A stretch of DNA of 64,000 nucleotides from Acidobacteriota bacterium (GCA_965217775.1 CBDCJH010000002.1:32001-96000); one strand, 5' to 3'. Counted from the first letter of the stretch, positions 1-64,000 are shown. Program-made: numbers and translations. The notes: generated from the sequence alone by a model not told the origin.

Positions 1-1956
1 CGCACTGTGCGTCCGGCTCGCGTTCCGATTGGCGCTGTCCCGGATCGTGCCGCCGTTGAGCGACAGCGCGTTCTCGGCAATGCTCACCCCATCCGTATCG
101 GTTTCGTCGGTGGCCACCTCGTAGGAAAACGTCACGGCATTGCGCGCCACTCCTTGATACGACGCCTGGCGCGTGTTGCTCTCCACCATCAGCCCGAGTT
201 GCGGCGACCCCGTCACAATGACCGTCTTGTCAAAGCGCACCGTGGCTTCGATCTCCTCGCCCACCGCATATCCACCGCCAGGGTCCGAGGTCAGCGACAC
301 GCTCAGGACGCTCGGGGCGCCGGTCACGGTATCGTTGTCGGTCAGCATGACCGTGGCGGTGGCCGGGCTGCCTGCACTCACGCCGCCGGGCAGCAGATAG
401 CCCAGGGTCAGGGTCACGGTCTCATCGTCATCGTCCACGGCATCGTCGACGGCCGTGACGGTGAAGGTCTTTTCGGTCTCGTTCGCAGCGAAGGACACGC
501 TGGCCGGTACGGTGTAGTCGGACGCTGCGGCGCCGGTGGTACTCGTTGCCGTGACCGGAATGTCAATCGCGCGGCTGGGCTCGTCGCTCACGCGGACCGT
601 CACGGTCGCCGTGATTCCACCCTCGGTTGCGGTGTATGTCTCGGCATCAAAGGACACCGTGATCGCCGGCGCGCTCCGGTAGTTCGCCACGTAGCCGCGC
701 GTCCGGTTGAGCATTCGCACCGCATCGGACGGACCGTCGGCGCCCGGTGACGGATCGAGGCCGGCCTTGCCCAGGGGGTCGCCGCCGGGATCGGGATAGA
801 TCTGATCCGGATTCGAGAAGCGGAGAATTTGCGAGCATCGGCCGCACTGGTTGGGGTACGCCATGATGGTACGCCAGAAGGCGGTGTCGGGTGCGCCCGG
901 CTCCAGCGCCTCCTGGTTGACGTAGCCAAAGGCGTATGGAAACCGCGTGAAACCGCCGCAGTTGCTGCCGCAGACCTGGTACCGGTCATGGCGGACACCC
1001 ATGATGTGGCCCAGTTCGTGCGCGAATGTAGGGGCGGAGTAAGCATTGACCGCGCCAAAGGCAGAAGATTCGGAGCTTGTTGACGGGACATTTAGCTGGT
1101 ACGCGCGGCCTGATTGCCCGGCGGCTATCAGCAGTACGATGTCCGCGGCAACCTCATCGCGAATGTCGTGGATCTCGTCCATATATCCATCCGACGTCGA
1201 GCGCAGACGACCGACATCTATGGCCAAATCGTTGGTCTCCCTGTATCCCACCACTTCCTCGGCCGCTACCAAGTTGATGCGCTGATTCGCGCCGCTGTTG
1301 CTGTAGGCCATGTTGGTCTCCGCGACCATGAGGTCGATCGCGGTCGCGATCGCGTCAGTCCCACCCACGTTCTCCCGGGCAGCCGACGTGTAAAAGACCG
1401 CCACGTCAATCACCGACTGCTCGGCCGACGGACAGATCAGGCCGCTGAAGGTGATTGTGGACAGCCACGTTTGAAAGGTGTCATCCCCCGGCGCGCAGAG
1501 TTCGGTCTTCTCGATGTTCACGGTCTCCAGGTCGGACAGCTCGCGCAGACCGTCAGGAAGTGATCCGGTCAATGCCCGGCTCTCGCTGAGGAGCAGGGAC
1601 GTGAGATTGGTCAGGTTGGCCAACTCCGACGGGAGGGCGCCGCTGAGAGCGTTGTCTTGCAAATCCAACTGTTCGAGCTCGCTCAGGTCGCCCAACGCCG
1701 TCGGTAGCGTCCCGTCCAAACCATTGCCGTTCAGCACCAGGGCCGTGACGCGCCCGTCACTGTTGGTGGTCACGCCGGACCATGAAGACAGCGGCTCCGT
1801 GCTCGTCCAGTTGGTATTGGTCGTCCAGTTCGCACCGTCCGTGGCGTTGTAGAGCGCGGTCAGAGCAGCCTTGTCGGTGGCGACGGAGTTCTGGGCATGG
1901 ACGTGGCCTGCCACACCGAAGGGGAGCACGAAAAGGAGAACTCGAAAGAGGCGCAT
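1..1956 (-). CDS. Large secreted LRR + M12/reprolysin-like zinc metalloprotease with Calx-beta and Ig-like repeats; runs off the left edge (not in ORF track)
   Basis: Hand-translated from ATG at 1956: MRLFRVLLFVLPFGVAGHVHAQ signal peptide, LRR N-cap DKAALTALYNATDGANW, zinc motif HELGHIMGVRH (988-1020), Met-turn TIMAY. Frame stays open to base 1. Clear paralog of 16405..24987. Confidence 0.88.
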   Translation of the reverse strand, partial: MRLFRVLLFVLPFGVAGHVHAQNSVATDKAALTALYNATDGANWTTNTNWTSTEPLSSWSGVTTNSDGRVTALVLNGNGLDGTLPTALGDLSELEQLDLQDNALSGALPSELANLTNLTSLLLSESRALTGSLPDGLRELSDLETVNIEKTELCAPGDDTFQTWLSTITFSGLICPSAEQSVIDVAVFYTSAARENVGGTDAIATAIDLMVAETNMAYSNSGANQRINLVAAEEVVGYRETNDLAIDVGRLRSTSDGYMDEIHDIRDEVAADIVLLIAAGQSGRAYQLNVPSTSSESSAFGAVNAYSAPTFAHELGHIMGVRHDRYQVCGSNCGGFTRFPYAFGYVNQEALEPGAPDTAFWRTIMAYPNQCGRCSQILRFSNPDQIYPDPGGDPLGKAGLDPSPGADGPSDAVRMLNRTRGYVANYRSAPAITVSFDAETYTATEGGITATVTVRVSDEPSRAIDIPVTATSTTGAAASDYTVPASVSFAANETEKTFTVTAVDDAVDDDDETVTLTLGYLLPGGVSAGSPATATVMLTDNDTVTGAPSVLSVSLTSDPGGGYAVGEEIEATVRFDKTVIVTGSPQLGLMVESNTRQASYQGVARNAVTFSYEVATDETDTDGVSIAENALSLNGGTIRDSANRNASRTHSA

Positions 1957-1996
1957 GAAGTTTGCAAGCGCGATCAGCCCTCCGGCCACCGCGTCC

Positions 1997-2596
1997 TCAG
2001 GGCACGTCGCCGGTTCCGGAATCGGGCTCCACCACGTCACATTCGAGCGGCGGCTCCTCGACCTCGCTGATGGCGTAAAGTCCGCCGCCCACCGATCGAA
2101 TCCGGTATGTGCCACCCAGCGTCCTCACCGTGCCAGCGACCGTCTCGCCGTTGACGACGAGGGTCAGCGTGCCCACCGGCTCACCCACCACCCGGCCGGA
2201 GATCGAATAACCGCCCGAAAACGTCGGCGCGGTCCGTTCGACGATCCCGGTGAACACGATGTCCTCGAACAGATTCAGAGTCAGGGTTCCATCCTTTCCG
2301 GGCTCCACATCACGCTGGGGACGACGCGGGGACACAGTCTTGGTGTGAACACGGGAGTGGGGGAAAACGGAGGCGGCTGCCCGGGCGCGCTGCAGCCGTT
2401 CCAAGTCCATCGTCACCAACCGACGGCGGACCGTTATGGCATCGAGCGCGGCCGGCACAGGCGAATCCAGCTGCGCCTCCACAGGATCGATGGGGGAAAA
2501 GAGGCCGTCGCGCTGGGCCGCGACGGCTGGGGCGGGCGACCAGACCAGCCATAGGACAGAGACTGCTGTGACATACTGCGCACTTGGCCACGACAT
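1997..2596 (-). CDS. Secreted stand-alone M12 metalloprotease pro-domain-like protein
   Basis: AGGAGG RBS, signal peptide, TLNLFEDIVFTGIVERTAPTFSGGYSISGR...YRIRS...EEPPLEC segment resembling the N-terminal pro-region of bacterial reprolysin-like proteases. Paralog at 25017..25601. Confidence 0.75.
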   Translation of the reverse strand: MSWPSAQYVTAVSVLWLVWSPAPAVAAQRDGLFSPIDPVEAQLDSPVPAALDAITVRRRLVTMDLERLQRARAAASVFPHSRVHTKTVSPRRPQRDVEPGKDGTLTLNLFEDIVFTGIVERTAPTFSGGYSISGRVVGEPVGTLTLVVNGETVAGTVRTLGGTYRIRSVGGGLYAISEVEEPPLECDVVEPDSGTGDVP

Positions 2597-3100
2597 GGAA
2601 CGGTCCTCCTTTCCTTGATGCCTCGGCCCCTAAGCCGAACTTCTCACCAAGGAGCGGGATAATCGCGCAAAACCGGGGTTGGCAACCAGGATCACCATCA
2701 TGCGAGCATCATGGAGTCGCTGTGACGCGATAGGGAAACTTCATCTGGTCGCTATCGGGCTATTTTTATCACTTTCGGATGACATGGCTTGTGGGTTGGT
2801 GCTCCGAGAGGATGAACACCTCAGCCGGAATGGGCTCACCGGGTGGGGAAAGAAGAGGGTGGAAAAGCGCCCGGACGGCGCAGGAAACAGGGCGTCAGAG
2901 GTCTTCGATAGGGTCCAATAAGCTCAACTTATCGGACCCTATTCCCTCTTGGCGGCGTCTGACCCATTTTCTGACCCGTGTTTCTCCGGCGGTTTGGAGC
3001 TGAATCGCTTCCCTCGGCATCCTCCCCTTTTTCCGGTAGAGCATCCTTTAATTTCAGATAACAGACGTCGACCGGGGTACTCATAGATACAGAGAGATCG

Positions 3101-6100
3101 TTACCGCTGAACCGGCACCACCGGCAGGGTCGTGAAGATCTGGTTGCCGGTGTCCAGCTCCACCGCCACTCCGGTGAACATCCCGTCTCCAACTGCCGTA
3201 CACCGGACCGACCCGACGAAGTCGGTCGTGTCCGTCCTCGTGAACACCTCTTCGATGAACCGGGCATTTTGCCCATTGCCGTCGAGACGTATGTCCACCT
3301 GCTCCAGCTCCTCACCCTGGCTCATCAACCGGCACCGCACCAGGGTCCGCTGTGGCTCCAGATTCCGGATGGCCGCCGCCGTGCGGATTCTTCCCGCCTG
3401 CCGCCGGGCTGGGAACAGGGCGTCGGTCAAGGGTTGACTGGCGCCGACCCCGGCCACGCCGACGCCCGGGATGTCAAATCGCAGGACACCGCCGATGGGA
3501 CCCGTGGACACGACTTGCACCGAGCCCGTGACGACCTCTCCCCGCCCATGCGTCGAGATCGTCAACTCACCCAGGCGAGCGATCGCGGTTCGGACGGTCA
3601 GACTTCCGTCGCCTCGCACCACCAGATCCTCCCCGACATCCACCATCGATTCCGGGTCCAGAAGATCGCCCGCCCGATCATAGAAGTAGATGGCCGGCCG
3701 GGCCGTTGACGCCGCCACGTTCACCAGCACCAGGTCGGAGGTGATCAAGGTTCCGTCGGCGGAAGTGCCATTGGCGAAGTGCGCGAAAGTCAGGGTCGTT
3801 GCTTCCTGCTCGCCACCCATCGGCTCCACGGGAACCACCGGCAGAGTGGTGAAGATCCGGTTGTCCGAATCCAGCTCCACCGCCACTCCCGTGAACGACT
3901 CACCGGCCGGGACCGTACAACGCACCGACCCCACGAAGTCCGTGGTGTCGGTCTCCGTGAACACTTCCTCGAGGAACTGCGCATCCTGGCCGTTCGCGCT
4001 GAGTTTGATCTCCCCCTCTTCCAGCACCCTGCCGTCCTTCATCAATCGGCACTGCACGTCGACGGCCTCCATTCCCAGGTTGTGGATGGCCGCCGCGGTG
4101 CGGATCCCGCCCTCCTGCCGCCGGGCCGGGAACAGGGCGTCCGCCGTGGGTTCGCTGGCGCCGACTCCGGCCACCCCGATCCCGGGGATGTCGAAGCGGA
4201 CCACTCCGCCGATGGGGCCGTCCGACACGACCCGGACCGACCCCGTCACCACCTCTCCCCGGCCGTGGGTCGAGATCGTCAGCTCGCCCAGCGACGCGAC
4301 CTCTGTCCGGGGCGACAGCCCTCCGTCGTCCCGGATCTCCAGATCGTCTCCGACATCCACCACGGACTCGGCTTCAAACAGATCTCCCTCCCCGTCGAAG
4401 AAGTAGACGGCGGGACGAATCTCCGACTCGGCGACGTTCACCAGCACCAGGTCGGAGGTGATGAGGACATCGTTGCCCGAGACCCCGTTTCCGAAATGGG
4501 CGAACTCCAGGATCACCTCCTCGGCCATGGGCGTGGTCTCGACCGGGCTGGAGGGAGGACTTGGACCGACCGAATTCACCGCCCGCACCTCGAAAACGTA
4601 GGTCCGGCCGTTGGTCAGTCCAGTGACCGTATGGGTCAGGTCCGTGGAACCGGTGGAGATCCACTCCCCGGCCCGGTCGATCCGGACCTCGTAGCCGGTG
4701 AGGGCGGAGCGGCCGTCGCTCTCGGGGGCCTCCCAGGAGAGAGTCACTTCACGGTCCCCGGATTCTGCCTGCAGGTTCAATGCTGCCGTGGGCACAGTCG
4801 CAGCCGGCGGCGGTGGTGGCGGAGGCGGCGGCGGCGGTGGTGGCGGAGGCGGAGGAGGAGGAGGCGGAGGAGGAGGAGGCGGAGGGGGAGGAGGAGGTGG
4901 CGGCGGGGCCGAGACTTCGTTGTCCTGGACCGTGACCCGGGCGCTCTGAGTCGAAGTGGGTCCCAGCCGGTACTCGGCTCCCGGCTGCAGCCGGGCGGTG
5001 ACCCGGCTGGTGGATTCGGCGACGTCGTCATCGTCGGTCAACACCTCCAACGTCGCCGTGTCCTGTCCGCCCTGGAACCGAACCTCCTTCGGCGGATCGT
5101 ACCCGCCCGAGGTCTCGATCATCGATCTCGTCTCCGTGACCTCCAGGCTCACCGTCAGCGAGGCCTCCGTCGGGGGTCCCCGCGTCAGCGTGAACTCCAC
5201 GGTCTCGCCTTCCGTCACCGTCTCCGATCCTTGCTTGGCCTGGATGGTGACCAGCGGCGGGTCCGCCCGTTGATCGGTCAACGCGTCCACGGCGTTGCCC
5301 ACCTCGTCCTGGATCGGGTTGAATCCCGGCGTGTAGCTGACCATTACGGTTTCGCCCGCTGTCACCGTTGAGGCCAACGCCAAGATGACACTGTTTCCGC
5401 TCACCCTAACCTGGACCACCGTTCGATCGTTTCCCGCCACCGTGACCGCGAAGTCAGAACTCGCTGGCGTCGAGCTATCATCCAACGGCTCGTCATAGTT
5501 GAGGGCAACCTGCAAGCCATGTACCGCCACGCTCTCCAGATCCGGCTCGCTCGTGTCCACCTTGTGGTCCGGCTTCGTCTCCACCGCCTCGTAGCTCCGC
5601 CCCGCCGGGTTGTCCGCCAGATCCAGGATCTTCCCCCCGTTGAGCGCGATGCTTCCCCGCGGAACGCTCACTCCGTCGTTGTCCTCGTCTCCCTTCTCCA
5701 CCGTGTAGACGAATACCACTGCGGCCCGGGCGGAACCCGTGCTGGCACTCGCCCGCTTCCGCCGGGCCCCCACCAGCAGGTCCAGCGTCGGCGTCCCCCG
5801 CACCGTGTCCAGCGTCACCGTCTCGTCGTACCGCACTGTCACCGAGATCATGTCTCCAATGGCGTACGTCTCGTCCGTCCCCGGGTCCGAGCTGATCTCG
5901 ATCGCTTCGATCGATGGGGCCGTCGTGTCCGGCGTCTGGTTGTCGACGAACTCGTCCCTGAAGGCTTCGGCATCGTTTCCGATCGCATCCTGAATCGGAT
6001 TCGATCGCGACTCGTAGCTCACCCGGATGCCTGTCTCTCCGTGCTCCGTTGACGGACTAACCGTCAGCCGAACCGTGCTCCCGGTCACCTGAACCCGAGT

Positions 6101-9100
6101 CACGGTGCGCGTCTCGTTGCCTCCCGCCACGGTGAAGTCGCTGGTCGCCGGCCGCGAAGAGGTGTTGAGCGTTTCGTTGTAGGTCAGCGTCAGCGTCGCG
6201 CCGTTGACCACCGCCGGATCGGTCATTGCCAGGACCGGGGCTACCGCGTCTACCTTGTGGCTCGAATTGTCCGCCACGGGGTCGTGGTCCAGCATGGCGT
6301 CATTGCCCGCGCCGTCGCGAATCGTTCCTCCGCCTCGCGACAGCTGGTTCGCCTCGATGCTCACCCCGTCCTCGTCGTTGTCGCCCGTGACCACCTGATA
6401 GGCGAACTTCACCGCCCGGCTCGAGACGCTTTTGTACTCCGCCATTCGGTTGCGGCCGCCCAGGTTCAACGTCAATTCGGGCGTTCCGGTGATCACCACC
6501 GTTTCGTCGAACGTCACCGTCACCTCGATGGTCTCGTCCACGCCGTAGGTCCGATCCGACCCCGCACTGGAGGTGATCCGAACCGTCGACACGGTCGGCC
6601 CCGTCGTGTCTCCCGTCTTGTTCGTGACGCTCTTGTTGCTCAACTGGTCCGCGTCGTTGCCGGCCGTGTCCTGAATCGGACTCGGCCCCGGCTGATAGTT
6701 CACCCGAAGGCCGCTCTCTCCGTTCGTAACTGCTGGGCTCAGCGTCAGGAACACCGCGCTTCCGCTGACCCGGACTCCGGTGACCGTCCGCGTCTCACTC
6801 CCTCCCGTCACGGTGAAGTCGTCCGCCGACGGGACCGAAGAGGAATCCAGCGGCTCGCCGTAGGCCAGCGTCAGCGTCGTGCCGCTGGCCACCGCCCCGT
6901 CGGACGTTGCCAGCGCCGGCTTGATGCCATCCACCTTGTGCTGGGAATCGGCCGCCACCGGCGCGTGGTTCAGCACGGCGTTATTCTGTGCGCCGTCGCG
7001 GATCGTCCCGCCGGACAAACGGTTCGCCTCGATACTCACTCCGTAGGCGGCGCTGTCGCCCGAGACCACCTTGTATTCGAACCTCACGGCTCCGCCTGTG
7101 ACGTTTCGATAGTTCGCCGTTCGACTCCGGCCGCCCAGGTTCAACGTCAGCCGGGGTGTCCCTGTCACCAGGACGGTTTCGTTGAACGTGACCGTCACTT
7201 CGATCGTCTCGCCGGCCGCATAGGTCGTATCCGGCCCCGCATTCGAGGTGATCCTCATCGTTTCCACAATTGGCCCCGTTGTATCTCCCGTGTGGTTGGT
7301 GACGCTCTGATTGCTCAGAGCGTCTGCGGCATTGCCCACCACGTCCCGGATTGGATTCCCTCCCGGCTGATAGCTCAACAGGAGACCGCTCTCTCCGTCT
7401 TGCACTGGGTGACTGAGCGTCAAGAAAACACCGCTCCCGCTCACCTGGACCCGGGTGGCCGTTCGTGCCTCGTTCCCTCCGGTCAAAGTGAAAGCGCTCG
7501 TTGCCGGCCTTGATGATGAGTTCAACGGCTCGCTGTAGGCCAGCGTCAGCGTCGTCCCGTTCACAACTGCCCCGTCGGTGGCCGCGAGACTGGGCTTGAC
7601 CCCATCCACCATGTGCCGCGAATTGGCCGCCACCGCTGCGTGGTCCAGGACCGCGTTATTCTGGGCACCGTCTCGGATCGTCCCGCCGCCTCCAGACAGA
7701 TGGCTCGACTCGATGCTCACCCCATCGTCGTCGCTGTCCCCCGCAACTACCCGGTAGGCGAATTTCATCGCCTTGCTCATGACGCCTTGGAAGTTCGCTG
7801 TTCGGCTCCGGCCGCCCAGGTTCAACGTCAAACGTGGAGTCCCCGTCACCACCACCGTTTCGCTGAACGTCACCGTCACTTCGATGGTGTCGTCCACACC
7901 GTAGGTCCGGTCCGATCCCGCACTGGAGGTGATCCGAACCGTCGACACGGTCGGCCCCGTCGTGTCCCCCGTCTTGTTCGTGACGCTCCGATTGCCCAAT
8001 CGGTCCGCATCGTTGCCGGCCGTGTCCTGAATCGGGTTCGAACCGGGCTGGTAGTTCACCCGCAGGCTGCTCTCTCCTTCCGTTACTGCCGCACTCAGGG
8101 TCAGAAAGACGGCGCTTCCGCTCACTCGGACTCCAGTGACCGTCCGCGTTTCACTCCCGCCCGTCACCGTGAAGTCATCCGGCGACGGTACCGAAGAGGA
8201 GTCCAGTGGCTCGCCGTAGGCCAGCGTCAGCATCGTCCCGTTGGCGATCGCCCCTTCGGTGGTCGCCAGGACGGGTTTGATCCCATCCACCTTGTGCTGG
8301 GCGTGTGCCGCCACCGCTACGTGGTCCAGGACCGCGTTATTCTGGGCACCGTCTCGGATCGTGCCCCCGGACAGGCGATTCGCCTCGATACTCACCCCGT
8401 ATGTGGCACTGTCACCCGAGACCACCTTGTATCTGAACCTCACGGCACCGCCCGTGACGTTCAGGTAGTTCGCCGTGCGGCTCCGGCCGCCCAAGTTCAA
8501 CGTCAGCCGCGGTGTCCCTGTCACTACGACGGTCTCGCTAAACGTGACCGTTGCCTCGATCGTCTCGCCGGCCGCGTAGGTCATATCCGACCCCGCATTC
8601 GAGGTGATCCGCATCGCCGCCACCACCGGTCCCATCGTGTCTCCCGTGTGGTTCGCAACACTCTGATTGTTCAGAGCATCTGCGGCATTGCCCACCATGT
8701 CCCGGATCGGATTCCCTCCCGGCTGATAGCTCAACTCGAAACCGCTCTCTCCATCTTGCACTGGGGGACTCAACGTCAGTAAAATAGCGCTCCCGCTCAC
8801 CTGGACCCGGGTGACCGTTCGGGCCTCATTTCCTCCCGTCACGTTGAAGGCGCTCGTTGCCGGTCTTGACGACGAGTTCAACGGTTCACTGTAGGCCAGC
8901 GTCAACGTCGTCCCATTCACAACTGCCCCGTCGGTAGCTGCCAAGCTGGGCTTGACCCCATCCACCGTGTGCCGTGAATCGGGCGCCACCGCCGCGTGAT
9001 CCAGCGTGGCGTCATTCCGCGCACCGTCTCGGATCATCCCGGTCCCTAACGACAGACGGCTCGACTCGATGCTCACGCCATCCTCATCGCTGTCCCCGGA

Positions 9101-12100
9101 GACCACCTTGTATTCGAATCTCACGGCTGCGCCCGAGACGCTTCTATAGTTCGCGGTTCGATTTCGACCGCCCACGTTCAGCGTCAGCTGTGGTGTCCCC
9201 GTCACCACTACCGTCTCGTTGAACGTCACCGTCACCGCGATCGTATCTCCCACACCGTAGGTCCGATCCGACCCTGCGTACGAGGTGATTGCCACGGTGC
9301 TTACCGTCGGCCCCGTCGTATCTCCGGTGTTGTTGGTAACCCGCTGGCTGCTCAGGCGATCCACATCGTTGCCCGCCGTGTCCTGAATCGGGTTCGCTCC
9401 GGTCCCCGTTGGAACCGTGTAGCTCACCCGGAGACCCGTCTCACCATGTTCAGCCGTCGGGGAGAGGGTCAGTTCCACCCCGCTTCCGTTCACTTGGACT
9501 CCGGTGACCGTTCGTGTCTCATTGCCCCCTGTCACGCTAAAGGCGTCGTTCGCAGGCACGGAAGACGAATCCAGAGGCTCACTGTATGCCAGCGTCAGCG
9601 TTGTGCCATTCGCAACGGCCCCGTCGGTGGTCGCCAGTTTGGGTTTGATTCCGTCCACCTTCTGCGCCGTGTCGGCCGCCACCGCCGCGTGGGATAGGAC
9701 GGCAGAATTCCTTGACGTGTCCCGGATCGTCCCGCTAGACAGGCTGTCCGCCTCGATGCTCACGCCGTCCGTGTCGCTGTCATTGACGGCCACCGCGTAG
9801 GCAAATACGACCATCGCCCCCGTGACATTCTCGTAGTACGCCGATCGATCCCGCTCTCCTACCTTCAGCGTCACCCGCGGGGTCCCAGAGACCATGACGG
9901 TTTCATCAAACGTCACCGTTACCTCGATGGTCTCGCCGATGCCATAAACGTCCCGGCCATCAGGGGGATCCGACGTGATCTCCACGGAGGTGACCGTTGG
10001 AGCCACTCGATCCGGGGTCTCGTTGGCCACCGGTTCTCCGCTCAGTCCGTCTGCGGCATTGCCTACGCGGTCCTTCACCGGAGCCGCTCCCATCCCCGTC
10101 GAAGGCGTGTAGCTCACCAGGATCCCCGTCTCCCAGTACTCCACGGGGGGAGCCAGGGTCAGATCCACCGCACGCCCCCTCACCTCAACATTGGAGACCG
10201 TGCGCGACGAAGCCCCTCCAAACACGATGAAGGCGCTGGCCGGCGGCGTCGAAGACGAGTCCAGAACCTCGTCGTAGGTGAGGGTCAGGGTCGTCGCGTC
10301 CACCACTGCCCCGCGGGTGGCCGCCAATGCCGGCTTCACCCCGTCCACCTTGTGCCGAGAATTGTTCCCCAACGCTCGATGATCCAGATCGGCCTCGAAT
10401 CCCGCACCACCTTTAATCGAGCCACCGTTGAGTGCGAGATTGTCCGCCTCGATGCTCACCCCGTTGGTGTCGATATCACCCTCGAGCACCCGGTAGCGGA
10501 ACAGCAATTCTGAGCCTGTAACGCTTACGTAGTCCGCCGCTCGATCCTCGTCCCCGACTTTCAGTGTCAGCTGAGGGGCTCCCATCACCTCGACGCCGTG
10601 ATTGAAGGTCACGGTCACCTCGATCGGATCGCCTATCACGTAGGTTGCATCGGATCCCGGATCCGACGTGATCTCCAACTTGCTCACCGTCGTTCTTGGC
10701 CACACCGTTACGGTGAAGTACTGCGTTGCGACGGCAGTCGACCCGGCGGTCTGGACCGCCGTCACGGTGATCGTTGTTCGACCAACGGCCAACGGGGCGA
10801 TGGTCACTTCGGATCCGGACACACCGACGGTCGCGATGGAGGTGACGGACGAGGAGGCCTCATATATCAGAAGATCGTTTTCCGGATCCCGAAATCCTCC
10901 TGAGACGTCCACGGTCTCCGGCTCCGCCCCCACTTGCAGCGTTCGGTCTTCCAGCGGTCCCGCTACGATTGGAGGCTGATTGAGTTGGCCGGCGTATATC
11001 AATGCCGTCCCGCTCACCTCGCCGCCTCCCTCGATATTGGCTGCGACCCGGTACAAGTAACGCGGGCCGGCGAAGGAGGTGGTATCGACATGACTGAGCG
11101 CGGTAGTGTTCTCCAAGAGAGGAGTTTCGGTGCCGTCGGAATAGCTCCAGGTTTCCGCACGGGTCAGCGTATAGGCAACGTCCGGTGGCGGCGTCCATGC
11201 GCTGACGTCGGATGCCGTCCAGTTCAGGTTCACGATCTGGCTGGTACTTGTCGCCGTCAAGGTCGGGCCGGTACGCACCTGGTAGCCGAACTCTTGCCAG
11301 GTCGCCTGACCGTTGCCGTCGAAGTCCACCGACAGGACCGGATACTGCGAAGACGTTCCAAAGTGCCACGGATCATCGGGGATGGCGTCGGAATCAAGAT
11401 CGAGGTTCCACTGATCGTAGATGCCTTGGTAGGACATCGGGGTTTGTAGTGCGGACCTTGTCTGGCCGATTACGCCGCCCGTCGGCGTCTCGCTTCTCTC
11501 AATAAAACCGTTGTTGTTCCAGTCATCGTTGCCGACGCCCACGCGTCGGACCGGATTTCGAAGTGAGGGCGGCCGAGACCTGAAGGCCTGAAAGTCCCAA
11601 TAGTTGAATCGAGCCTGAAGATCCGTCCCGCTACCGACGAGGGCGCCAACCTTTCTCAGTCCCAGGACCGGTCCCGTGGCGTAGTTCGCTATTAGTTCGC
11701 CGCTGGCGCTGCCGGCAAGCCCGCCCACATCCTCGTCCCCGAACACCCTTCCCTTGGCATAACTTGCCTCAATTTTCCCGCTGGTATTGCCGGCAAGCCC
11801 CCCCACGTTATCGTCACCTAAAACACGGACGTCAGCGTAGCTGGCGAGAATGCGGCCGTTGGTTTTGCCCACCAAGCCGCCCACGTCCGCCTCACCGGAC
11901 ACTTCGCCTGCGGCAAAGCACCCGCTGACCTCCATGTTTTCACCACGCCCAACCAAGCCGCCGACCGAGTCTTTTCCCGAGATTCGAACATTGGTCATGC
12001 CGACATTGCTGATTGTGTAAACCGAGCCGCCATCTTTGCCGAAGAGTCCAAACAGGCCGACCGAATCCTCATCGGCCCGGTCGATGAACAGATTGACCAA

Positions 12101-15100
12101 GCGATTGCCGTTGCCGTTGAAGTTTGCCTCGTACGGAGAAAATGTGGGGCCGCCTATGGGGTACCAACCGTCACCGTCGTTCCAGTACTCATCGTTTTCG
12201 TCCACGCTACCGCTGCCGTCGGTGTCAAAGTCGAGCGTGGCCGTCAGTTCATAGCCGCTGCATGTGCTGGGACACCCCATGCCCAGCGCCGCTCCGTCAA
12301 ATGCCTCGTAGTAGTACAACCAGCCCGGAGAGTATTCCGCAGGCTGCGGCAACCCATCTCCGTCCCGGTCTACCCGGATGGCGTTGAGTTGGTCCAAGCT
12401 GGAGACCTCGATGAGGCCGTCGTTGTCCACGTCATAGTCGCTACTGCCCAATCCGATCGTGACCGTGAATGTAGTCGTTACGCTCAAGCCATCCGGATCG
12501 GTCGCACGCACGTTTACCGTGACGCGGCGGGCTGCCTTTAACGGGCTCACCACGAGGTTGCTCCCGGAAACAGTGGCCGACAACACTTCGGTGTCGGTGA
12601 GAACCGTGTAGGTCAAGGTGTCGGTGTCCGGATCTGCAAACACAGTCGTCAAACTGATCGTCACGGCGGGATCACTCGGTGAGAGCGTTCGGTCGGCCAG
12701 AGTCCCCTCCACGGTGGGCGCACCGTTGCGGTCCGCCTCCGCGACATCCACCGCGTCCACTGCTCCCGGCGCCATCACGATCCCGGCGCCGGAATCGCGA
12801 TCGACGCCGGCAGCCTCGATGTCCAAGACCGCGGTCCCGGTCGTCATCCCTGTACGGAGCTGCTCCAGGGTGACTTCGTTCGGACCACCCGCCGCTTCCA
12901 GCATCAACGCTGCGATCGCCGCGGCGTGCGGAGCCGAAGCCGAGGTGCCGCTGAACGTCGAAAATCCGGGCGTCGAGGTCGAAACCGCATCCGCCGCGGT
13001 CAGATCCGGCTTCTGCAGCAGCTCACCGCCGGTGGACGAGAAGTTGTTTGCCGTAATCGGTGTGCCGTCGGCTTCGAAGAAGATCCGCCGGGGCCCGTCT
13101 GAGCTGAAGGTTTCGACTTTCTCCGAACCGTCGAAGACGCGGCCCGGACCCCGGGCGGTTTGCACGTCGACTGCGGCCACTCCCACCACCTCCTTGGCAG
13201 CGTTATGGCCCCAGGTCTGGCCGGATGTCGTGATCTCCATCTCCCCTCCCAAGTAGTGGAGACGCAGATAGCGGTCGTCGGCGCCGGAGTTCTTGACGAT
13301 CACGAGGCGGTCGTTCAGGTGATTTGAAAAGTACGACGATTCCGCTCCGATGGACTCGAAGGGATCCTGAGTGCCGTCCTGCGTGTCCGTTGAGCTGTCG
13401 ATTATGTTGCCTCCGGGGGTGATCAGAAACAGGTCGTAGTCGTTCGCCGAGCCCCCCACCGGATCCGCCCACTGCAAGATGATGGGGTAGATGCTGTCTT
13501 CCGTGATGCGATTCTGAACAACGCCACCGCCGAAGTCGTGTGCAACGACCGTGTTGCTGCCCAGAGTGGTCATACTCCCAGCCGCGTAATCTCCCTCCCA
13601 GACCCCCGCCGTTAGATCGTTCTTGTTGCCAAAGTTGCCGGCAGACGAAAAATGGAAGCAACCGGCGTCGACTGCCGCGCTGACGCCCTGCGCAATCATG
13701 CCGTCCTGGAAGGCCGGTTCCGCAAAAAACCCGACGTCGTCGACAATGACGTCGGCGCCGGCGGCGCAGAGAGCCTCGATATTTTCGGCCATCTGCGCCT
13801 CACTACCCCCAGCGGCGGCGAAGTACAGCTCAGCTCCGGGCGCGAGATCATGAACGATCTCCAGCATCGCCGTCCCCTCGGTGCCCGAGGACACGAGGTC
13901 GAAGTATCGAGACCGGCCCCCCTCCTGTCCGGGCAGAACCGTGACCCAGTCCGGCAAGTCCCCATCCTCCTGCACGAAGCCAAGCGCGAGGACGCCATCC
14001 GAGATGACCCCGACGCCGATGCCCGTGCCATCGACGCTGTGCGTCTGCCGCGCCACATCCGCTCGGTGGGCGACGTCACCCTCGGTCGTGTTCTCCTTGT
14101 TGAACACCGGACTGTCATTGAGCTGGGTCCGTAAATCCGATGAGACACGTTTCGTGCTCTTTCTCACGATTGGCTCGGAAGCGGTCCGGACAATCCGGAC
14201 CGCGTCGAGCTCTGCGAGCGTTACCACGGCAGCGAGCGGAAGTCGCGCCCGGATGGCCCGGTACCGCGGTACGCTGTTGACCACCTCGCCTCGCAGGGCC
14301 CGGATGCGATCCAGGACTTCCGGTGTGACATCGGCCCTAATGTCCACCTTCACCAGTTTCTCCCGAACTCGATTACCGGGTGTCGACCGCCCTGCGTCCA
14401 GAAGACGCGAACTCACTTTCCGCTGAGCACGCGTCCGCCGTGCCTTCGCTGCCAGCACCGCCTGGATCTGCCGCACGGCATTCGCTGTCAGAACCTGGCC
14501 GACCTGTTCCGTCACCTCTCCGGTTCGGTTCACCACAGCCTGATTCGTGAACTCTGCAGCCTCATTTCCGGCCGGGTCCCGGACCGGATTCGCCGTTCCT
14601 TGCGTGGGGGCGGTGTAGCTCACTGTTACCGGCTCGCCCTCAACCACCGAAGAGGCCAGCGTCAACGATACGATGCTCCCTGTCATTTCAACCGTAGTGA
14701 CGTCTCGCCTTTCGCCCGCCACAGCCACACGGAAAACTCCTGCCTCCAGCGTCGACGATCCGTCGAGCATCTCGTCGTAACTTAGCGTTAGCTTGGATCC
14801 ACTCACCGCTGCCGCATCGTTGTCCAAGAGCGACGGCTTGACGCCGTCCACCCTCTGGCCGGCTTGGTCCAGCAGTCCCGCATGGGTCAGCTCTGCGGCA
14901 TTTTCGGAACCGCCCTCAATAATTCCCTTGTCCACAGAAAGGCTGTCCGCCTCAACACTCAACCCATCGGTGTCTTCATCGTCGTCGGCCACGTTGTAGG
15001 AGAACATCAGCGCCTGCGTGCCGGTGCCGCTGGAGTAGCTCGCGCTCCTGGTGAGGCTCCCCACCCTCAGTCCCAACTGCGGCGTCCCGGCTACGGTCAC

Positions 15101-16183
15101 CGGTTCGCTGAAGGTCACCGTCACCGCGATCGCGTCGCCGAATCCGTAGGTCTCCCGGCCCTCTGGAGGATTCGAGATGATCTCGATCTTGTGCACCGTA
15201 GGATCCGTGGCAACGCTCACCGGCATCGGCTCGGGCTCGAGTTCTCCACCCACGACTGCTGCGTGGAGCTCTTCCAGTGAGGTGTTGTGGGCACCACCGG
15301 CCGCCTCCAGGGTTAGGGCCACCAGTGTCGCTACCTGAGGAGGAGACGCCGAACTGACGCAGAAGGTCTCGAAATCCGGATTCGCCGTAGTCACGCACGT
15401 CGCCCCGGAAAGGGCGGAGGTCGGCCCTGCCGAATCCCCGGTGGTCGAGAGATCGTCCGCTATCGGCGGCAGTTGGTCCGGAGCGGTTTCGCCGCCCCAG
15501 ACCCTGGACTTGACTTGGTTGCCCTTCGCAGAGACGTAGACGCAACCATTGCGCGCCGCCGCTTTGACCGCTTGGGCCATGAGGCCGCCTTGATAAATCG
15601 TCTCCTGATAGTCGAAGAGGTCGTCGACGATGACGTCCGCCCCCGCTCGGCAGAGCGCCTCGAGGTTGGCTGCGAACCGCGCCGGCCCGCCCAGTCCGGT
15701 CGCGAAGTAGAGCTCGCCGCCCGGAGCCAGGTCGCGGAGGATTGCGAGGGTCGCCGTTCCCTCGTCCCCTTCTCCCGCCTGGCCCGGAAGCACCGTCACC
15801 CGATCCGGCAGATCGCCCGCTGCCTCACCGTTGATCAGCGTCGCCACACCGGTTGAGAGCACGCCGATCCCGACGCCCGTGCCGTCGACTCCGTGACTCC
15901 GGCGCACCGCTACGACTTGCCGGGCGGCCCACTTCCGGATTCCACCTCCAGCGGCGGCCGCCGGCTGCTCGGTTCGGATCGGCTCGATCAACAGGGAGAT
16001 CGCCACCAGCGCCCCGAGCATTCCACGCCACCCACGACCGCGGGCCCACGATCCGATTCCTGTCAGGCGGATCCTCTTCATCACCTTCCGGGGGTCGGGG
16101 ACAGGTGAGGATCGCGGCGTAGGGGCACCCCTTGTGGGTGCCCGCTGTCGCCCGTCATTGCCCGGCGCAGGGAGGGCAACCAC
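3101..16183 (-). CDS. Giant (4360 aa) surface protein: degenerate + intact S8/S53-like subtilase, cadherin-like Ig, GLUG region, 9 Ig/SwmB-type repeat pairs, Calx-beta, poly-Pro, FN3, two C-terminal FAHF domains
   Basis: Intact domain has GVISDG, EGTAMLEIVHDLAPGA, FSSAGN, GTSASAPH. VGGLVG GLUG repeats. NGxTLTLxYxEPLD repeats. Real start may be ATG 16081 (MKRIRL..., followed by a hydrophobic stretch). Confidence 0.9.
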   Translation of the reverse strand: MVALPAPGNDGRQRAPTRGAPTPRSSPVPDPRKVMKRIRLTGIGSWARGRGWRGMLGALVAISLLIEPIRTEQPAAAAGGGIRKWAARQVVAVRRSHGVDGTGVGIGVLSTGVATLINGEAAGDLPDRVTVLPGQAGEGDEGTATLAILRDLAPGGELYFATGLGGPARFAANLEALCRAGADVIVDDLFDYQETIYQGGLMAQAVKAAARNGCVYVSAKGNQVKSRVWGGETAPDQLPPIADDLSTTGDSAGPTSALSGATCVTTANPDFETFCVSSASPPQVATLVALTLEAAGGAHNTSLEELHAAVVGGELEPEPMPVSVATDPTVHKIEIISNPPEGRETYGFGDAIAVTVTFSEPVTVAGTPQLGLRVGSLTRSASYSSGTGTQALMFSYNVADDDEDTDGLSVEADSLSVDKGIIEGGSENAAELTHAGLLDQAGQRVDGVKPSLLDNDAAAVSGSKLTLSYDEMLDGSSTLEAGVFRVAVAGERRDVTTVEMTGSIVSLTLASSVVEGEPVTVSYTAPTQGTANPVRDPAGNEAAEFTNQAVVNRTGEVTEQVGQVLTANAVRQIQAVLAAKARRTRAQRKVSSRLLDAGRSTPGNRVREKLVKVDIRADVTPEVLDRIRALRGEVVNSVPRYRAIRARLPLAAVVTLAELDAVRIVRTASEPIVRKSTKRVSSDLRTQLNDSPVFNKENTTEGDVAHRADVARQTHSVDGTGIGVGVISDGVLALGFVQEDGDLPDWVTVLPGQEGGRSRYFDLVSSGTEGTAMLEIVHDLAPGAELYFAAAGGSEAQMAENIEALCAAGADVIVDDVGFFAEPAFQDGMIAQGVSAAVDAGCFHFSSAGNFGNKNDLTAGVWEGDYAAGSMTTLGSNTVVAHDFGGGVVQNRITEDSIYPIILQWADPVGGSANDYDLFLITPGGNIIDSSTDTQDGTQDPFESIGAESSYFSNHLNDRLVIVKNSGADDRYLRLHYLGGEMEITTSGQTWGHNAAKEVVGVAAVDVQTARGPGRVFDGSEKVETFSSDGPRRIFFEADGTPITANNFSSTGGELLQKPDLTAADAVSTSTPGFSTFSGTSASAPHAAAIAALMLEAAGGPNEVTLEQLRTGMTTGTAVLDIEAAGVDRDSGAGIVMAPGAVDAVDVAEADRNGAPTVEGTLADRTLSPSDPAVTISLTTVFADPDTDTLTYTVLTDTEVLSATVSGSNLVVSPLKAARRVTVNVRATDPDGLSVTTTFTVTIGLGSSDYDVDNDGLIEVSSLDQLNAIRVDRDGDGLPQPAEYSPGWLYYYEAFDGAALGMGCPSTCSGYELTATLDFDTDGSGSVDENDEYWNDGDGWYPIGGPTFSPYEANFNGNGNRLVNLFIDRADEDSVGLFGLFGKDGGSVYTISNVGMTNVRISGKDSVGGLVGRGENMEVSGCFAAGEVSGEADVGGLVGKTNGRILASYADVRVLGDDNVGGLAGNTSGKIEASYAKGRVFGDEDVGGLAGSASGELIANYATGPVLGLRKVGALVGSGTDLQARFNYWDFQAFRSRPPSLRNPVRRVGVGNDDWNNNGFIERSETPTGGVIGQTRSALQTPMSYQGIYDQWNLDLDSDAIPDDPWHFGTSSQYPVLSVDFDGNGQATWQEFGYQVRTGPTLTATSTSQIVNLNWTASDVSAWTPPPDVAYTLTRAETWSYSDGTETPLLENTTALSHVDTTSFAGPRYLYRVAANIEGGGEVSGTALIYAGQLNQPPIVAGPLEDRTLQVGAEPETVDVSGGFRDPENDLLIYEASSSVTSIATVGVSGSEVTIAPLAVGRTTITVTAVQTAGSTAVATQYFTVTVWPRTTVSKLEITSDPGSDATYVIGDPIEVTVTFNHGVEVMGAPQLTLKVGDEDRAADYVSVTGSELLFRYRVLEGDIDTNGVSIEADNLALNGGSIKGGAGFEADLDHRALGNNSRHKVDGVKPALAATRGAVVDATTLTLTYDEVLDSSSTPPASAFIVFGGASSRTVSNVEVRGRAVDLTLAPPVEYWETGILVSYTPSTGMGAAPVKDRVGNAADGLSGEPVANETPDRVAPTVTSVEITSDPPDGRDVYGIGETIEVTVTFDETVMVSGTPRVTLKVGERDRSAYYENVTGAMVVFAYAVAVNDSDTDGVSIEADSLSSGTIRDTSRNSAVLSHAAVAADTAQKVDGIKPKLATTDGAVANGTTLTLAYSEPLDSSSVPANDAFSVTGGNETRTVTGVQVNGSGVELTLSPTAEHGETGLRVSYTVPTGTGANPIQDTAGNDVDRLSSQRVTNNTGDTTGPTVSTVAITSYAGSDRTYGVGDTIAVTVTFNETVVVTGTPQLTLNVGGRNRTANYRSVSGAAVRFEYKVVSGDSDEDGVSIESSRLSLGTGMIRDGARNDATLDHAAVAPDSRHTVDGVKPSLAATDGAVVNGTTLTLAYSEPLNSSSRPATSAFNVTGGNEARTVTRVQVSGSAILLTLSPPVQDGESGFELSYQPGGNPIRDMVGNAADALNNQSVANHTGDTMGPVVAAMRITSNAGSDMTYAAGETIEATVTFSETVVVTGTPRLTLNLGGRSRTANYLNVTGGAVRFRYKVVSGDSATYGVSIEANRLSGGTIRDGAQNNAVLDHVAVAAHAQHKVDGIKPVLATTEGAIANGTMLTLAYGEPLDSSSVPSPDDFTVTGGSETRTVTGVRVSGSAVFLTLSAAVTEGESSLRVNYQPGSNPIQDTAGNDADRLGNRSVTNKTGDTTGPTVSTVRITSSAGSDRTYGVDDTIEVTVTFSETVVVTGTPRLTLNLGGRSRTANFQGVMSKAMKFAYRVVAGDSDDDGVSIESSHLSGGGGTIRDGAQNNAVLDHAAVAANSRHMVDGVKPSLAATDGAVVNGTTLTLAYSEPLNSSSRPATSAFTLTGGNEARTATRVQVSGSGVFLTLSHPVQDGESGLLLSYQPGGNPIRDVVGNAADALSNQSVTNHTGDTTGPIVETMRITSNAGPDTTYAAGETIEVTVTFNETVLVTGTPRLTLNLGGRSRTANYRNVTGGAVRFEYKVVSGDSAAYGVSIEANRLSGGTIRDGAQNNAVLNHAPVAADSQHKVDGIKPALATSDGAVASGTTLTLAYGEPLDSSSVPSADDFTVTGGSETRTVTGVRVSGSAVFLTLSPAVTNGESGLRVNYQPGPSPIQDTAGNDADQLSNKSVTNKTGDTTGPTVSTVRITSSAGSDRTYGVDETIEVTVTFDETVVITGTPELTLNLGGRNRMAEYKSVSSRAVKFAYQVVTGDNDEDGVSIEANQLSRGGGTIRDGAGNDAMLDHDPVADNSSHKVDAVAPVLAMTDPAVVNGATLTLTYNETLNTSSRPATSDFTVAGGNETRTVTRVQVTGSTVRLTVSPSTEHGETGIRVSYESRSNPIQDAIGNDAEAFRDEFVDNQTPDTTAPSIEAIEISSDPGTDETYAIGDMISVTVRYDETVTLDTVRGTPTLDLLVGARRKRASASTGSARAAVVFVYTVEKGDEDNDGVSVPRGSIALNGGKILDLADNPAGRSYEAVETKPDHKVDTSEPDLESVAVHGLQVALNYDEPLDDSSTPASSDFAVTVAGNDRTVVQVRVSGNSVILALASTVTAGETVMVSYTPGFNPIQDEVGNAVDALTDQRADPPLVTIQAKQGSETVTEGETVEFTLTRGPPTEASLTVSLEVTETRSMIETSGGYDPPKEVRFQGGQDTATLEVLTDDDDVAESTSRVTARLQPGAEYRLGPTSTQSARVTVQDNEVSAPPPPPPPPPPPPPPPPPPPPPPPPPPPPPPPPPPAATVPTAALNLQAESGDREVTLSWEAPESDGRSALTGYEVRIDRAGEWISTGSTDLTHTVTGLTNGRTYVFEVRAVNSVGPSPPSSPVETTPMAEEVILEFAHFGNGVSGNDVLITSDLVLVNVAESEIRPAVYFFDGEGDLFEAESVVDVGDDLEIRDDGGLSPRTEVASLGELTISTHGRGEVVTGSVRVVSDGPIGGVVRFDIPGIGVAGVGASEPTADALFPARRQEGGIRTAAAIHNLGMEAVDVQCRLMKDGRVLEEGEIKLSANGQDAQFLEEVFTETDTTDFVGSVRCTVPAGESFTGVAVELDSDNRIFTTLPVVPVEPMGGEQEATTLTFAHFANGTSADGTLITSDLVLVNVAASTARPAIYFYDRAGDLLDPESMVDVGEDLVVRGDGSLTVRTAIARLGELTISTHGRGEVVTGSVQVVSTGPIGGVLRFDIPGVGVAGVGASQPLTDALFPARRQAGRIRTAAAIRNLEPQRTLVRCRLMSQGEELEQVDIRLDGNGQNARFIEEVFTRTDTTDFVGSVRCTAVGDGMFTGVAVELDTGNQIFTTLPVVPVQR
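4805..4906 (-). repeat. Poly-proline tract (34 Pro)
   Basis: Mixed CCN codons between the Calx-beta-like and FN3 domains. Confidence 0.95.
5280..10700 (-). repeat. Eight tandem ~226-aa Ig-like + SwmB/TIGR02059-type repeat units
   Basis: Recurrent PTVxxVxITS...TYxxGETIEVTVTF and NGxTLTLAYxEPL motifs. DNA repeats at 1356-bp spacing (e.g. 6565 vs 7921). Boundaries approximate. Confidence 0.85.
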
Positions 16184-16262
16184 GGTCGCCCCTACTGTGC
16201 GAGCGTCCGCTGCTCCATCCTCTATCCGTCCACGTGTCGATTTTAAGGAGCAACCCGGACGA

Positions 16263-16328
16263 TTTTGGGGCTATATAGTGAAGTTTAGATGATATTTTGG
16301 TCTATATAGTGTTATTTAAGTGAAATAT
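16263..16328. promoter_or_regulatory. AT-rich upstream region with direct repeat CTATATAGTG
   Basis: CTATATAGTG at 16271 and 16302. GATGATATTTTGG (16288-16300) and AGTGAAATAT also occur at 25996-26040. Confidence 0.45.
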
Positions 16329-16404
16329 TCCACCCGAACCGCCCTCACCGGGGGCGACCGGGGGATTCAGGGAGGGGATCGTCGGTCCGACTACTCTCGG
16401 CGGG

Positions 16405-19400
16405 TCATCTTTGAATCGGCACTACCGGCAGCGTGGTGAAGATCCGGTTGCCCCTATCCAGCTCCACCGCGACTCCCGTGAACAGGCCTTCCCCGAGAGC
16501 CGTGCATCTCACCGATCCGACGAAGTTTCGCGTATCCGTCCTGGTGAAGACCTCTTCGATGAACCGGGCATGCTGTCCGTGGGCGTCGAGGCGGATGTCC
16601 GCCTCTTCCAGGGGCTCGCCCCCGCTCATCAACCGGCACCGCACCGTTGCGCGCTGCGCCGCCAGGTTGCGGATCGCCGCCGCGGTGCGGATTCCGGCTG
16701 CTTGACGCCGCGCCGGAAACAGGGCGTCCGTCGTGGGTTGACTCGCTCCCACGCCGGCGACGCCGATGCCGGGGATGTCGAAGCGCAGGACGCCGCCGAT
16801 GGGTCCGTTCGCCAGCACCCGCACCGATCCCGTCACCACCTCTCCCCGGCCGTGGGTCGAGATCGTCAACTCGCCCAGACGGGCCATGGCCGTTCGAACC
16901 GTCAAGCCTCCGTCCTCTCGGACCAGAAGGTCGTCTCCGACGTCCACCATTGATTCCGGCTCCAACAGTTCTCCGCGCTGATCGTAAAAGTAGATGGCGG
17001 GACGGGCGGTCGAGGCGGCCACGTTCACCAGCACCAGGTCCGACGTGATCAAGGTCCCGTCGCCGGAAGTTCCATTGGCGAAATGGGCGAAGGTCAGGGT
17101 CGTTTCCTGGTCTTCGGCAGCCTCCGGGCCGATCGGCACCACCGGCAGGGTGGTGAAGATCCGGTTGCCCGCATCCAGCTCCACCGCCACCCCCGTGAAC
17201 GACTCACCGGCCGGGACCGTACAACGCACCGACCCCACGAAGTCGGTGGTGTCGGTCGCGGTGAACAGCTCCTCGATGAACTGGGCGGCCTGGCCGTTGG
17301 CGCTCAACGGGATCTCCCCCTCTTCCAGCACACTGCCGTTCCTCATCAATCGACACTGCACCTTCACCGCTTCCGGGCCCAGGTTGTGGATGGCCGCCGC
17401 GGTGCGGATCCCGCCCTCCTGCCGCCGGGCCGGGAACAGGGCGTCCGCCGTGGGTTCGCTGGCGCCGACTCCGGCGACGCCGATTCCGGGGATGTCGAAG
17501 CGGACCAGTCCGCCCATGGGGCCGTCCGACACGACCCGGACCGATCCCGTCACCACCTCTCCCCGGCCGTGGGTCGAGATCGTCAGCTCGCCCAGCGACG
17601 CGACCTCCGTCCGGGGCGACAGCCCTCCGTCCTCCCGGATCTCCAGATCCTCCCCGGCATCCACCACGGATTCGGCTTCAAACAGATCTCCGTTCCCGTC
17701 GAAGAAATAGATGACCGGACGGATCTCTTCTTCGGAGACGTTCACTAGCACGAGGTCGGAGGTGATGAGGACGTCGTTGCCCGAGACCCCGTTTCCGAAG
17801 TGGGCGAACTCCAGGATCACCTCCTCCACCATGGGCGTGGCCTCGACCGCGTCGGAGGGAGGACTTGGCCCGACTGAGTTCACCGCCCGCACCTCGAAGA
17901 CGTAGGTCCGGCCGTTGGTCAGTCTGGTGACGGTGTAGGTCAGGTCCGTGGAACCGATGGAGGTCCAGTCCCCGGCCCGGTCGATCCGGACCTGGTAGCC
18001 GGTGAGGGCGGAGCGCCCGTCGCTCGCAGGCACATCCCAGGTCAGCGTCACTTCACCGTCCCCGGCTTCTGCCTGCAGGTTCAACGGTGCCGTGGGCACA
18101 GTCGCAGCCGGAGGCGGTGGCGGCGGCGGCGGTGGCGGAGGCGGTGGCGGCGGCGGCGGTGGTGGCGGCGGTGGAGGAGGAGGTGGTGGGGGCGGGGCCG
18201 AGACTTCGTTGTCCTGGACCGTCACCCGGGCGCTCCGGGTCGAGGTCGGTCCCAGCCGGTACTCGGCTCCCGGCTGCAGCCGGGCGGTGACCCGGCTGGT
18301 GGATTCGGCGACGTCGTCATCGTCGGTCAACACCTCCAACGTCGCCGTGTCCTGTCCGCCCTGGAACCGAACCTCCTTCGGCGGATCGTACCCGCCCGAG
18401 GTCTCGATCATCGATCTTGTCTCCGTGACCTCCAGGCTCACCGTCAGCGAGGCCTCCGTCGGGGGTCCCCGCGTCAGCGTGAACTCCACGGTCTCGCCTT
18501 CCGTCACCGTCTCGGATCCCTCCTTGGCCTGGATGGTCACCAGGGGCGGGTCCGCGCGTTGATCGGTCAACCCATCCACGGCGTTGCCCGCCTCATCCTG
18601 GATCGGGTCGAGACCGGGTGTATAGCTCACCCTTACCGTCTCGCCCGCCGTCACAGGAGCGGTCAGCCTCAAGATGACACTGTTTCCGCTCACCCGGACC
18701 TGGACCACCGTTCGATCATCCCCGGCCATCGTGACCTCGAAGTCAGAGCTCGACGGTGTCGAGCTCTCATCCAGCGCCTCGTCGTAGGTCAGCGCCACCC
18801 GCGAGCCATGCACGGTCACGCCCTCCAATCCCGGCACGCTCGCGTCCACCTTGTGGTCCGGCTTCGTCTCCACCGCTTCGTAACTCCGCGCCGCCGGGTT
18901 GCCCGACAGATCCAGGATCTTTCCTCCATTGAGCGCGATGCTCCCCCGCGGGACGCTCACGCCGTCCTCGTCCTCGTCTCCCTTCTCCACCGTGTAGACG
19001 AACATCACCGCCGGCCGGTCCGGCCCTACACTGGCGCTGGCCCGCTTTCTCCGGGTCCCCACCAGTAAATCCAACGTCGGCGTTCCGCGAATGGTGTCCA
19101 CCGTCACCGTCTCGTCGTACCGCACTGTCACCGAGATCATGTCGTCGACCGCGTAGGTCTCGTCCGTCCCCGGGTCCGAGCTGATCTCGATCCCTTCGAT
19201 CGACGGGGCCGTGGTGTCCGGCGTCCGGTTGTCTACGAACTGGTCCCTGAACGCTTCGGCATCGTTGCCGATCGCATCCTGGATCGGGTTCGATCGCGGC
19301 TCGTAGCTCATCCGGATCCCCGTCTCTCCGTGTTCCGCCGCCGGGTTCACCGTAAGACGAACCGTGCTTCCGCTCACCTGAACCCGGGTCACGGTGCGCG

Positions 19401-22400
19401 TCTCATTGCCTCCCTCCACGGTGAAGTCACTCGTCGCCGGCCGCGAAGAGGTGTTGAGCGGTTCGTTGTAGGCCAGCGTCAGTGTCGCGCCGTTGACCAC
19501 CACCGGATCGGTGAGTGCCAGCAACGGGGCGACCGCGTCCACCTTGTGGCTCGAACTGGGCGCCAGCGCGTCATGGTCCAGCACGGCGTCATTGCCGGCG
19601 CCGTCGCGGATCGTCCCGCCGCTTCGCGACAGCCGGTTCTCCTCGAGGCTCACTCCGTCCTCGTCGGTGTCACCAGTGACCACCCGGTAGGCGAACTTCA
19701 TCGCCCGGTTCGAGACGCTCCTGTATTCCGCCGTTCGATTGCGGCCGCCCACGTCCAGGGTCAGTTCGGGCGTTCCGGTGATCACCACGGTCTCGTCGAA
19801 CGTCACCGTCACCTCGATGGTCTCGTCCACACCGTAGGTCCGGTCCGACCCCGCATTTGAGGTGATCCGAACCCTTGACACGGCCGGTCCCGTCGTGTCT
19901 CCCGTCCGGTTCGTGACGCTCTTGTTGCTCAACCGGTCCGCGTCGTTGCCTGCGGTGTCCTGAATCGGATTCGATCCCGGCTCATAGTTCACCCGAAGGC
20001 GGCTCTCTCCATCCGCGACGGCCGAGCTCAGCGTCAGGAACGCCGCGCTTCCGCTGACCCGGACGCCGGTAACCGTCCGCGTCTCACTCCCGCCTGTCAC
20101 GGTGAAGTCGTCCGTCGCCGGCACCGGAGAGGAATCCAACGGCTCGCCGTACGCCAGCGTCAGCGTCCCCCCGTTTACGACAGCTCCGTCGCTGCTCGCC
20201 AGCGTCGGCTTGACCCCATCCACCTGGTGCCGGGAATCGGCCGCCACCGGCGCGTGGTTCCGCACGGCGTCGTTCCGGGCACCGTCCCGGATCGTGCCGC
20301 CCGACAGGCGATTCGCATCGATGCTCACCCCGTAGGCGGCACTGTCGCCGGAGACCACCTGGTATTCGAATCTCACGGCCGCTCCCGCGACGTCCCGGTA
20401 GTTGGCCGTCCGGCTGCGGCCGCCCACGTTCAGCGTCAACTGCGGCGTCCGCATCACCACCACCGTCTCGTTGAAGGTCACCGTCACTTCGATGGTCTCG
20501 CCGGCTGCGTAGGTCCGGTCCGACCCCGCATTCGAGGTGATCCTCACCGTCTCCACTGTCGGACCCGTCGAATCCCCCGTGTTGTTGGTGACCGGTCGGT
20601 TGTTCAGCTCGTCCGCGGCGTTGCCCACCCCGTCACGGATTGGATTCGATCCCGGCTGGTAGCTCAACCGGAGGCCGCTCTCTCCGCTCTGTACGACCGG
20701 ACTCAAGGTCAGGAATACCGCGTTCCCGCTCACCGACACCCTCGTCACCGTTCGCGTCTCATTGCCCCCCGTCACGGTGAAGGCGCTCGTCGCCGGCCGA
20801 GAGGACGAGTTCAACGGCTCGCTGTAGGCCAGCGTCAGCGTCGCCCCGTTCACCACCGCCCCGTCGCTGCTCGCCAGGCTGGGTTTGACTCCGTCCACCT
20901 GGTGCCGCGAATCGGGCGCCACCGCCGCATGGTCCAGCATCGCGGTATTGCCCGCGCCATCGCGGATCGTCCCTCCACTTCCAGACAGTCGGTTCGACTC
21001 GATGCTCACCCCGTCTTCGTCGCTGTCCCCCGAAACCACCCGGTAGGCGAACTTCGCCGCCTTGCTCGTAACGCCTCGGAAGTTCGCAGTTCGACTTCGA
21101 CCGCCCAGGTTCAGGGTCACCTGCGGTGTCCCCGTCACCACTACCGTCTCGTTGAACGTCACCGTCACCTCGATGTCATCGTCCACGGCATATGTCGAAT
21201 CCGATCCGGCACTCGAGGTGATCCGAACCGTCGACACCGTCGGTCCCGTCGTGTCCCCCGTCCGGTTGTTGACGCTCTTGTTGCTCAACCGGTCCGCATC
21301 GTTGCCCGCCGTGTCCTGAATCGGATCCGATCCCAGTTGGTAGTTCACCCGCAGGCCGCTCTCTCCATCCGCGACGGCCGAGCTCAGCGTCAGGAACACC
21401 GCGCTTCCGCTGACCCGGACCCCGGTGACCGTCCGAGTCTCACTTCCCCCCGTCACCGTGAAGTCGTCCGTCGCCGGCACCGAAGAGGGATCCAACGGCT
21501 CGCCGTAGGCCAGCGTCAGCGTCGTCCCATTGGCCACCGCCCCGTCGCTGCTCGCCAATGTGGGCTTGATCCCGTCCACCTGGTGCCGCGCATCGGCCGC
21601 CACCGCCGCGTGGCCCAAGGTGGCGTCATTCCGGGCGCCGTCGCGGATCGTCCCCGCTCCGCGCGACAGGCTGTCCGCATCGATGCTCACCCCGTACGGG
21701 GCCGTGTCGCCCGAGACCACCTGGTATTCGAACCTCACGGCCGCCCCTGTGACGTCCTGGTAGTTGGCTGTCCGGCTGCGTCCTCCCACGTTCAATGTCA
21801 ACCGCGGCGTCCCCGTCACCACCACCGTCGCACTGAAAGTCACCGTCACTTCGATGGTCTCGCCGGCCGCGTAGGTGGTATCCGACCCTGCATTCGAGGT
21901 GATCCTCACCGTCTCCACGGTCGGCCCCGTCGTGTCTCCCGTGACGTTGGTGACCGGCCGGTTGCTCAACCGGTCCCCGTCGTTCCCCGCCGTGTCCTGG
22001 ATCGGGTTCGCTCCCGTCCCCGTCGGCACCGTGTAGCTCACCCGGAGGCCCGTCTCCCCGTTCTCCACCGCTGGAGTCAGGGTCAGCTCCACCGAGTTCC
22101 CGCTCACCCGGACTCCGGTGACCGTCCTCGTCTCGCTCCCCCCCGTCACGGCGAAAGCATCGTTCCCCGGCACCGAGGATGTGTCCAACGGCTCACTGTA
22201 GGCCAGCGTCAGCATCGTTCCGTTGGCGACCGCCCCGTCGGGGCTCGCCAGTACGGGTTTGATGCCATCCACCTTCTGTCCGGTGTCGGCCGCCACCGCC
22301 GAATGGGCCCGGACGGCATGGTTCCGTGCGGTGTCCCGGATCGTCCCGCCGGACAGGCTGTTCGCCTCGATGCTCACTCCGTCCGTGTCGCTGTCGCTGG

Positions 22401-24987
22401 TGGCTGCGGCGTAGGCGAACAGCACCACCGCACCCGTGACACTCTCGTAGCTCGCCGATCGGTTCCGTTCTCCTACCTTCAGCGTCACCCGTGGGGACCC
22501 GGACACCGTGACGGTCTCGCTGAAGGTCACCGTGACCTCGATCTCATCGCCGATGCCGTAGACGTCCCGGCCGTCCGGGGGATCCGACGTGATCTCCACC
22601 GAGATGACCGTCGGTGGGATCCGGTCCGGAGTCTGGTTCGTCACCGGCTCGCTGCTCAGTCCGTCCGCATCATTGCCCACCCGGTCCTGAATCGGCGTCG
22701 CCCCCATCCCGGTCGGAACCGTGTAGTTCACCCGGATCCCTGTCTCCCAATGCGCCACTGTGGAAGAGAGAGTGAGTTGCACCGTATTCTCGCTCACCGT
22801 GACTCCGGAAACGGTCCGTGACGAAGCGCCCCCCGACACGGAGAAGGCGCTGGACGGCGGCCTCGAAGACGAGTCCAGCGGCTCGGTATAGGTCAGCGTC
22901 AGCGTCGCCCCATTCACCACGGCCCCGCTCATCGCCGCCAACTCCGGCCTGGTGCCCTCGACCTTGTGCCGCGAATTGTTCCCTAACGCACCATGATCCC
23001 GGTTGGCATCGTTGTCGGACCCGTCCCGGATCATGCCCCCGTTCAGCGACAGGCTATCCGCTGAGATGCTCACCCCGTTATCATCGTTGTCGCCGTTGGC
23101 AATTGTGTAGACGAACCGCACAACTTCGCCTGCACTGTCTCGATAGGTTGCCTGACGGGTGACGTTTCCCACGGTCAGACCGATTTGCGGCGATCCTGAC
23201 ACCGTGACGGTCTTGTTGAACCCCACGGTGACCTCGATCTCGTCACCAATTGTGTAAAACCCGTCAGGCCTCGATTCAGAGGTTATTTCCACCGTGAGGA
23301 TGCTTGGAGCGCCCGACACTACGTCGTTATCGGTCAAATTCACAATGGTCATGGTCGGGTTGCTAGTTGTCACTCCCCTCGGCAGCGGCTCACCGAAGGC
23401 CAAGGTGACAGACTCGCCGTCATCATCGGCAGTGTCGTTCTCCGCCGTCACGGTGAGGGTGCCCTCGGTATCATAAAAAATCGTTACCGAGTCCGGCACG
23501 GTGTAGTCAGAGGGCGTGGCACCGGTCGTGGGCATCGACATGATCGGTATAACGATTGGACGGGTAGGCACGTCACTCAGTTTCACCGTTACGGTTGCTA
23601 CAGTGCCATCTTCGGTGGCCGTGTACTGTGCGGCACCGAAGGACACTGTAATAGCGGGAGCCTGGAAGAAATTCGCCACATAGCGGCGTGTGCGGTTCAG
23701 GGCGCGGGACGCGTCGGACGGGCCTGTGATTTCATCAGTGAGGCTAAAGCCGGCAATACCCATGGGATCGCCCTCATAGGTGCGATCGGGACTTGAAAAG
23801 TACGGCACCTCTGTGCAGGAAATGCCCGATGCAACACACTGATCATCGTAGGACATGATCGTGTACCAACGGGCGGATGCCTGCGCGTTCTGCTCGAGCG
23901 CTCGCTGGTTTACATAGCCGTATGCATAGGGGAAAGGATGGGGTTGACACCCCGTGTTGAACCTGCACGCGGCATACCGATCGTGACCCAAACCCATGTT
24001 ATGGCCAACTTCGTGGGCGAAAATTAAGTCAGGGCTCAATATGTCAACGTAGGCATAGGCATAGTACCCAAAGTTCCCTGTCAGCAATTGATCCATCGTT
24101 GATATTCCCTGGGCGCTGTTATAGGCAAATGTGGTGCTGCGGTCCCTGCGGATCAGCATGACGATATCTGCGGCAACCCGTAAGCGGATGTCCTGGACCT
24201 CGTCCATATGGCCGTCGTCTTTCGTGCGGAATCGAGTGAAATCAATCTGCCTCGTCTCTTCCGTGTAGGCCACTTCCTCCACCGCAACAAGCGAAACGCG
24301 CTGATTCACGCCGCTGTTCGTGTACGCCATGTTGGCAGTCGCGACCATGAGATCGATCGCGTCCCTGATCGCAGTGGTCCCCCCTTCAGTGTCCCTTGCG
24401 CGAGGTGTGTAGAAAACTGCCATGTCGATCACCGACTGAGCAGAAGGTGGACAGATCAACCCGCTGAACGAAATCGTTCGCAGCCACGTTTGAAAGGCGT
24501 CGTCTCCCGGAGCGCAGAGCTCGGTGTCACGTATCTGCACGGTCTCCAGGCTGGATAGCTCACGCAGACCGTCAGGAAGTGTTCCGGTCAATGCCCGGCT
24601 CTCGTTGAGGAGCAGGGTGGTGAGGTTAGTCAGGTTGGCCAGTTCCGACGGCAGAGCACCGCTCAGAGCATTGTCCTGTAAATCCAACTGTTCCAGCTCG
24701 CTCAGGTCGCCGAGCGACGCCGCCATCGTGCCGTCCAGGCCATTGTCGTTCAGTACTAGGGCCGTGACGCGTCCGTCACCGTTGGTCGTCACGCCGTACC
24801 ATGAGGACAGCGGCTCCTCGCTCGCCCAGTTGGTATTGGTCGTCCAGTTCGCGCCGTCCGTGGCGTTGTAGAGCACCACCAGCGCAGCCTTGTCCGTGGT
24901 GACGGAGGTTTGGGCATGGACGTGGTCTGCCACACCCAGTGGCAGGACAAAAAGGAGAACCCGCTGGAGATACGTGAAGTTTGGCAA
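16405..24987 (-). CDS. Giant (2860 aa) secreted LRR + M12/reprolysin metalloprotease with Calx-beta, 7 Ig/SwmB-type repeat pairs, poly-Pro, FN3 and two C-terminal FAHF domains
   Basis: Signal peptide ...VHA-Q, LRRs (LEQLDLQDNALSGALPSEL), HEVGHNMGLGH (23983-24015), Met-turn TIMSY. C-terminal ~1900 aa collinear with 3101..16183. Confidence 0.9.
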   Translation of the reverse strand: MPNFTYLQRVLLFVLPLGVADHVHAQTSVTTDKAALVVLYNATDGANWTTNTNWASEEPLSSWYGVTTNGDGRVTALVLNDNGLDGTMAASLGDLSELEQLDLQDNALSGALPSELANLTNLTTLLLNESRALTGTLPDGLRELSSLETVQIRDTELCAPGDDAFQTWLRTISFSGLICPPSAQSVIDMAVFYTPRARDTEGGTTAIRDAIDLMVATANMAYTNSGVNQRVSLVAVEEVAYTEETRQIDFTRFRTKDDGHMDEVQDIRLRVAADIVMLIRRDRSTTFAYNSAQGISTMDQLLTGNFGYYAYAYVDILSPDLIFAHEVGHNMGLGHDRYAACRFNTGCQPHPFPYAYGYVNQRALEQNAQASARWYTIMSYDDQCVASGISCTEVPYFSSPDRTYEGDPMGIAGFSLTDEITGPSDASRALNRTRRYVANFFQAPAITVSFGAAQYTATEDGTVATVTVKLSDVPTRPIVIPIMSMPTTGATPSDYTVPDSVTIFYDTEGTLTVTAENDTADDDGESVTLAFGEPLPRGVTTSNPTMTIVNLTDNDVVSGAPSILTVEITSESRPDGFYTIGDEIEVTVGFNKTVTVSGSPQIGLTVGNVTRQATYRDSAGEVVRFVYTIANGDNDDNGVSISADSLSLNGGMIRDGSDNDANRDHGALGNNSRHKVEGTRPELAAMSGAVVNGATLTLTYTEPLDSSSRPPSSAFSVSGGASSRTVSGVTVSENTVQLTLSSTVAHWETGIRVNYTVPTGMGATPIQDRVGNDADGLSSEPVTNQTPDRIPPTVISVEITSDPPDGRDVYGIGDEIEVTVTFSETVTVSGSPRVTLKVGERNRSASYESVTGAVVLFAYAAATSDSDTDGVSIEANSLSGGTIRDTARNHAVRAHSAVAADTGQKVDGIKPVLASPDGAVANGTMLTLAYSEPLDTSSVPGNDAFAVTGGSETRTVTGVRVSGNSVELTLTPAVENGETGLRVSYTVPTGTGANPIQDTAGNDGDRLSNRPVTNVTGDTTGPTVETVRITSNAGSDTTYAAGETIEVTVTFSATVVVTGTPRLTLNVGGRSRTANYQDVTGAAVRFEYQVVSGDTAPYGVSIDADSLSRGAGTIRDGARNDATLGHAAVAADARHQVDGIKPTLASSDGAVANGTTLTLAYGEPLDPSSVPATDDFTVTGGSETRTVTGVRVSGSAVFLTLSSAVADGESGLRVNYQLGSDPIQDTAGNDADRLSNKSVNNRTGDTTGPTVSTVRITSSAGSDSTYAVDDDIEVTVTFNETVVVTGTPQVTLNLGGRSRTANFRGVTSKAAKFAYRVVSGDSDEDGVSIESNRLSGSGGTIRDGAGNTAMLDHAAVAPDSRHQVDGVKPSLASSDGAVVNGATLTLAYSEPLNSSSRPATSAFTVTGGNETRTVTRVSVSGNAVFLTLSPVVQSGESGLRLSYQPGSNPIRDGVGNAADELNNRPVTNNTGDSTGPTVETVRITSNAGSDRTYAAGETIEVTVTFNETVVVMRTPQLTLNVGGRSRTANYRDVAGAAVRFEYQVVSGDSAAYGVSIDANRLSGGTIRDGARNDAVRNHAPVAADSRHQVDGVKPTLASSDGAVVNGGTLTLAYGEPLDSSPVPATDDFTVTGGSETRTVTGVRVSGSAAFLTLSSAVADGESRLRVNYEPGSNPIQDTAGNDADRLSNKSVTNRTGDTTGPAVSRVRITSNAGSDRTYGVDETIEVTVTFDETVVITGTPELTLDVGGRNRTAEYRSVSNRAMKFAYRVVTGDTDEDGVSLEENRLSRSGGTIRDGAGNDAVLDHDALAPSSSHKVDAVAPLLALTDPVVVNGATLTLAYNEPLNTSSRPATSDFTVEGGNETRTVTRVQVSGSTVRLTVNPAAEHGETGIRMSYEPRSNPIQDAIGNDAEAFRDQFVDNRTPDTTAPSIEGIEISSDPGTDETYAVDDMISVTVRYDETVTVDTIRGTPTLDLLVGTRRKRASASVGPDRPAVMFVYTVEKGDEDEDGVSVPRGSIALNGGKILDLSGNPAARSYEAVETKPDHKVDASVPGLEGVTVHGSRVALTYDEALDESSTPSSSDFEVTMAGDDRTVVQVRVSGNSVILRLTAPVTAGETVRVSYTPGLDPIQDEAGNAVDGLTDQRADPPLVTIQAKEGSETVTEGETVEFTLTRGPPTEASLTVSLEVTETRSMIETSGGYDPPKEVRFQGGQDTATLEVLTDDDDVAESTSRVTARLQPGAEYRLGPTSTRSARVTVQDNEVSAPPPPPPPPPPPPPPPPPPPPPPPPPPPPPAATVPTAPLNLQAEAGDGEVTLTWDVPASDGRSALTGYQVRIDRAGDWTSIGSTDLTYTVTRLTNGRTYVFEVRAVNSVGPSPPSDAVEATPMVEEVILEFAHFGNGVSGNDVLITSDLVLVNVSEEEIRPVIYFFDGNGDLFEAESVVDAGEDLEIREDGGLSPRTEVASLGELTISTHGRGEVVTGSVRVVSDGPMGGLVRFDIPGIGVAGVGASEPTADALFPARRQEGGIRTAAAIHNLGPEAVKVQCRLMRNGSVLEEGEIPLSANGQAAQFIEELFTATDTTDFVGSVRCTVPAGESFTGVAVELDAGNRIFTTLPVVPIGPEAAEDQETTLTFAHFANGTSGDGTLITSDLVLVNVAASTARPAIYFYDQRGELLEPESMVDVGDDLLVREDGGLTVRTAMARLGELTISTHGRGEVVTGSVRVLANGPIGGVLRFDIPGIGVAGVGASQPTTDALFPARRQAAGIRTAAAIRNLAAQRATVRCRLMSGGEPLEEADIRLDAHGQHARFIEEVFTRTDTRNFVGSVRCTALGEGLFTGVAVELDRGNRIFTTLPVVPIQR
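18109..18195 (-). repeat. Poly-proline tract (29 Pro)
   Basis: CCN codon run at the position equivalent to 4805-4906. Confidence 0.95.
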
Positions 24988-25016
24988 ATGCGATCAGCCC
25001 TCCGGCTGCCGCGTCC

Positions 25017-25601
25017 TCAGGGCTCGGCGCCGGTCTCGGATTGGGGCCCCTCCACCTCACATTTGAACGGCGTCTCCTCGACCTCGCTGATAGCGCACTG
25101 CCCCCGGCCGACGGACCGGATGCGGTAGGTTCCGCCGAGCGTCCGCACCGTGCCGGCGACCGTCTCGCCGTTGACGACAATCGTCAGCGTGCCCAGCGGT
25201 TCGCCAGCGAGGCGGCCCGAGATCGAGTAGCCGCCGGAAAAGGTCGGCGCTGTCCACTCCGCGATCCCTGTGAACACGACGTCCTCGAACAGGTTCACGA
25301 TCAGGGTTGCATCCGCTGCAGGCGCCGCGTCACGATTGCCGCTGGAAGGGGAGACCGCTTTGGTGCTAACGAAGGGGCGGGGGAGCACATCTGCGGCCGC
25401 CCTAGCTCGGTGGAGCTGTTCCAGGTCAATCGTCACCAACCGGTGACGTACTATTGTGGCATCGTGGGAGGTAAGCACGGGGGAATCCAAGTGCTCTGCT
25501 GGTCGATTGACCGTGGAAAAGAGACCGTCGCGCTGGACCCCAATCGCAGGAGGCACCAGCCCCATCACGCCGATGACCGAAACTGCTATTGTCCATGCCA
25601 T
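25017..25601 (-). CDS. Secreted stand-alone M12 pro-domain-like protein (paralog of 1997..2596)
   Basis: Start placed at ATG 25601 (AAGGAGA RBS; MAWTIAVSVIGVMGLV signal peptide). Ends ...SEVEETPFKCEVEGPQSETGAEP. Confidence 0.75.
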   Translation of the reverse strand: MAWTIAVSVIGVMGLVPPAIGVQRDGLFSTVNRPAEHLDSPVLTSHDATIVRHRLVTIDLEQLHRARAAADVLPRPFVSTKAVSPSSGNRDAAPAADATLIVNLFEDVVFTGIAEWTAPTFSGGYSISGRLAGEPLGTLTIVVNGETVAGTVRTLGGTYRIRSVGRGQCAISEVEETPFKCEVEGPQSETGAEP

Positions 25602-25849
25602 GGTACGTTTCTCCTTTGCCGGCCGCGCTGGGCGACCTGAGCGAGCTGGAAGCGCCCGGAGGACTCCACGCTGAAAATCCTGAACCTGCCCCTCTTGCGA
25701 ATTTTGATTGGCATTGTTCATATAATCCCCATTTAACCTCAGGCGAGAGAGGCTGCCGCCCCTCTGAGAGAAGGGGAAGGAAAGCCGATCGGAGTGAATC
25801 CTCCCCCCTGGCACTGTAGGAACACCGGGAACCCCTCCCGGCGCGAACT

Positions 25850-25965
25850 ACAGGACGCCCCCCAAAGGCGGAGAGACGAGGGCCTCACCAACCGGGCGGT
25901 GGCCGAACGGGCCGGGGCCTCGCCCCAAGCGGTCGGCAAGTGGCGTCGGCGCTTCCTCGAAACCC
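25850..25965 (+). pseudogene. IS630-like transposase N-terminal HTH remnant
   Basis: EGLTNRAVAERAGASPQAVGKWRRRFLE resembles IS630 N-termini; no catalytic domain follows. Confidence 0.55.
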
Positions 25966-26243
25966 TAAACAAAACATCTATAGTGGCATAACTAGAGTGA
26001 AATATGTGTGTAATTAAAGGCTGATCTGATGATATTTTGGTGAAATCTGGCGACAATGCGCTATCAGTGACTCCTACGGCCCTCGGTACGTCTCGAATTT
26101 GGCCTTCGAGATGGTCTGACGCCTAGTCCTGCCCTATCCCCACAGTCGGTGTGGCGTACGTATCCCGGGAGGCGCGGTCTGACCGCGTGCTTGGGAACCA
26201 GCCGGATTGGTCTGGCCCTGGGAAATCACTACTGTGATGCGGG

Positions 26244-26690
26244 TTATTGGAGGGTTGCCCCAGCGGAGATCGACAACCTCTGGGAGCGCCATGCGTCCGC
26301 TCGGTCAATCCGGAATCCGCATTCGGAACCCTCGAGCGCCGGCCGGCGCTTAAGGTCGCGTTGATAGAAGAGTGCCGATTGGGGTCCGCCCCAACGCTCC
26401 AGCGCAGTCCAGTCACCGCGAAAGAACGCCAGACGAATCTCTTCTATCTCCTGCTCCTCGTCGGGCGTGAGGGACTGGCAACCCTTCGGCCACTGTCTTT
26501 GAGTCCAGCGTTTCAGAACCTCGTCGGCCCGCCCCTACTGGGTTAGGTCACGCGCGACGGCGACGACCCGGATCCGGCGTCCCTTCCGGCGCAGGACCCG
26601 CCAGAGTGGCGCGTGGCTCGATCCCCAGGTCGTCAGGTTCCGGCCGGTGTGGTAACCGGGGTCCACGCGACGGGTGCAAAGAACCGGCAC
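26244..26690 (-). pseudogene. Remnant of an uncharacterised protein with in-frame TAG at 26535-26537
   Basis: VDPGYHTGRNLTTWGSSHAPLWRVLRRKGRRIRVVAVARDLTQ*GRADEVLKRW...RIDRADAWRSQRL reads as one protein-like frame across the stop. 5' part lost next to the IS remnant. Confidence 0.4.
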
Positions 26691-26730
26691 TGCTTCCGTT
26701 CGAGATTGAGACAACTCGATTGCGGCCGAG

Positions 26731-27420
26731 GAGGCTGTCCGAGAACTTGGTATTGAGCGACGCTCGTCCATGACAACGCTCATGGGCGATGGTCGTTGGC
26801 TTGGAAGACCATCGAATCCCGGCCTTCAAAGCCGGTGAACTCGGATTTTTGCGCCATTTTCGACTCGAAAAGGGCCGATAGAGGCCGGTTTGTGACTTCA
26901 TCCCCCTTTATTCGCCCCCTTTTCATGCCCAGGCCGCTTGCTTCCCGAACTCCGGACACACCTCTCCCCGCAGTGCCGCAAAAATGATTTTCTTGAGGTT
27001 GTGCGCCACGCAGACCAGCGAGAACTCCCCCGCCACTTTCGCCTTGCCCCGCAGCCCGAATCCCCGAAATCCCGAGTTCTTGATCTGCCCGAATACGGGC
27101 TCGACGATCGTCTTGCGATGCGCGTAGATCGCCTGGCTCTCCGGTTGCGACATCCGCTCATTCATCGCCCGTCGCAACGGCTCCTTCCCGTCCCTCGTGA
27201 TCGTGCGCGCCGCCCCTGACTTCGACCGGCAGCAACGACGATAGTAGGCACAGGATCGGCACTCATCGATGTCCCCCTGATACACCCGCTGTCCCGTGCC
27301 GCGGGCGGTCTTCAACGTCAGCGATAGGGCTTGAATCGGGGGGTCATCCGACATTCTCCTGATGACCTGTTCCCCTTATTTTAGGGAGCGTCGGTGACAG
27401 CCCCATTCTCGGACAGCCTC
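26731..27420 (-). mobile_element. Internally deleted IS1182-family element (690 bp) with intact 15-bp terminal inverted repeats
   Basis: GAGGCTGTCCGAGAA (26731-26745) / TTCTCGGACAGCCTC (27406-27420). Only the transposase C-terminus remains (CxxC...YAHRKTIVEPVFGQIK...AHNLKK, 26923-27354). Confidence 0.8.
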
Positions 27421-27659
27421 GTAGGACGGATCGAAGGCTATCTCGACTTGCCGCGGCAGTTCTTCTTAGGGAACGGACGCGGCACGGCGGCTTGATCCTG
27501 GCCTCGTGCGACAAGACCCGCGATATCGTCTGTATTGGTCGATCTCCCTTGCACCAAGGGTCAGAGGTATAAATCCCTGGACTTCGCCGCCAACTGCCCC
27601 CGGCTCCGCCGCTCGGGAAGCGCCCGGGTGAATATCGCAGAGAGCGGCTCAGAATCGAC

Positions 27660-27825
27660 TTAACAGCCCGTGGCAAAAGTCGCCACGGCATCCGACCGTC
27701 CCTGCATCCCGGCGGACTGCGTTGCTATCGGCTCACATACTCCCGGTATGCTCCCTCATCGCGCCTTGTCCGGCGGGCGCAGGAACGGTCTCGGTGCTCG
27801 CGGGACTTTCACCACGGACTGTTAA
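27660..27825. mobile_element. ~160-bp hairpin MITE flanked by TTAA
   Basis: TAACAGCCCGTGGCAAAAGTC vs reverse complement of the right end TAACAGTCCGTGGTGAAAGTC. Inner arms also pair. No ORF. Confidence 0.7.
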
Positions 27826-27894
27826 GAGATCCGAATGAACAACGTCAGCGGCTTCCGGGGCGCTCGACAGAACTCACCGTCACCGGAAAGGGGC

Positions 27895-28050
27895 TCAGGG
27901 AGCGCCACTCAGGTCCAGCGCCAGACTCTGGATGGAGCCCCCGTAGACCAGGTGTTCCACCCCGCTCCCGTTCAGATTCGCCCGCATGATCACATGCCGG
28001 TTCTTCGTCCAGTACATCTTGCCGGCACTCAGGTCCCGGAGCGGGATCAC
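27895..28050 (-). pseudogene. Single LDL-receptor class B (YWTD-like) repeat remnant
   Basis: Translates DLSAGKMYWTKNRHVIMRANLNGSGVEHLVYGGSIQSLALDLSG. Confidence 0.55.
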
Positions 28051-28154
28051 CGGCACTGCCGAGAGCGACGTTTTCCGTTTCCCGAACCGCAGCCCCAGCG
28101 GGGCGAACCGAAATTGCCGCCTGCCGCTCGCAATAGACGGCAGGAGGAGCGAGC

Positions 28155-28245
28155 ATGAAACGGAAGCGCTTTACAGAAGAACAAATCATCAGGGTACCGA
28201 ATCAGGACGAAGCCGGGGCCAAGACGGCCGTGTTGACACCTGAAG
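28155..28245 (+). pseudogene. IS3-family OrfA 5' remnant
   Basis: AGGAGG RBS then MKRKRFTEEQIIRV...EAGAKTA, truncated. Confidence 0.65.
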
Positions 28246-28288
28246 GTGAGCGTGATGATGTCACCCGTGCATCGGTGGGCTGTGCCTT

Positions 28289-28579
28289 CTAACGATTTGT
28301 TGTCAGAAGCTCGAAGGTGATCTTGAGCCGGGTGCCAGTTGCGCCCGCGATGCGCTCCAATGTTTGGGTAGATGGTTTGGTACGGCCGCTCTCAAGCCGA
28401 GCGACAACGGACTGAGTTGTCTTCATGAGCCGCGCGAGTTGCTCTTGCGTAAGGCCGGCTTTAGTACGTGCCGCAATCAGAGCACGGGCAAGTTCGAACT
28501 CGGGCTCAAGAGCTTCGTGAGTTTTGCGGTAGTCAGCGTCCTTCATCCACTTCTTGTGTAGGGAGCGTACCTTACTCAT
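28289..28579 (-). CDS. XRE-family HTH antitoxin
   Basis: ARTKAGLTQEQLARLMKTTQSVVARLESG HTH; start overlaps the toxin's natural stop (ATGA). Confidence 0.88.
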   Translation of the reverse strand: MSKVRSLHKKWMKDADYRKTHEALEPEFELARALIAARTKAGLTQEQLARLMKTTQSVVARLESGRTKPSTQTLERIAGATGTRLKITFELLTTNR

Positions 28580-28902
28580 CGCAGCACCTCCTTTGAACGT
28601 TTCAGGGCCAGATCAATCTCACGTTTTGGGGTCCTCCGGGTCTTTTTGACGAAGACGCGCACCACAACCACGCGCTACCCAGTTGCCGTTACGTAGATTG
28701 CCCGTGAGATGCCGTCCTTACCCTTCATGCGCATTTCCCACAACAGACCCTGCACGTGCTTGACGTGCGGTTCACGAACGCGGTCCAAGCCAAACTCCTC
28801 GATCAATCGGGAGATGTAACTGAAACGGACGCGCATGTCAGCGGGCAGCGCTTCGAGTTCTGCATCGACGACATCACTTAGGGTTTCTACTGTCCATGCC
28901 AA
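28576..28902 (-). pseudogene. RelE/Gp49-like (DUF891) toxin inactivated by a nonsense codon
   Basis: PHVKHVQGLLWEMRMKGKDGISRAIYVTATG*RVVVVRVFVKKTRRTPKREIDLAL. TAG at 28675-28677; frame continues to TGA at 28576. Confidence 0.85.
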
Positions 28903-29018
28903 GCGGACACCAACTATAGCATTTTTGCTATAGTCCGCAACCGATTGTGTGGATTTCAGGACATGTGAGATTTCTTTTCAGGTAGCCGATTGTAAGGTGG
29001 CAAGGAAAGCGTGTGGAG

Positions 29019-29491
29019 TCAAAAGGTCGAGAGCACGCAGCCTTCCGGCAATGTCGGCTCCATCGATTCACCCATCACCCTGATGCTGCTGCACCGGTCG
29101 GCGACCAGACCCTGCCGAGACAACCATTCGTGCCTGAAGTACGCGTAGGCCTTCACCTCTTCGTCCGGATCCAGGGCGCCACTGCCGGCTGCCGTCCGCA
29201 GCCTGCGAACCGGCATGGGCCGAGCGGCGGGAAGTCGGCGGATCTCAGGTGTGATTCCCCCTATCACAAGTTCTGCCGACGGCGTGGGATCCTCCGTCAG
29301 TCCCACCAAATAGTCGAGCGAGACGCCCAACTTGCGCGGTGATTTGACGGCCCCATCCAGAAGCAGCACCGAGTGACCCGCCTCCACATGGGAGATCATA
29401 GACTGATCGTAACGATACCCCAGCGCGCCCACTAGATTCACCTGCCGCAGGTTAGCCCGCTTGCGAGCCCCTCCAAACGCTTTCCCAGCAT
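29019..29491 (-). pseudogene. Phage-repressor-like HTH + S24 peptidase gene, frameshifted and truncated
   Basis: MLGKRL.. start at 29491 is out of frame with ARKRANLRQVNL... The HTH is followed by RVMGESMEPTLPEG and then an abrupt end. Confidence 0.7.
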
Positions 29492-29511
29492 GGAGCCTAA
29501 TTAGTTCGAAT

Positions 29512-30099
29512 TTACTTTGGGTTGTCGTTCTTCTTAGGATCGACTGTCGGCAAGCCGTCCGCCCAAGCCGAATCTCTATGCATGGCTGGTACGTGGTAAA
29601 TGTTTCCCATTCGTGAGCCGAAGAATACAGCGGTTGAAATAGGGAGCGTTATCATTAAATGGGAACCAAACATCGCGCCCATTGGAATGTCTCCCCCTTC
29701 GTTTGCGGTAGCGACTAGGACGAGAGCCTGCCAGGCAGCGAAGGTAAGACCCAGAGTGAGCCAGAATGATTTTCGTTCTGAGACCGGGCGGTATGCTAAC
29801 ACTTTGGACACAGCCTGCTTCTGGAAGGTTTCGGTATTCTCATCCTTAAACTTGAGTGTCACGGAATCGACTGTAGCCGAGTGAAAACGGCCCTTGTCTT
29901 ACTTGCTACTTTCCGGCAGGAGCGCGTCTTCGTAAAGCTGCACCTCGGTCTTGGTGTCAGGAGCGACGGCTTGTACCTTGGACCAATCGGACAATTTCCT
30001 CACGGCGCAGCCAGGCAAACTCGAGAGAAGCAGCAGGGGGACGAGTCCTCCCGCCGTGGCGTTCCTGAGCCCTCCACTCTTGCTGGTCCGGCGTCTCAT
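29512..30099 (-). pseudogene. Putative lipoprotein/membrane protein (paralog of 35609..36205) with in-frame TAA
   Basis: ORFs 29899..30099 and 29512..29862 are in the same frame: ESSK*DKGRFHSATVDSVTL vs GRQKIKGRFLSATEDSVTL in the paralog. Confidence 0.8.
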
Positions 30100-30225
30100 G
30101 GCATCGACCTCCTAACTCGGATAATGGGTCCTATGCCAGGCCGAACCGAGGAGACTGGCGAAGTAAAATGACTTGCAGGCTGGCTCTTCCTCCGGCATAG
30201 GACGAGTTGACTTAGGGTCTGCCGA

Positions 30226-31107
30226 GTGCATCACCACTCGGCGGGCTCGCCTTTTACCATTCCTACCGGCAGCGTAACAAGCGCCATCTTTACGGTAACC
30301 CGGAGCCTTGGGCCAGCTTCTTCCGTTACCGTAGGCGTCGTCGATTTGCCGAGTCTGCCGTCAGATCATAGCGGCTATAAATTGGTAAAATCTCCCACAT
30401 TACCCTTGGTCGTTCTTGACGCACTGGGTCTGAACTTTCCCCATTTCGCCAATGGGGAGTCCATATTCTCCGACTTGGTCCTGGTGAATGTAGGGGCCAC
30501 GTCCATCCGCCCTGCCATCTACTTTTACGATACCGAGGGGAATCCCATTAACGCCGAATCGGTAGTGGATATCTCTGAAGACCTGGAGATCTGCGAAGAT
30601 GGTGCTTTGGGCACCCAGACGGAGTTGGCGTCCCTAGAGGAACGGACCATTTCGACCCACGGCCGAGCGGAACTGGTGACCGGGTCGGTGCAGGTGATCG
30701 CAAACGGCCCCCTGGGCGGGTTCTTGCGCTTCGACAGTCCGGGACTGGGAGTGGCTGGCGTGGGGACGGGCCCACCCGCCAGCGATGTGATCTTCCCAGC
30801 TCGCCGACAGGAAGAAGGGATCAACACCGGAGCCGCGGTCCGCAACCTGACCGGACTCGAGATGGCAGTGACTTGCCGATTGATGCAAGGTGGCGGCGTG
30901 CTGGACGAGGCGGAGATCCCGCTGGCAGCCAATGGACAGGCGGCGCAATTCATTCACGAGATGTTCCCTGGGACCGACACCTCCGATTTTGTGGGGTCGG
31001 TGCGCTGCAGGGTGTCTGGAGGGGGAAGGTTCACGGGAGTGGCTTTGGAGATGGATGCCAACAACCGCATCTTTACGACGCTTCCTGTCGTTCCGATTCC
31101 ACGATGA
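30226..31107 (+). pseudogene. 3' remnant of another large secreted protein carrying one FAHF...IFTTLPVVP C-terminal domain
   Basis: LNFPHFANG...SDLVLVNV...IFTTLPVVPIPR is highly similar to the giant-protein C-termini. No signal peptide or clear RBS. Confidence 0.65.
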
Positions 31108-31488
31108 TCGATCGAGAATAGCTGGCCAGGGCGTCGTCCTCAGAACCCGTCCAGGGTACGAAAAGTTGATCTTATTGCAGCCTGACCTCTTTCTGGGGGT
31201 GTCTGACCATCCTCTTGGAGAAATCCCCCCTCCGCCGCGAGGCGCAGGCAGAGCCTGAACGATGTCCAAGGGCCTATGTCTAATCTTTGGTCCGCCAGCG
31301 CCAAGCCAACATAGGCCCTCTGAGGGCGCCTTTGTTCTCGGGATCGGCCCCATTCGGTCCGGAAGCGTCGAACCAGCCCGAACCCTGATGCTGGAGCGCC
31401 AGGGCCGGAAGCGCTACGGCCTCCTATGGCTGCGGCCCGGGTGAAGATCCCTTCTCCTCGGGCCTCGAATTATTGTCGGTAAAGTACA

Positions 31489-31809
31489 TTACCGGGAGAC
31501 TGCGTCACGTGCCCTCGTGTCCTCCCGCCATCCGCGTGCTCTTCGTGCCTGCGCGAGTTCATAGCTCGCCTGCATTCGCATCCAGTGATCGGCCGTGCCC
31601 CAGCCGATAGCCTCCAGGGCGAGCGCCATGTTCGCGGACACGCCCGCTTTGCCGTTCAGTAGACGCGACAGGGTCCCTCGCTCGCACCCTAGGCGGGCCG
31701 CCGTCTCAGTCACGTTCCAGCCGACCTCGTCCATGCTCTCACGGATCAGTTCGCCCAGGTGCGGAGGGTTCAGCATCGGACCCACGCGCTCGCTGCCGGT
31801 GCCGTTCAT
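31489..31809 (-). CDS. higA: HigA-family addiction module antitoxin
   Basis: NPPHLGELIRE...TETAARLGCERGTLSRLLNGKAGVSANMALAL...WMRMQASYEL; GGAGG RBS before ATG 31809. Confidence 0.88.
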   Translation of the reverse strand: MNGTGSERVGPMLNPPHLGELIRESMDEVGWNVTETAARLGCERGTLSRLLNGKAGVSANMALALEAIGWGTADHWMRMQASYELAQARRARGWREDTRARDAVSR

Positions 31810-31826
31810 GATCTTTCCTCCTTCCA

Positions 31827-32030
31827 TCAGTGGTAATCAACCAGGTCCACATCCACGACCTCGGCGTCCTCGAAGCGGAACACAACGCGCCAGTTGCCCG
31901 AGACGCGAACACTCCATTGGCCCGCTCGGCCGCCTTTCAGGGGATGCAGCCGAAAACCGGGTGCGGCTGCACTACCCGGATGTGTTGCTTCTTGCAGCCG
32001 GAGCAAGATTCTCCGAAGCCGTGCCACTAG
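31827..32030 (-). pseudogene. higB: HigB (plasmid maintenance killer) toxin, 5'-truncated at the IS1634 end
   Basis: PGFRLHPLKG...WSVRVSGNWRVVFRFEDAEVVDVDLVDYH; N-terminal part replaced by the IS left end at 32031. Confidence 0.8.
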
Positions 32031-32254
32031 CTCGACTTTACCGTGTTCGCACCAGCATAGCATTGCCCTAGCGCGTGGGCAGACCGACGATTCAGATTCA
32101 AGTTATTGATAAGGAAGGGTTTATCAGCCAGCCCGGCCGAGGCCCTTGCTCTCGTCCCATTGATTTTTGTATGACCTAACATATGGTGGGATTTGTCAGG
32201 TCTTCTCCAGAACTATTATTCCATCTTTTAATGAAGTTTTTACGGATAACTCGC

Positions 32255-32284
32255 TTGACATCGGTCGGATCCATACGCTATTGT
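32255..32284 (+). promoter_or_regulatory. sigma70-like transposase promoter
   Basis: TTGACA (32255) - 18 bp - TATTGT, 13 bp before the ATG; no RBS, so near-leaderless. Confidence 0.5.
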
Positions 32285-32297
32285 ATGACCTAATTAT

Positions 32298-34022
32298 ATG
32301 GCTAGCCTCGTCAAGAAGATCATCCGGGGCCGCCCCTACTACTACGCCCGCGTCTGCAAGCGCGTCGACGGCAAACCCAAGATCGTCTCCCAGACCTATC
32401 TCGGTCGCGCCGACAAGATCATCGAGAAGCTCCGCGCCGCCCCCGCCCCCGCCCAGCCGCTCGAGGCGGTCGTGCGCGAATTCGGGGCCTCGGCCGCCCT
32501 GCTTACTCTCGCCCGCCGCTTGCAGTTGGTCGAGCACATCGACCGCCATCTCCCCAAGCGCGGCTCCGGTCCCTCCGTCGGCACCTACTTGCTCGCCGCC
32601 GTCCTCAACCGCTGCCTCGCCCCCGGCTCCAAGGCCAGCCTCGCCCGTTGGTTCGACTCCACCGCCCTGCGCCGCCTGCTCCCCCTGCGCTCCAACCAGC
32701 TCACCAGCCAGCGCTTCTGGGACCATATGCACCGCGTCCCCGTCCCCGCCCTCCCCGCCATTGAACGCGACATCGTTGCCGCCATGACCCGCGAGTTCCG
32801 CCTCGACCTGGGCCAAGTGCTGTTTGACGCCACCAACTTCTTTACCTACATCAATTCCTTCAACCAGCGCTCCCAACTGGCTCAGCGCGGTCACAGCAAG
32901 GAGGGCCGCAGGTCGTTGCGCATCATCGGCGTGGCCCTGCTGGTCACGGCCGACTTCCGCCTGCCCCTGCTGCATCGCACCTATCCCGGCAACCGCCCCG
33001 ACGCGCCGACGTTCCAAAGCCTCGCCGCCGACTTGGCCCGGCGCTACCGGGAGATCGCCGCCGGGACCGAGACGGTCACCCTGGTCTTCGACAAGGGCAA
33101 CAACTCGCGCCCGAACTTGGACTGGGTCGAGCGCAGCCCGTTCCACTTCATCGGCTCGCTGGTCCCCACCCAGCATCCGCACCTGCTGGCCGTGCCTGCG
33201 GACCAGATGCGCTCGCTGGAGGCCGACGGGCTGGCCGGCGTGCGCTCCTACCGCACCGAGTCCAAAGTGTTCGGCGTCCAGCGCACGGTGCTGGTGACTT
33301 GGAACCAAGCGCTGTTCGACGCCCAATGTCGGACGCTGCTGCGCGAGATCGCTAAGCGGCGCCAGCACCTGCGCGCCCTGCAGTGGCAGTTGCGGCGCTG
33401 GCGCGAGGGCAAGATCCGGGGGGGACGCAAGCCGAGCCTGGCCGGCACGCGCAAGAAGGTCGACGGCTGGCTGCGGGCCCGGCACATGCGGGACCTGTTC
33501 GCCGTTCAGGTGCGTGAGGTGGACGGCTTGCCGAAGGTGAATTATCGCTTCCAGCGGCGCGCCTGGGAGCAGCTTCAGCGCACGTTACTGGGCAAGACCC
33601 TGCTGTTCACCGACCAGGCGGGCTGGAGCGATGCCGAGCTGGTGCGCGGCTACCGCGCGCAACATCATGTCGAGAGCGCCTTCCGGCAGCTCAAGGACAG
33701 CAACTGCATCGCCATTCGGCCACAATACCACTGGACGGACCAGAAGATCGCGGTGCATGTGTTCTGCTGCGTGCTGGCGCTGATGCTGTGCGGCCTGCTG
33801 CAGCGGGAACTGAGCCGCCACGGCGTGCAGGACTCGATCCCCGCGCTGCTGGACGCGCTCAGCGGGATCCGCGAGGTCGACGTGCTGTATCCAGCGCGGG
33901 AGGAGGGCGGCGAGCCCGAACTCCGGACGACGCTCTCGCAGATGACGGACGAACAGCGCACGATGTACGAAGTCCTGGGACTCGAAAAACACGCCATCCG
34001 ACCCCTTGGTGCGGCTCCGTAG
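32298..34022 (+). CDS. IS1634-family DDE transposase
   Basis: 574 aa; YYYARVCKRVDGKP N-terminus, FDATNF, GHSKEGR, FDKGN, VESAFRQLK, HVFCCVLAL. Confidence 0.92.
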   Translation: MASLVKKIIRGRPYYYARVCKRVDGKPKIVSQTYLGRADKIIEKLRAAPAPAQPLEAVVREFGASAALLTLARRLQLVEHIDRHLPKRGSGPSVGTYLLAAVLNRCLAPGSKASLARWFDSTALRRLLPLRSNQLTSQRFWDHMHRVPVPALPAIERDIVAAMTREFRLDLGQVLFDATNFFTYINSFNQRSQLAQRGHSKEGRRSLRIIGVALLVTADFRLPLLHRTYPGNRPDAPTFQSLAADLARRYREIAAGTETVTLVFDKGNNSRPNLDWVERSPFHFIGSLVPTQHPHLLAVPADQMRSLEADGLAGVRSYRTESKVFGVQRTVLVTWNQALFDAQCRTLLREIAKRRQHLRALQWQLRRWREGKIRGGRKPSLAGTRKKVDGWLRARHMRDLFAVQVREVDGLPKVNYRFQRRAWEQLQRTLLGKTLLFTDQAGWSDAELVRGYRAQHHVESAFRQLKDSNCIAIRPQYHWTDQKIAVHVFCCVLALMLCGLLQRELSRHGVQDSIPALLDALSGIREVDVLYPAREEGGEPELRTTLSQMTDEQRTMYEVLGLEKHAIRPLGAAP

Positions 34023-34070
34023 GTCATACGGGACACCTGCCCTATCTCTTTGCAAAAAAACAACTTATCT

Positions 34071-34619
34071 TTATCCTGATCTCCAATACGGTAAACTCGG
34101 GCTAGGAGTTCCAGGAGCTTTGTAGACCACGATGTCTTCGGTTTTCGTCTCGGCGTCGGCAACGACCCCTATTACGGCTCCAAGTCCCGCACAAACAGGG
34201 ACAGCTACCAACAACGCCTGGTAGGCTAGATCGCCGCGCGTTCCACTAGGTGCTTCGAAGACAATTCCAATCAAGGAGAGCCCACCAGCGACTCCGGCTC
34301 CAACTGCGGCTCCTTTCAATGCGCCATCGCCCAATCCATCCTTGGCAGGAAGTGTAATGGTCTGGATATCCGCTCGCGGAATCAATGCCCGGCCGGCGGC
34401 GTTCAGGAGTTCTAGATCTGACGAAGACAAGTCTCGGAACTGGCCGCTGATTCGATCTCCGTTTTTCAGTTCCACCTTGATGAGCGGCGCCATTTCTAAG
34501 GCGGCGACCTTCTCCCAGCGGCCCGGGATCACCTCCGCATGTGCTGGGATGGAGATCAATCCAGCCAGAATCAAAGAGACGATTTGGATCCGGTATGATT
34601 TCATGGTTGAGGATTTCAT
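34071..34619 (-). CDS. Exported/membrane protein, Sm/SH3-like domain + Gly-rich TM hairpin; last codons read into the IS end
   Basis: Signal peptide ...AHA, WEKVAAL..VELKNGDRISGQF, GALKGAAVGAGVAGG. Confidence 0.75.
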   Translation of the reverse strand: MKSSTMKSYRIQIVSLILAGLISIPAHAEVIPGRWEKVAALEMAPLIKVELKNGDRISGQFRDLSSSDLELLNAAGRALIPRADIQTITLPAKDGLGDGALKGAAVGAGVAGGLSLIGIVFEAPSGTRGDLAYQALLVAVPVCAGLGAVIGVVADAETKTEDIVVYKAPGTPSPSLPYWRSG

Positions 34620-34643
34620 TTCGGCACTTCCTTATGCTTTGGT

Positions 34644-34727
34644 CTCCTGCCCCCCGTGGAGCGTCCCCACAGAGAGCAGGAGGGACGCATCAACAAATGT
34701 GAATTCTGCGCGGGAAGAGGCTCACCG
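34644..34727 (-). promoter_or_regulatory. Conserved promoter-like motif + 5'-UTR stem-loop
   Basis: CGGTGAGCC-N14-ATTCACAT, then an 18-bp hairpin CTCCTGC...GCAGGAG; homologous to 35490-35573. Confidence 0.6.
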
Positions 34728-34879
34728 AGGACGGGATGGGGCAGGGCGCCTGGACATCTGGCCCACGTTTGAAGGATCAGAAAAACATTTGATCCTTCGG
34801 TTAACGGATGTCCTGCTGATGATCTTCTCTCTGCTGGGGGTCTCCGGGGGGTTCGTGGCAGACATCCTGGGAGAGATCG

Positions 34880-35464
34880 TCAATCGACGATCTTGATGAT
34901 GATAGTCTCGCGATCCTTGCGTTTGCCCAACCAGTAGCCGAGAATAGCGCTCCCTACGGCTCCGCCCAGAAGGACCGAACACACCTCACCACCTCTTGAG
35001 GTCTCAATGATATGAATTCCCTGACTCGTGTACGCTACGATCGGGATAGAAAATCCGAGAAGTCCAAAACCTACGGCTCCCGACAACCGCAAGCTACCCC
35101 GCATTGCCTCAACTCGAATCTCTTTGACTGAACCTATGGCGATCGTGGTTTCGGAACCCTTAGAGTACCGTTTCCCATCCGTGGCTCTTGTAATGTGACC
35201 AAGATGAATGCTGTCGGCCAGAACCGTGATCTCATTGCCCCGGATGGCGCCTCCCTCAGAGAGAAGAATCGTGAACTGTTCCTCTCCGCTCAGAAAATCG
35301 CGAACTTCCTCCCAGGTCATCTCGCGGCGAATCTCCGTGCCGGCATTCAGCGTCTCGGGAACACAGAACAGAGCAACCAAGATCTGTGCTAGCAGTAACG
35401 GGATCATCCCGGCTGTTGTGGTTTTCCTCAGCCATCCTCCATTCGTGATCGTCAGACGTCTCAT
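34880..35464 (-). CDS. Exported/membrane protein of the same broad family
   Basis: Start at ATG 35464 (AAGGAGGT RBS); MRRLT..GGWLRKTTTAGMIPLLL leader like 30099 and 36205; two C-terminal TM segments. Confidence 0.75.
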   Translation of the reverse strand: MRRLTITNGGWLRKTTTAGMIPLLLAQILVALFCVPETLNAGTEIRREMTWEEVRDFLSGEEQFTILLSEGGAIRGNEITVLADSIHLGHITRATDGKRYSKGSETTIAIGSVKEIRVEAMRGSLRLSGAVGFGLLGFSIPIVAYTSQGIHIIETSRGGEVCSVLLGGAVGSAILGYWLGKRKDRETIIIKIVD

Positions 35465-35489
35465 GGCGTGTACCTCCTTCTGCCTCGCT

Positions 35490-35573
35490 CTCCTGCCCCC
35501 CGTGGGACATCCCCACAAAGGGCAGGAGGTACGCATCAGGAAATGTGAATTCTTCGTCGGTAGGGGCTCACCG
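35490..35573 (-). promoter_or_regulatory. Conserved promoter-like motif + 5'-UTR stem-loop
   Basis: CGGTGAGCC-N14-ATTCACAT and hairpin CTCCTGCCCTTTGTGGGG-ATG-TCCCACGGGGGGCAGGAG. Confidence 0.6.
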
Positions 35574-35608
35574 AGACCGGGCATAGTCACGGTGTCTGAA
35601 GTTCCGAA

Positions 35609-36205
35609 TCACTTGGAATCGTTCGGCTCCTTGGTCTTGATCGCCGGCGAGCCATCCCACCACTCTAAATCTCTGTGCTGGAGTGGGACTTCGTAAATCC
35701 TTCCCATCCGTGATCCGATGAAGAATGGGATCGAAATTGGGACGGACAGAATAATGAGGTTGGCGAGAAAACCTTCTCGTCGCGTCATATCGTTGCTGAG
35801 CGGAAACAGTGCACCTGCACCAGCGGTAACCAAAATGGCGGCCCATCCGGGCCATCGCTTCAAGAACGGGCGATGGGTCAGCACCTTGCGCACATCCGTT
35901 TTCTGCAACGTGCGGGTTCTCAAATCCGTGTGGATGCGCTCCGTAAGTTCCAGGGTGACAGAGTCCTCCGTAGCCGATAGGAACCGCCCCTTGATCTTCT
36001 GCCTTCCTTGGGGCGCTTTGTCTTTGTACAGTTGAACCTCAGTCTTGGTCCCCGGCTTCACGCCTTGGACCTTGGGCCAAGTGGGCATGGGGTCCACGGA
36101 CCACCCGCCGCAGCTTGGCACACTCGCGAGTAGCAACAGGGGGACGAGGCCCGCCGCCGTGGTTCTCCTGAGTTCTCCTCCACTCTTGTTCGTCCATCGT
36201 CTCAT
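35609..36205 (-). CDS. Putative lipoprotein/membrane protein
   Basis: MRRWTNKSGGELRRTTAAGLVPLLLLASVPSC lipobox-like; two TM segments; GGAGG RBS. Confidence 0.8.
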   Translation of the reverse strand: MRRWTNKSGGELRRTTAAGLVPLLLLASVPSCGGWSVDPMPTWPKVQGVKPGTKTEVQLYKDKAPQGRQKIKGRFLSATEDSVTLELTERIHTDLRTRTLQKTDVRKVLTHRPFLKRWPGWAAILVTAGAGALFPLSNDMTRREGFLANLIILSVPISIPFFIGSRMGRIYEVPLQHRDLEWWDGSPAIKTKEPNDSK

Positions 36206-36247
36206 GGCATCGCCCTCCTCCGGGTGGAATGATCCCGTCAGGGATCA

Positions 36248-36278
36248 ATGTGATGTTTTCACCAGAATGGGCTCACCG
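36248..36278 (-). promoter_or_regulatory. Third copy of the promoter-like motif
   Basis: CGGTGAGCC-N14-CATCACAT followed by hairpin TGATCCC/GGGATCA. Confidence 0.55.
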
Positions 36279-36380
36279 GTTTGGAAATAAGAGGGGATCG
36301 AAAAGCGCCAATCCGTCGCAGAGAATGGGGAGTCAGAGGTCTTCTGTAGATTACGATAAAGTATATTATGCATATCTATG

Positions 36381-36620
36381 ATGGCTGACTAGGAACTCGT
36401 TCTCAGAACCTCGGATTCGCCGGCCGAAACCGACCTCGAAGGGACCTTCCCGGCCATCCTCATGCGCGCCGGCAAGGCGGCCTGCTTTGCCGCGGACGTG
36501 TTCTTCTCGGCCCGAATCTCCAACCCCCACACCCGGACCGCCTACGCCCACCAGGTGAGCCGGTTCCTCGCTTGGTGCGAGGACCAGGGGCTGGAGCTCC
36601 ACCAGGTGACGCCCGGCCGG
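36381..36620 (+). pseudogene. Tyrosine recombinase/integrase N-terminal (SAM-like) remnant
   Basis: MAD*ELV...FFSARISNPHTRTAYAHQVSRFLAWCE; in-frame TAG at codon 4; no catalytic domain. Confidence 0.7.
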
Positions 36621-36990
36621 GCCGGTGCAAGCGACGGAGCCGCGGAATCGCCGGTTCTTTTCATCGGCAGCCTCCTCCATTCCCTCGGCACCACAGGTGA
36701 AATGGTCCTCGGCGGCATCGCTGTCGGGAGGCGGCCCTTCCACCTCCGTCACCCAGAGAACGCCCGCCGCCTCGTTCAGCTCGCCGAAAATAAGGCCACC
36801 GGGCTCAACTTTTTGGTCCGGCCGTTCGAACAGAGCGTCTCGTCCACGCTCGCATTTCGCGTACGGCTTCGGAAGATACCCGGACCGAGAGCCCCCTTCC
36901 CTTCTCTTCTAGGATGTGGTCTGGCGACCAAGAAAACGCATGGATCGGACCCTGCTCTTCGAAGATCCACCCGGATCCAGTTTTCCCGAT
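36621..36990 (-). pseudogene. Prokaryotic JAB/MPN domain remnant (frameshifted, truncated)
   Basis: VRVSSEAVREMRAWTRRS..GPK / VEPGGLIFGELNEAAGVLWVTEVEGPPPDS...FTCG; frameshift at T5 run 36810-36814; cut just before the expected HxH. Confidence 0.65.
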
Positions 36991-37106
36991 ATCGAGTCCG
37001 GAAGCGTCCGTTGGAATGAAGCGGAATCGTCGCATAGAATCCGCCGGATACACTATCCCGCGATCGTGAGTCCGCAGTTGATCACGTGGACGGGAGGCTA
37101 TGCCTT

Positions 37107-37853
37107 ATGAGTGATTCTGTTGCGTTACCATCTGAACTCATCGCGGTTCGCGATGCTTGTGGCCGAATTTTGAAAAAACTCAAGGGCGGAATGGACCCGT
37201 CCGAGAAGCCGGCTGGTCCCTTCGACGACCATGAACCATTCGACATCGTCGATTCCGGCATCCTATCGATCCAATTGACACGCCTCCAAGACGGTGTGTT
37301 TCACTTGGTGAGCGCGATCGAAGAATTGGGCGAAGCAATGGAGATTGGTGAGTACGACAACTCCACCGTGTACAGCATCATGGGTCGAGTTGAAGCGCAC
37401 GTCGAGATTCTGCAGGCGGAATGTGTTGTGGTTGGTGCCTGGCGTGTCAGCGGCGAGGATTTGGTCGCCCGGGATCTGATGACCGCCATCTACAGGCATA
37501 CGCTGAACGAAATCCGGCTGTGGTTGGAAGAGGTGGTCGCAGGGCTGACTGATCCAATCTCCGAACTGGAAAAACGGGGTATTGGACTGGCTGAGCAGGT
37601 GGAGACCCTGAAGTGGGTGACTGAGCCAGCCCCGACGTCCGTGCAGATCCCATTCACCCTTGAGTTAACTGGCGCACCGGAGCTTTCCGATCTAACGGCA
37701 TGGATGGAACGCCGAGCCCGGCGGAAGGTGGCCCAGCTTGAACGGCAGGAGGGGGAACAGATCCGGCGTGAGCGCGACTCCGTTAGAGATTGGAGTTTTT
37801 TGTTTGGAGCCTTGTTCGGTTGGTGGCTCGGCGGCGGGGGCGACGACGAGTGA
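37107..37853 (+). CDS. Hypothetical helical protein with C-terminal hydrophobic segment
   Basis: GGAGG RBS, ATG 37107; ends WSFLFGALFGWWLGGGGDDE. Confidence 0.7.
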   Translation: MSDSVALPSELIAVRDACGRILKKLKGGMDPSEKPAGPFDDHEPFDIVDSGILSIQLTRLQDGVFHLVSAIEELGEAMEIGEYDNSTVYSIMGRVEAHVEILQAECVVVGAWRVSGEDLVARDLMTAIYRHTLNEIRLWLEEVVAGLTDPISELEKRGIGLAEQVETLKWVTEPAPTSVQIPFTLELTGAPELSDLTAWMERRARRKVAQLERQEGEQIRRERDSVRDWSFLFGALFGWWLGGGGDDE

Positions 37854-37907
37854 GATCTTGACGACCCGCCCAGGTCCGGTCCCTGCGAGATCTCCCGCCA
37901 CTGCCCC

Positions 37908-40589
37908 TCACGCCCGCTTGAGATCACGGATAATGCGGTCACAGTTGAGCACCTTCTCCGCCAGATCCAGCGGGCGATAGTAGTAGTGGTTGGACGCCTC
38001 GTATCCGATTCTGGAGTCGCGCCGAGCAATCGGGTAGAGCCGTCGGGCCAGATCGATCTCATCCCGGGCGAGCGCCATCATCTCCGCCCGGATCTTGCGG
38101 AGGTCGCCGGTCCCAGACTCCAACTGCTGCCGGAGCATGTAGAATTCCACCTGATTCGCAACGCTGCGGAAGTGGATGAAGCAGGTCTCACTCACCCCCA
38201 GGTCTTTCCTCGCCTCCGTCTGTAGATGCTCCGGAACTTGCTTCAGGGCTCTCCGTAGGGCGCCGAGTCCCTTTTCCCATTTCTCCGACATCGTGTGGAA
38301 CTGTTTCTGCACCACCTCTTCCGGGTAGGCGCCGCGCCAGCCCGGCACGTCGTCATGGGGGAACAGAATCATGCGGGATCGTTGACCCGTGGGATTCGAA
38401 CGCAACAGATTGGCGGGTCCGTGCTGGACCGGGATCATGTAGATGCTGATCCCGTACGGAAACTCTTCGAAGGCGTCACTGAAGGCCTTCCATGCCGCCT
38501 TGACCAGTGGCGCGGACTTCGGACCGTAACGGCGCTCCGCCACCAGAGTCAGGACCTCGTCGGGATCCGGCGTCGGCCAGCGGCAATATTCCCGAGCGAC
38601 CTCCAGATTGGGCGAAGGGTACCCCCCCACTGTCCAAGAGAGCATCAGCCCTTCGATTCCGACTCTCAGAAGGTTCTCGAGATGCCGCTGAGTCAGGTTC
38701 AGGACCGGTATGTAGGGGACGGACGACATCTCCCAACTGTTGTTGATCTGGATCTTGGCCAGGGCGCTGATTCCCCTCTGGCGCGCGGCCGTCCAGTGCC
38801 GCACCGCCCTCGGTCCCGGACCGACCACGGAGACGGAGTACTCGCCGACCTGGGTGCGGACGCCGCCGCGGTGGACCGGTTGTTCCCACTCGCTGATGCT
38901 GAGCAGACGGACGTCTTGCGGAAGGCTGCGAATGGTGGCAAACGGGTCATTGCCGTTCGGCACCCAGGAGTGCCCCCAGCCCCAGTCCCAGAAGATGATC
39001 TCGGCCTTTCGGCTGCTGCTGCGGATGCCGTCGCGGATGGCCTTCAGGACCGCCCCCACCGTCTTCGAGGGGTCGATCCCGGGGCAACGGGGGCAGTTCT
39101 CGGGACGTCCCCGGGAGAAGCAGTTGGTGAGGTTCTCCGACATGGTGATGTTGACGATCCCTCCCAGGTCGGGAACCTGGGCGAAGACGTGGCTCAGACC
39201 TTCCGAGACCCACTGGAGGACCGGCTCCGTGTTGGTGCACATGGCGTAGTAGCGGGGATCGGCGACGTCGTAGGTGCCCTTGATCTCGGAACGGCCGCGA
39301 AAGAAGGATTCGGGCATGGCCCTGGGTTCGTTGATGTAGAGCAGGACCTTCATGCCGTACTCGGCGCACCGGTCCACCAGCCGGTTGAGCCGTTCGAGGC
39401 GCGTCTGCCAACCCTCGCCGAATTCGGGAAAGATGCGGGAAGGGGAGAGCTGTCTCAGGACGCCCTGCAGCCAGACTCCATTGACTCCCAGGCGCGCCAA
39501 TTTCTCCAGGTACGCCGGAGGAAACGGATCGATGTCCTCCTCCATCAGGGGATCTCCGTAGAGGGCGACGTAGGAGTACAGGTAGGATGTATCCAGTCGC
39601 CGGGCTCTTCGGATCGTCCCCTTGGGCAGGAAGGGACCGTGCCGCTGCTCCATCCGCAATTGCATCTCGTAGACGGCTTGGCGAATTCCCCCCGGATCGG
39701 ACGCCAGAACCGTCACCGAATCGGAGTCGATCCGGATCTCGAAACTGTCCGGAATCGACGCGATGTCCGGATCCAAGTGGAAACGGAGCGTTCCCCCATT
39801 CGACGCCCCGCCGTCGCCGACAGCCTGGGTGGGACAGTGCATGGTGTGCCTCAGGTAGGACCGAAACCTCTCAGCTACCCTCTTCAGCCTGGCTTGATCC
39901 GGTATCCGGACCCCCCAACCTGAGAGATCGACCTCCTCCCGAAACGCTTGTGCCCGCGGGTCCCGATGCGCCGGGATCTTGCTTCGGCTCAGATCGTGAA
40001 CGAAACGAAACGGCTCCTCCCCGCTTTCGTGCAGAGCCTTCCCAAAGGTCGTTGCCACCAGCCGCCGGATCTCCGCAGTCCTGCGCCTCTCCTCCGGCGT
40101 CGGAGTCGCCCAACGGATCGGCTCACACTTAGGTTTGGGTCCGAGCTTGTAGAACAGGAAATCGTCTTCCCGGAGAGTGAATTCGTAGTGCTCCCGATCC
40201 CAGCCGAGAAGGGAGATCAGTTGCTCTTCGGGCAATACGTGCCAGTTCTGGCGGATCACGGAAATGTAGATACGGCGGAGCTGTTCGGCGGTCAGGGTCG
40301 GCTTATGGGGAAGGCCAATCGACTCTCCCAATTGAATGATCTGATCGGCCGTGGACCCGACGACCCGGCCCATGCGGACGGCGTTGGCCAATTCCCAGTT
40401 TCTCCAGACGAACAGATAGAGCCGACTGGGGAAATGAGGCTCGGCGATGGGAGCGGAGAAGTCCCCGTAGTGAGCCTCGATGGGACCCTGAGGCCGAGCC
40501 AGACCGGTCAGAACCGCCGGAGTCGCGACGGCGCCGGCCAGAAACTCTCTTCGGTTGGGAGACATTCTTCGGGTGAATCGCTGCGACAT
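37908..40589 (-). CDS. Tat-exported putative glycoside hydrolase-like protein (GH20-type domain 2 + TIM barrel)
   Basis: NRREFL Tat motif; DSFEIRIDSDSVTVLASDPGGIRQAVY; LARLGVNGVWL. Confidence 0.7.
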   Translation of the reverse strand: MSQRFTRRMSPNRREFLAGAVATPAVLTGLARPQGPIEAHYGDFSAPIAEPHFPSRLYLFVWRNWELANAVRMGRVVGSTADQIIQLGESIGLPHKPTLTAEQLRRIYISVIRQNWHVLPEEQLISLLGWDREHYEFTLREDDFLFYKLGPKPKCEPIRWATPTPEERRRTAEIRRLVATTFGKALHESGEEPFRFVHDLSRSKIPAHRDPRAQAFREEVDLSGWGVRIPDQARLKRVAERFRSYLRHTMHCPTQAVGDGGASNGGTLRFHLDPDIASIPDSFEIRIDSDSVTVLASDPGGIRQAVYEMQLRMEQRHGPFLPKGTIRRARRLDTSYLYSYVALYGDPLMEEDIDPFPPAYLEKLARLGVNGVWLQGVLRQLSPSRIFPEFGEGWQTRLERLNRLVDRCAEYGMKVLLYINEPRAMPESFFRGRSEIKGTYDVADPRYYAMCTNTEPVLQWVSEGLSHVFAQVPDLGGIVNITMSENLTNCFSRGRPENCPRCPGIDPSKTVGAVLKAIRDGIRSSSRKAEIIFWDWGWGHSWVPNGNDPFATIRSLPQDVRLLSISEWEQPVHRGGVRTQVGEYSVSVVGPGPRAVRHWTAARQRGISALAKIQINNSWEMSSVPYIPVLNLTQRHLENLLRVGIEGLMLSWTVGGYPSPNLEVAREYCRWPTPDPDEVLTLVAERRYGPKSAPLVKAAWKAFSDAFEEFPYGISIYMIPVQHGPANLLRSNPTGQRSRMILFPHDDVPGWRGAYPEEVVQKQFHTMSEKWEKGLGALRRALKQVPEHLQTEARKDLGVSETCFIHFRSVANQVEFYMLRQQLESGTGDLRKIRAEMMALARDEIDLARRLYPIARRDSRIGYEASNHYYYRPLDLAEKVLNCDRIIRDLKRA

Positions 40590-40826
40590 GAACCTGCCTC
40601 GAAAGAACTGAAGGAGAGTGCGATTCCTTGACCTGAATTATTGCATTTTGGGACAATTCGATCACTCAACCAGCGCATTGACTTCACCTTCCAACCGGAG
40701 CCAGGCACTCGAGGAAATGGACGACACCGGGCTCTCGATTCAAAACGGAAGCCAGGGTCCGGCTCGCGCTCTGAGGGTTTGCTTCAGAGCCGGGCCCATG
40801 GCCGAAAAGCGGAAAGGGACGAGACC

Positions 40827-42452
40827 ATGAAGAGCAGACGGAAGTTCCTGACGGAAACAGCAGCGTTCACCACTCTGGGGACGCTCGCATGCGGCGTGTC
40901 TCCTGAGCATTCGGGCGAAGCCGTGCGGCACCGGTCCGAGACTCCTTCTTGGCCCACACCTTTGCTGATGCCCGACGACTTCAGCGAGCTGCACCTGACC
41001 GCCTGGCGTGTGGAGCCCGGGATCCCCGATCCGGAGAACCCTCTCCTGGAGGGGGACATGCCGTGGGATGCCGGTGGCATCGGAATCCACAGCTCGGTGT
41101 TCAAGGATCCCAGGAACGGACGATGGAAGGCCTATCTCGTGGCCACTCCTCCGGAGGAGACGGCCCGGGACTGGCGCAGTCCATGGGCTTCCAACAATCA
41201 CTCCAAGCGCCGACTCTGCCTGTTCGAGAGCGATGACGGAGTCCGCTGGTCCCGGCCCCTACTGTCCAACGCTTCGTTCGGCCCACATGAGAAGACCAAC
41301 ATAATCTTCGACCTCGACCAGGGGACGGCCGCCTATTCCTCCGTCATGGTCGATACCGGCGACGCCGACATGCCCTACGAGATGTACGTCCTTCGTTTTG
41401 CTTCCGTCGAGGGAGAAGCACCGGCCGGCACCGGCTATTACCGATACCGTTCCCGCGACGGTTATCGCTGGGAGCTATTTGGTGAACCCATCTACGACCC
41501 AATGAGCGGCGATCTCTGTTTCTTCTATCGCTACGGTCCGGGAGAGCATGTCGCCTATTACCGGCTGGGTGGCAAGAAGCAACCGGGCGACCATGTCCCG
41601 ATCTACGAGGATGCGCCCCGCCGCACCGTCTATCGGGCGACGAGCGAAGACGGGGACGTGTGGACGCGGGACGAGTCCATGATCTTGACCGTGGACGAGC
41701 GCGACCACCGGGACACTCAATACCAGGAGCTGGTGCCGCACCGGGTCCCCGGCGGATACCTGGGGATGGTGACCATGTACCGCCCCCTCACCCAGACCCT
41801 GAACCTGCGCCTGGCGGCATCACGGGACGGTAGCCGCTGGTGGTATCCGGACCGCCGGCCCTGTCTGGACAACGCTCCCTTGGGCGACTATGGGGGCGGG
41901 ATGATCTGGCAGAGCCAGTACCTGGTCGAGGAGGACAGCCGAATTCACCTCTACTATGGGGGAACCGAAGGCCCGCACCGGCAGATCTTCGACACCCGCG
42001 CTCCCAGCCAGCAGGTCGGTTACCTGGAGAGCGCCATCGATCACGGCGCTCATTTTCTGCCCTTCAATTCCGCCCTCTGCCGCGCCTCCTGGCAGTTGGG
42101 GCGAATGTACGCACTGATCCCCGCCGCCGGCGGCCCGACACTCGGCATGGCGGTGACCCGGGCGCAAGATCTGGCCAATCGGTCGTTGCGGGTCAATCTC
42201 GTCACTCGGCCGGCCAAGAAATCGACACGACCGGACTTGGATGCCGGCTATCTGCAGGTGGAGCTTCTGGACTCGGAAAATCGGCCGCTGGACGGCTTTG
42301 CCAGGAAAGACTGCAGCCCCCTGAAGGGCAACTATACGGGTTTGCGCGTGAGCTGGAGTGGGGGCGAACGCGCGCCGGAAGGAGCCCGCAAGGCCAAGTT
42401 CTATCTGAAGCGGGCGTTTCTGTACGGTTTCGGGTTTCAGATCAGCTCGTGA
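40827..42452 (+). CDS. Tat lipoprotein, five-bladed beta-propeller glycosidase-like (GH43/32 clan)
   Basis: MKSRRKFL...LACG; ENPLL, ESDDGVRW / SRDGYRW / SEDGDVW / SRDGSRW Asp-box-like repeats. Confidence 0.7.
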   Translation: MKSRRKFLTETAAFTTLGTLACGVSPEHSGEAVRHRSETPSWPTPLLMPDDFSELHLTAWRVEPGIPDPENPLLEGDMPWDAGGIGIHSSVFKDPRNGRWKAYLVATPPEETARDWRSPWASNNHSKRRLCLFESDDGVRWSRPLLSNASFGPHEKTNIIFDLDQGTAAYSSVMVDTGDADMPYEMYVLRFASVEGEAPAGTGYYRYRSRDGYRWELFGEPIYDPMSGDLCFFYRYGPGEHVAYYRLGGKKQPGDHVPIYEDAPRRTVYRATSEDGDVWTRDESMILTVDERDHRDTQYQELVPHRVPGGYLGMVTMYRPLTQTLNLRLAASRDGSRWWYPDRRPCLDNAPLGDYGGGMIWQSQYLVEEDSRIHLYYGGTEGPHRQIFDTRAPSQQVGYLESAIDHGAHFLPFNSALCRASWQLGRMYALIPAAGGPTLGMAVTRAQDLANRSLRVNLVTRPAKKSTRPDLDAGYLQVELLDSENRPLDGFARKDCSPLKGNYTGLRVSWSGGERAPEGARKAKFYLKRAFLYGFGFQISS

Positions 42453-43798
42453 ACGGGCTGGCCGGTGGTGTCGTCGATGGAGTTGGCGATCTTGACGGGA
42501 CGGCCGATGGGGCTCATGTACTCCTTGGTCCAATCGATGCCGAACGCCTTGTAGACGGTGGCGTGCACGTCTCCCATGGAGACCATGCGTTCGGCCACGA
42601 AGGCGCCCCGCTCGTCGCTGGCCCCCACCACCTTGCCTCCCTCGACACCGCCTCCTCCCAGGATCATTGACCAGCAATGGGGCCAGTGGTCGCGTCCGCC
42701 CTTGGAGTTGAAGCGGGGAGTGCGTCCGAACTCTCCCATGACCAGGACCAGGGTGGACTCCAGCAGTCCCCGTTCCTCCAGATCGTCCAGCAGCACGGGT
42801 AGGGACTGCTCCAGACCTGGGACCAGCTTGTCCCGGTGGCTCTTGTCGTTGTTGGCATGCGTGTCCCAGCCGTTGAGATCGTGGCCGGCCGCAGTGACGA
42901 AGCGGCTTCCCGTCTCCACCAGCCGGCGCGACAGCAGCAGGCTTTGACCGAAACCGGTGCGGCCGTAGGCGTCGCGAGTCTTCTCGGACTCCTTGGAGAG
43001 GTCGAAGGCCTCCCGAACCTCGGGGGAGAGGACCATGTTCACGGCCTGCTCGGTGAAGCTGTCCATCTTGAACGCTTCGGCCATCTCCATCTTCCGCCGG
43101 TAGGTCTCGTCCATCAGGGCCAGGAGTGAGCGCCGGTCCTCCAACCGTTTCGGCGAAACGGCCTTGGGCAGACTCAGGTCCTGAACCTGGAAGTCGTCGC
43201 TGTTGGGATCGGTGCCCACGACCATGGGATCGTACTTGGCGTCCAGGAACGCTCCCTTCAGGTAGTTTCCCTTGGCCCCCTCCTTGTAACCGGGGACCGC
43301 AACATGTGCCGGAACATGGTTTCTGGGGCCCCGTTCCCGGGTCACGATGGTGCCGAAGGAGGGAAACTGCATGGCCGCCGTGGGCCGGTGTCCGGTGAGG
43401 GCGTAATAGGTCCCCTGGCCGTGGTTGTTCTCCTCCGTGTGCATCGACCGGATGATGGAGACCTTGTCCATGCGCTTGGCCATGCGGGGAAGGAGGCTGG
43501 AGATCCGGATTCCGGGGACGTTGGTGGAGATGGGCCTGAAGCTGCTGTCGACCTTGGGGTCCCACATGTCGATGTGGCTCGGCCCCCCGTCCAGCCAGAC
43601 CAGGATGCACGACTTGGCCGTGGCGTTGGCTTCCACGTCGATGCCGGCTTCCGCGAAGACGCTCTTGGCTTGGAGATACCGGCTGAGGCTGATGCCGAAC
43701 AGGCTGAGAGCCCCGGTCCGGATGAACTCGCGGCGCTTCAGCAGCGACTCGGTACAGGTCAGACAACCGATCTTGTCGCCGGGTTTGGGTACGCTCAT
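42437..43798 (-). CDS. DUF1501 domain protein
   Basis: RREF Tat motif, GGPSHIDMWDPK, WDTH, MGEFGRTP, GRDHW. Confidence 0.92.
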   Translation of the reverse strand: MSVPKPGDKIGCLTCTESLLKRREFIRTGALSLFGISLSRYLQAKSVFAEAGIDVEANATAKSCILVWLDGGPSHIDMWDPKVDSSFRPISTNVPGIRISSLLPRMAKRMDKVSIIRSMHTEENNHGQGTYYALTGHRPTAAMQFPSFGTIVTRERGPRNHVPAHVAVPGYKEGAKGNYLKGAFLDAKYDPMVVGTDPNSDDFQVQDLSLPKAVSPKRLEDRRSLLALMDETYRRKMEMAEAFKMDSFTEQAVNMVLSPEVREAFDLSKESEKTRDAYGRTGFGQSLLLSRRLVETGSRFVTAAGHDLNGWDTHANNDKSHRDKLVPGLEQSLPVLLDDLEERGLLESTLVLVMGEFGRTPRFNSKGGRDHWPHCWSMILGGGGVEGGKVVGASDERGAFVAERMVSMGDVHATVYKAFGIDWTKEYMSPIGRPVKIANSIDDTTGQPVHELI

Positions 43799-43860
43799 GA
43801 GCGGATTTCCTTCTCGGATCTCGTGTCCATCCTATACCAGGTATCCCCGTCCTTCGACCA

Positions 43861-46422
43861 TCAATTCGAAGCAAACTCCCGGGATGTGATCATGGCCCAC
43901 ATGATGTCCTTCAAAGCCTCCTCGCGCGAATCGCTTGCTGCGACCACCTGCTCCAGCCGGGACTGCTCCCTGTCGGTGGGCAACCGGCTCAGCGCCCTCA
44001 GGTACAGCTCTTCGATTATCTCTCTGTCCGATTTGCCGGACTTCAGGAGTCGGTGAAGCCGGTTGCCGGGATCGCCGATCTTCTCCTGATACGTGGAGCC
44101 GACCATGATGTGGAGCGCCTTCTTCAGGCTGGCGTCGTTCTTGCGCTCGGGGATGCTGGCTCGGTTGGGACGATCGTGGATGTCCAGGAACTTGGACGCG
44201 TAGAGGTCCGGGACCCGGAGGTGAATGGCGCGGGTCCCCGCGGGCGCGGTGCCCATCCAGTTGTTCTTGAAGGTCTCGGGGACTCCCGTAACGTTGGAGA
44301 TGGCGTCCAGGAGAATCTCCGCGTCCAGATCCCGGCGCACCCGGTGGGAATAGTTGGCTATGTCGTTCCGGTTGGCGGCGTTGGGAATGGCCGAGAGCTG
44401 ATAGGTGCGCGACTTGGCGATGAGCCGCAGGAGACGCTTGAGATCGTAGCCGTTTACGGCAAAATCGCGGGCCAGTTCGTCCAGCAGCTCGGGATGAGTC
44501 GGAGGGTTGGTGGAGCGGAAGTCGTCCACCGGGTCCACGATTCCGCGTCCGAACATGTGTCCCCACATCCGGTTCACGATGGTCCGGGAGAAATTGGGCT
44601 GGGCGATGATCCAGTCCGCCAGAGCCATTCGGGGATCGAATGACTTCTCCTCGGGCAGCGGTCTTCCGTCAGGAAACACCGGGGACACTTCCTCGCCGGT
44701 CCGGGGATGGAGCACCTTGACCGTGTCCTCCGACTCCTCGTAATCGGGGACGCGGCCCGCCGGATCTTCGAAGACCACGATGGCGCCTTCGGAGGTCCAC
44801 TCGGTCCGGCTGAGCCGACCGAAGAAGGCCGCCAGACCCCAGAACTGGTCCTGGGACCACTCTTCGAAGGGGTGATGGTGGCACTGGGCGCAGTCGAGCC
44901 GGTATCCCAGGAAGACCCGCATCTCCTCGGGCATGACGTCCTGGGGTATGGATGCCTCTCCGTTCTGCAGGAAGTGCCGGGAGGGTCCGTCGTTTCCCTG
45001 TGCCGAAATCCGCTCTAGGGCCATCTGATCGTAGGGCTTGTTCTCGGTCAGGCTGTTGCGGATCCAGGCCCAATAGACCAGAGAATGGGCTGGCGTTCCG
45101 GTGGAGGAGTAGGAGACCCGGAAGAGATCGCTGAAGCGGAAGGTCCAATAGTCGATGTACTCGGGCGTCTCCAGCAAGGTGTCGATGAGATGGTCCCGTT
45201 TTGCAGGATCGGTGCTGCTCAGGAACTCGCGGGCCCGATTCGGCGGCGGGAGCGTACCGGTCAGGTCCAGACAGACCCGCCTCAGGAATTCTTCGTCCGA
45301 AGAGAGGCTCGAAGGGGCGATCCGTAGTTTTCGCAGCTTGCCGAAGACGTGCCGGTCGATGAGGTTGTACTGTGTCACCTCAGGGACGGCAGATACAATG
45401 TCGGCAATGACGCCGATCCTGGAGTTGGCCACGCGGCCCGGTGCCCGCACCAGCAGGGCCGTCTCTCCTGTGTCGAAGGCCTCCACGCGGCCGGTGGCTG
45501 AGATCCGAACCAGTCCGGGGTTGACGGTCTCATAGCGCACCCGGTCCGTCAGATCCTCGGTCTTTCCATTGCCCAGATGTCCGGTGACCAGCAACTGCCG
45601 GTGCTGGCCCTTTTCCAAGACCAGGTAAGAGGGAAAGATCTCGATTTTTTGGATCCGCAACTGCTCCTCATCCCGCACCGGAGCGCCATCTCGGACCCAG
45701 TCGCGAATCGCCGCGTAGTCGTCGGAATCCGGCGCGAAGCGGCTGCCTCCACCGTGGGGGATCTGAAACGTCGGCTTCTGAAGCAGCAGGCTCTTCTCCG
45801 GATTCTTCGAATCCACTCGAGGCCGGATCGGTTCCGCGCTCTCGGGCGACAGGACCTGATAGGTGCCACCCTCCACGATCCAGCGGTGGTCTTCCTGGGG
45901 GTGCCGGGCGTCCAGTGAGAGCTTGAAGCCGCCGCGGCCCTTGACCCCACCGTGACAGGCGGAATCGTTGCAGCCGCGCCGCGTCAGTATGCCTCCGATC
46001 TCCCTGGAGAAGCTGAAAAGCCTCGGTGTTCGGCTCTCGCGCACCTGGACCGAAGCCTGGGAAACCTGACCCTGGAATTCGGCCTGAATGGTCGTTTCGC
46101 CGTCGTTGCGGGCAACGAGCTTGCCGTCGGCCGGAAAATCGGCCACTTCATGGTCGATTACCTCGAGGCGGCTGTCGGCGGTCACGTCCCGCTCCATTCC
46201 GTCCGCAAAAGTCGCCACTACAACCAGCCGCTGAGAGGCATCGACGCCCCACATTCGGATCTCCTGGGGTAGGAGGCGCAACGACAGAGCCTGGGGTGGA
46301 TGGGAGGGCGAGGGAGCCGGCGTTCCCGAAAACAGCAGCGAGCCGCTCAGAGCCAGGACGGCAGCCAACGATATCCGGGCTGGAGTCCGGCTCCAGGTTT
46401 TCCGCGCGGTAGCCGCTGTCAT
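43861..46422 (-). CDS. DUF1549/DUF1553 (PSCyt2/PSD1) protein with Ig-like domains
   Basis: GCNDSACHG, DEEFLRRVCLDLTGTLP, CAQCHHHP, NRMWGHMFGRGIVDPVDD, NPPTHPELLD. Confidence 0.92.
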   Translation of the reverse strand: MTAATARKTWSRTPARISLAAVLALSGSLLFSGTPAPSPSHPPQALSLRLLPQEIRMWGVDASQRLVVVATFADGMERDVTADSRLEVIDHEVADFPADGKLVARNDGETTIQAEFQGQVSQASVQVRESRTPRLFSFSREIGGILTRRGCNDSACHGGVKGRGGFKLSLDARHPQEDHRWIVEGGTYQVLSPESAEPIRPRVDSKNPEKSLLLQKPTFQIPHGGGSRFAPDSDDYAAIRDWVRDGAPVRDEEQLRIQKIEIFPSYLVLEKGQHRQLLVTGHLGNGKTEDLTDRVRYETVNPGLVRISATGRVEAFDTGETALLVRAPGRVANSRIGVIADIVSAVPEVTQYNLIDRHVFGKLRKLRIAPSSLSSDEEFLRRVCLDLTGTLPPPNRAREFLSSTDPAKRDHLIDTLLETPEYIDYWTFRFSDLFRVSYSSTGTPAHSLVYWAWIRNSLTENKPYDQMALERISAQGNDGPSRHFLQNGEASIPQDVMPEEMRVFLGYRLDCAQCHHHPFEEWSQDQFWGLAAFFGRLSRTEWTSEGAIVVFEDPAGRVPDYEESEDTVKVLHPRTGEEVSPVFPDGRPLPEEKSFDPRMALADWIIAQPNFSRTIVNRMWGHMFGRGIVDPVDDFRSTNPPTHPELLDELARDFAVNGYDLKRLLRLIAKSRTYQLSAIPNAANRNDIANYSHRVRRDLDAEILLDAISNVTGVPETFKNNWMGTAPAGTRAIHLRVPDLYASKFLDIHDRPNRASIPERKNDASLKKALHIMVGSTYQEKIGDPGNRLHRLLKSGKSDREIIEELYLRALSRLPTDREQSRLEQVVAASDSREEALKDIMWAMITSREFASN

Positions 46423-48395
46423 TGCTCATACTCCTTCTTACCTTCGCCCGCCGCCGCCCCCTGACCTGTGGCCAACATCATGATGGGGACCCGTCCCAGC
46501 GGAAGCGGTGTACCGGTCCGGTCGCCGGCCATGGGTTGGGCCCAGAGACGGACGAGCTGAGGCGTCCCGGTGGCGGGTGCGTCCGCGTCCGCCACGAAAG
46601 CCATCGTTACTCCCTTTCGAACCGGACGGAATCGAGTCATATCACCGAGATTGCCGCTTTCCAGTCCCATGGGGAAATAATAGGCGCCTTTGAGCAGAGA
46701 GGTGGTGTAAGGGGCCGGGGTGGCCGGAAGGACCCGGACGCCGCGGGGAAGGTTGTCCGCCATAACGGCGACTCCGCCCTCGAAACCTTCCTCCAGATCG
46801 CAGACCACGGTGAAGGTCTTGCTCTGTCCCGGCTCCAGGTACACCCGATCCGTGGTGGGTCCCAACCTTCGCCCCTTGACTCCCAGGACGTACTCCACCC
46901 GGCCCACGTGGGGGATCTTGGGACGAATCAGCAACCGGTAGGCCAACTCGGGTCCGCCCCTTCGAGAGGTCAGGTCTCGGATCAGGAGCCGGTAGATTCC
47001 GTCTTTCTGAAAAGTAAAGACCGTCTTGCGCTCGGTCGTCTTGCTGACGTCGTCGCCGTCCCCGCCGTATTCAAAGTGGATATTGTTGAAGACTTCCTCC
47101 CCCTCCGGGCCGGAGACCCAGATCCAAGGATTGAATTGGGGTGGCGCCGCCTCGGGAGTCTCGACCTCGAATGCCAGACCCTCCCCGGCTTTCACGCGGA
47201 ATCGATAGGTGTCCACGTCCCCGGGTGGGTCGATGGTCCCCTCCAGGACCACGGCGGTGGAGACTTCGGGACCCTCGGTGTCATTGGGTTCCTGTTCCTG
47301 AAATCGAGAGATGACCCGGTCATGCACCGCGTCTCCCTGGGACTCCGGTTCGGCTTCGGCGTCTCCCGATCCGGTGGCGGGAGCGACACTTCGAGCTGCC
47401 AGCACCTTCAGCCGGTCGGATTCAAGCGGCTTATGGAACGCACCATGTTGAGCGTACGCCCCCGAGTCCCGTTCCAGCCAGTCGGCCGGATCGGGATGAG
47501 CGGGCTGACCCATGACCGTGGAAGAGTCCGGAGGCTCGGTGCCGATCCTGAGCAGGTAGACGAAGTCGGGGTTCCCCTCACCCAGGAAGGAACCCATGGA
47601 GACCAGGTAGCGGCCGGCTGTTCGGAATCGGTGCGTCGGCATGGGAAAGACGGCAAACCGGGCGCCCCAGCCCTGGCGCCGCGACTGGAGCACCGGAACC
47701 CAAGAGAGCGGCCGGGACTCCCACGGCAGCCTGAGGAGGCGGTCCGGGTCGAACCAGCTTCCGGTGGGTGCGTAGAGGTTCAACTCCGCCTCCGCACTGT
47801 AGGGGATATAGATGGGAAAGGAGGTGAAGGTCTGGAAGTGGAATTGCTCGCCCTCCTTCGCCTGGAAGGCGTACCAATCGAGTTCCCCGTTGGTCTTGGT
47901 GGTGCCGGCGATGACGACCGGCGCCTGAACCATCTGGCGCTTCTCCGCCTCCTGCTCCAGCACCACGGGTTCGCTGACGACCTGGAAGGTCAAGGCATTG
48001 GACATGCCGCGGGGAGTGACGATCCGAAACCGGTGAAGCCCGACCTTGGCGTCCCCGGCGATCCGGAGTTGCAACCGGGCTCGATGTCCGGCCAACTCCG
48101 TCTGCTTGGCTTGCGGGTCCCGCTCCGCCAGTTCATCGGGGGCTGATTCCCGGATCTCCTCGAGGCCCAGAAATCGGATCTCCACGTCGTCGCACTCGAA
48201 CCAGGCGGCAGTGGCCCCTTCCATGTGCTGCCCTCGGACCGACACCTCCACCGTCGTGCCTCGTTCTCCCCCCAGGGGGAAGACGGAGAGGGTCTTGGGC
48301 TCCTTGGGCGGCGCTTTCTTGGACTCGTCCGCAGCCCGGGAATCACCCAAGAACAAAAGCACGAGCACAGCTATCAGGGGTCTGATCTTGAACAT
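46419..48395 (-). CDS. PPC (pre-peptidase C-terminal) domain protein of the DUF1501 cluster
   Basis: Signal peptide, SVFPLGGERGTTVEV, EQEPND, GDVDTYRF, RGGPELAYRL. Confidence 0.82.
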   Translation of the reverse strand: MFKIRPLIAVLVLLFLGDSRAADESKKAPPKEPKTLSVFPLGGERGTTVEVSVRGQHMEGATAAWFECDDVEIRFLGLEEIRESAPDELAERDPQAKQTELAGHRARLQLRIAGDAKVGLHRFRIVTPRGMSNALTFQVVSEPVVLEQEAEKRQMVQAPVVIAGTTKTNGELDWYAFQAKEGEQFHFQTFTSFPIYIPYSAEAELNLYAPTGSWFDPDRLLRLPWESRPLSWVPVLQSRRQGWGARFAVFPMPTHRFRTAGRYLVSMGSFLGEGNPDFVYLLRIGTEPPDSSTVMGQPAHPDPADWLERDSGAYAQHGAFHKPLESDRLKVLAARSVAPATGSGDAEAEPESQGDAVHDRVISRFQEQEPNDTEGPEVSTAVVLEGTIDPPGDVDTYRFRVKAGEGLAFEVETPEAAPPQFNPWIWVSGPEGEEVFNNIHFEYGGDGDDVSKTTERKTVFTFQKDGIYRLLIRDLTSRRGGPELAYRLLIRPKIPHVGRVEYVLGVKGRRLGPTTDRVYLEPGQSKTFTVVCDLEEGFEGGVAVMADNLPRGVRVLPATPAPYTTSLLKGAYYFPMGLESGNLGDMTRFRPVRKGVTMAFVADADAPATGTPQLVRLWAQPMAGDRTGTPLPLGRVPIMMLATGQGAAAGEGKKEYEQ

Positions 48396-48581
48396 GGATT
48401 CGACTCGATGGTCAAAATTATGCTACCACACGCGCCGGCAAGTTTCGTTGCGCCGGGATCGCGTTTCAAGTAACTGTTCGTAGTAGACTGGCGGGGCGGC
48501 GGAGGCCGGCAAAAACGCAGCTTACTATCGAGGGGGCGTACGGGTCCGGCGCCAACATCAGCAGAGGAGAGGAGTGAGGCA

Positions 48582-49769
48582 TTGAAGTTTCCGGCAGGTC
48601 CAAGGTTCGCATCTCGATTTCGACTCGTTCGAATGTTGTTGCTTGCGCTGTTTCCACTCTGGCTCCAGCTCTCCTGCGGTGAATCGGTCCCTTCCCAGGA
48701 GGAGACGAACCGGAGCCTGGTGGTTCCAACCCCCGATCTCAAGGTGGCCTTCATCGGAGACTCGGGATACGGTCCGCGCACCGACCGGGTGTTGGAGTTG
48801 ATCCGGCGGGAGGGCGCCCATCTGGTTCTCCACCAGGGGGACCTCGGGTACGACGAGGGCAATCCGAAGGCGCCGGTCAACTGGCATTCGGGTGTCGAGC
48901 GGATTCTGGACGCGGCGGTCGAGGGAGGACGGTTTCCCTATCTCTACAGCGTCGGCAACCACGATGTCCGCCACTGGCGCCAACGGAGTCCACCCGGATA
49001 TAGCCGGATTCTCCAGGAGCGGGTGGAAGGGACCCCCGGCCTGGAGTGCACCGGGGATCTGGGAGTGAAGTCCTCCTGCACCTACCAGGGACTCTACCTG
49101 GTGCTCTCGGGAGTGGGCTCCATGGGTCAGGGGCACCGGCAGTACCTCTCCGAGGCCCTGGACGAGGGCGAGGACTTCCTCTGGAGAATCGCCTCCTGGC
49201 ACAAGAACCAGCAGGACATGCAGGCGGGCGGGAAACGGGACGACACGGGCTGGGGGGTGTACCGGGACTGCCAGGAAGCCGGAGCCATCATCGCCACCGG
49301 TCATGAGCACTCCTACTCCCGGAGCTATACCCTGACCGATCTGGGCAACGAGCCGGCGGGCCACGGAGCCACGGGCTCACCCGAACGGATGGTTTTGGGG
49401 GCAGGGAAGACCTTCGTCCTGGTCAACGGACTGGGGGGCAAGAGTGGACGGGACTACCACTGTGAGCAGCACGAGGACGACACCTGGTGGGCCACTATCT
49501 TCGCGCGGAACTTCTGGCTCGCCAACGGGGTCGTCAAGGAGAAGAACTGCTCCATCATGGACCCGGAGGGGAAACAGTATGCCCGGACGGTCCGGGAGTA
49601 TGCCGACGGCGTCTTGTTCATCACCTTCAACCCGGGCGGCCAGACCCACTTGGCCCACGGAGAATTCCTGACCGTGGAGGGAGACCGGATCGACGAATTC
49701 GAGATCGTGAACGAGCGGAGCCCGAACGCGGCAGTCAGCTCGGATGTCAGCAGCAGAGAAGGCGGATGA
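48582..49769 (+). CDS. Secreted calcineurin-like metallophosphoesterase
   Basis: GDSG, GDLGY, GNHD, GHEHSY motifs; possible lipobox LSC; start uncertain. Confidence 0.85.
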   Translation: MKFPAGPRFASRFRLVRMLLLALFPLWLQLSCGESVPSQEETNRSLVVPTPDLKVAFIGDSGYGPRTDRVLELIRREGAHLVLHQGDLGYDEGNPKAPVNWHSGVERILDAAVEGGRFPYLYSVGNHDVRHWRQRSPPGYSRILQERVEGTPGLECTGDLGVKSSCTYQGLYLVLSGVGSMGQGHRQYLSEALDEGEDFLWRIASWHKNQQDMQAGGKRDDTGWGVYRDCQEAGAIIATGHEHSYSRSYTLTDLGNEPAGHGATGSPERMVLGAGKTFVLVNGLGGKSGRDYHCEQHEDDTWWATIFARNFWLANGVVKEKNCSIMDPEGKQYARTVREYADGVLFITFNPGGQTHLAHGEFLTVEGDRIDEFEIVNERSPNAAVSSDVSSREGG

Positions 49770-50695
49770 AAAGGCGCGATGCGCTGAAACTGATGGCGGG
49801 AAGCCTGTTGGCCGGGGACCTTTGGAGCCGCTCCGAAAACGGACGACTGCGAGCGTCCCCGGATTTCCGATTCCGTTACATCCTGGCGTCCAGCCTCTAT
49901 GGAATGTTGAAGCTGAAGGAGATCCTTCCGGAGGTGGCGCGCACCGGCTGCCGCTTTATCGACATCTGGCCGCGAGGCCATGCCGACCAGCGGGAACAGA
50001 TCGAGGAGATGGGGCATGAGGCCTTCGGCCGGCTCCTGCAGCAGCACGGGGTCCAGGTGGGAATCCTGACCCACTACGACCTGGGTCCGTTCGGTCTCCA
50101 GGAGGCGATGAATGTCGGCCGGCAGTGGGGAACCCGCATCCTCATCTGCGGCAGCGTCAAACGGACGGGCGAGGGTCCGGAATCGCTGAAAGCCGAAATC
50201 GACGCCTTCATCGAGAAGATGAAGCCCCACGTGGCCGCCGCCGAGGAGGCAGGCGTGACCATCGGCATCGAGAACCACGGCTCGGCGTTGATCCGGAGCC
50301 CCGATTCCATCCGCTATCTGGCCGAGAAGTCGCCCTCACCCCGTCTGGGGATCGCTCTGGCGCCCTACCACCTGCCGCAGGACCCGGAGCTCATCGCCGG
50401 ACTCATCCGGGATCTGGGGCCGAAGATGGTCCACTTCTATGCTTGGCAACATGGCAAGGGCGCCATGAAGAAGCTGCCCAAGGCGGAAGAGATGGAGCAG
50501 TTGCCTGGATTCGGCAGCCTGGACTTCATCCCCATCGTTCGGGCCCTCAAGGAGACCCGCTATCAGGGATGGACCTCCATCTTCATGCACCCGGTCCCCC
50601 GGGGGATTCCCATCCTGCCCACGGCCCGGGAGGTCACGGACGCCGTGAACCGGTCCCGCCGTTACCTGGAGGAATGCCTGCAGGCGGTCTCGTGA
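49766..50695 (+). CDS. Sugar phosphate isomerase/epimerase (AP endonuclease 2 TIM barrel), Tat signal
   Basis: MKRRDALK start overlaps the upstream stop (ATGA); IGIENH, PGFGSLDF. Confidence 0.85.
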   Translation: MKRRDALKLMAGSLLAGDLWSRSENGRLRASPDFRFRYILASSLYGMLKLKEILPEVARTGCRFIDIWPRGHADQREQIEEMGHEAFGRLLQQHGVQVGILTHYDLGPFGLQEAMNVGRQWGTRILICGSVKRTGEGPESLKAEIDAFIEKMKPHVAAAEEAGVTIGIENHGSALIRSPDSIRYLAEKSPSPRLGIALAPYHLPQDPELIAGLIRDLGPKMVHFYAWQHGKGAMKKLPKAEEMEQLPGFGSLDFIPIVRALKETRYQGWTSIFMHPVPRGIPILPTAREVTDAVNRSRRYLEECLQAVS

Positions 50696-50715
50696 CCCCG
50701 GCATCGACGGCGGGG
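50679..50715. repeat. att-like direct repeat, left copy
   Basis: TGCAGGCGGTCTCGTGACCCCGGCATCGACGGCGGGG; 34/37 identical to 53285-53321; contains the gene's last codons and stop. Confidence 0.8.
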
Positions 50716-50856
50716 TAAATAGGTTTCATGAGAGGATCTTTGCGACCCTTTCTGTTCTCCGCTTAGTGTGACCATTTGGGACTGGATTCCCTGACACCCC
50801 ACCGTAAGACAAAGCGTTATTACAATAGTTGTTACGACCTGAGGAAGGGACGATCC

Positions 50857-51084
50857 ATGGTTGAATTGAAGGTTCGTAAATTCGGCAACTCGCTCGGCGT
50901 CATCCTTCCCAAAGAGGTCATCAGCCGGCTGCGAACGAAAGACGGGGAGCCTCTATTCCTGATCGAAGCTCCTGACGGCGGGTACCAACTGACACCTTAC
51001 GATCCCGCGTTCAAAAGGAAACTGGCCAAAGCCGAAGATATCATTGGCCGCTACCGGAACACGTTGCGCGTATTGGCCAAGTGA
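50857..51084 (+). CDS. AbrB/MazE-family antitoxin (orphan)
   Basis: MVELKVRKFGNSLGVILPKEV...LTPYDP...RYRNTLRVLAK; operator-like GTAAGACAAAGCGTTATTAC upstream; no toxin ORF downstream. Confidence 0.85.
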   Translation: MVELKVRKFGNSLGVILPKEVISRLRTKDGEPLFLIEAPDGGYQLTPYDPAFKRKLAKAEDIIGRYRNTLRVLAK

Positions 51085-51116
51085 CGAATGGGAATCACGG
51101 GAGGGAAGAAACAGAA

Positions 51117-52331
51117 TCACGAAAACCGGGTGACATTCTCTCTGCCTGCGACCGCCCGAACTGCAGACTCGTCGAGTTCGACGCCCAGACCTGGACCGGC
51201 GGGCACGAGGTACTCGGGGCCGTCGACCTCGAGGGGCCGATCGAGATAGCGGTTGGCAACCGAGAAGACGGCCGGGTTGTACTCGGCGAGCCCGACATTG
51301 CTTGACGAAGCAGCGAATTGCAGGGCCGCGGCAATCTGGGGTCCCATGGCAATGCTGATGTGGGGGACGATCCGAGCGCTGGCGCCGATGTCCCGCGCCA
51401 GGCCGGCCGCTTCGGTGATGCCCCAACGGCCGAGGTCAGGCTGCAACCACTGGACGCAGCCGCACGCCAGGAATGGAGCCAGCTCGTACCGCGTACGATA
51501 GCTCTCGCCCAATGCGATCGGCGTGCGGATTTCAGCCGCCAAATCGGCGTGGTCTGCCGGGGATTCCGGAGCAAGCGGGCATTCAAGCCACAGGGACCCG
51601 CGATCGTCAAGTTTTCTGCCAAAGCCGCCCGCCGAGGCCCCGTCAAGCCGCCAGAGAGCGTCCACCGCGAGGGAAGCCTCCGGCCCCAAGGCTGCGCGCA
51701 GGCGGTCGATGAGATCGAAGAGTTCTTCTTCCGTACGGTCGTAGAACAGCTTGAAGATTCGAAATCCTGCGTCCCAGGCCTCCCGGGCCCGCTCTACTCG
51801 ATCCGCGTTGGTTGCGCCCGGGAGCCCCGAGAGGTAGCACGGAATCCTGCTCTTGGAGGCGGAAGATGACAGCAGGTCCGCGACCGAAGTCCCAAGAGCC
51901 TTGCCGGCCAGGTCCCACAGGGCGATGTCGACTCCGGCGATCGCATCGAGCATGAAGCCGCCCGTCTGACCGCGAACGCGCATGGTCGAGTACATCCGAT
52001 TTCGCAACGACCTCACCGTATCGGGAGAACCGTCGAAATCCTGGCCCTCGACCGCCGGGCGCAGCAATTGATCAATGATCAGGCACGCTATATCCGGAGC
52101 GAGCGGGGCCTGGGCCTCTCCCCATCCGGCCAGGCCTGACTCCAGTGTCACCTTGACCAGCGCGGCTTCGAAATTCACCGAATAGAGCGTGCTGTTCGTT
52201 TCCGACCAGCGGTAATCGAAACCACCGGCCGCCAGCTTGGCGGGTGTACCCGCGGTTCCTGTCACCGCTGCGGCGTCACGCGGCAGCCTGATCGAAAACG
52301 CCTCGATTAAAGCGATTCGATCTACTGACAT
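51117..52331 (-). CDS. Mandelate racemase/muconate lactonizing enzyme family protein
   Basis: GWGE, AGVDIALWDLAGK, KLF, VDA, WLECP, IALGES, QPD, GPGLG. Confidence 0.88.
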   Translation of the reverse strand: MSVDRIALIEAFSIRLPRDAAAVTGTAGTPAKLAAGGFDYRWSETNSTLYSVNFEAALVKVTLESGLAGWGEAQAPLAPDIACLIIDQLLRPAVEGQDFDGSPDTVRSLRNRMYSTMRVRGQTGGFMLDAIAGVDIALWDLAGKALGTSVADLLSSSASKSRIPCYLSGLPGATNADRVERAREAWDAGFRIFKLFYDRTEEELFDLIDRLRAALGPEASLAVDALWRLDGASAGGFGRKLDDRGSLWLECPLAPESPADHADLAAEIRTPIALGESYRTRYELAPFLACGCVQWLQPDLGRWGITEAAGLARDIGASARIVPHISIAMGPQIAAALQFAASSSNVGLAEYNPAVFSVANRYLDRPLEVDGPEYLVPAGPGLGVELDESAVRAVAGRENVTRFS

Positions 52332-53233
52332 GGCGGACTGTTCGTCCCCACCAATGATCGCAGAGCAGCAAGCTCCCTCAACCCGTATGCATCAAGCGAG
52401 CGGGTTGGATGGCGGACCATGGCGTGCTCGATAATTCCCGCATGTACGAGATTGTGTTTCATTGCCGAAACGCCCAGTCCGGGCTGCAATTCATACCGGA
52501 TCAGGGGCAGCGCCCGCTGGAACGCGCTCCATGCCGAATCGAACTCGCCGTTCTCAAGCGCGCTCCAGATCGAGCAGTAGACCGAAACCAGGTCGCTGCC
52601 CGGCATGATTCCCCGGGATCCCCGCTGCCACTCCTCGATCATGAACTGCCCGTTCAGTCCTCCGAACAGCGTCAGCGTGTCGCCGGCGGCTTCGAGCGTC
52701 GTGGTGATCTTGGGGGCGGTCGGCGGAGCCTCGATCTTCGCGTACTCCACATGCTCGATTTCACGGGCCATGCGTGCGAGCAGCGCCGGGGGCATAGCTA
52801 CCTGCGTGAGCAGGGGCGCATCCTGCACCATGATCGGAATTCCAACCGCATCGCTGATCGCGGAATAGAAGAACCTCAGGCCGTCCGCATCGGGGCGCAA
52901 GTAGTACGGCGGCAAGACCATCAAGCCTGCCGCACCGAGGCCCTCCGCTTCTTTGCAGGCTTCGACGGCGGCTTCCGTACCGGTGGCGCCAACGCCGGCG
53001 ATCACCGGGGTCCTGCCGTCCAAATGACGCACGATCGCATCGAGCAACCGGCGCTTCTCTGAAGGCAGGAGAGCGTAGCCCTCCCCGGCGTTGCCGAAGG
53101 CGCCGAAGCCGCCCAGGGCTCCGTGCGCGTACAGATGGTCAACGACCCGCAGCAGGCCGGCCACGTCGACCTTGCCGTCGTCCTTGAACGGCGTTACCAG
53201 AATGGGAATGACTCCTTGGAAAGCGTTCTGCAT
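52322..53233 (-). CDS. Dihydrodipicolinate synthase (DapA-like) family aldolase/dehydratase
   Basis: GVIPILVTPF, GNAGE, LPPYY, IMVQD, AKIE. Confidence 0.88.
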   Translation of the reverse strand: MQNAFQGVIPILVTPFKDDGKVDVAGLLRVVDHLYAHGALGGFGAFGNAGEGYALLPSEKRRLLDAIVRHLDGRTPVIAGVGATGTEAAVEACKEAEGLGAAGLMVLPPYYLRPDADGLRFFYSAISDAVGIPIMVQDAPLLTQVAMPPALLARMAREIEHVEYAKIEAPPTAPKITTTLEAAGDTLTLFGGLNGQFMIEEWQRGSRGIMPGSDLVSVYCSIWSALENGEFDSAWSAFQRALPLIRYELQPGLGVSAMKHNLVHAGIIEHAMVRHPTRSLDAYGLRELAALRSLVGTNSPPCQ

Positions 53234-53284
53234 CTTTATCGTCTTCGTACCTGAAAAAACAGACGGTCCCTTTCCGTACGCACG

Positions 53285-53321
53285 TGCAGGCGGTCTCGCG
53301 ACCCCGGCATCGGCGGCTGGG
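53285..53321. repeat. att-like direct repeat, right copy
   Basis: TGCAGGCGGTCTCGCGACCCCGGCATCGGCGGCTGGG. Confidence 0.8.
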
Positions 53322-53335
53322 AAGCCGCTGCTTCT

Positions 53336-54523
53336 CTACCACATGGACTTCTTGTCCCCCCAAGGGTGACGGAGAAGCTCCTCCTCGCGGAGCTCGGTCC
53401 CCCATCCGGGGCCGGTGGGAACCTTCATCTGGCCGTTGACGACCTCAGGCGCATGGGTCGTCACATCGTCCCTCCACGGAACGTCATCGATGTCGGCCTC
53501 CATGATGCGGACGTTGGGGAGGACTCCGCAGAGGCTGGCGCTCATGAAGGTGGCCAAGTGGCTGTAGTAGTTGTGAGGAGCGATGTTCAATTGGTAGGTC
53601 TCCGCCAGGTCCCCGATCTTCTTGGCCTGGGAGAAGCCGTTCCAGGGCACGTCCACCATGAACACGTCGGCCGCCCGCAACTCGAAGTAGGGGATGAACT
53701 CCCGCATGTAGATCAGGTTCTCGCCGGTGCAGATGGGAGTGGAAGTCGATTCCTTGATGTCCCGAATGGACTGGGGATCGTACATGTCGATCTCCAGCCA
53801 GAGCAGGTCGTAGGGCTCCAAGGCACGGGCGATTCGGCGGCAGGCTTCCGGTTTGAAGTTGAAATTAAGGTCCAGGTTGATGTCCACGTTGGGCCCGACA
53901 GCCTCTCGAAAGCTGGCAATGACGCTCACGATGTGGTCCAGCAACTGAGGCGTGATGGCCTGGTCCGTGGTGCCGGTACCCCGGGCGAATCCGGGAAAGT
54001 AGGCGAACGGAGTATCCCCCGGGAAGATGATGTTGGTCTTCAAGGCGGTGTAGCCCTTCGCCACCACCTCACGGCCCAGGGCGCCCACGTCCGACAGGGT
54101 CCGGAGCGGCTCGCACCCGACATGGCGGTAGTGCGCGGTCCGGGTGGTTCCGCAATGGGACCAGTAGAGGCGGACCTCTTCCCTCAGGGGACCGCCGAAG
54201 AGCTCCACGACGGAGATGCCCAGGGCGCGCGCCTTGATGTCCAGGAGCGCCAGCTCGATGCCGGCGATCCCCTTGGCAGCGATGCCCCCCGGACTCTGGC
54301 GGGTGCCTCGGATCATGTCCCAGAACCGCATCTCGAAGGCCCGGGGATCCTGTCCCAAGAGGAGCGGCTTCAGGTCGTGGACGACGCCCACCACGCCCCA
54401 CGGATTCTTGCCGTCGCTGCACTCGCCGCAGCCGGTCACCCCCTCGTCGGTCTCGATCTTGACGAAGACCCAGGGCCTCCAACCGGCGTCGACGACGAAG
54501 GTCTTGATCTCGGTGATTTTCAT
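53336..54523 (-). CDS. Mandelate racemase / galactonate dehydratase-like enolase superfamily protein
   Basis: MKITEIKTF, WVFVKIETDEG, KTN, DLN, WLE, TGE, APHN, GPGWG. Confidence 0.9.
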   Translation of the reverse strand: MKITEIKTFVVDAGWRPWVFVKIETDEGVTGCGECSDGKNPWGVVGVVHDLKPLLLGQDPRAFEMRFWDMIRGTRQSPGGIAAKGIAGIELALLDIKARALGISVVELFGGPLREEVRLYWSHCGTTRTAHYRHVGCEPLRTLSDVGALGREVVAKGYTALKTNIIFPGDTPFAYFPGFARGTGTTDQAITPQLLDHIVSVIASFREAVGPNVDINLDLNFNFKPEACRRIARALEPYDLLWLEIDMYDPQSIRDIKESTSTPICTGENLIYMREFIPYFELRAADVFMVDVPWNGFSQAKKIGDLAETYQLNIAPHNYYSHLATFMSASLCGVLPNVRIMEADIDDVPWRDDVTTHAPEVVNGQMKVPTGPGWGTELREEELLRHPWGDKKSMW

Positions 54524-54664
54524 GGTGATAGTCCCTCGTTTTTGAAAAGGTCCCGAGAGCGTACGCTTGGGAACATTACCCGCGCAAGCCTTGCCGAATA
54601 GGCGGGCGCGGAGCCGGCGCGATCAGATTGACTGCCAACGCCGTGAGTATGCGAACATGGAATC

Positions 54665-54919
54665 ATGAAAACGACCGTCGCACTTGATGAAGCTACCTTC
54701 CGAGAGGCTAAGGTCCTGGCCGCCGACCGTGGGATGACGTTGGAGCAGTTCGTCACTGAAGCGGTCCAAGAGCAACTCCGTCGCTATGACCGCGAAGCCC
54801 ATGATCGAGACAAAGAGCCACCATGGATGGCCGGGTTCGGCAGGCTGGCCGACCTCACGAACGAAAATCGGCGTGTTCTACGTATGATCGAGAAGGAGTT
54901 CGAGGGGCCCGACTCGTAA
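54665..54919 (+). CDS. VapB-like ribbon-helix-helix antitoxin (orphan)
   Basis: MKTTVALDEATFREAKVLAADRGMTLEQFVTEAV; followed only by GTG ATC CTC GAT, resembling the MILD start of a lost PIN toxin. Confidence 0.7.
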   Translation: MKTTVALDEATFREAKVLAADRGMTLEQFVTEAVQEQLRRYDREAHDRDKEPPWMAGFGRLADLTNENRRVLRMIEKEFEGPDS

Positions 54920-55021
54920 GACTCGGCGTGATCCTCGATGCGATCCCGTGATTACCCACAACGCGTTTTCAGACTCGGGCGGTGCGTGCTAATCTGGTTT
55001 CCGCTCAATAGGGGAGATCAC

Positions 55022-55606
55022 ATGGAAAAAGTACTCGTCATTGTGGGAGATGCGACCGAGACCGTGGATACGCTGTATCCGTATTTTCGCCTCCAGGAGG
55101 CTGGCTTCCAGCCCGTCGTCGCGGCGCCGGAGAAGCGCCGTTACAACATGGTCCTGCATGAGATCGGGCCCAACTGGGACATCACCCGGGAGTTCGAGGG
55201 CTACAAGATCGATGCGGACATCGCCTTTCGCGACGTGGTGCCGGAAGAGTACCTGGGCATCTTCTTTTCGGGCGGCCGAGCTCCCGAGTACCTCCGTTAC
55301 GATGAGCACCTGGTAGCCATGACGCGCCATTTCTTCGAGATCAACAAACCGGTGGGCTGCGTCTGCCACGGCGTGGAGATTCCCGCCTACGCCGGCTGCG
55401 TCAAGGGGCGGAGGATGGCCACCGTGCCCAAGTGCAAGTTCGACTTGGAAGTGTGCGGCGGCATCTTCGTCGACGCCGGCTGCGTGGTGGACGGAAACCT
55501 GGTGAGCGGGCGCACCTATCACGACCATGGCCAGTACATGGGGCACTGGATCCGGCTGCTGATCGAGGCTCGCGAGGAGCAGCTTGTCCAGGCCGCGGTC
55601 GGTTGA
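55022..55606 (+). CDS. DJ-1/PfpI family protein
   Basis: Start at ATG 55022 with GGAG RBS; GGRAPEYLR, VCHG nucleophile elbow, VDGNLVSGR. Confidence 0.9.
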   Translation: MEKVLVIVGDATETVDTLYPYFRLQEAGFQPVVAAPEKRRYNMVLHEIGPNWDITREFEGYKIDADIAFRDVVPEEYLGIFFSGGRAPEYLRYDEHLVAMTRHFFEINKPVGCVCHGVEIPAYAGCVKGRRMATVPKCKFDLEVCGGIFVDAGCVVDGNLVSGRTYHDHGQYMGHWIRLLIEAREEQLVQAAVG

Positions 55607-58001
55607 GTTGAGACTCCGCCGGATATCTCTTTCCGCTCTGACGGCGGTCCTCTGTGGCCTGCTCCTGACCGTCGCTTGTTCCTCGGTTCCCGATCTTCCC
55701 AAGGCGCCGACCTACCCTCTGGTGGTGGGCTTCGAACGATTTCACCGGAACGGCGATTCGGGTTCGCTCCAAGGGGGTGAGGTCCTCCTGGGAGAGCTGG
55801 GTTGCACCCATTGCCACCGGTCCGGGGACGCAACCGCCCGACGGCTCATTCCCCGTCAGGCTCCCCTCCTCGACGGCGTGGGCGGCCGGATCCGCCTAGC
55901 TTATCTGAAAGACTTCCTGGCTCGACCTCAAGCGGCCAAGCCGGGGACGCCAATGCCTCATCTCCTGGCGGGTTGGGCGCCGGAGAAGCGGGAAGCGGCG
56001 GCCGAGGCCCTGGCCCACTTTCTCGCCTCCCTGGAGGCGCCGGATCCGGCAGAGTCCGCTCCGGAAGCGAATCCGCACGAGATCGAGGAAGGAGAGCGCC
56101 TGTACCACACGGTCGGGTGCGTCGCCTGCCACGCTCCCTTCGAGCCGGCCGGAACCTTGCATCAGGTGAGTGGCGAGGGGTTTTACCCGGAACGAATCCA
56201 GGTCCCGCCCCCTCGGGTCCCCTCGGTCCCCATTGCGGATCAGTCGTTGAAGACGACTCTGGAGCCGTTGGCCGACTTTCTGGTGGACCCCTTGCGACTC
56301 CGGCCCGCGGGGAGAATGCCTCCCATGCGTCTTTCCAATGCCGAGGCTCGTTCCATCGCCGCCTATCTGTTGGGGCAGGGCACGGACCTCATGGCTCCCG
56401 AAAGCATCAATCCCGACGCGGAAAAGATCACAAGGGGCCACGCCCTCTTTCGGGAGCTGGGTTGTGGCTATTGCCATCGTCTTGAAGAAGAGGAGACCGC
56501 CGCGGCACCGCTCCCGCGGCTTGAGGAGCTGGACCCCGGTAGACCGGGCGGCTGCCTGGACCCGTCGCCCCGGAAGGGGGTGCCCGACTACGAATTGGAC
56601 CCGGACCAGAGGGCCGCCCTCAGCGAGGCGCTGGCCGGACTGAAAGGAACGGTCGGGCGGCTCGATCCGGAGGCCGAGGTCCGGCGCTATCTGGAGATCT
56701 ACAATTGCTTCGCCTGTCACCGGCGGGGAGAGCAGGGTGGACCCGAACCGGGGAGAGCCGCCTATTTCCTGCCGGTGGAGGAGTTGGACATGGGGAACGA
56801 GGGCCGGTTGCCCCCACCCTTGACCGAGGTCGGCCGCAAGTTGACTCCCCCGTGGTTGAGGAAGGTCCTGGAGGGATCGGGCATGGTGCGTCCCTATCTG
56901 ATGGTTCGAATGCCGGACTACGGGACCGCCGCCGAAACCCTGGCGGACGCCTTGATTCGTGCCGACGAGGATCTGCAGTTGCCCGCTACGGATGTCTCCG
57001 GCACCTTGCACCACCACCGGAACCGTTATGGGCGCCGCCTCATGGGCGCCGACGGTCTCAATTGCATCAACTGTCACGGCCTCCACGGACACGCCTCCAC
57101 GGGCATGCCGGCCCTGGACCTGGCAGACACCCTCGAACGCCTCCAACCCGACTGGTTCAAGCGGTACCTCCTGGATCCCGACTCCAGCCGTCCCGGAACC
57201 CTGATGCCCGCCTTCTTCGAAGGAGGGAAGGGAACGTTGGAGGAAGTACTGGAGGGAGACCCGGACAAACAGATCGAGGCCATCCTCACCTATCTGAAGG
57301 AACTGGACCAGACCCGCCTGCCCGTGGGCATGGAGCCGGACGAGTTCTTCGAGTTGGTCCCCGGCGACCGGCCCATCCTCTTGCGGACCTTCATGGAGGG
57401 AGTCGGCACCCACGCCATCGCCGTGGGTTTTCGCCAGGGAATCCATTTCGCCTTCGATGCCTTGGAGGTCCGATCCAAACTCCTCTGGAGAGGCCGGTTC
57501 CTCAACGCCGAGTCCACCTGGTCCAATCGCTTTTCGCCTTTCGTGCACCCCTTGAGCGAAGATCTGGCCAAGCTTCCTGACGTCATGCCTCTGGCGTCTC
57601 TGAAGGACGGCCTGAGCCCTTGGCCCGACCGGAAGGGTAAAGAGGCGGGCTTCCGCATGGGTGGATTCCGGGTCTCACCTTCCGGTGAACCCACGTTCCT
57701 CTACAGCTTTCGGGGAATCGCCGTCGAGGAGCGGCTGATGCCGTCTCAGGAAAGTGCCTGGTTTCGGCGAACTATCGAGCTCACCGGCGACGGCGAATCG
57801 GTCTGGGTCCTGGCAGCACGGGCTCCGAAGATCGAATCCCAGGGCGCGGGACACTATTCTGCCGGCGGCCTCAAGTTCCGACTCCGTGAGCCGGAAGTCT
57901 CCATGGCCGTTCTACGCCGTTCGGGCGGAGCCGACGAGTTGTTGCTGCCGATCCGATTCCGGGAAGGGCGAGCCCGGGTGCAACAGGAGATCTCATGGTG
58001 A
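55584..58001 (+). CDS. Multiheme c-type cytochrome lipoprotein (5 CxxCH)
   Basis: CTHCH, CVACH, CGYCH, CFACH, CINCH; VAC lipobox; start uncertain. Confidence 0.88.
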   Translation: MSRPRSVELRLRRISLSALTAVLCGLLLTVACSSVPDLPKAPTYPLVVGFERFHRNGDSGSLQGGEVLLGELGCTHCHRSGDATARRLIPRQAPLLDGVGGRIRLAYLKDFLARPQAAKPGTPMPHLLAGWAPEKREAAAEALAHFLASLEAPDPAESAPEANPHEIEEGERLYHTVGCVACHAPFEPAGTLHQVSGEGFYPERIQVPPPRVPSVPIADQSLKTTLEPLADFLVDPLRLRPAGRMPPMRLSNAEARSIAAYLLGQGTDLMAPESINPDAEKITRGHALFRELGCGYCHRLEEEETAAAPLPRLEELDPGRPGGCLDPSPRKGVPDYELDPDQRAALSEALAGLKGTVGRLDPEAEVRRYLEIYNCFACHRRGEQGGPEPGRAAYFLPVEELDMGNEGRLPPPLTEVGRKLTPPWLRKVLEGSGMVRPYLMVRMPDYGTAAETLADALIRADEDLQLPATDVSGTLHHHRNRYGRRLMGADGLNCINCHGLHGHASTGMPALDLADTLERLQPDWFKRYLLDPDSSRPGTLMPAFFEGGKGTLEEVLEGDPDKQIEAILTYLKELDQTRLPVGMEPDEFFELVPGDRPILLRTFMEGVGTHAIAVGFRQGIHFAFDALEVRSKLLWRGRFLNAESTWSNRFSPFVHPLSEDLAKLPDVMPLASLKDGLSPWPDRKGKEAGFRMGGFRVSPSGEPTFLYSFRGIAVEERLMPSQESAWFRRTIELTGDGESVWVLAARAPKIESQGAGHYSAGGLKFRLREPEVSMAVLRRSGGADELLLPIRFREGRARVQQEISW

Positions 58002-59494
58002 CGCGCGCCGGTCTCGTGGGTTGGATCGTTGTGGCGATTGCCGGAGTCCTGCAGGCTCAGGAAGAAGACTACTATCGCATCGTGACCCTCCCCGTACCGG
58101 AAACGGTCCCTTTCGAGGTCAGCGGCCTCGAACGGCTACCGGACGGGCGGATAGCGGCGGCGATCCGCCGGGGAGAAATCTGGTTGTTCGAGGGCGCCTA
58201 CAAGGAACCGCCGGAAGGGCTCCGATTCCGCAAAATCGCCCAGGCGCTCCATGAACCCTTGGGCCTGATTCGCCACGGCGACTCCCTCTATCTGGCCCAG
58301 AGGAGCGAGCTGACCCGGCTCCGGGATCTTGACGGCGACGACGTGATCGACGAGTACCTCACCGTCACCAACGACTGGGGCATCACCGGCAACTACCACG
58401 AATACGCCTACGGCCCCCGGGTCGATGGGGACGGGAACTTCTGGCTCACCCTCAACGCCGCCATCGGGAAGCAGACCGCCGGGGCCGACGCCTGGCGGGG
58501 CTGGGCCGTGAAGGTGACGCCTCAGGGCCGGCTGCTCCCCGTAGCTACGGGTCTGCGATCGCCCTGCGGGATCGGAGTGAACGGCAGCGGCGAAGTCTTC
58601 ACCACCGACCAGCAGGGAGGCTGGGTCGCCACCTGCTCCCTCCATCACTTGGAGGAGGGAGACTTCTATGGACATCCCGACGGTCTCAAGTCGTGCTCTC
58701 TACCCGGCTCTCCAGTCGCCTGTCCGGAACGCATCCCCACTGGAATCACCGTGGTGGAGGCGGCCAAGCAGATTCCGGGATTCAAGTTGCCGGCAGTCTG
58801 GTTCCCCTACCGGAAGATGGGCCGGAGCGCGACCGATCTGGCCTGGGACCAGACGGCAGGCCGGTTCGGACCCTTCCAGGGACAGCTCTTCGTGGGGGAT
58901 TTCACCGACGCCATGATCTCGCGGGTGTTTCTGGAACGAGTGGACGGACAGTACCAGGGAGCCTGCTTCCGCTTCCGGGAGGGATTCCAGAGCGCCGTGG
59001 TCCGCCTGGTCTTCGGCTCCGACGGATCGCTGTTCGTGGGGGAAACCAACCGCGGCTGGAACTCCCTGGGCAGCCGTTCCTTCGGTCTGGAACGCCTGGT
59101 CTGGACCGGCCGCACGCCCTTCGAGGTCCAGGAGATGCGGGCCCTGCCCGACGGCTTTCGGCTCACCTTCACCTGGCCCGTCGACCCGGACCGCGCCGCC
59201 CGGCCCGATTCCTATCGCATCACCAGCTACACCTATCTCTACCATCCCGACTACGGCAGTCCGGAGGTCGAGACCAGGGAACTGAACCTGAAAAAGGCTC
59301 GCGTGGCCGCCGCCGGACGGTCGGTGGACCTGACCGTCGAGGGGCTCAGGCCGGGCTACGTTCACGAGCTCCACTTGCCCGGAATCGTCTCGGTCGAGGG
59401 AGAGGGACTGCTCCATCCGCGGGCGTACTACACGCTGAACCGGATTCCGGCTGTGGATCCCAGCTTAGAGCCGCATACCCGTACTCGACCCTGA
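57995..59494 (+). CDS. Secreted glucose/sorbosone dehydrogenase-like beta-propeller protein
   Basis: Signal peptide; LHEPLG, GNYHEY, GLRSPCG, DQQG, FGPFQGQLFVGD. Confidence 0.8.
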   Translation: MVTRAGLVGWIVVAIAGVLQAQEEDYYRIVTLPVPETVPFEVSGLERLPDGRIAAAIRRGEIWLFEGAYKEPPEGLRFRKIAQALHEPLGLIRHGDSLYLAQRSELTRLRDLDGDDVIDEYLTVTNDWGITGNYHEYAYGPRVDGDGNFWLTLNAAIGKQTAGADAWRGWAVKVTPQGRLLPVATGLRSPCGIGVNGSGEVFTTDQQGGWVATCSLHHLEEGDFYGHPDGLKSCSLPGSPVACPERIPTGITVVEAAKQIPGFKLPAVWFPYRKMGRSATDLAWDQTAGRFGPFQGQLFVGDFTDAMISRVFLERVDGQYQGACFRFREGFQSAVVRLVFGSDGSLFVGETNRGWNSLGSRSFGLERLVWTGRTPFEVQEMRALPDGFRLTFTWPVDPDRAARPDSYRITSYTYLYHPDYGSPEVETRELNLKKARVAAAGRSVDLTVEGLRPGYVHELHLPGIVSVEGEGLLHPRAYYTLNRIPAVDPSLEPHTRTRP

Positions 59495-59515
59495 GCCAGC
59501 CGGCCGATCGCTTCG

Positions 59516-60808
59516 TCAGGCGCTCAGAAACCAGGACTCGGGCACCCGGACGAGCTTGATTCTCCGGGTCCTCTTGCCCTCCGTGACCGTGTCGTACTGG
59601 TAGGTCATGAGCACCCTTTTTCCAGAGAAGGCCAGGGAGGGATAGTGGCACCGGATGAAGCCGCTGGGCAGTTTTCCGGCCTTCGGGTTGACCCGGATGT
59701 GGGCCACCGGCGGCGGCGAGACCCTCCCTGCCGGTTGCAGGCCGGGACTGGAGTCCACCGTCTTGAAGTTCTGCCAGGTCTTGCCCTCGTCGGCGGAGGT
59801 GGCCACGGAAAGGCGGGAACGATAGTACCCGCTCCGAATCTCGTCCCCGGTCGTCTGGTTCCAGATTACCAGCAGATGTCCGGAGCCGCGCAGCCGGTCC
59901 AGGTCGCAGGGGACGTCGCCGCTGGAGAGGGCGGTGGGACTCGCCTCATGCCAATTCTCGCCGCCGTCGTCCGAGTGGGCCTGGAAAAAGCGTCCCACCT
60001 TGGTCCTCAAGAGCATGAGGACAGATCCGTCCTTGAGCTCGGTCACCACCGGCTCGGCGGTTCCGCCGAATCCCCCCAGGCTCCTCTCCCCGGGCAGGGG
60101 CCAGACCATGATGGATCCCTTGGACCGCTGCCAGGTCGATCCCCGGTCGTCGGAGAAATAAGCGAAGCAGCCGCTCATCTGAGGCCGGTGGGCATGTCCT
60201 TCCAGTCCGATGGAATGCCCGTCCAGAATCCCCGTGGCCATGGCCTGGCGGGTTTCGGGGTGAAGGCCGTTGAACTGCCAGTAGACGGGCAGCAGCAACC
60301 GTCCCGTGGAGAGCTCGGTCAGTCGACCGAAGGGAACCTGCAAAAAGGCGCCCGACGACCCCGAGCCGGGTCCCGGCAGGTCGATGTCCGATCCCGCCGA
60401 CCAATTCCGGCCTCCGTCCTGGGAAGTGGCAAAGCGGAGGACTCGATGGTCGGCGTGGCGTGCCGGCGCGCCGCTCGGTTCCTCGGCGTAGACCATGCCC
60501 ACGGTTCCCCCCTTGAGCGGAACCAGGTGGTTACGGGTGACGTTCAGGGGTTTTCCCTGCCGCAGCAGCGGGAAGGGTTCTCCCCAGGTCTCTCCGCCGT
60601 CGCGGGAAAGGGCAGCGGAATTGCCCTTCATCAGGGTCAGAATGCGGCCGCCCTCCAGCGCGGCCAGAATTCGTCCGGAGCCCGGGGGCAGCAACCCCTC
60701 GTAGGTGTGTCCGCTGGCGGAGACCTCGGCGGACCCTCTAAGGGCCGCGGCCGCCGCCATGGAGGTTGCCAGAAATCGCCTTCGGGTCAGACTGTTTTTC
60801 TCTTTCAT
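59516..60808 (-). CDS. Tat-exported sialidase-like BNR/Asp-box protein
   Basis: TRRRFL; SRDGGETW, SQDGGRNW, SDDRGSTW, SDDGGENW, SADEGKTW; EP and YP motifs. Confidence 0.85.
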   Translation of the reverse strand: MKEKNSLTRRRFLATSMAAAAALRGSAEVSASGHTYEGLLPPGSGRILAALEGGRILTLMKGNSAALSRDGGETWGEPFPLLRQGKPLNVTRNHLVPLKGGTVGMVYAEEPSGAPARHADHRVLRFATSQDGGRNWSAGSDIDLPGPGSGSSGAFLQVPFGRLTELSTGRLLLPVYWQFNGLHPETRQAMATGILDGHSIGLEGHAHRPQMSGCFAYFSDDRGSTWQRSKGSIMVWPLPGERSLGGFGGTAEPVVTELKDGSVLMLLRTKVGRFFQAHSDDGGENWHEASPTALSSGDVPCDLDRLRGSGHLLVIWNQTTGDEIRSGYYRSRLSVATSADEGKTWQNFKTVDSSPGLQPAGRVSPPPVAHIRVNPKAGKLPSGFIRCHYPSLAFSGKRVLMTYQYDTVTEGKRTRRIKLVRVPESWFLSA

Positions 60809-60921
60809 CCACTATCTCCCGGTTCTGAAGCGCACAATCACAAATCACAGAGGCAGGGTACGGGTGTCCGCTCCGGCATTGTAGAATGGGCCGCTCCCGA
60901 AAACGAGAGGAATCAGCGACG

Positions 60922-61443
60922 ATGACCATACGGCAGGCGAGAACTCCCGGGTCCAAGGTTTTCCAGCGACAGAAGATGGCTGAGGAATGTGAACGACTCC
61001 GGGACCAGGGGCGGACCATCGTCTTCACCAACGGCACCTTCGATCTTCTGCACGCCGGACATACGACCTATCTGAACCAGGCCCGGGAGTTGGGAGACGT
61101 GCTGATCGTGGGTCTCAACTCGGACGAGTCGATCCGCTCCATCAAGGGGGACAAGCGGCCCATTATCCGGGAGCCTTACCGGTCCCGGATGCTGGCGGCC
61201 CTGGAGTGCGTGGACTACGTGGTGCTCTTCGACGAGGATGAGCCCCGGGATCTGATCTCCGAATTGCTGCCGGACGTGCTGGTCAAGGCGGAGGACTGGG
61301 CCCACTATGTGAGCGGCCGCGACGTGGTGGAGGCCAACGGAGGCCGCGTGGTCCTGGCGCCCCTGGTGCCGGGCCTTTCCAGCAGCGGGATCATTCGGCG
61401 GATCCGGGAGCTGTTCCAGGACCCGGAAGAGGATTCCCGTTGA
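60922..61443 (+). CDS. rfaE2: D-glycero-beta-D-manno-heptose 1-phosphate adenylyltransferase
   Basis: VFTNGTFDLLHAGH, GLNSDESI, LVKAEDW. Confidence 0.9.
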   Translation: MTIRQARTPGSKVFQRQKMAEECERLRDQGRTIVFTNGTFDLLHAGHTTYLNQARELGDVLIVGLNSDESIRSIKGDKRPIIREPYRSRMLAALECVDYVVLFDEDEPRDLISELLPDVLVKAEDWAHYVSGRDVVEANGGRVVLAPLVPGLSSSGIIRRIRELFQDPEEDSR

Positions 61444-61463
61444 GAAACCGAGGTTAGTGCAAC

Positions 61464-62450
61464 GTGCCGGTCCAATACATCGTCACCGGCGGCGCCGGCT
61501 TCATCGGCCGCAACCTGGTGGCCGCCCTCAACGCCCGGGGACACGAGGACATCCTGATCGTGGACCGTCTGGGCTCGGACCAGAAGTGGAAGAACCTGCT
61601 GGGCCTCTCCTTCATCGACCTCGTGGACCTGGAAGAATTCCGGAACTTCATCGCAGACTCCTCCATCGACGAGCTGGAGACGGTCTTCCACCTGGGAGCC
61701 TGCAGCTCCACCACGGAACGGGACGCCGACTACCTGCTGGACAACAACTACCGCTATTCCCAGGAAATCTGCCAGTGGTGCCTTTCCAGCGACGTGCGCT
61801 TCATCTACGCTTCCAGCGCGGCCACCTATGGGGACGGATCTCTGGGCTACTCGGACGAGGAGAGCCGGATTTCCCTCTACCGGCCCTTGAACATGTATGG
61901 CTACTCCAAGCAGTTGTTCGACCTCTGGGCTAGCAAGGAGGGGTTGTTCGACCGGATCGTGGGGCTCAAGTACTTCAACGTCTTCGGCCCCTACGAAGAT
62001 CACAAGGGCGAGATGAGATCCATGGTGCACAAGGCCTACGGCCAGATCTTCTCCACCGGAAAGGTGCGGCTCTTCAAGTCGCATCGGGACGAATACGAAG
62101 ACGGGGAGCAGTTGCGCGACTTCGTCTACGTGAAGGACGCGGTGGACGTAACCCTCTATTTCGAGGACCATTCCCGGGTTTCGGGGCTCTACAACTGCGG
62201 CACCGGACGGGCTCGGAGTTGGAACGAACTGGTGGGCTCCCTCTTCGTTGCCATGGGACGACGGCCGGAGATCGCATACATCGACATGCCCGAGTCCTTG
62301 CGCAACCAGTACCAGTACTTCACCCAGGCGGACGGGGCCAAGCTCCGGACCGCCGGATACGATCGCCCCTTCACGACCTTGGAAGAGGGGGTGCGAGACT
62401 ATGTGACGACCTACCTGGAGCCGGTCCTGGGCGGGGCCGCTCCAGGGTAG
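61464..62450 (+). CDS. rfaD: ADP-L-glycero-D-manno-heptose 6-epimerase
   Basis: TGGAGFIG, HLGACSSTTE, YASSAATYG, YGYSK, YFNVFGPYEDHKG, YQYFTQAD. Confidence 0.93.
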   Translation: MPVQYIVTGGAGFIGRNLVAALNARGHEDILIVDRLGSDQKWKNLLGLSFIDLVDLEEFRNFIADSSIDELETVFHLGACSSTTERDADYLLDNNYRYSQEICQWCLSSDVRFIYASSAATYGDGSLGYSDEESRISLYRPLNMYGYSKQLFDLWASKEGLFDRIVGLKYFNVFGPYEDHKGEMRSMVHKAYGQIFSTGKVRLFKSHRDEYEDGEQLRDFVYVKDAVDVTLYFEDHSRVSGLYNCGTGRARSWNELVGSLFVAMGRRPEIAYIDMPESLRNQYQYFTQADGAKLRTAGYDRPFTTLEEGVRDYVTTYLEPVLGGAAPG

Positions 62451-62475
62451 ACCCACCAGCAAGAAAGGAGATCAC

Positions 62476-63339
62476 GTGGCCGAACCTCTTCGCATTCTCT
62501 CCATCGGAGCTCATCCGGCGGACATCTTCGACCAGTGCGGCGGCACCATGGCCCATCACACCGCCCGGGGCGATTGGGTGGGCTGCGTCGTTCTGACCCA
62601 CGGAGCCCGGGTCCACGACAAGATCATCAGCGACTCCATGCACGGCCGGGAGACCGTTCCCGAAGCCTCGGTGTTGAAGGAGATGATCGAGGAACGCTCC
62701 GACGTGAAGGCGCAGGAGGTCCGTCGAGCCTGCGGTCTGTTGGGAGTGGAGGACCTCTACTTCTTCGGGGCCGACGACGCCATCCTGCTGGTGACCGAGG
62801 AGATTGTTCGGCGGTTGGCCCGGTTGTTGCGGGAGCTCCGCCCCAACGTGATACTGACCCACTACCCCAAGGAAGGGGACGGTGTGGCCCAACCCCACGC
62901 CATCACCGGACAGATCGTAATGCACGCCATCCATTTCGCTCACTCGGTAGACCCTGGGGACCGGAATCCGCCGACCAAGGCGGCCCAGGTCTTCTTCTTC
63001 GGGACCGGCGCCGCGGCGGTTCCCAGCGACGTCTGGGCCGCGCGGGTCGGCGTCTACAACGACGTGCTGATCGAGATCACCGACGTGGTGGATAAGAAAC
63101 TGGCGGCTCTGGATTGTCTGGAGAGCCAGGGGTACGGTGGCGCCTATGCCCGGAAACGGATCGAGACCAGCGACGGAGCGTTCGGCGTCGGGGGCCGCGT
63201 CGCCTATGCCGAGGGATTCATCAAGATGAGTTCTGAGGTCCACGACTTTCTTCCGGTGACCAGCCGAGCCTTGCGGCTGGCAAAGGAGTCGGATCATGAG
63301 ATGATGCGGCGCCACTCCTACCGGGTTCGGGTGGACTGA
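62476..63339 (+). CDS. PIG-L/LmbE family protein with non-canonical metal motif
   Basis: GAHPAD, GGTMA, E..RACGLLG, RELRPNVILTH, DKKLAAL, YAEGF. Confidence 0.85.
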   Translation: MAEPLRILSIGAHPADIFDQCGGTMAHHTARGDWVGCVVLTHGARVHDKIISDSMHGRETVPEASVLKEMIEERSDVKAQEVRRACGLLGVEDLYFFGADDAILLVTEEIVRRLARLLRELRPNVILTHYPKEGDGVAQPHAITGQIVMHAIHFAHSVDPGDRNPPTKAAQVFFFGTGAAAVPSDVWAARVGVYNDVLIEITDVVDKKLAALDCLESQGYGGAYARKRIETSDGAFGVGGRVAYAEGFIKMSSEVHDFLPVTSRALRLAKESDHEMMRRHSYRVRVD

Positions 63340-63353
63340 TACGAAGGAGAATC

Positions 63354-64000
63354 ATGACCTCTCTATCCTTGAAACCACGTGTGCCCGTCTTCGACGCCAA
63401 CGTCAAGGTGGGCAATCACCACAACGAAGTCTCTCCCTGTCCCGATCGGGCCGGCCTGCTGGCGGAGATGGACACCCATGGCGTGAGCCGGGCCGTGATC
63501 TACCATGCCCTGGGTGATCTGACTTCTCCGGTGGACGGAAACCGGGCGCTGGAGGCGTGGCTGGGAGACGACGGCAGGCTGCATCCCCAATGGAGCGCCC
63601 ACCCGTTGCCCCGTTCCCTGGAGCAACTGCAGGCACTGCATGCCCAGGGGCGGGTGACCAGCGTTCGTCTGGCCGGACTGGACATCATCGATTTCCCCTT
63701 CCGCCCCTGGAGTTACGACCCGCTCCTGAGTTGGCTGAGCCGGGAGGGGATTCCCTTGTGGGTTCCTCTGCCGGAGATGGACCCCGACGACATCGTGACC
63801 ACGCTCCAGGCCTATCCCGACCTGGAGACGGTGCTGGTGGGGGCTCACTATCTGCACGCCATGTGGGTTCAGCCCATGATGAAGGCGTTGCCGAGGGCGA
63901 ACTTGGAGCTGAGCCGCTATGAACCCGTCGGCCAGCTCGAGGCGTTGCTGGAGGAGTTCGGGGTGGAGCGTTTCGTCTACGGATCGTGGTATTGGCGCCT
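63354..64000 (+). CDS. Amidohydrolase-family (Amidohydro_2-like) protein, runs off the right edge
   Basis: AAGGAG RBS; MTSLSLKPRVPVFDANV...LLAEMDTHGVSRAVIYH...YPDLETVLVGAH...FGVERFVYGS (hand-translated). Confidence 0.75.
   Translation, partial: MTSLSLKPRVPVFDANVKVGNHHNEVSPCPDRAGLLAEMDTHGVSRAVIYHALGDLTSPVDGNRALEAWLGDDGRLHPQWSAHPLPRSLEQLQALHAQGRVTSVRLAGLDIIDFPFRPWSYDPLLSWLSREGIPLWVPLPEMDPDDIVTTLQAYPDLETVLVGAHYLHAMWVQPMMKALPRANLELSRYEPVGQLEALLEEFGVERFVYGSWYWR

Follow-up and report, generated by a model that had tools for sequence, protein, structure and literature searches.

Genomic Organization of the Locus

The stretch of DNA analysed here (64 kb, hereafter the window) carries three co-oriented giant genes, A, B and C, all on its minus strand (Table 1). 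Gene C runs past the window's edge; its full extent in the genome is C2:24096–34115, encoding 3339 aa, with a GLUG region (E = 1.4e-15), six further stalk units and the tail lying outside the window. Pfam assigned heads made of leucine-rich repeats (LRR) and a metzincin to A and C, and a subtilase-like head with a GLUG region to B. After the heads, all three proteins continue into common Ig/SWM repeats, a weak Calx-like domain, a poly-proline segment, an FN3 domain and two copies of the domain designated FAHF. Identity among A, B and C is 78–82% over the C-terminal ~2070 residues and 41–62% in the heads. In the initial annotation, three co-oriented giants were described with these two kinds of head on common repeats, and ORF calling and Pfam agree with this; the shared ending of Calx, poly-Pro, FN3 and double FAHF, noted there for A and B, was found again with Calx at a sub-threshold score only, and C possesses it too. 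Single short-read contigs with 0–8 differences bridged the head-stalk junction of A in four public runs, which came from three studies; one of the runs may be the sample behind the window's assembly.

The probable start codons are Met54 for gene C (window position 1956) and Met35 for gene B (16081). The upstream region of C is 77% identical to that of A over 696 nt (150 nt of ORF included) and 76% identical to that of K, a paralogue outside the window. A separate 293-codon ORF with one FAHF domain (Table 1) is probably the remnant of a tail-bearing gene.

Table 1. Features of the three giant genes and their surroundings (window coordinates)
Feature	Position	Strand	Content
Gene C, N-terminal 705 codons	1–2115	−	Signal peptide, LRR, reprolysin-like metzincin (HELGHIMGVRHD), Calx-beta, first stalk unit
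B–C spacer	2116–3100	−	~545 nt upstream of C resemble upstream regions of other metzincin-type genes
Gene B (ORF calling)	3101–16183	−	4360 aa
Gene B tail	3104–4522	−	Two FAHF domains: T2 3104–3805, T1 3800–4522
Gene B connector	4523–5233	−	Calx-like domain (sub-threshold), 34 prolines, FN3
Gene B stalk	5234–10693	−	8 units of ~227 aa
Gene B head, distal	10694–12793	−	Cadherin-like Big_9 (weak), GLUG region (best match 11897–11968), FN3-like segments
Gene B head, subtilase-clan domain	12794–14506	−	With inserted beta domain and candidate propeptide region
Gene B single stalk unit	14507–15202	−	Between its two S8-like domains
Gene B N-terminus	15203–16183	−	Signal peptide, truncated degenerate S8-like copy
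Gene A (ORF calling)	16405–24987	−	2860 aa
Gene A tail	16408–17826	−	Two FAHF domains
Gene A connector	17827–18522	−	Calx-like domain, 29 prolines, FN3
Gene A stalk	18523–23307	−	7 Ig+SWM units
Gene A head	23308–24987	−	Signal peptide, LRR, reprolysin-like metzincin (HEVGHNMGLGHD), Calx-beta
Gene A upstream region	24988–25601	−	Resembles upstream regions of C and K
293-codon ORF	30226–31107	+	Single FAHF domain, without signal peptide

Metzincin and Subtilase-Like Heads

Pfam scans identified LRR_8 in A (E = 4e-5) and C (E = 2e-6), with Reprolysin_4/5/3 in both (E = 1e-11 to 3e-12) and then Calx-beta. The scores for PF13583, PF13688 and PF13582 were 45.1, 43.8 and 35.6 bits in A and 40.6, 47.5 and 29.2 bits in C, all of them above the gathering cut-offs of 22–27. 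The zinc motif HExxHxxGxxH(D) is intact in A (HEVGHNMGLGHD) and C (HELGHIMGVRHD) and degenerate in K (HQLGHLMGLAQD, HQLGH...Q). In the translations, TIMSY (A) and TIMAY (C) are located ~50–60 residues downstream of the zinc motif, and by eye we take them to be the candidate Met-turn. The heads of A, C and K are 51–62% identical to one another. Both A and C also matched part of the Mep72 model (NF052434; E = 1e-21 to 1e-23), but their scores of 77–84 bits against a cut-off of 645 mean that neither is an equivalog.

The head of B matched Peptidase_S8 when scanned as a cut-out piece (E = 3e-12, 46.8 bits against a cut-off of 21.8), over profile positions 74–266 only, and this match is absent from the whole-protein listing; Pfam also gave a Glug match (E = 2.5e-5). 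Among 8000 candidates scored, 3778 were homologous to the S8-like head at E ≤ 1e-3, and most of the 120 homologues listed carry PF00082, few of them being named, as subtilase/S8 or as hypothetical protein. In alignments to mirolase, AprV2 and subtilisin, the serine motif of B, GTSASAPH, coincides with their Ser helix; the Ser is invariant in 26 of 26 homologues, and solved subtilases match the profile around the catalytic Ser (mirolase, E = 7e-12). The AF2 model of this head resembles the folds of CspB, Tk-SP and subtilisin, and is poor (pLDDT 63.5). The canonical His motif HGTH is absent from B; EGTAM stands at the expected place, in a region that the PDB alignments do not reach, and its Glu is invariant in all 26 homologues. 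The Asp motif SDG is present in B and its paralogues D, H and L, with Asn at that position in I and J, and among the 26 homologues the subtilase Asp position is less than 90% conserved. The family of B differs from S8 subtilases by an invariant Glu at the His site and an unconserved Asp position, for which we take a sedolisin-like Ser/Glu arrangement to be a possible analogy. The N-terminal S8-like copy of B (48% identity over 163 aa) has Thr at the Asp position and is missing the beta insert. The region preceding the subtilase domain of B occupies the usual position of a propeptide and, by eye, is a candidate for one.

Several heads look catalytically dead, judging from their motifs. In the initial annotation the heads had been regarded as proteases, a view corrected by the genome-wide comparison: many are GSDH, Spond_N, cadherin, ASST or PPDK_N, and those of K, I and J and the N-terminal copy of B are degenerate. 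The display of a protease is unproven even for B, since the canonical His motif is missing from the S8-like heads and their AF2 model is poor.

The Stalk and Connector

Each stalk unit (~227 aa) pairs an Ig-like domain, unnamed in Pfam, with a following SWM_repeat. The latter family (PF13753, cut-off 27 bits) was found in seven stretches of A (E = 5e-88, 290 bits) and nine of B (E = 4e-101, 332 bits), and swm_rep_I (TIGR02059, cut-off 40.1 bits) scored 176 bits in A and 215 bits in B (E = 1e-52 to 1e-64). The connector of A, B and C comprises the Calx-like domain, 28–34 prolines and fn3 (E = 1e-12 to 8e-16); its "Calx-beta" on the tail side reached 14.6 bits against a cut-off of 27.

The FAHF Tail Domain

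The FAHF domain is ~235 aa long, and the double tail measures 470 aa and contains no transmembrane segment. The tail had no match in Pfam or NCBIfam, and a literature search found no description either of the tail or of this head-stalk-tail layout, in keeping with the earlier remark that the combination is unlike described systems. The AF2 model of FAHF (pLDDT 93.5) displayed two beta-sandwiches per domain. Residues 124–234 match TM1070 (1nc7) with Z = 13.3 and rmsd 2.5 Å over 106 of 116 residues; for the C-terminal half, ASRT (2ii7) gave Z = 10.1 and the next match Z = 7.0. This half has eight strands and a nearly invariant residue, N148, at the end of strand 140–148. The N-terminal half yielded generic sandwich matches only (Z ~6), and the two halves showed no profile likeness to each other. 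Two invariant cysteines fit an extracellular domain. The nearest named Atlas clusters to FAHF carry DUF5719 or ASRT. PF07100 (ASRT) did not match the tail at E ≤ 1, its single genome-wide match (15 bits) lying elsewhere, and PF18986 (DUF5719), which we presume to be probably the family of the ASRAH actinobacterial surface lipoproteins, reached only 15.7 bits, with the most divergent FAHF ORF.

The accessible text on the ASRAH superfamily (ASRT/TM1070, PF07100; De Souza, Iyer and Aravind, 2009; PMC2739507) describes eight-stranded domains in which strand 2 ends in a conserved Asn; they occur as dyads or tetrads on secreted and cell-surface proteins and are predicted to bind sugars. The FAHF domain resembles them in fold, strand count, Asn and doubling, but differs in having an extra N-terminal sandwich per unit and in leaving PF07100 silent; the tail of a giant modular protein in Acidobacteriota is a context absent from that text. 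The modelled fold, taken together with the published prediction, suggests that the tail is probably sugar-binding.

Of 67 loci, 60 have a double tail, and in 61 the tail ends at most 22 residues from the C-terminus. Because it is followed by 200 to 1660 residues in 2 of the 29 ORFs of this genome and in 6 of the 67 loci elsewhere, the tail is not strictly terminal.

A Large Family, Mostly Confined to One Order

The locus had initially been viewed as a three-gene protease array; tblastn and HMM scans instead revealed 29 FAHF ORFs across the genome, comprising 13 giants and 16 smaller ORFs. The giants (2201–6245 aa) each possess 5–9 stalk units, a connector with 24–38 prolines and the double tail, and they total 159,120 nt, or 2.47% of the genome. 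Their heads also include GSDH propellers, Spond_N, cadherin, ASST-like and PPDK_N-like domains; LRR, NHL, Cache and trypsin/CARDB were seen on the smaller ORFs. Most FAHF ORFs begin with a signal peptide, recognized by eye as a basic and then a hydrophobic segment preceding an AxA-like site. Tandem arrays were observed in the window (three genes), at C2:2.53–2.62 Mb (six) and at 2.08 Mb (two).

Database searches at E ≤ 1e-3 placed the tail in 1313 representative clusters (50% identity) and, among 8000 candidates scored, in 2359 metagenome proteins of 411–2000 aa; the heads among the 120 listed were LRR, NHL, WD40, trypsin, astacin, fn3, cadherin and S8+GLUG, and none of these proteins was named. 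The tail is order-restricted: it was present in 41 of 41 genomes searched from this Acidobacteriota order (1–52 domain copies per genome), and of 251 genomes from the phylum as a whole 23 had it, 19 of which belong to this order, with the unpublished genome G016 counted in both tallies. The head-stalk-tail layouts of this genome recur in other species. No glycosyltransferase, secretion or anchoring gene was conserved beside the tail genes at the 67 loci or in the window.

Mosaic History and Concerted Evolution

Per-module identity matrices paired the giants differently from one module to the next. In Calx, A–B share 98%, F–M 94% and F–G 77%, and in T2 B–C share 98%, F–G 97% and A–B 84%. The tails of B and C are 98–99% identical and include a 448-nt tract of identical DNA. 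Comparison of module trees within stalk and tail, a check proposed with the initial annotation, showed them to be incongruent (AU p = 4e-6 to 7e-58), and the DNA mosaics agree. For clades chosen after the trees were seen, the AU test rejected (F,G) on Calx (p = 7e-58), (F,M) on T2 (p = 4e-6), (B,C) on stalk units U-5 to U-3 (p = 8e-10) and (A,B) on T2 (p = 6e-9). At the DNA level, B and C are 95–100% identical over the last ~2 kb and 66–88% in the stalk, and F and M reach 99% in one 300-nt window. The tails of A, K, H, L and F are 90–94% identical irrespective of head type, as against 75–77% with same-head genes of other species (L021 and L024), to whose tails those of B and C are 79–81% identical.

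Stalk and tail are hence under concerted evolution, with the dispersed copies kept alike by gene conversion. The occurrence of the same layouts in other species indicates that the heads are old and fairly stable, and the mobile part is mainly the stalk/tail sequence, moved by gene conversion, rather than quickly swapped heads. The idea of a mix-and-match system thus holds in part: different heads do sit on one stalk/tail cassette, but it is mainly the sequence of this cassette that moves. The result is a clear bacterial case of concerted evolution, with a cassette of ~6 kb uniform across 13 dispersed genes whose heads diverge.

The same data bear on another explanation, namely that no common mechanism exists and that an ordinary expansion of giant adhesin-like paralogues owes its C-terminal likeness to recent duplication. 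Giant Ig-repeat proteins are common in bacteria, and the arrays of three, six and two genes, as well as the same architectures in related species, are consistent with such an expansion. Recent duplication, however, cannot give heads of 51–62% identity on tails of 90–94%, the conflicting trees of adjacent modules contradict it, and the tail also occurs on 16 unrelated smaller ORFs and on thousands of proteins elsewhere; we consider this explanation very improbable.

Proposed Function of the Tail

We favor a reading, with a probability of about one half, in which the giants, once exported through Sec, are retained by a tail that binds glycans and show their heads on the stalk, stalk and tail being homogenised by gene conversion. 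The proteins would be exported by Sec and then leave the periplasm across the outer membrane; a GspD-like secretin (329 bits) is encoded in the genome. By binding a polysaccharide, which most likely belongs to the envelope or matrix of the cell itself, the tail would hold the protein, oriented with its head outward, and the poly-proline rod and stalk would keep the head tens of nanometres out to cleave or bind matrix components. Both initial suggestions, display well away from the cell and activity against a host matrix, may apply. Gene conversion would keep stalk and tail uniform as the heads diverge, and we propose that through this homogenisation the whole repertoire would stay fitted to one tail partner.

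Carbohydrate-binding modules on secreted glycosidases offer an alternative model in which the tail would be an adhesive tip for host or environmental glycans, and released enzymes or adhesins would tether themselves to their substrate matrix, the bacterium not being the anchor. The cleavable-looking signal peptides without a visible membrane anchor and the eukaryote-type matrix domains of the heads (Spond_N, cadherin, FN3, LRR, NHL) would suit such a role, as would the ASRT/TM1070-like fold and the sugar-binding prediction in the accessible text of PMC2739507. A substrate module should nevertheless vary with the head, whereas one homogenised tail serves all, and the long stalk and proline rod are best understood as a means of spacing from a surface, which leaves the adhesive tip rather doubtful.

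Somewhat less doubtful, though still unlikely, is a role of the double FAHF tail as a handle for sorting or secretion, read and perhaps removed by an order-specific machine like that for T9SS CTD or PEP-CTERM, in which case its conservation would reflect fit to the machine and not to a glycan. The tail is near-terminal in 61 of 67 loci, follows very diverse Sec-exported cargo, exceeds every other part of the proteins in conservation and homogenisation, and is order-restricted with 1–52 domain copies per genome, all of which would be expected of a handle. The accessible text of PMC8163846, in which eukaryote-like repeat proteins of sponge symbionts lack classical secretion routes, points the same way. 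On the other hand, PorV had no match in this 98%-complete genome although its control was positive; SprA had none either, a weak blank given that its control was silent in every genome. At 470 aa the tail is far above the size of known sorting signals, the module is internal in some proteins, no neighboring gene is conserved, and the tail is folded like a ligand-binding sandwich.

A related and likewise unlikely possibility is that the double FAHF could be the address tag of an undescribed, order-specific display or secretion pathway, doing the job of the T9SS CTD and built from sugar-binding sandwiches. It would then serve the exported set as a whole, both matrix enzymes and eukaryote-like repeat proteins (LRR, NHL, WD40, FN3, cadherin), with genome-wide gene conversion fitting every tag to one receptor. 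Such repeat proteins are enriched in sponge microbiomes and have no known export route, according to the accessible text of PMC8163846; if the bacteria are animal symbionts, the tag could be the missing route of eukaryote-like proteins to the host. Either as anchor, which we prefer, or as sorting tag, the tail would explain how enzymes and eukaryote-like repeat proteins are presented to the surroundings, and this unnamed, abundant module is a marker for the proteins that an uncultured lineage exports and probably displays at its surface.

Comparison with Known Systems

The SwmB-type giants of marine Synechococcus share SWM_repeat/swm_rep_I with A, B and C and are likewise very long repetitive extracellular proteins, but A, B and C have no motility context and the repeat alone is in common. 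To our knowledge, SwmB is without enzyme heads, an Ig-like partner domain, a poly-Pro/FN3 connector or a FAHF tail. The adhesins of the RTX/BAP type (LapA, SiiE, MpIBP) resemble the giants in their long Ig-like extender, Calx/LapA-like domains and ligand-binding modules at one end. Such adhesins are T1SS substrates that typically have no signal peptide at the N-terminus but a retention module there, and RTX repeats at the C-terminus; Pfam scans of the giants found no RTX repeat family, and N-terminal signal peptides are present.

A further parallel in layout is with C-terminally sorted surface proteins, namely the LPXTG proteinases (PrtP, ScpA), T9SS cargo (gingipains, SprB) and PEP-CTERM proteins. 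Variable N-terminal cargo on a constant C-terminal module is usual for LPXTG, T9SS CTD and PEP-CTERM proteins, and the logic that had been called a reversal of polymorphic toxins is accordingly not new. The giants share with them the Sec signal, the variable head, the spacers, including Pro-rich rods, and the constant C-terminal module; they differ in that no LPXTG, PEP-CTERM or T9SS tail model of NCBIfam matches them, and in that the FAHF module consists of two folded domains spanning 470 aa together.

Domain organization of the giant genes

The first 25.6 kb of the window contains three co-oriented minus-strand open reading frames (ORFs), designated A, B and C. The layout proposed in the initial annotation, in which three adjacent giants with differing heads continue into common repeats and the two complete ones end in a common tail, was correct, because the ORF calls together with the Pfam and NCBIfam scans gave those same layouts: (i) A encodes a signal peptide, LRR, a reprolysin-like metzincin (HEVGHNMGLGHD), Calx-beta, seven stalk units, a connector and the tail; (ii) C possesses an A-type head (HELGHIMGVRHD), one stalk unit, a GLUG region, six stalk units, the connector and the tail; and (iii) B begins with a signal peptide and a truncated, degenerate S8-like copy (48% identical over 163 aa to the full copy in the same protein, with Thr at the Asp position), followed by one stalk unit, a propeptide-like segment, a subtilase-clan domain (Peptidase_S8, E 3e-12 on the cut-out piece), a weak Big_9 match, a GLUG region, eight stalk units, the connector and the tail. 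Each stalk unit (~227 aa) consists of an Ig-like domain, for which no Pfam match was obtained, and a SWM_repeat (E 5e-88 and 4e-101 on whole proteins). The connector of all three is made up of a Calx-like domain (sub-threshold in Pfam, 14.6 bits vs. a cut-off of 27), 28-34 prolines and FN3. The tail comprises two copies, T1 and the most C-terminal T2, of a domain of ~235 aa with FAHF(A/G)NG at its start, hence FAHF domain, and IFTTLPVVP at its end.

In four public runs from three studies, one of which may be the assembly's own source, the head of A and its head-stalk junction were spanned by single contigs with 0-8 differences, and hundreds of contigs piled up on the stalk at 90-95% likeness. 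The summed short-read contig depth on the stalk repeats (window 20800-22900) was 50-100 x that of the unique head in these runs. Pile-up and depth therefore indicate that the stalk unit is highly multiplied and very abundant in those communities. The listing of public sequencing runs included no RNA run.

A genome-wide family of tail-bearing genes

Searching the whole 6.43-Mb genome by tblastn with the tail, and then with HMMs of the stalk unit and tail, identified 29 FAHF-bearing ORFs: 13 giants (A to M) and 16 smaller ones. The giants (2201-6245 aa) contain 5-9 stalk units each and all have the same connector and double tail; they sum to 159,120 nt, or 2.47% of the genome, and lie in four groups on contig C2, of which the window spans positions 32001-96000. 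The three genes initially described as an array do adjoin one another, but the family extends to 13 members genome-wide. Among the smaller ORFs the heads were Cache, LRR, metallopeptidase, trypsin+PPC+CARDB, fn3 or NHL. Four of these 16 (177-303 aa), including one in the window, are devoid of a signal peptide and look like remnants; most other FAHF ORFs showed a Sec-type N-terminus, read by eye as basic residues, then a hydrophobic segment and an AxA-like site. The short ORF in the window has a single FAHF domain and lies near a DDE transposase fragment, in a region of low coding density with GC dips to 0.56 (28-30 kb) and 0.55 (34-36 kb); it looks like the debris of a former tail-bearing gene. 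In two trypsin+PPC proteins (loci L012 and L013) the FAHF pair is internal, with 380 aa (PKD-like) after it in the first case and 1660 aa of CARDB/DUF11 repeats in the second, and the tail is therefore not always terminal.

Elsewhere in the window, a PSCyt2/PSD1 gene is adjoined by ORFs of 600-890 codons, and two enolase-superfamily genes lie on either side of a DHDPS-family gene, with a BNR/sialidase-like gene nearby; the latter set looks like sugar-acid catabolism.

Locations of the giant genes and of other features on contig C2, with head types assigned by Pfam
Feature	Location	Strand	Size	Content
Giant A	window 16405-24987	-	2860 aa	LRR-metzincin-Calx head
Giant B	window 3101-16183	-	4360 aa	S8-like + GLUG head
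S8-like domain of B	window 12794-14266	-		
Giant C	window, from 2115, off the edge	-	3339 aa in whole genome	LRR-metzincin-Calx head
Transposase fragment	window 26923-27354	-		DDE, PF13751, E 4e-23
Short FAHF ORF	window 30226-31107	+	293 codons	
ORF	window 37908-40589			no Pfam match
ORF	window 40641-42452			no Pfam match
PSCyt2/PSD1 gene	window 43861-46422	-		DUF1549/DUF1553, with Big_2 domain
ORF	window 46419-48395			no Pfam match
Enolase-superfamily, DHDPS-family and BNR/sialidase-like genes	window 51117-54523 and 59516-60808	-		two MR_MLE genes among them
Two single giants	C2 0.71 and 1.24 Mb			
Pair of giants	C2 2.08 Mb			
Giants F, G (L004, L005)	C2:2076201-2094777			~500 aa without Pfam match + PPDK_N
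Six giants in a row	C2 2.53-2.62 Mb			
Giant K (L009)	C2:2577561-2588882			LRR-metzincin-Calx head
Giants D, H, I, L				S8-like + GLUG head
Giant J				S8-like + GLUG head; additionally Calx/LapA + Spond_N + cadherin + GSDH propeller
Giant M				GSDH + cadherin + fn3 + Big_9 + arylsulfotransferase-like propeller
Giant E				362 aa without Pfam match
L012, L013	C2:3650003-3667323			trypsin+PPC

Stalk and tail evolve in concert beneath old heads

An alignment was made of the ~1840 C-terminal residues that the 13 giants have in common, and the module incongruence that the initial annotation had suggested looking for was found: maximum-likelihood trees of five modules contained well-supported clades in conflict. 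Identity in the Calx-like module was 98% for A-B and 94% for F-M, but 77% for F-G; in T2 it was 98% for B-C and 97% for F-G, but 84% for A-B and 89% for F-M. In the distal stalk units, C clustered with D and A with B. On the Calx-like module the AU test rejected (F,G) (p 7e-58), on T2 both (F,M) (p 4e-6) and (A,B) (p 6e-9), and on stalk units U-5 to U-3 (B,C) (p 8e-10), values whose significance is inflated by the clades having been picked after the trees were seen, though not by that many orders of magnitude. This incongruence contradicts the view that no common mechanism lies behind the family.

A codon-aligned window scan for conversion tracts revealed 95-100% DNA identity between B and C over the last ~2 kb, including a 448-nt identical tract, with 66-88% in the stalk, and 99% identity in one 300-nt window between F and M, which are 0.5 Mb apart. 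The metzincin heads of A, C and K are 51-62% identical to each other; tail identity among A, K, H, L and F is 90-94% regardless of head. Genes of two other species (L021 and L024) combine this LRR-metzincin head with six stalk units, and their tails are 75-77% identical to those of A, K, H, L and F and 79-81% to those of B and C. Because divergent heads of the same type carry near-uniform tails, and same-head tails of other species are less alike, the pattern in stalk and tail bears, as judged from sequence comparison, the mark of concerted evolution through gene conversion.

Head types recur on stalk and tail in other genomes, namely S8+GLUG in L027 and Spond_N+GSDH+cadherin+ASST in L040, L047, L052 and L075; hence, the head-stalk-tail combinations are old. 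Current exchange mostly involves the sequence of stalk and tail rather than entire heads. The mix-and-match scheme put forward at first thus holds for the stalk and tail modules with their conflicting histories, but less so for whole heads, which are mostly not exchanged now.

Heads and their predicted catalytic state

Pfam returned nothing for the head of E, the first 500 aa of F and G, or the first 700 aa of L. In F and G, a PPDK_N domain (pyruvate phosphate dikinase AMP/ATP-binding, E 3e-23) sits behind the signal peptide and these 500 family-less residues; a nucleotide-binding domain is odd on an exported stalk protein. Giant K has HQLGHLMGLAQD in place of HExxHxxGxxHD, and I and J (L007, L008) have Asn at the subtilase Asp position. 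With these substitutions, the heads of K, I and J look like pseudo-enzymes, and several heads are predicted to be inactive.

Among 26 aligned members of the S8-like family, a Glu (EGT) is invariant where the His motif HGTH is expected, the Asp position is not conserved, and the Ser motif is preserved, aligning in a profile search with subtilases of solved structure. A phmmer search of the S8-like domain of B against the PDB gave no match, the subtilases being reached by profile only. Homologues of this domain numbered 3778 at E<=1e-3 among 8000 candidates scored, and most of the 120 listed (P0277-P0396) carry Peptidase_S8. The AlphaFold2 model (pLDDT 63.5) is too poor for active-site geometry, and its matches to CspB, Tk-SP and subtilisin support only a subtilase-clan fold. 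The family may represent a subtilase branch with another catalytic arrangement.

Distribution and fold of the tail

The tail had no Pfam or NCBIfam match. With HMMER against 1.84 billion representatives, 1313 clusters reached E<=1e-3 and 327 reached 1e-30, and a word-seeded search that scored 8000 candidates yielded 2359 tail proteins of 411-2000 aa at E<=1e-3. The 120 matches listed include no named protein; their heads include LRR, NHL, WD40, trypsin/PPC/CARDB, astacin, matrixin, fn3, cadherin, SWM, GSDH/spondin, S8+GLUG and PPDK_N. Across GTDB (one genome per species), 186 tail-encoding stretches were detected and 67 loci kept, 64 of them from Acidobacteriota or Terriglobia MAGs according to record titles; the tail is double in 60 and lies <=22 residues from the C-terminus in 61. 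The tail profile matched all 41 genomes searched from the order of the window (1-52 domain hits each, most in this genome) and 23 of 251 in a phylum sample, 19 of these 23 being from the same order; both tallies include the unpublished genome G016.

An AlphaFold2 model of the FAHF domain, built from 36 paralogous and homologous copies (pLDDT 93.5), displayed two beta-sandwiches. With VIA-align, the second (residues 124-234) matched Thermotoga TM1070 (Z 13.3, rmsd 2.5 A, 106 residues) and ASRT, the sensory rhodopsin transducer of Anabaena (Z 10.1), the next-best match having Z 7.0; the first gave generic matches only (Z about 6). Foldseek of the tail model against the PDB gave low-TM matches only (TM 0.2; WxLIP, viral jelly rolls). 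De Souza, Iyer and Aravind built the ASRAH superfamily around ASRT and TM1070 and predicted sugar binding; their account places extracellular members on secreted amidases and actinobacterial surface lipoproteins, and gives as traits an Asn that is conserved after strand 2 and an arrangement in dyads or tetrads (PMC2739507). The C-terminal half of the FAHF domain is eight-stranded, likewise with a nearly invariant Asn at the same place, and the domain is paired. The link to ASRAH is weak at the sequence level, PF07100 having no match to the tails. PF18986 (DUF5719), on which no paper was found in the literature searched, matched just the most divergent FAHF ORF, at 15.7 bits, and the nearest named clusters in a protein atlas were DUF5719 and ASRT. 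Two invariant cysteines would fit an extracellular domain. An internal duplication, giving four ASRAH domains per tail, was considered and is unsupported, because hhalign found no homology between the FAHF halves (E 0.11, 10 columns).

Proposed mode of action

The family combines Sec-type signal peptides, a rigid-looking repeat stalk, a proline rod and a uniform folded tail common to many cargos. We propose that the tail binds polysaccharide and so would retain the protein, most probably at the envelope or matrix of the producing cell, with stalk and proline rod presenting the head outward. By our estimate the stalk, with 10-18 Ig-size domains, would extend some tens of nanometres and the rod ~10 nm. 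The proteins could instead be released, with the tail binding host or substrate glycans, a less probable alternative to retention on the producing cell. The genome encodes a GspD-like secretin (329 bits); no secretion or anchoring genes were found in the window at 25-64 kb. The tail as a sorting tag for a yet-undescribed machine is also a less probable alternative, against which stand the failure to find PorV or, less tellingly, SprA in the genome and the lack of a conserved partner gene at the 67 loci, where nothing recurred beside the tail genes except other tail genes, antisense artefacts and a transposase.

Relation to known systems

Work on sponge-microbiome Acidobacteriota, as outlined in PMC8163846, describes enrichment of eukaryote-like repeat, cadherin and FN3 proteins, and no classical secretion route for them. 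In the literature searched, mostly the main texts of open journals, we found no description of this family, whether as Acidobacteriota or sponge giant adhesins, SwmB giants or concerted surface proteins, in agreement with the initial impression that it is not a described system. The stalk repeat is the SwmB repeat, and the heads belong to ordinary families, except for the unusual S8-like group. A variable head on a constant C-terminal module is the layout of LPXTG, T9SS or PEP-CTERM cargo. What is new is (i) the tail as such, an unnamed module specific to the order and a distant relative of ASRAH domains, (ii) its joining to a shared cassette of about 1,800 residues of stalk, and (iii) the demonstrable concerted evolution of this stalk/tail cassette.
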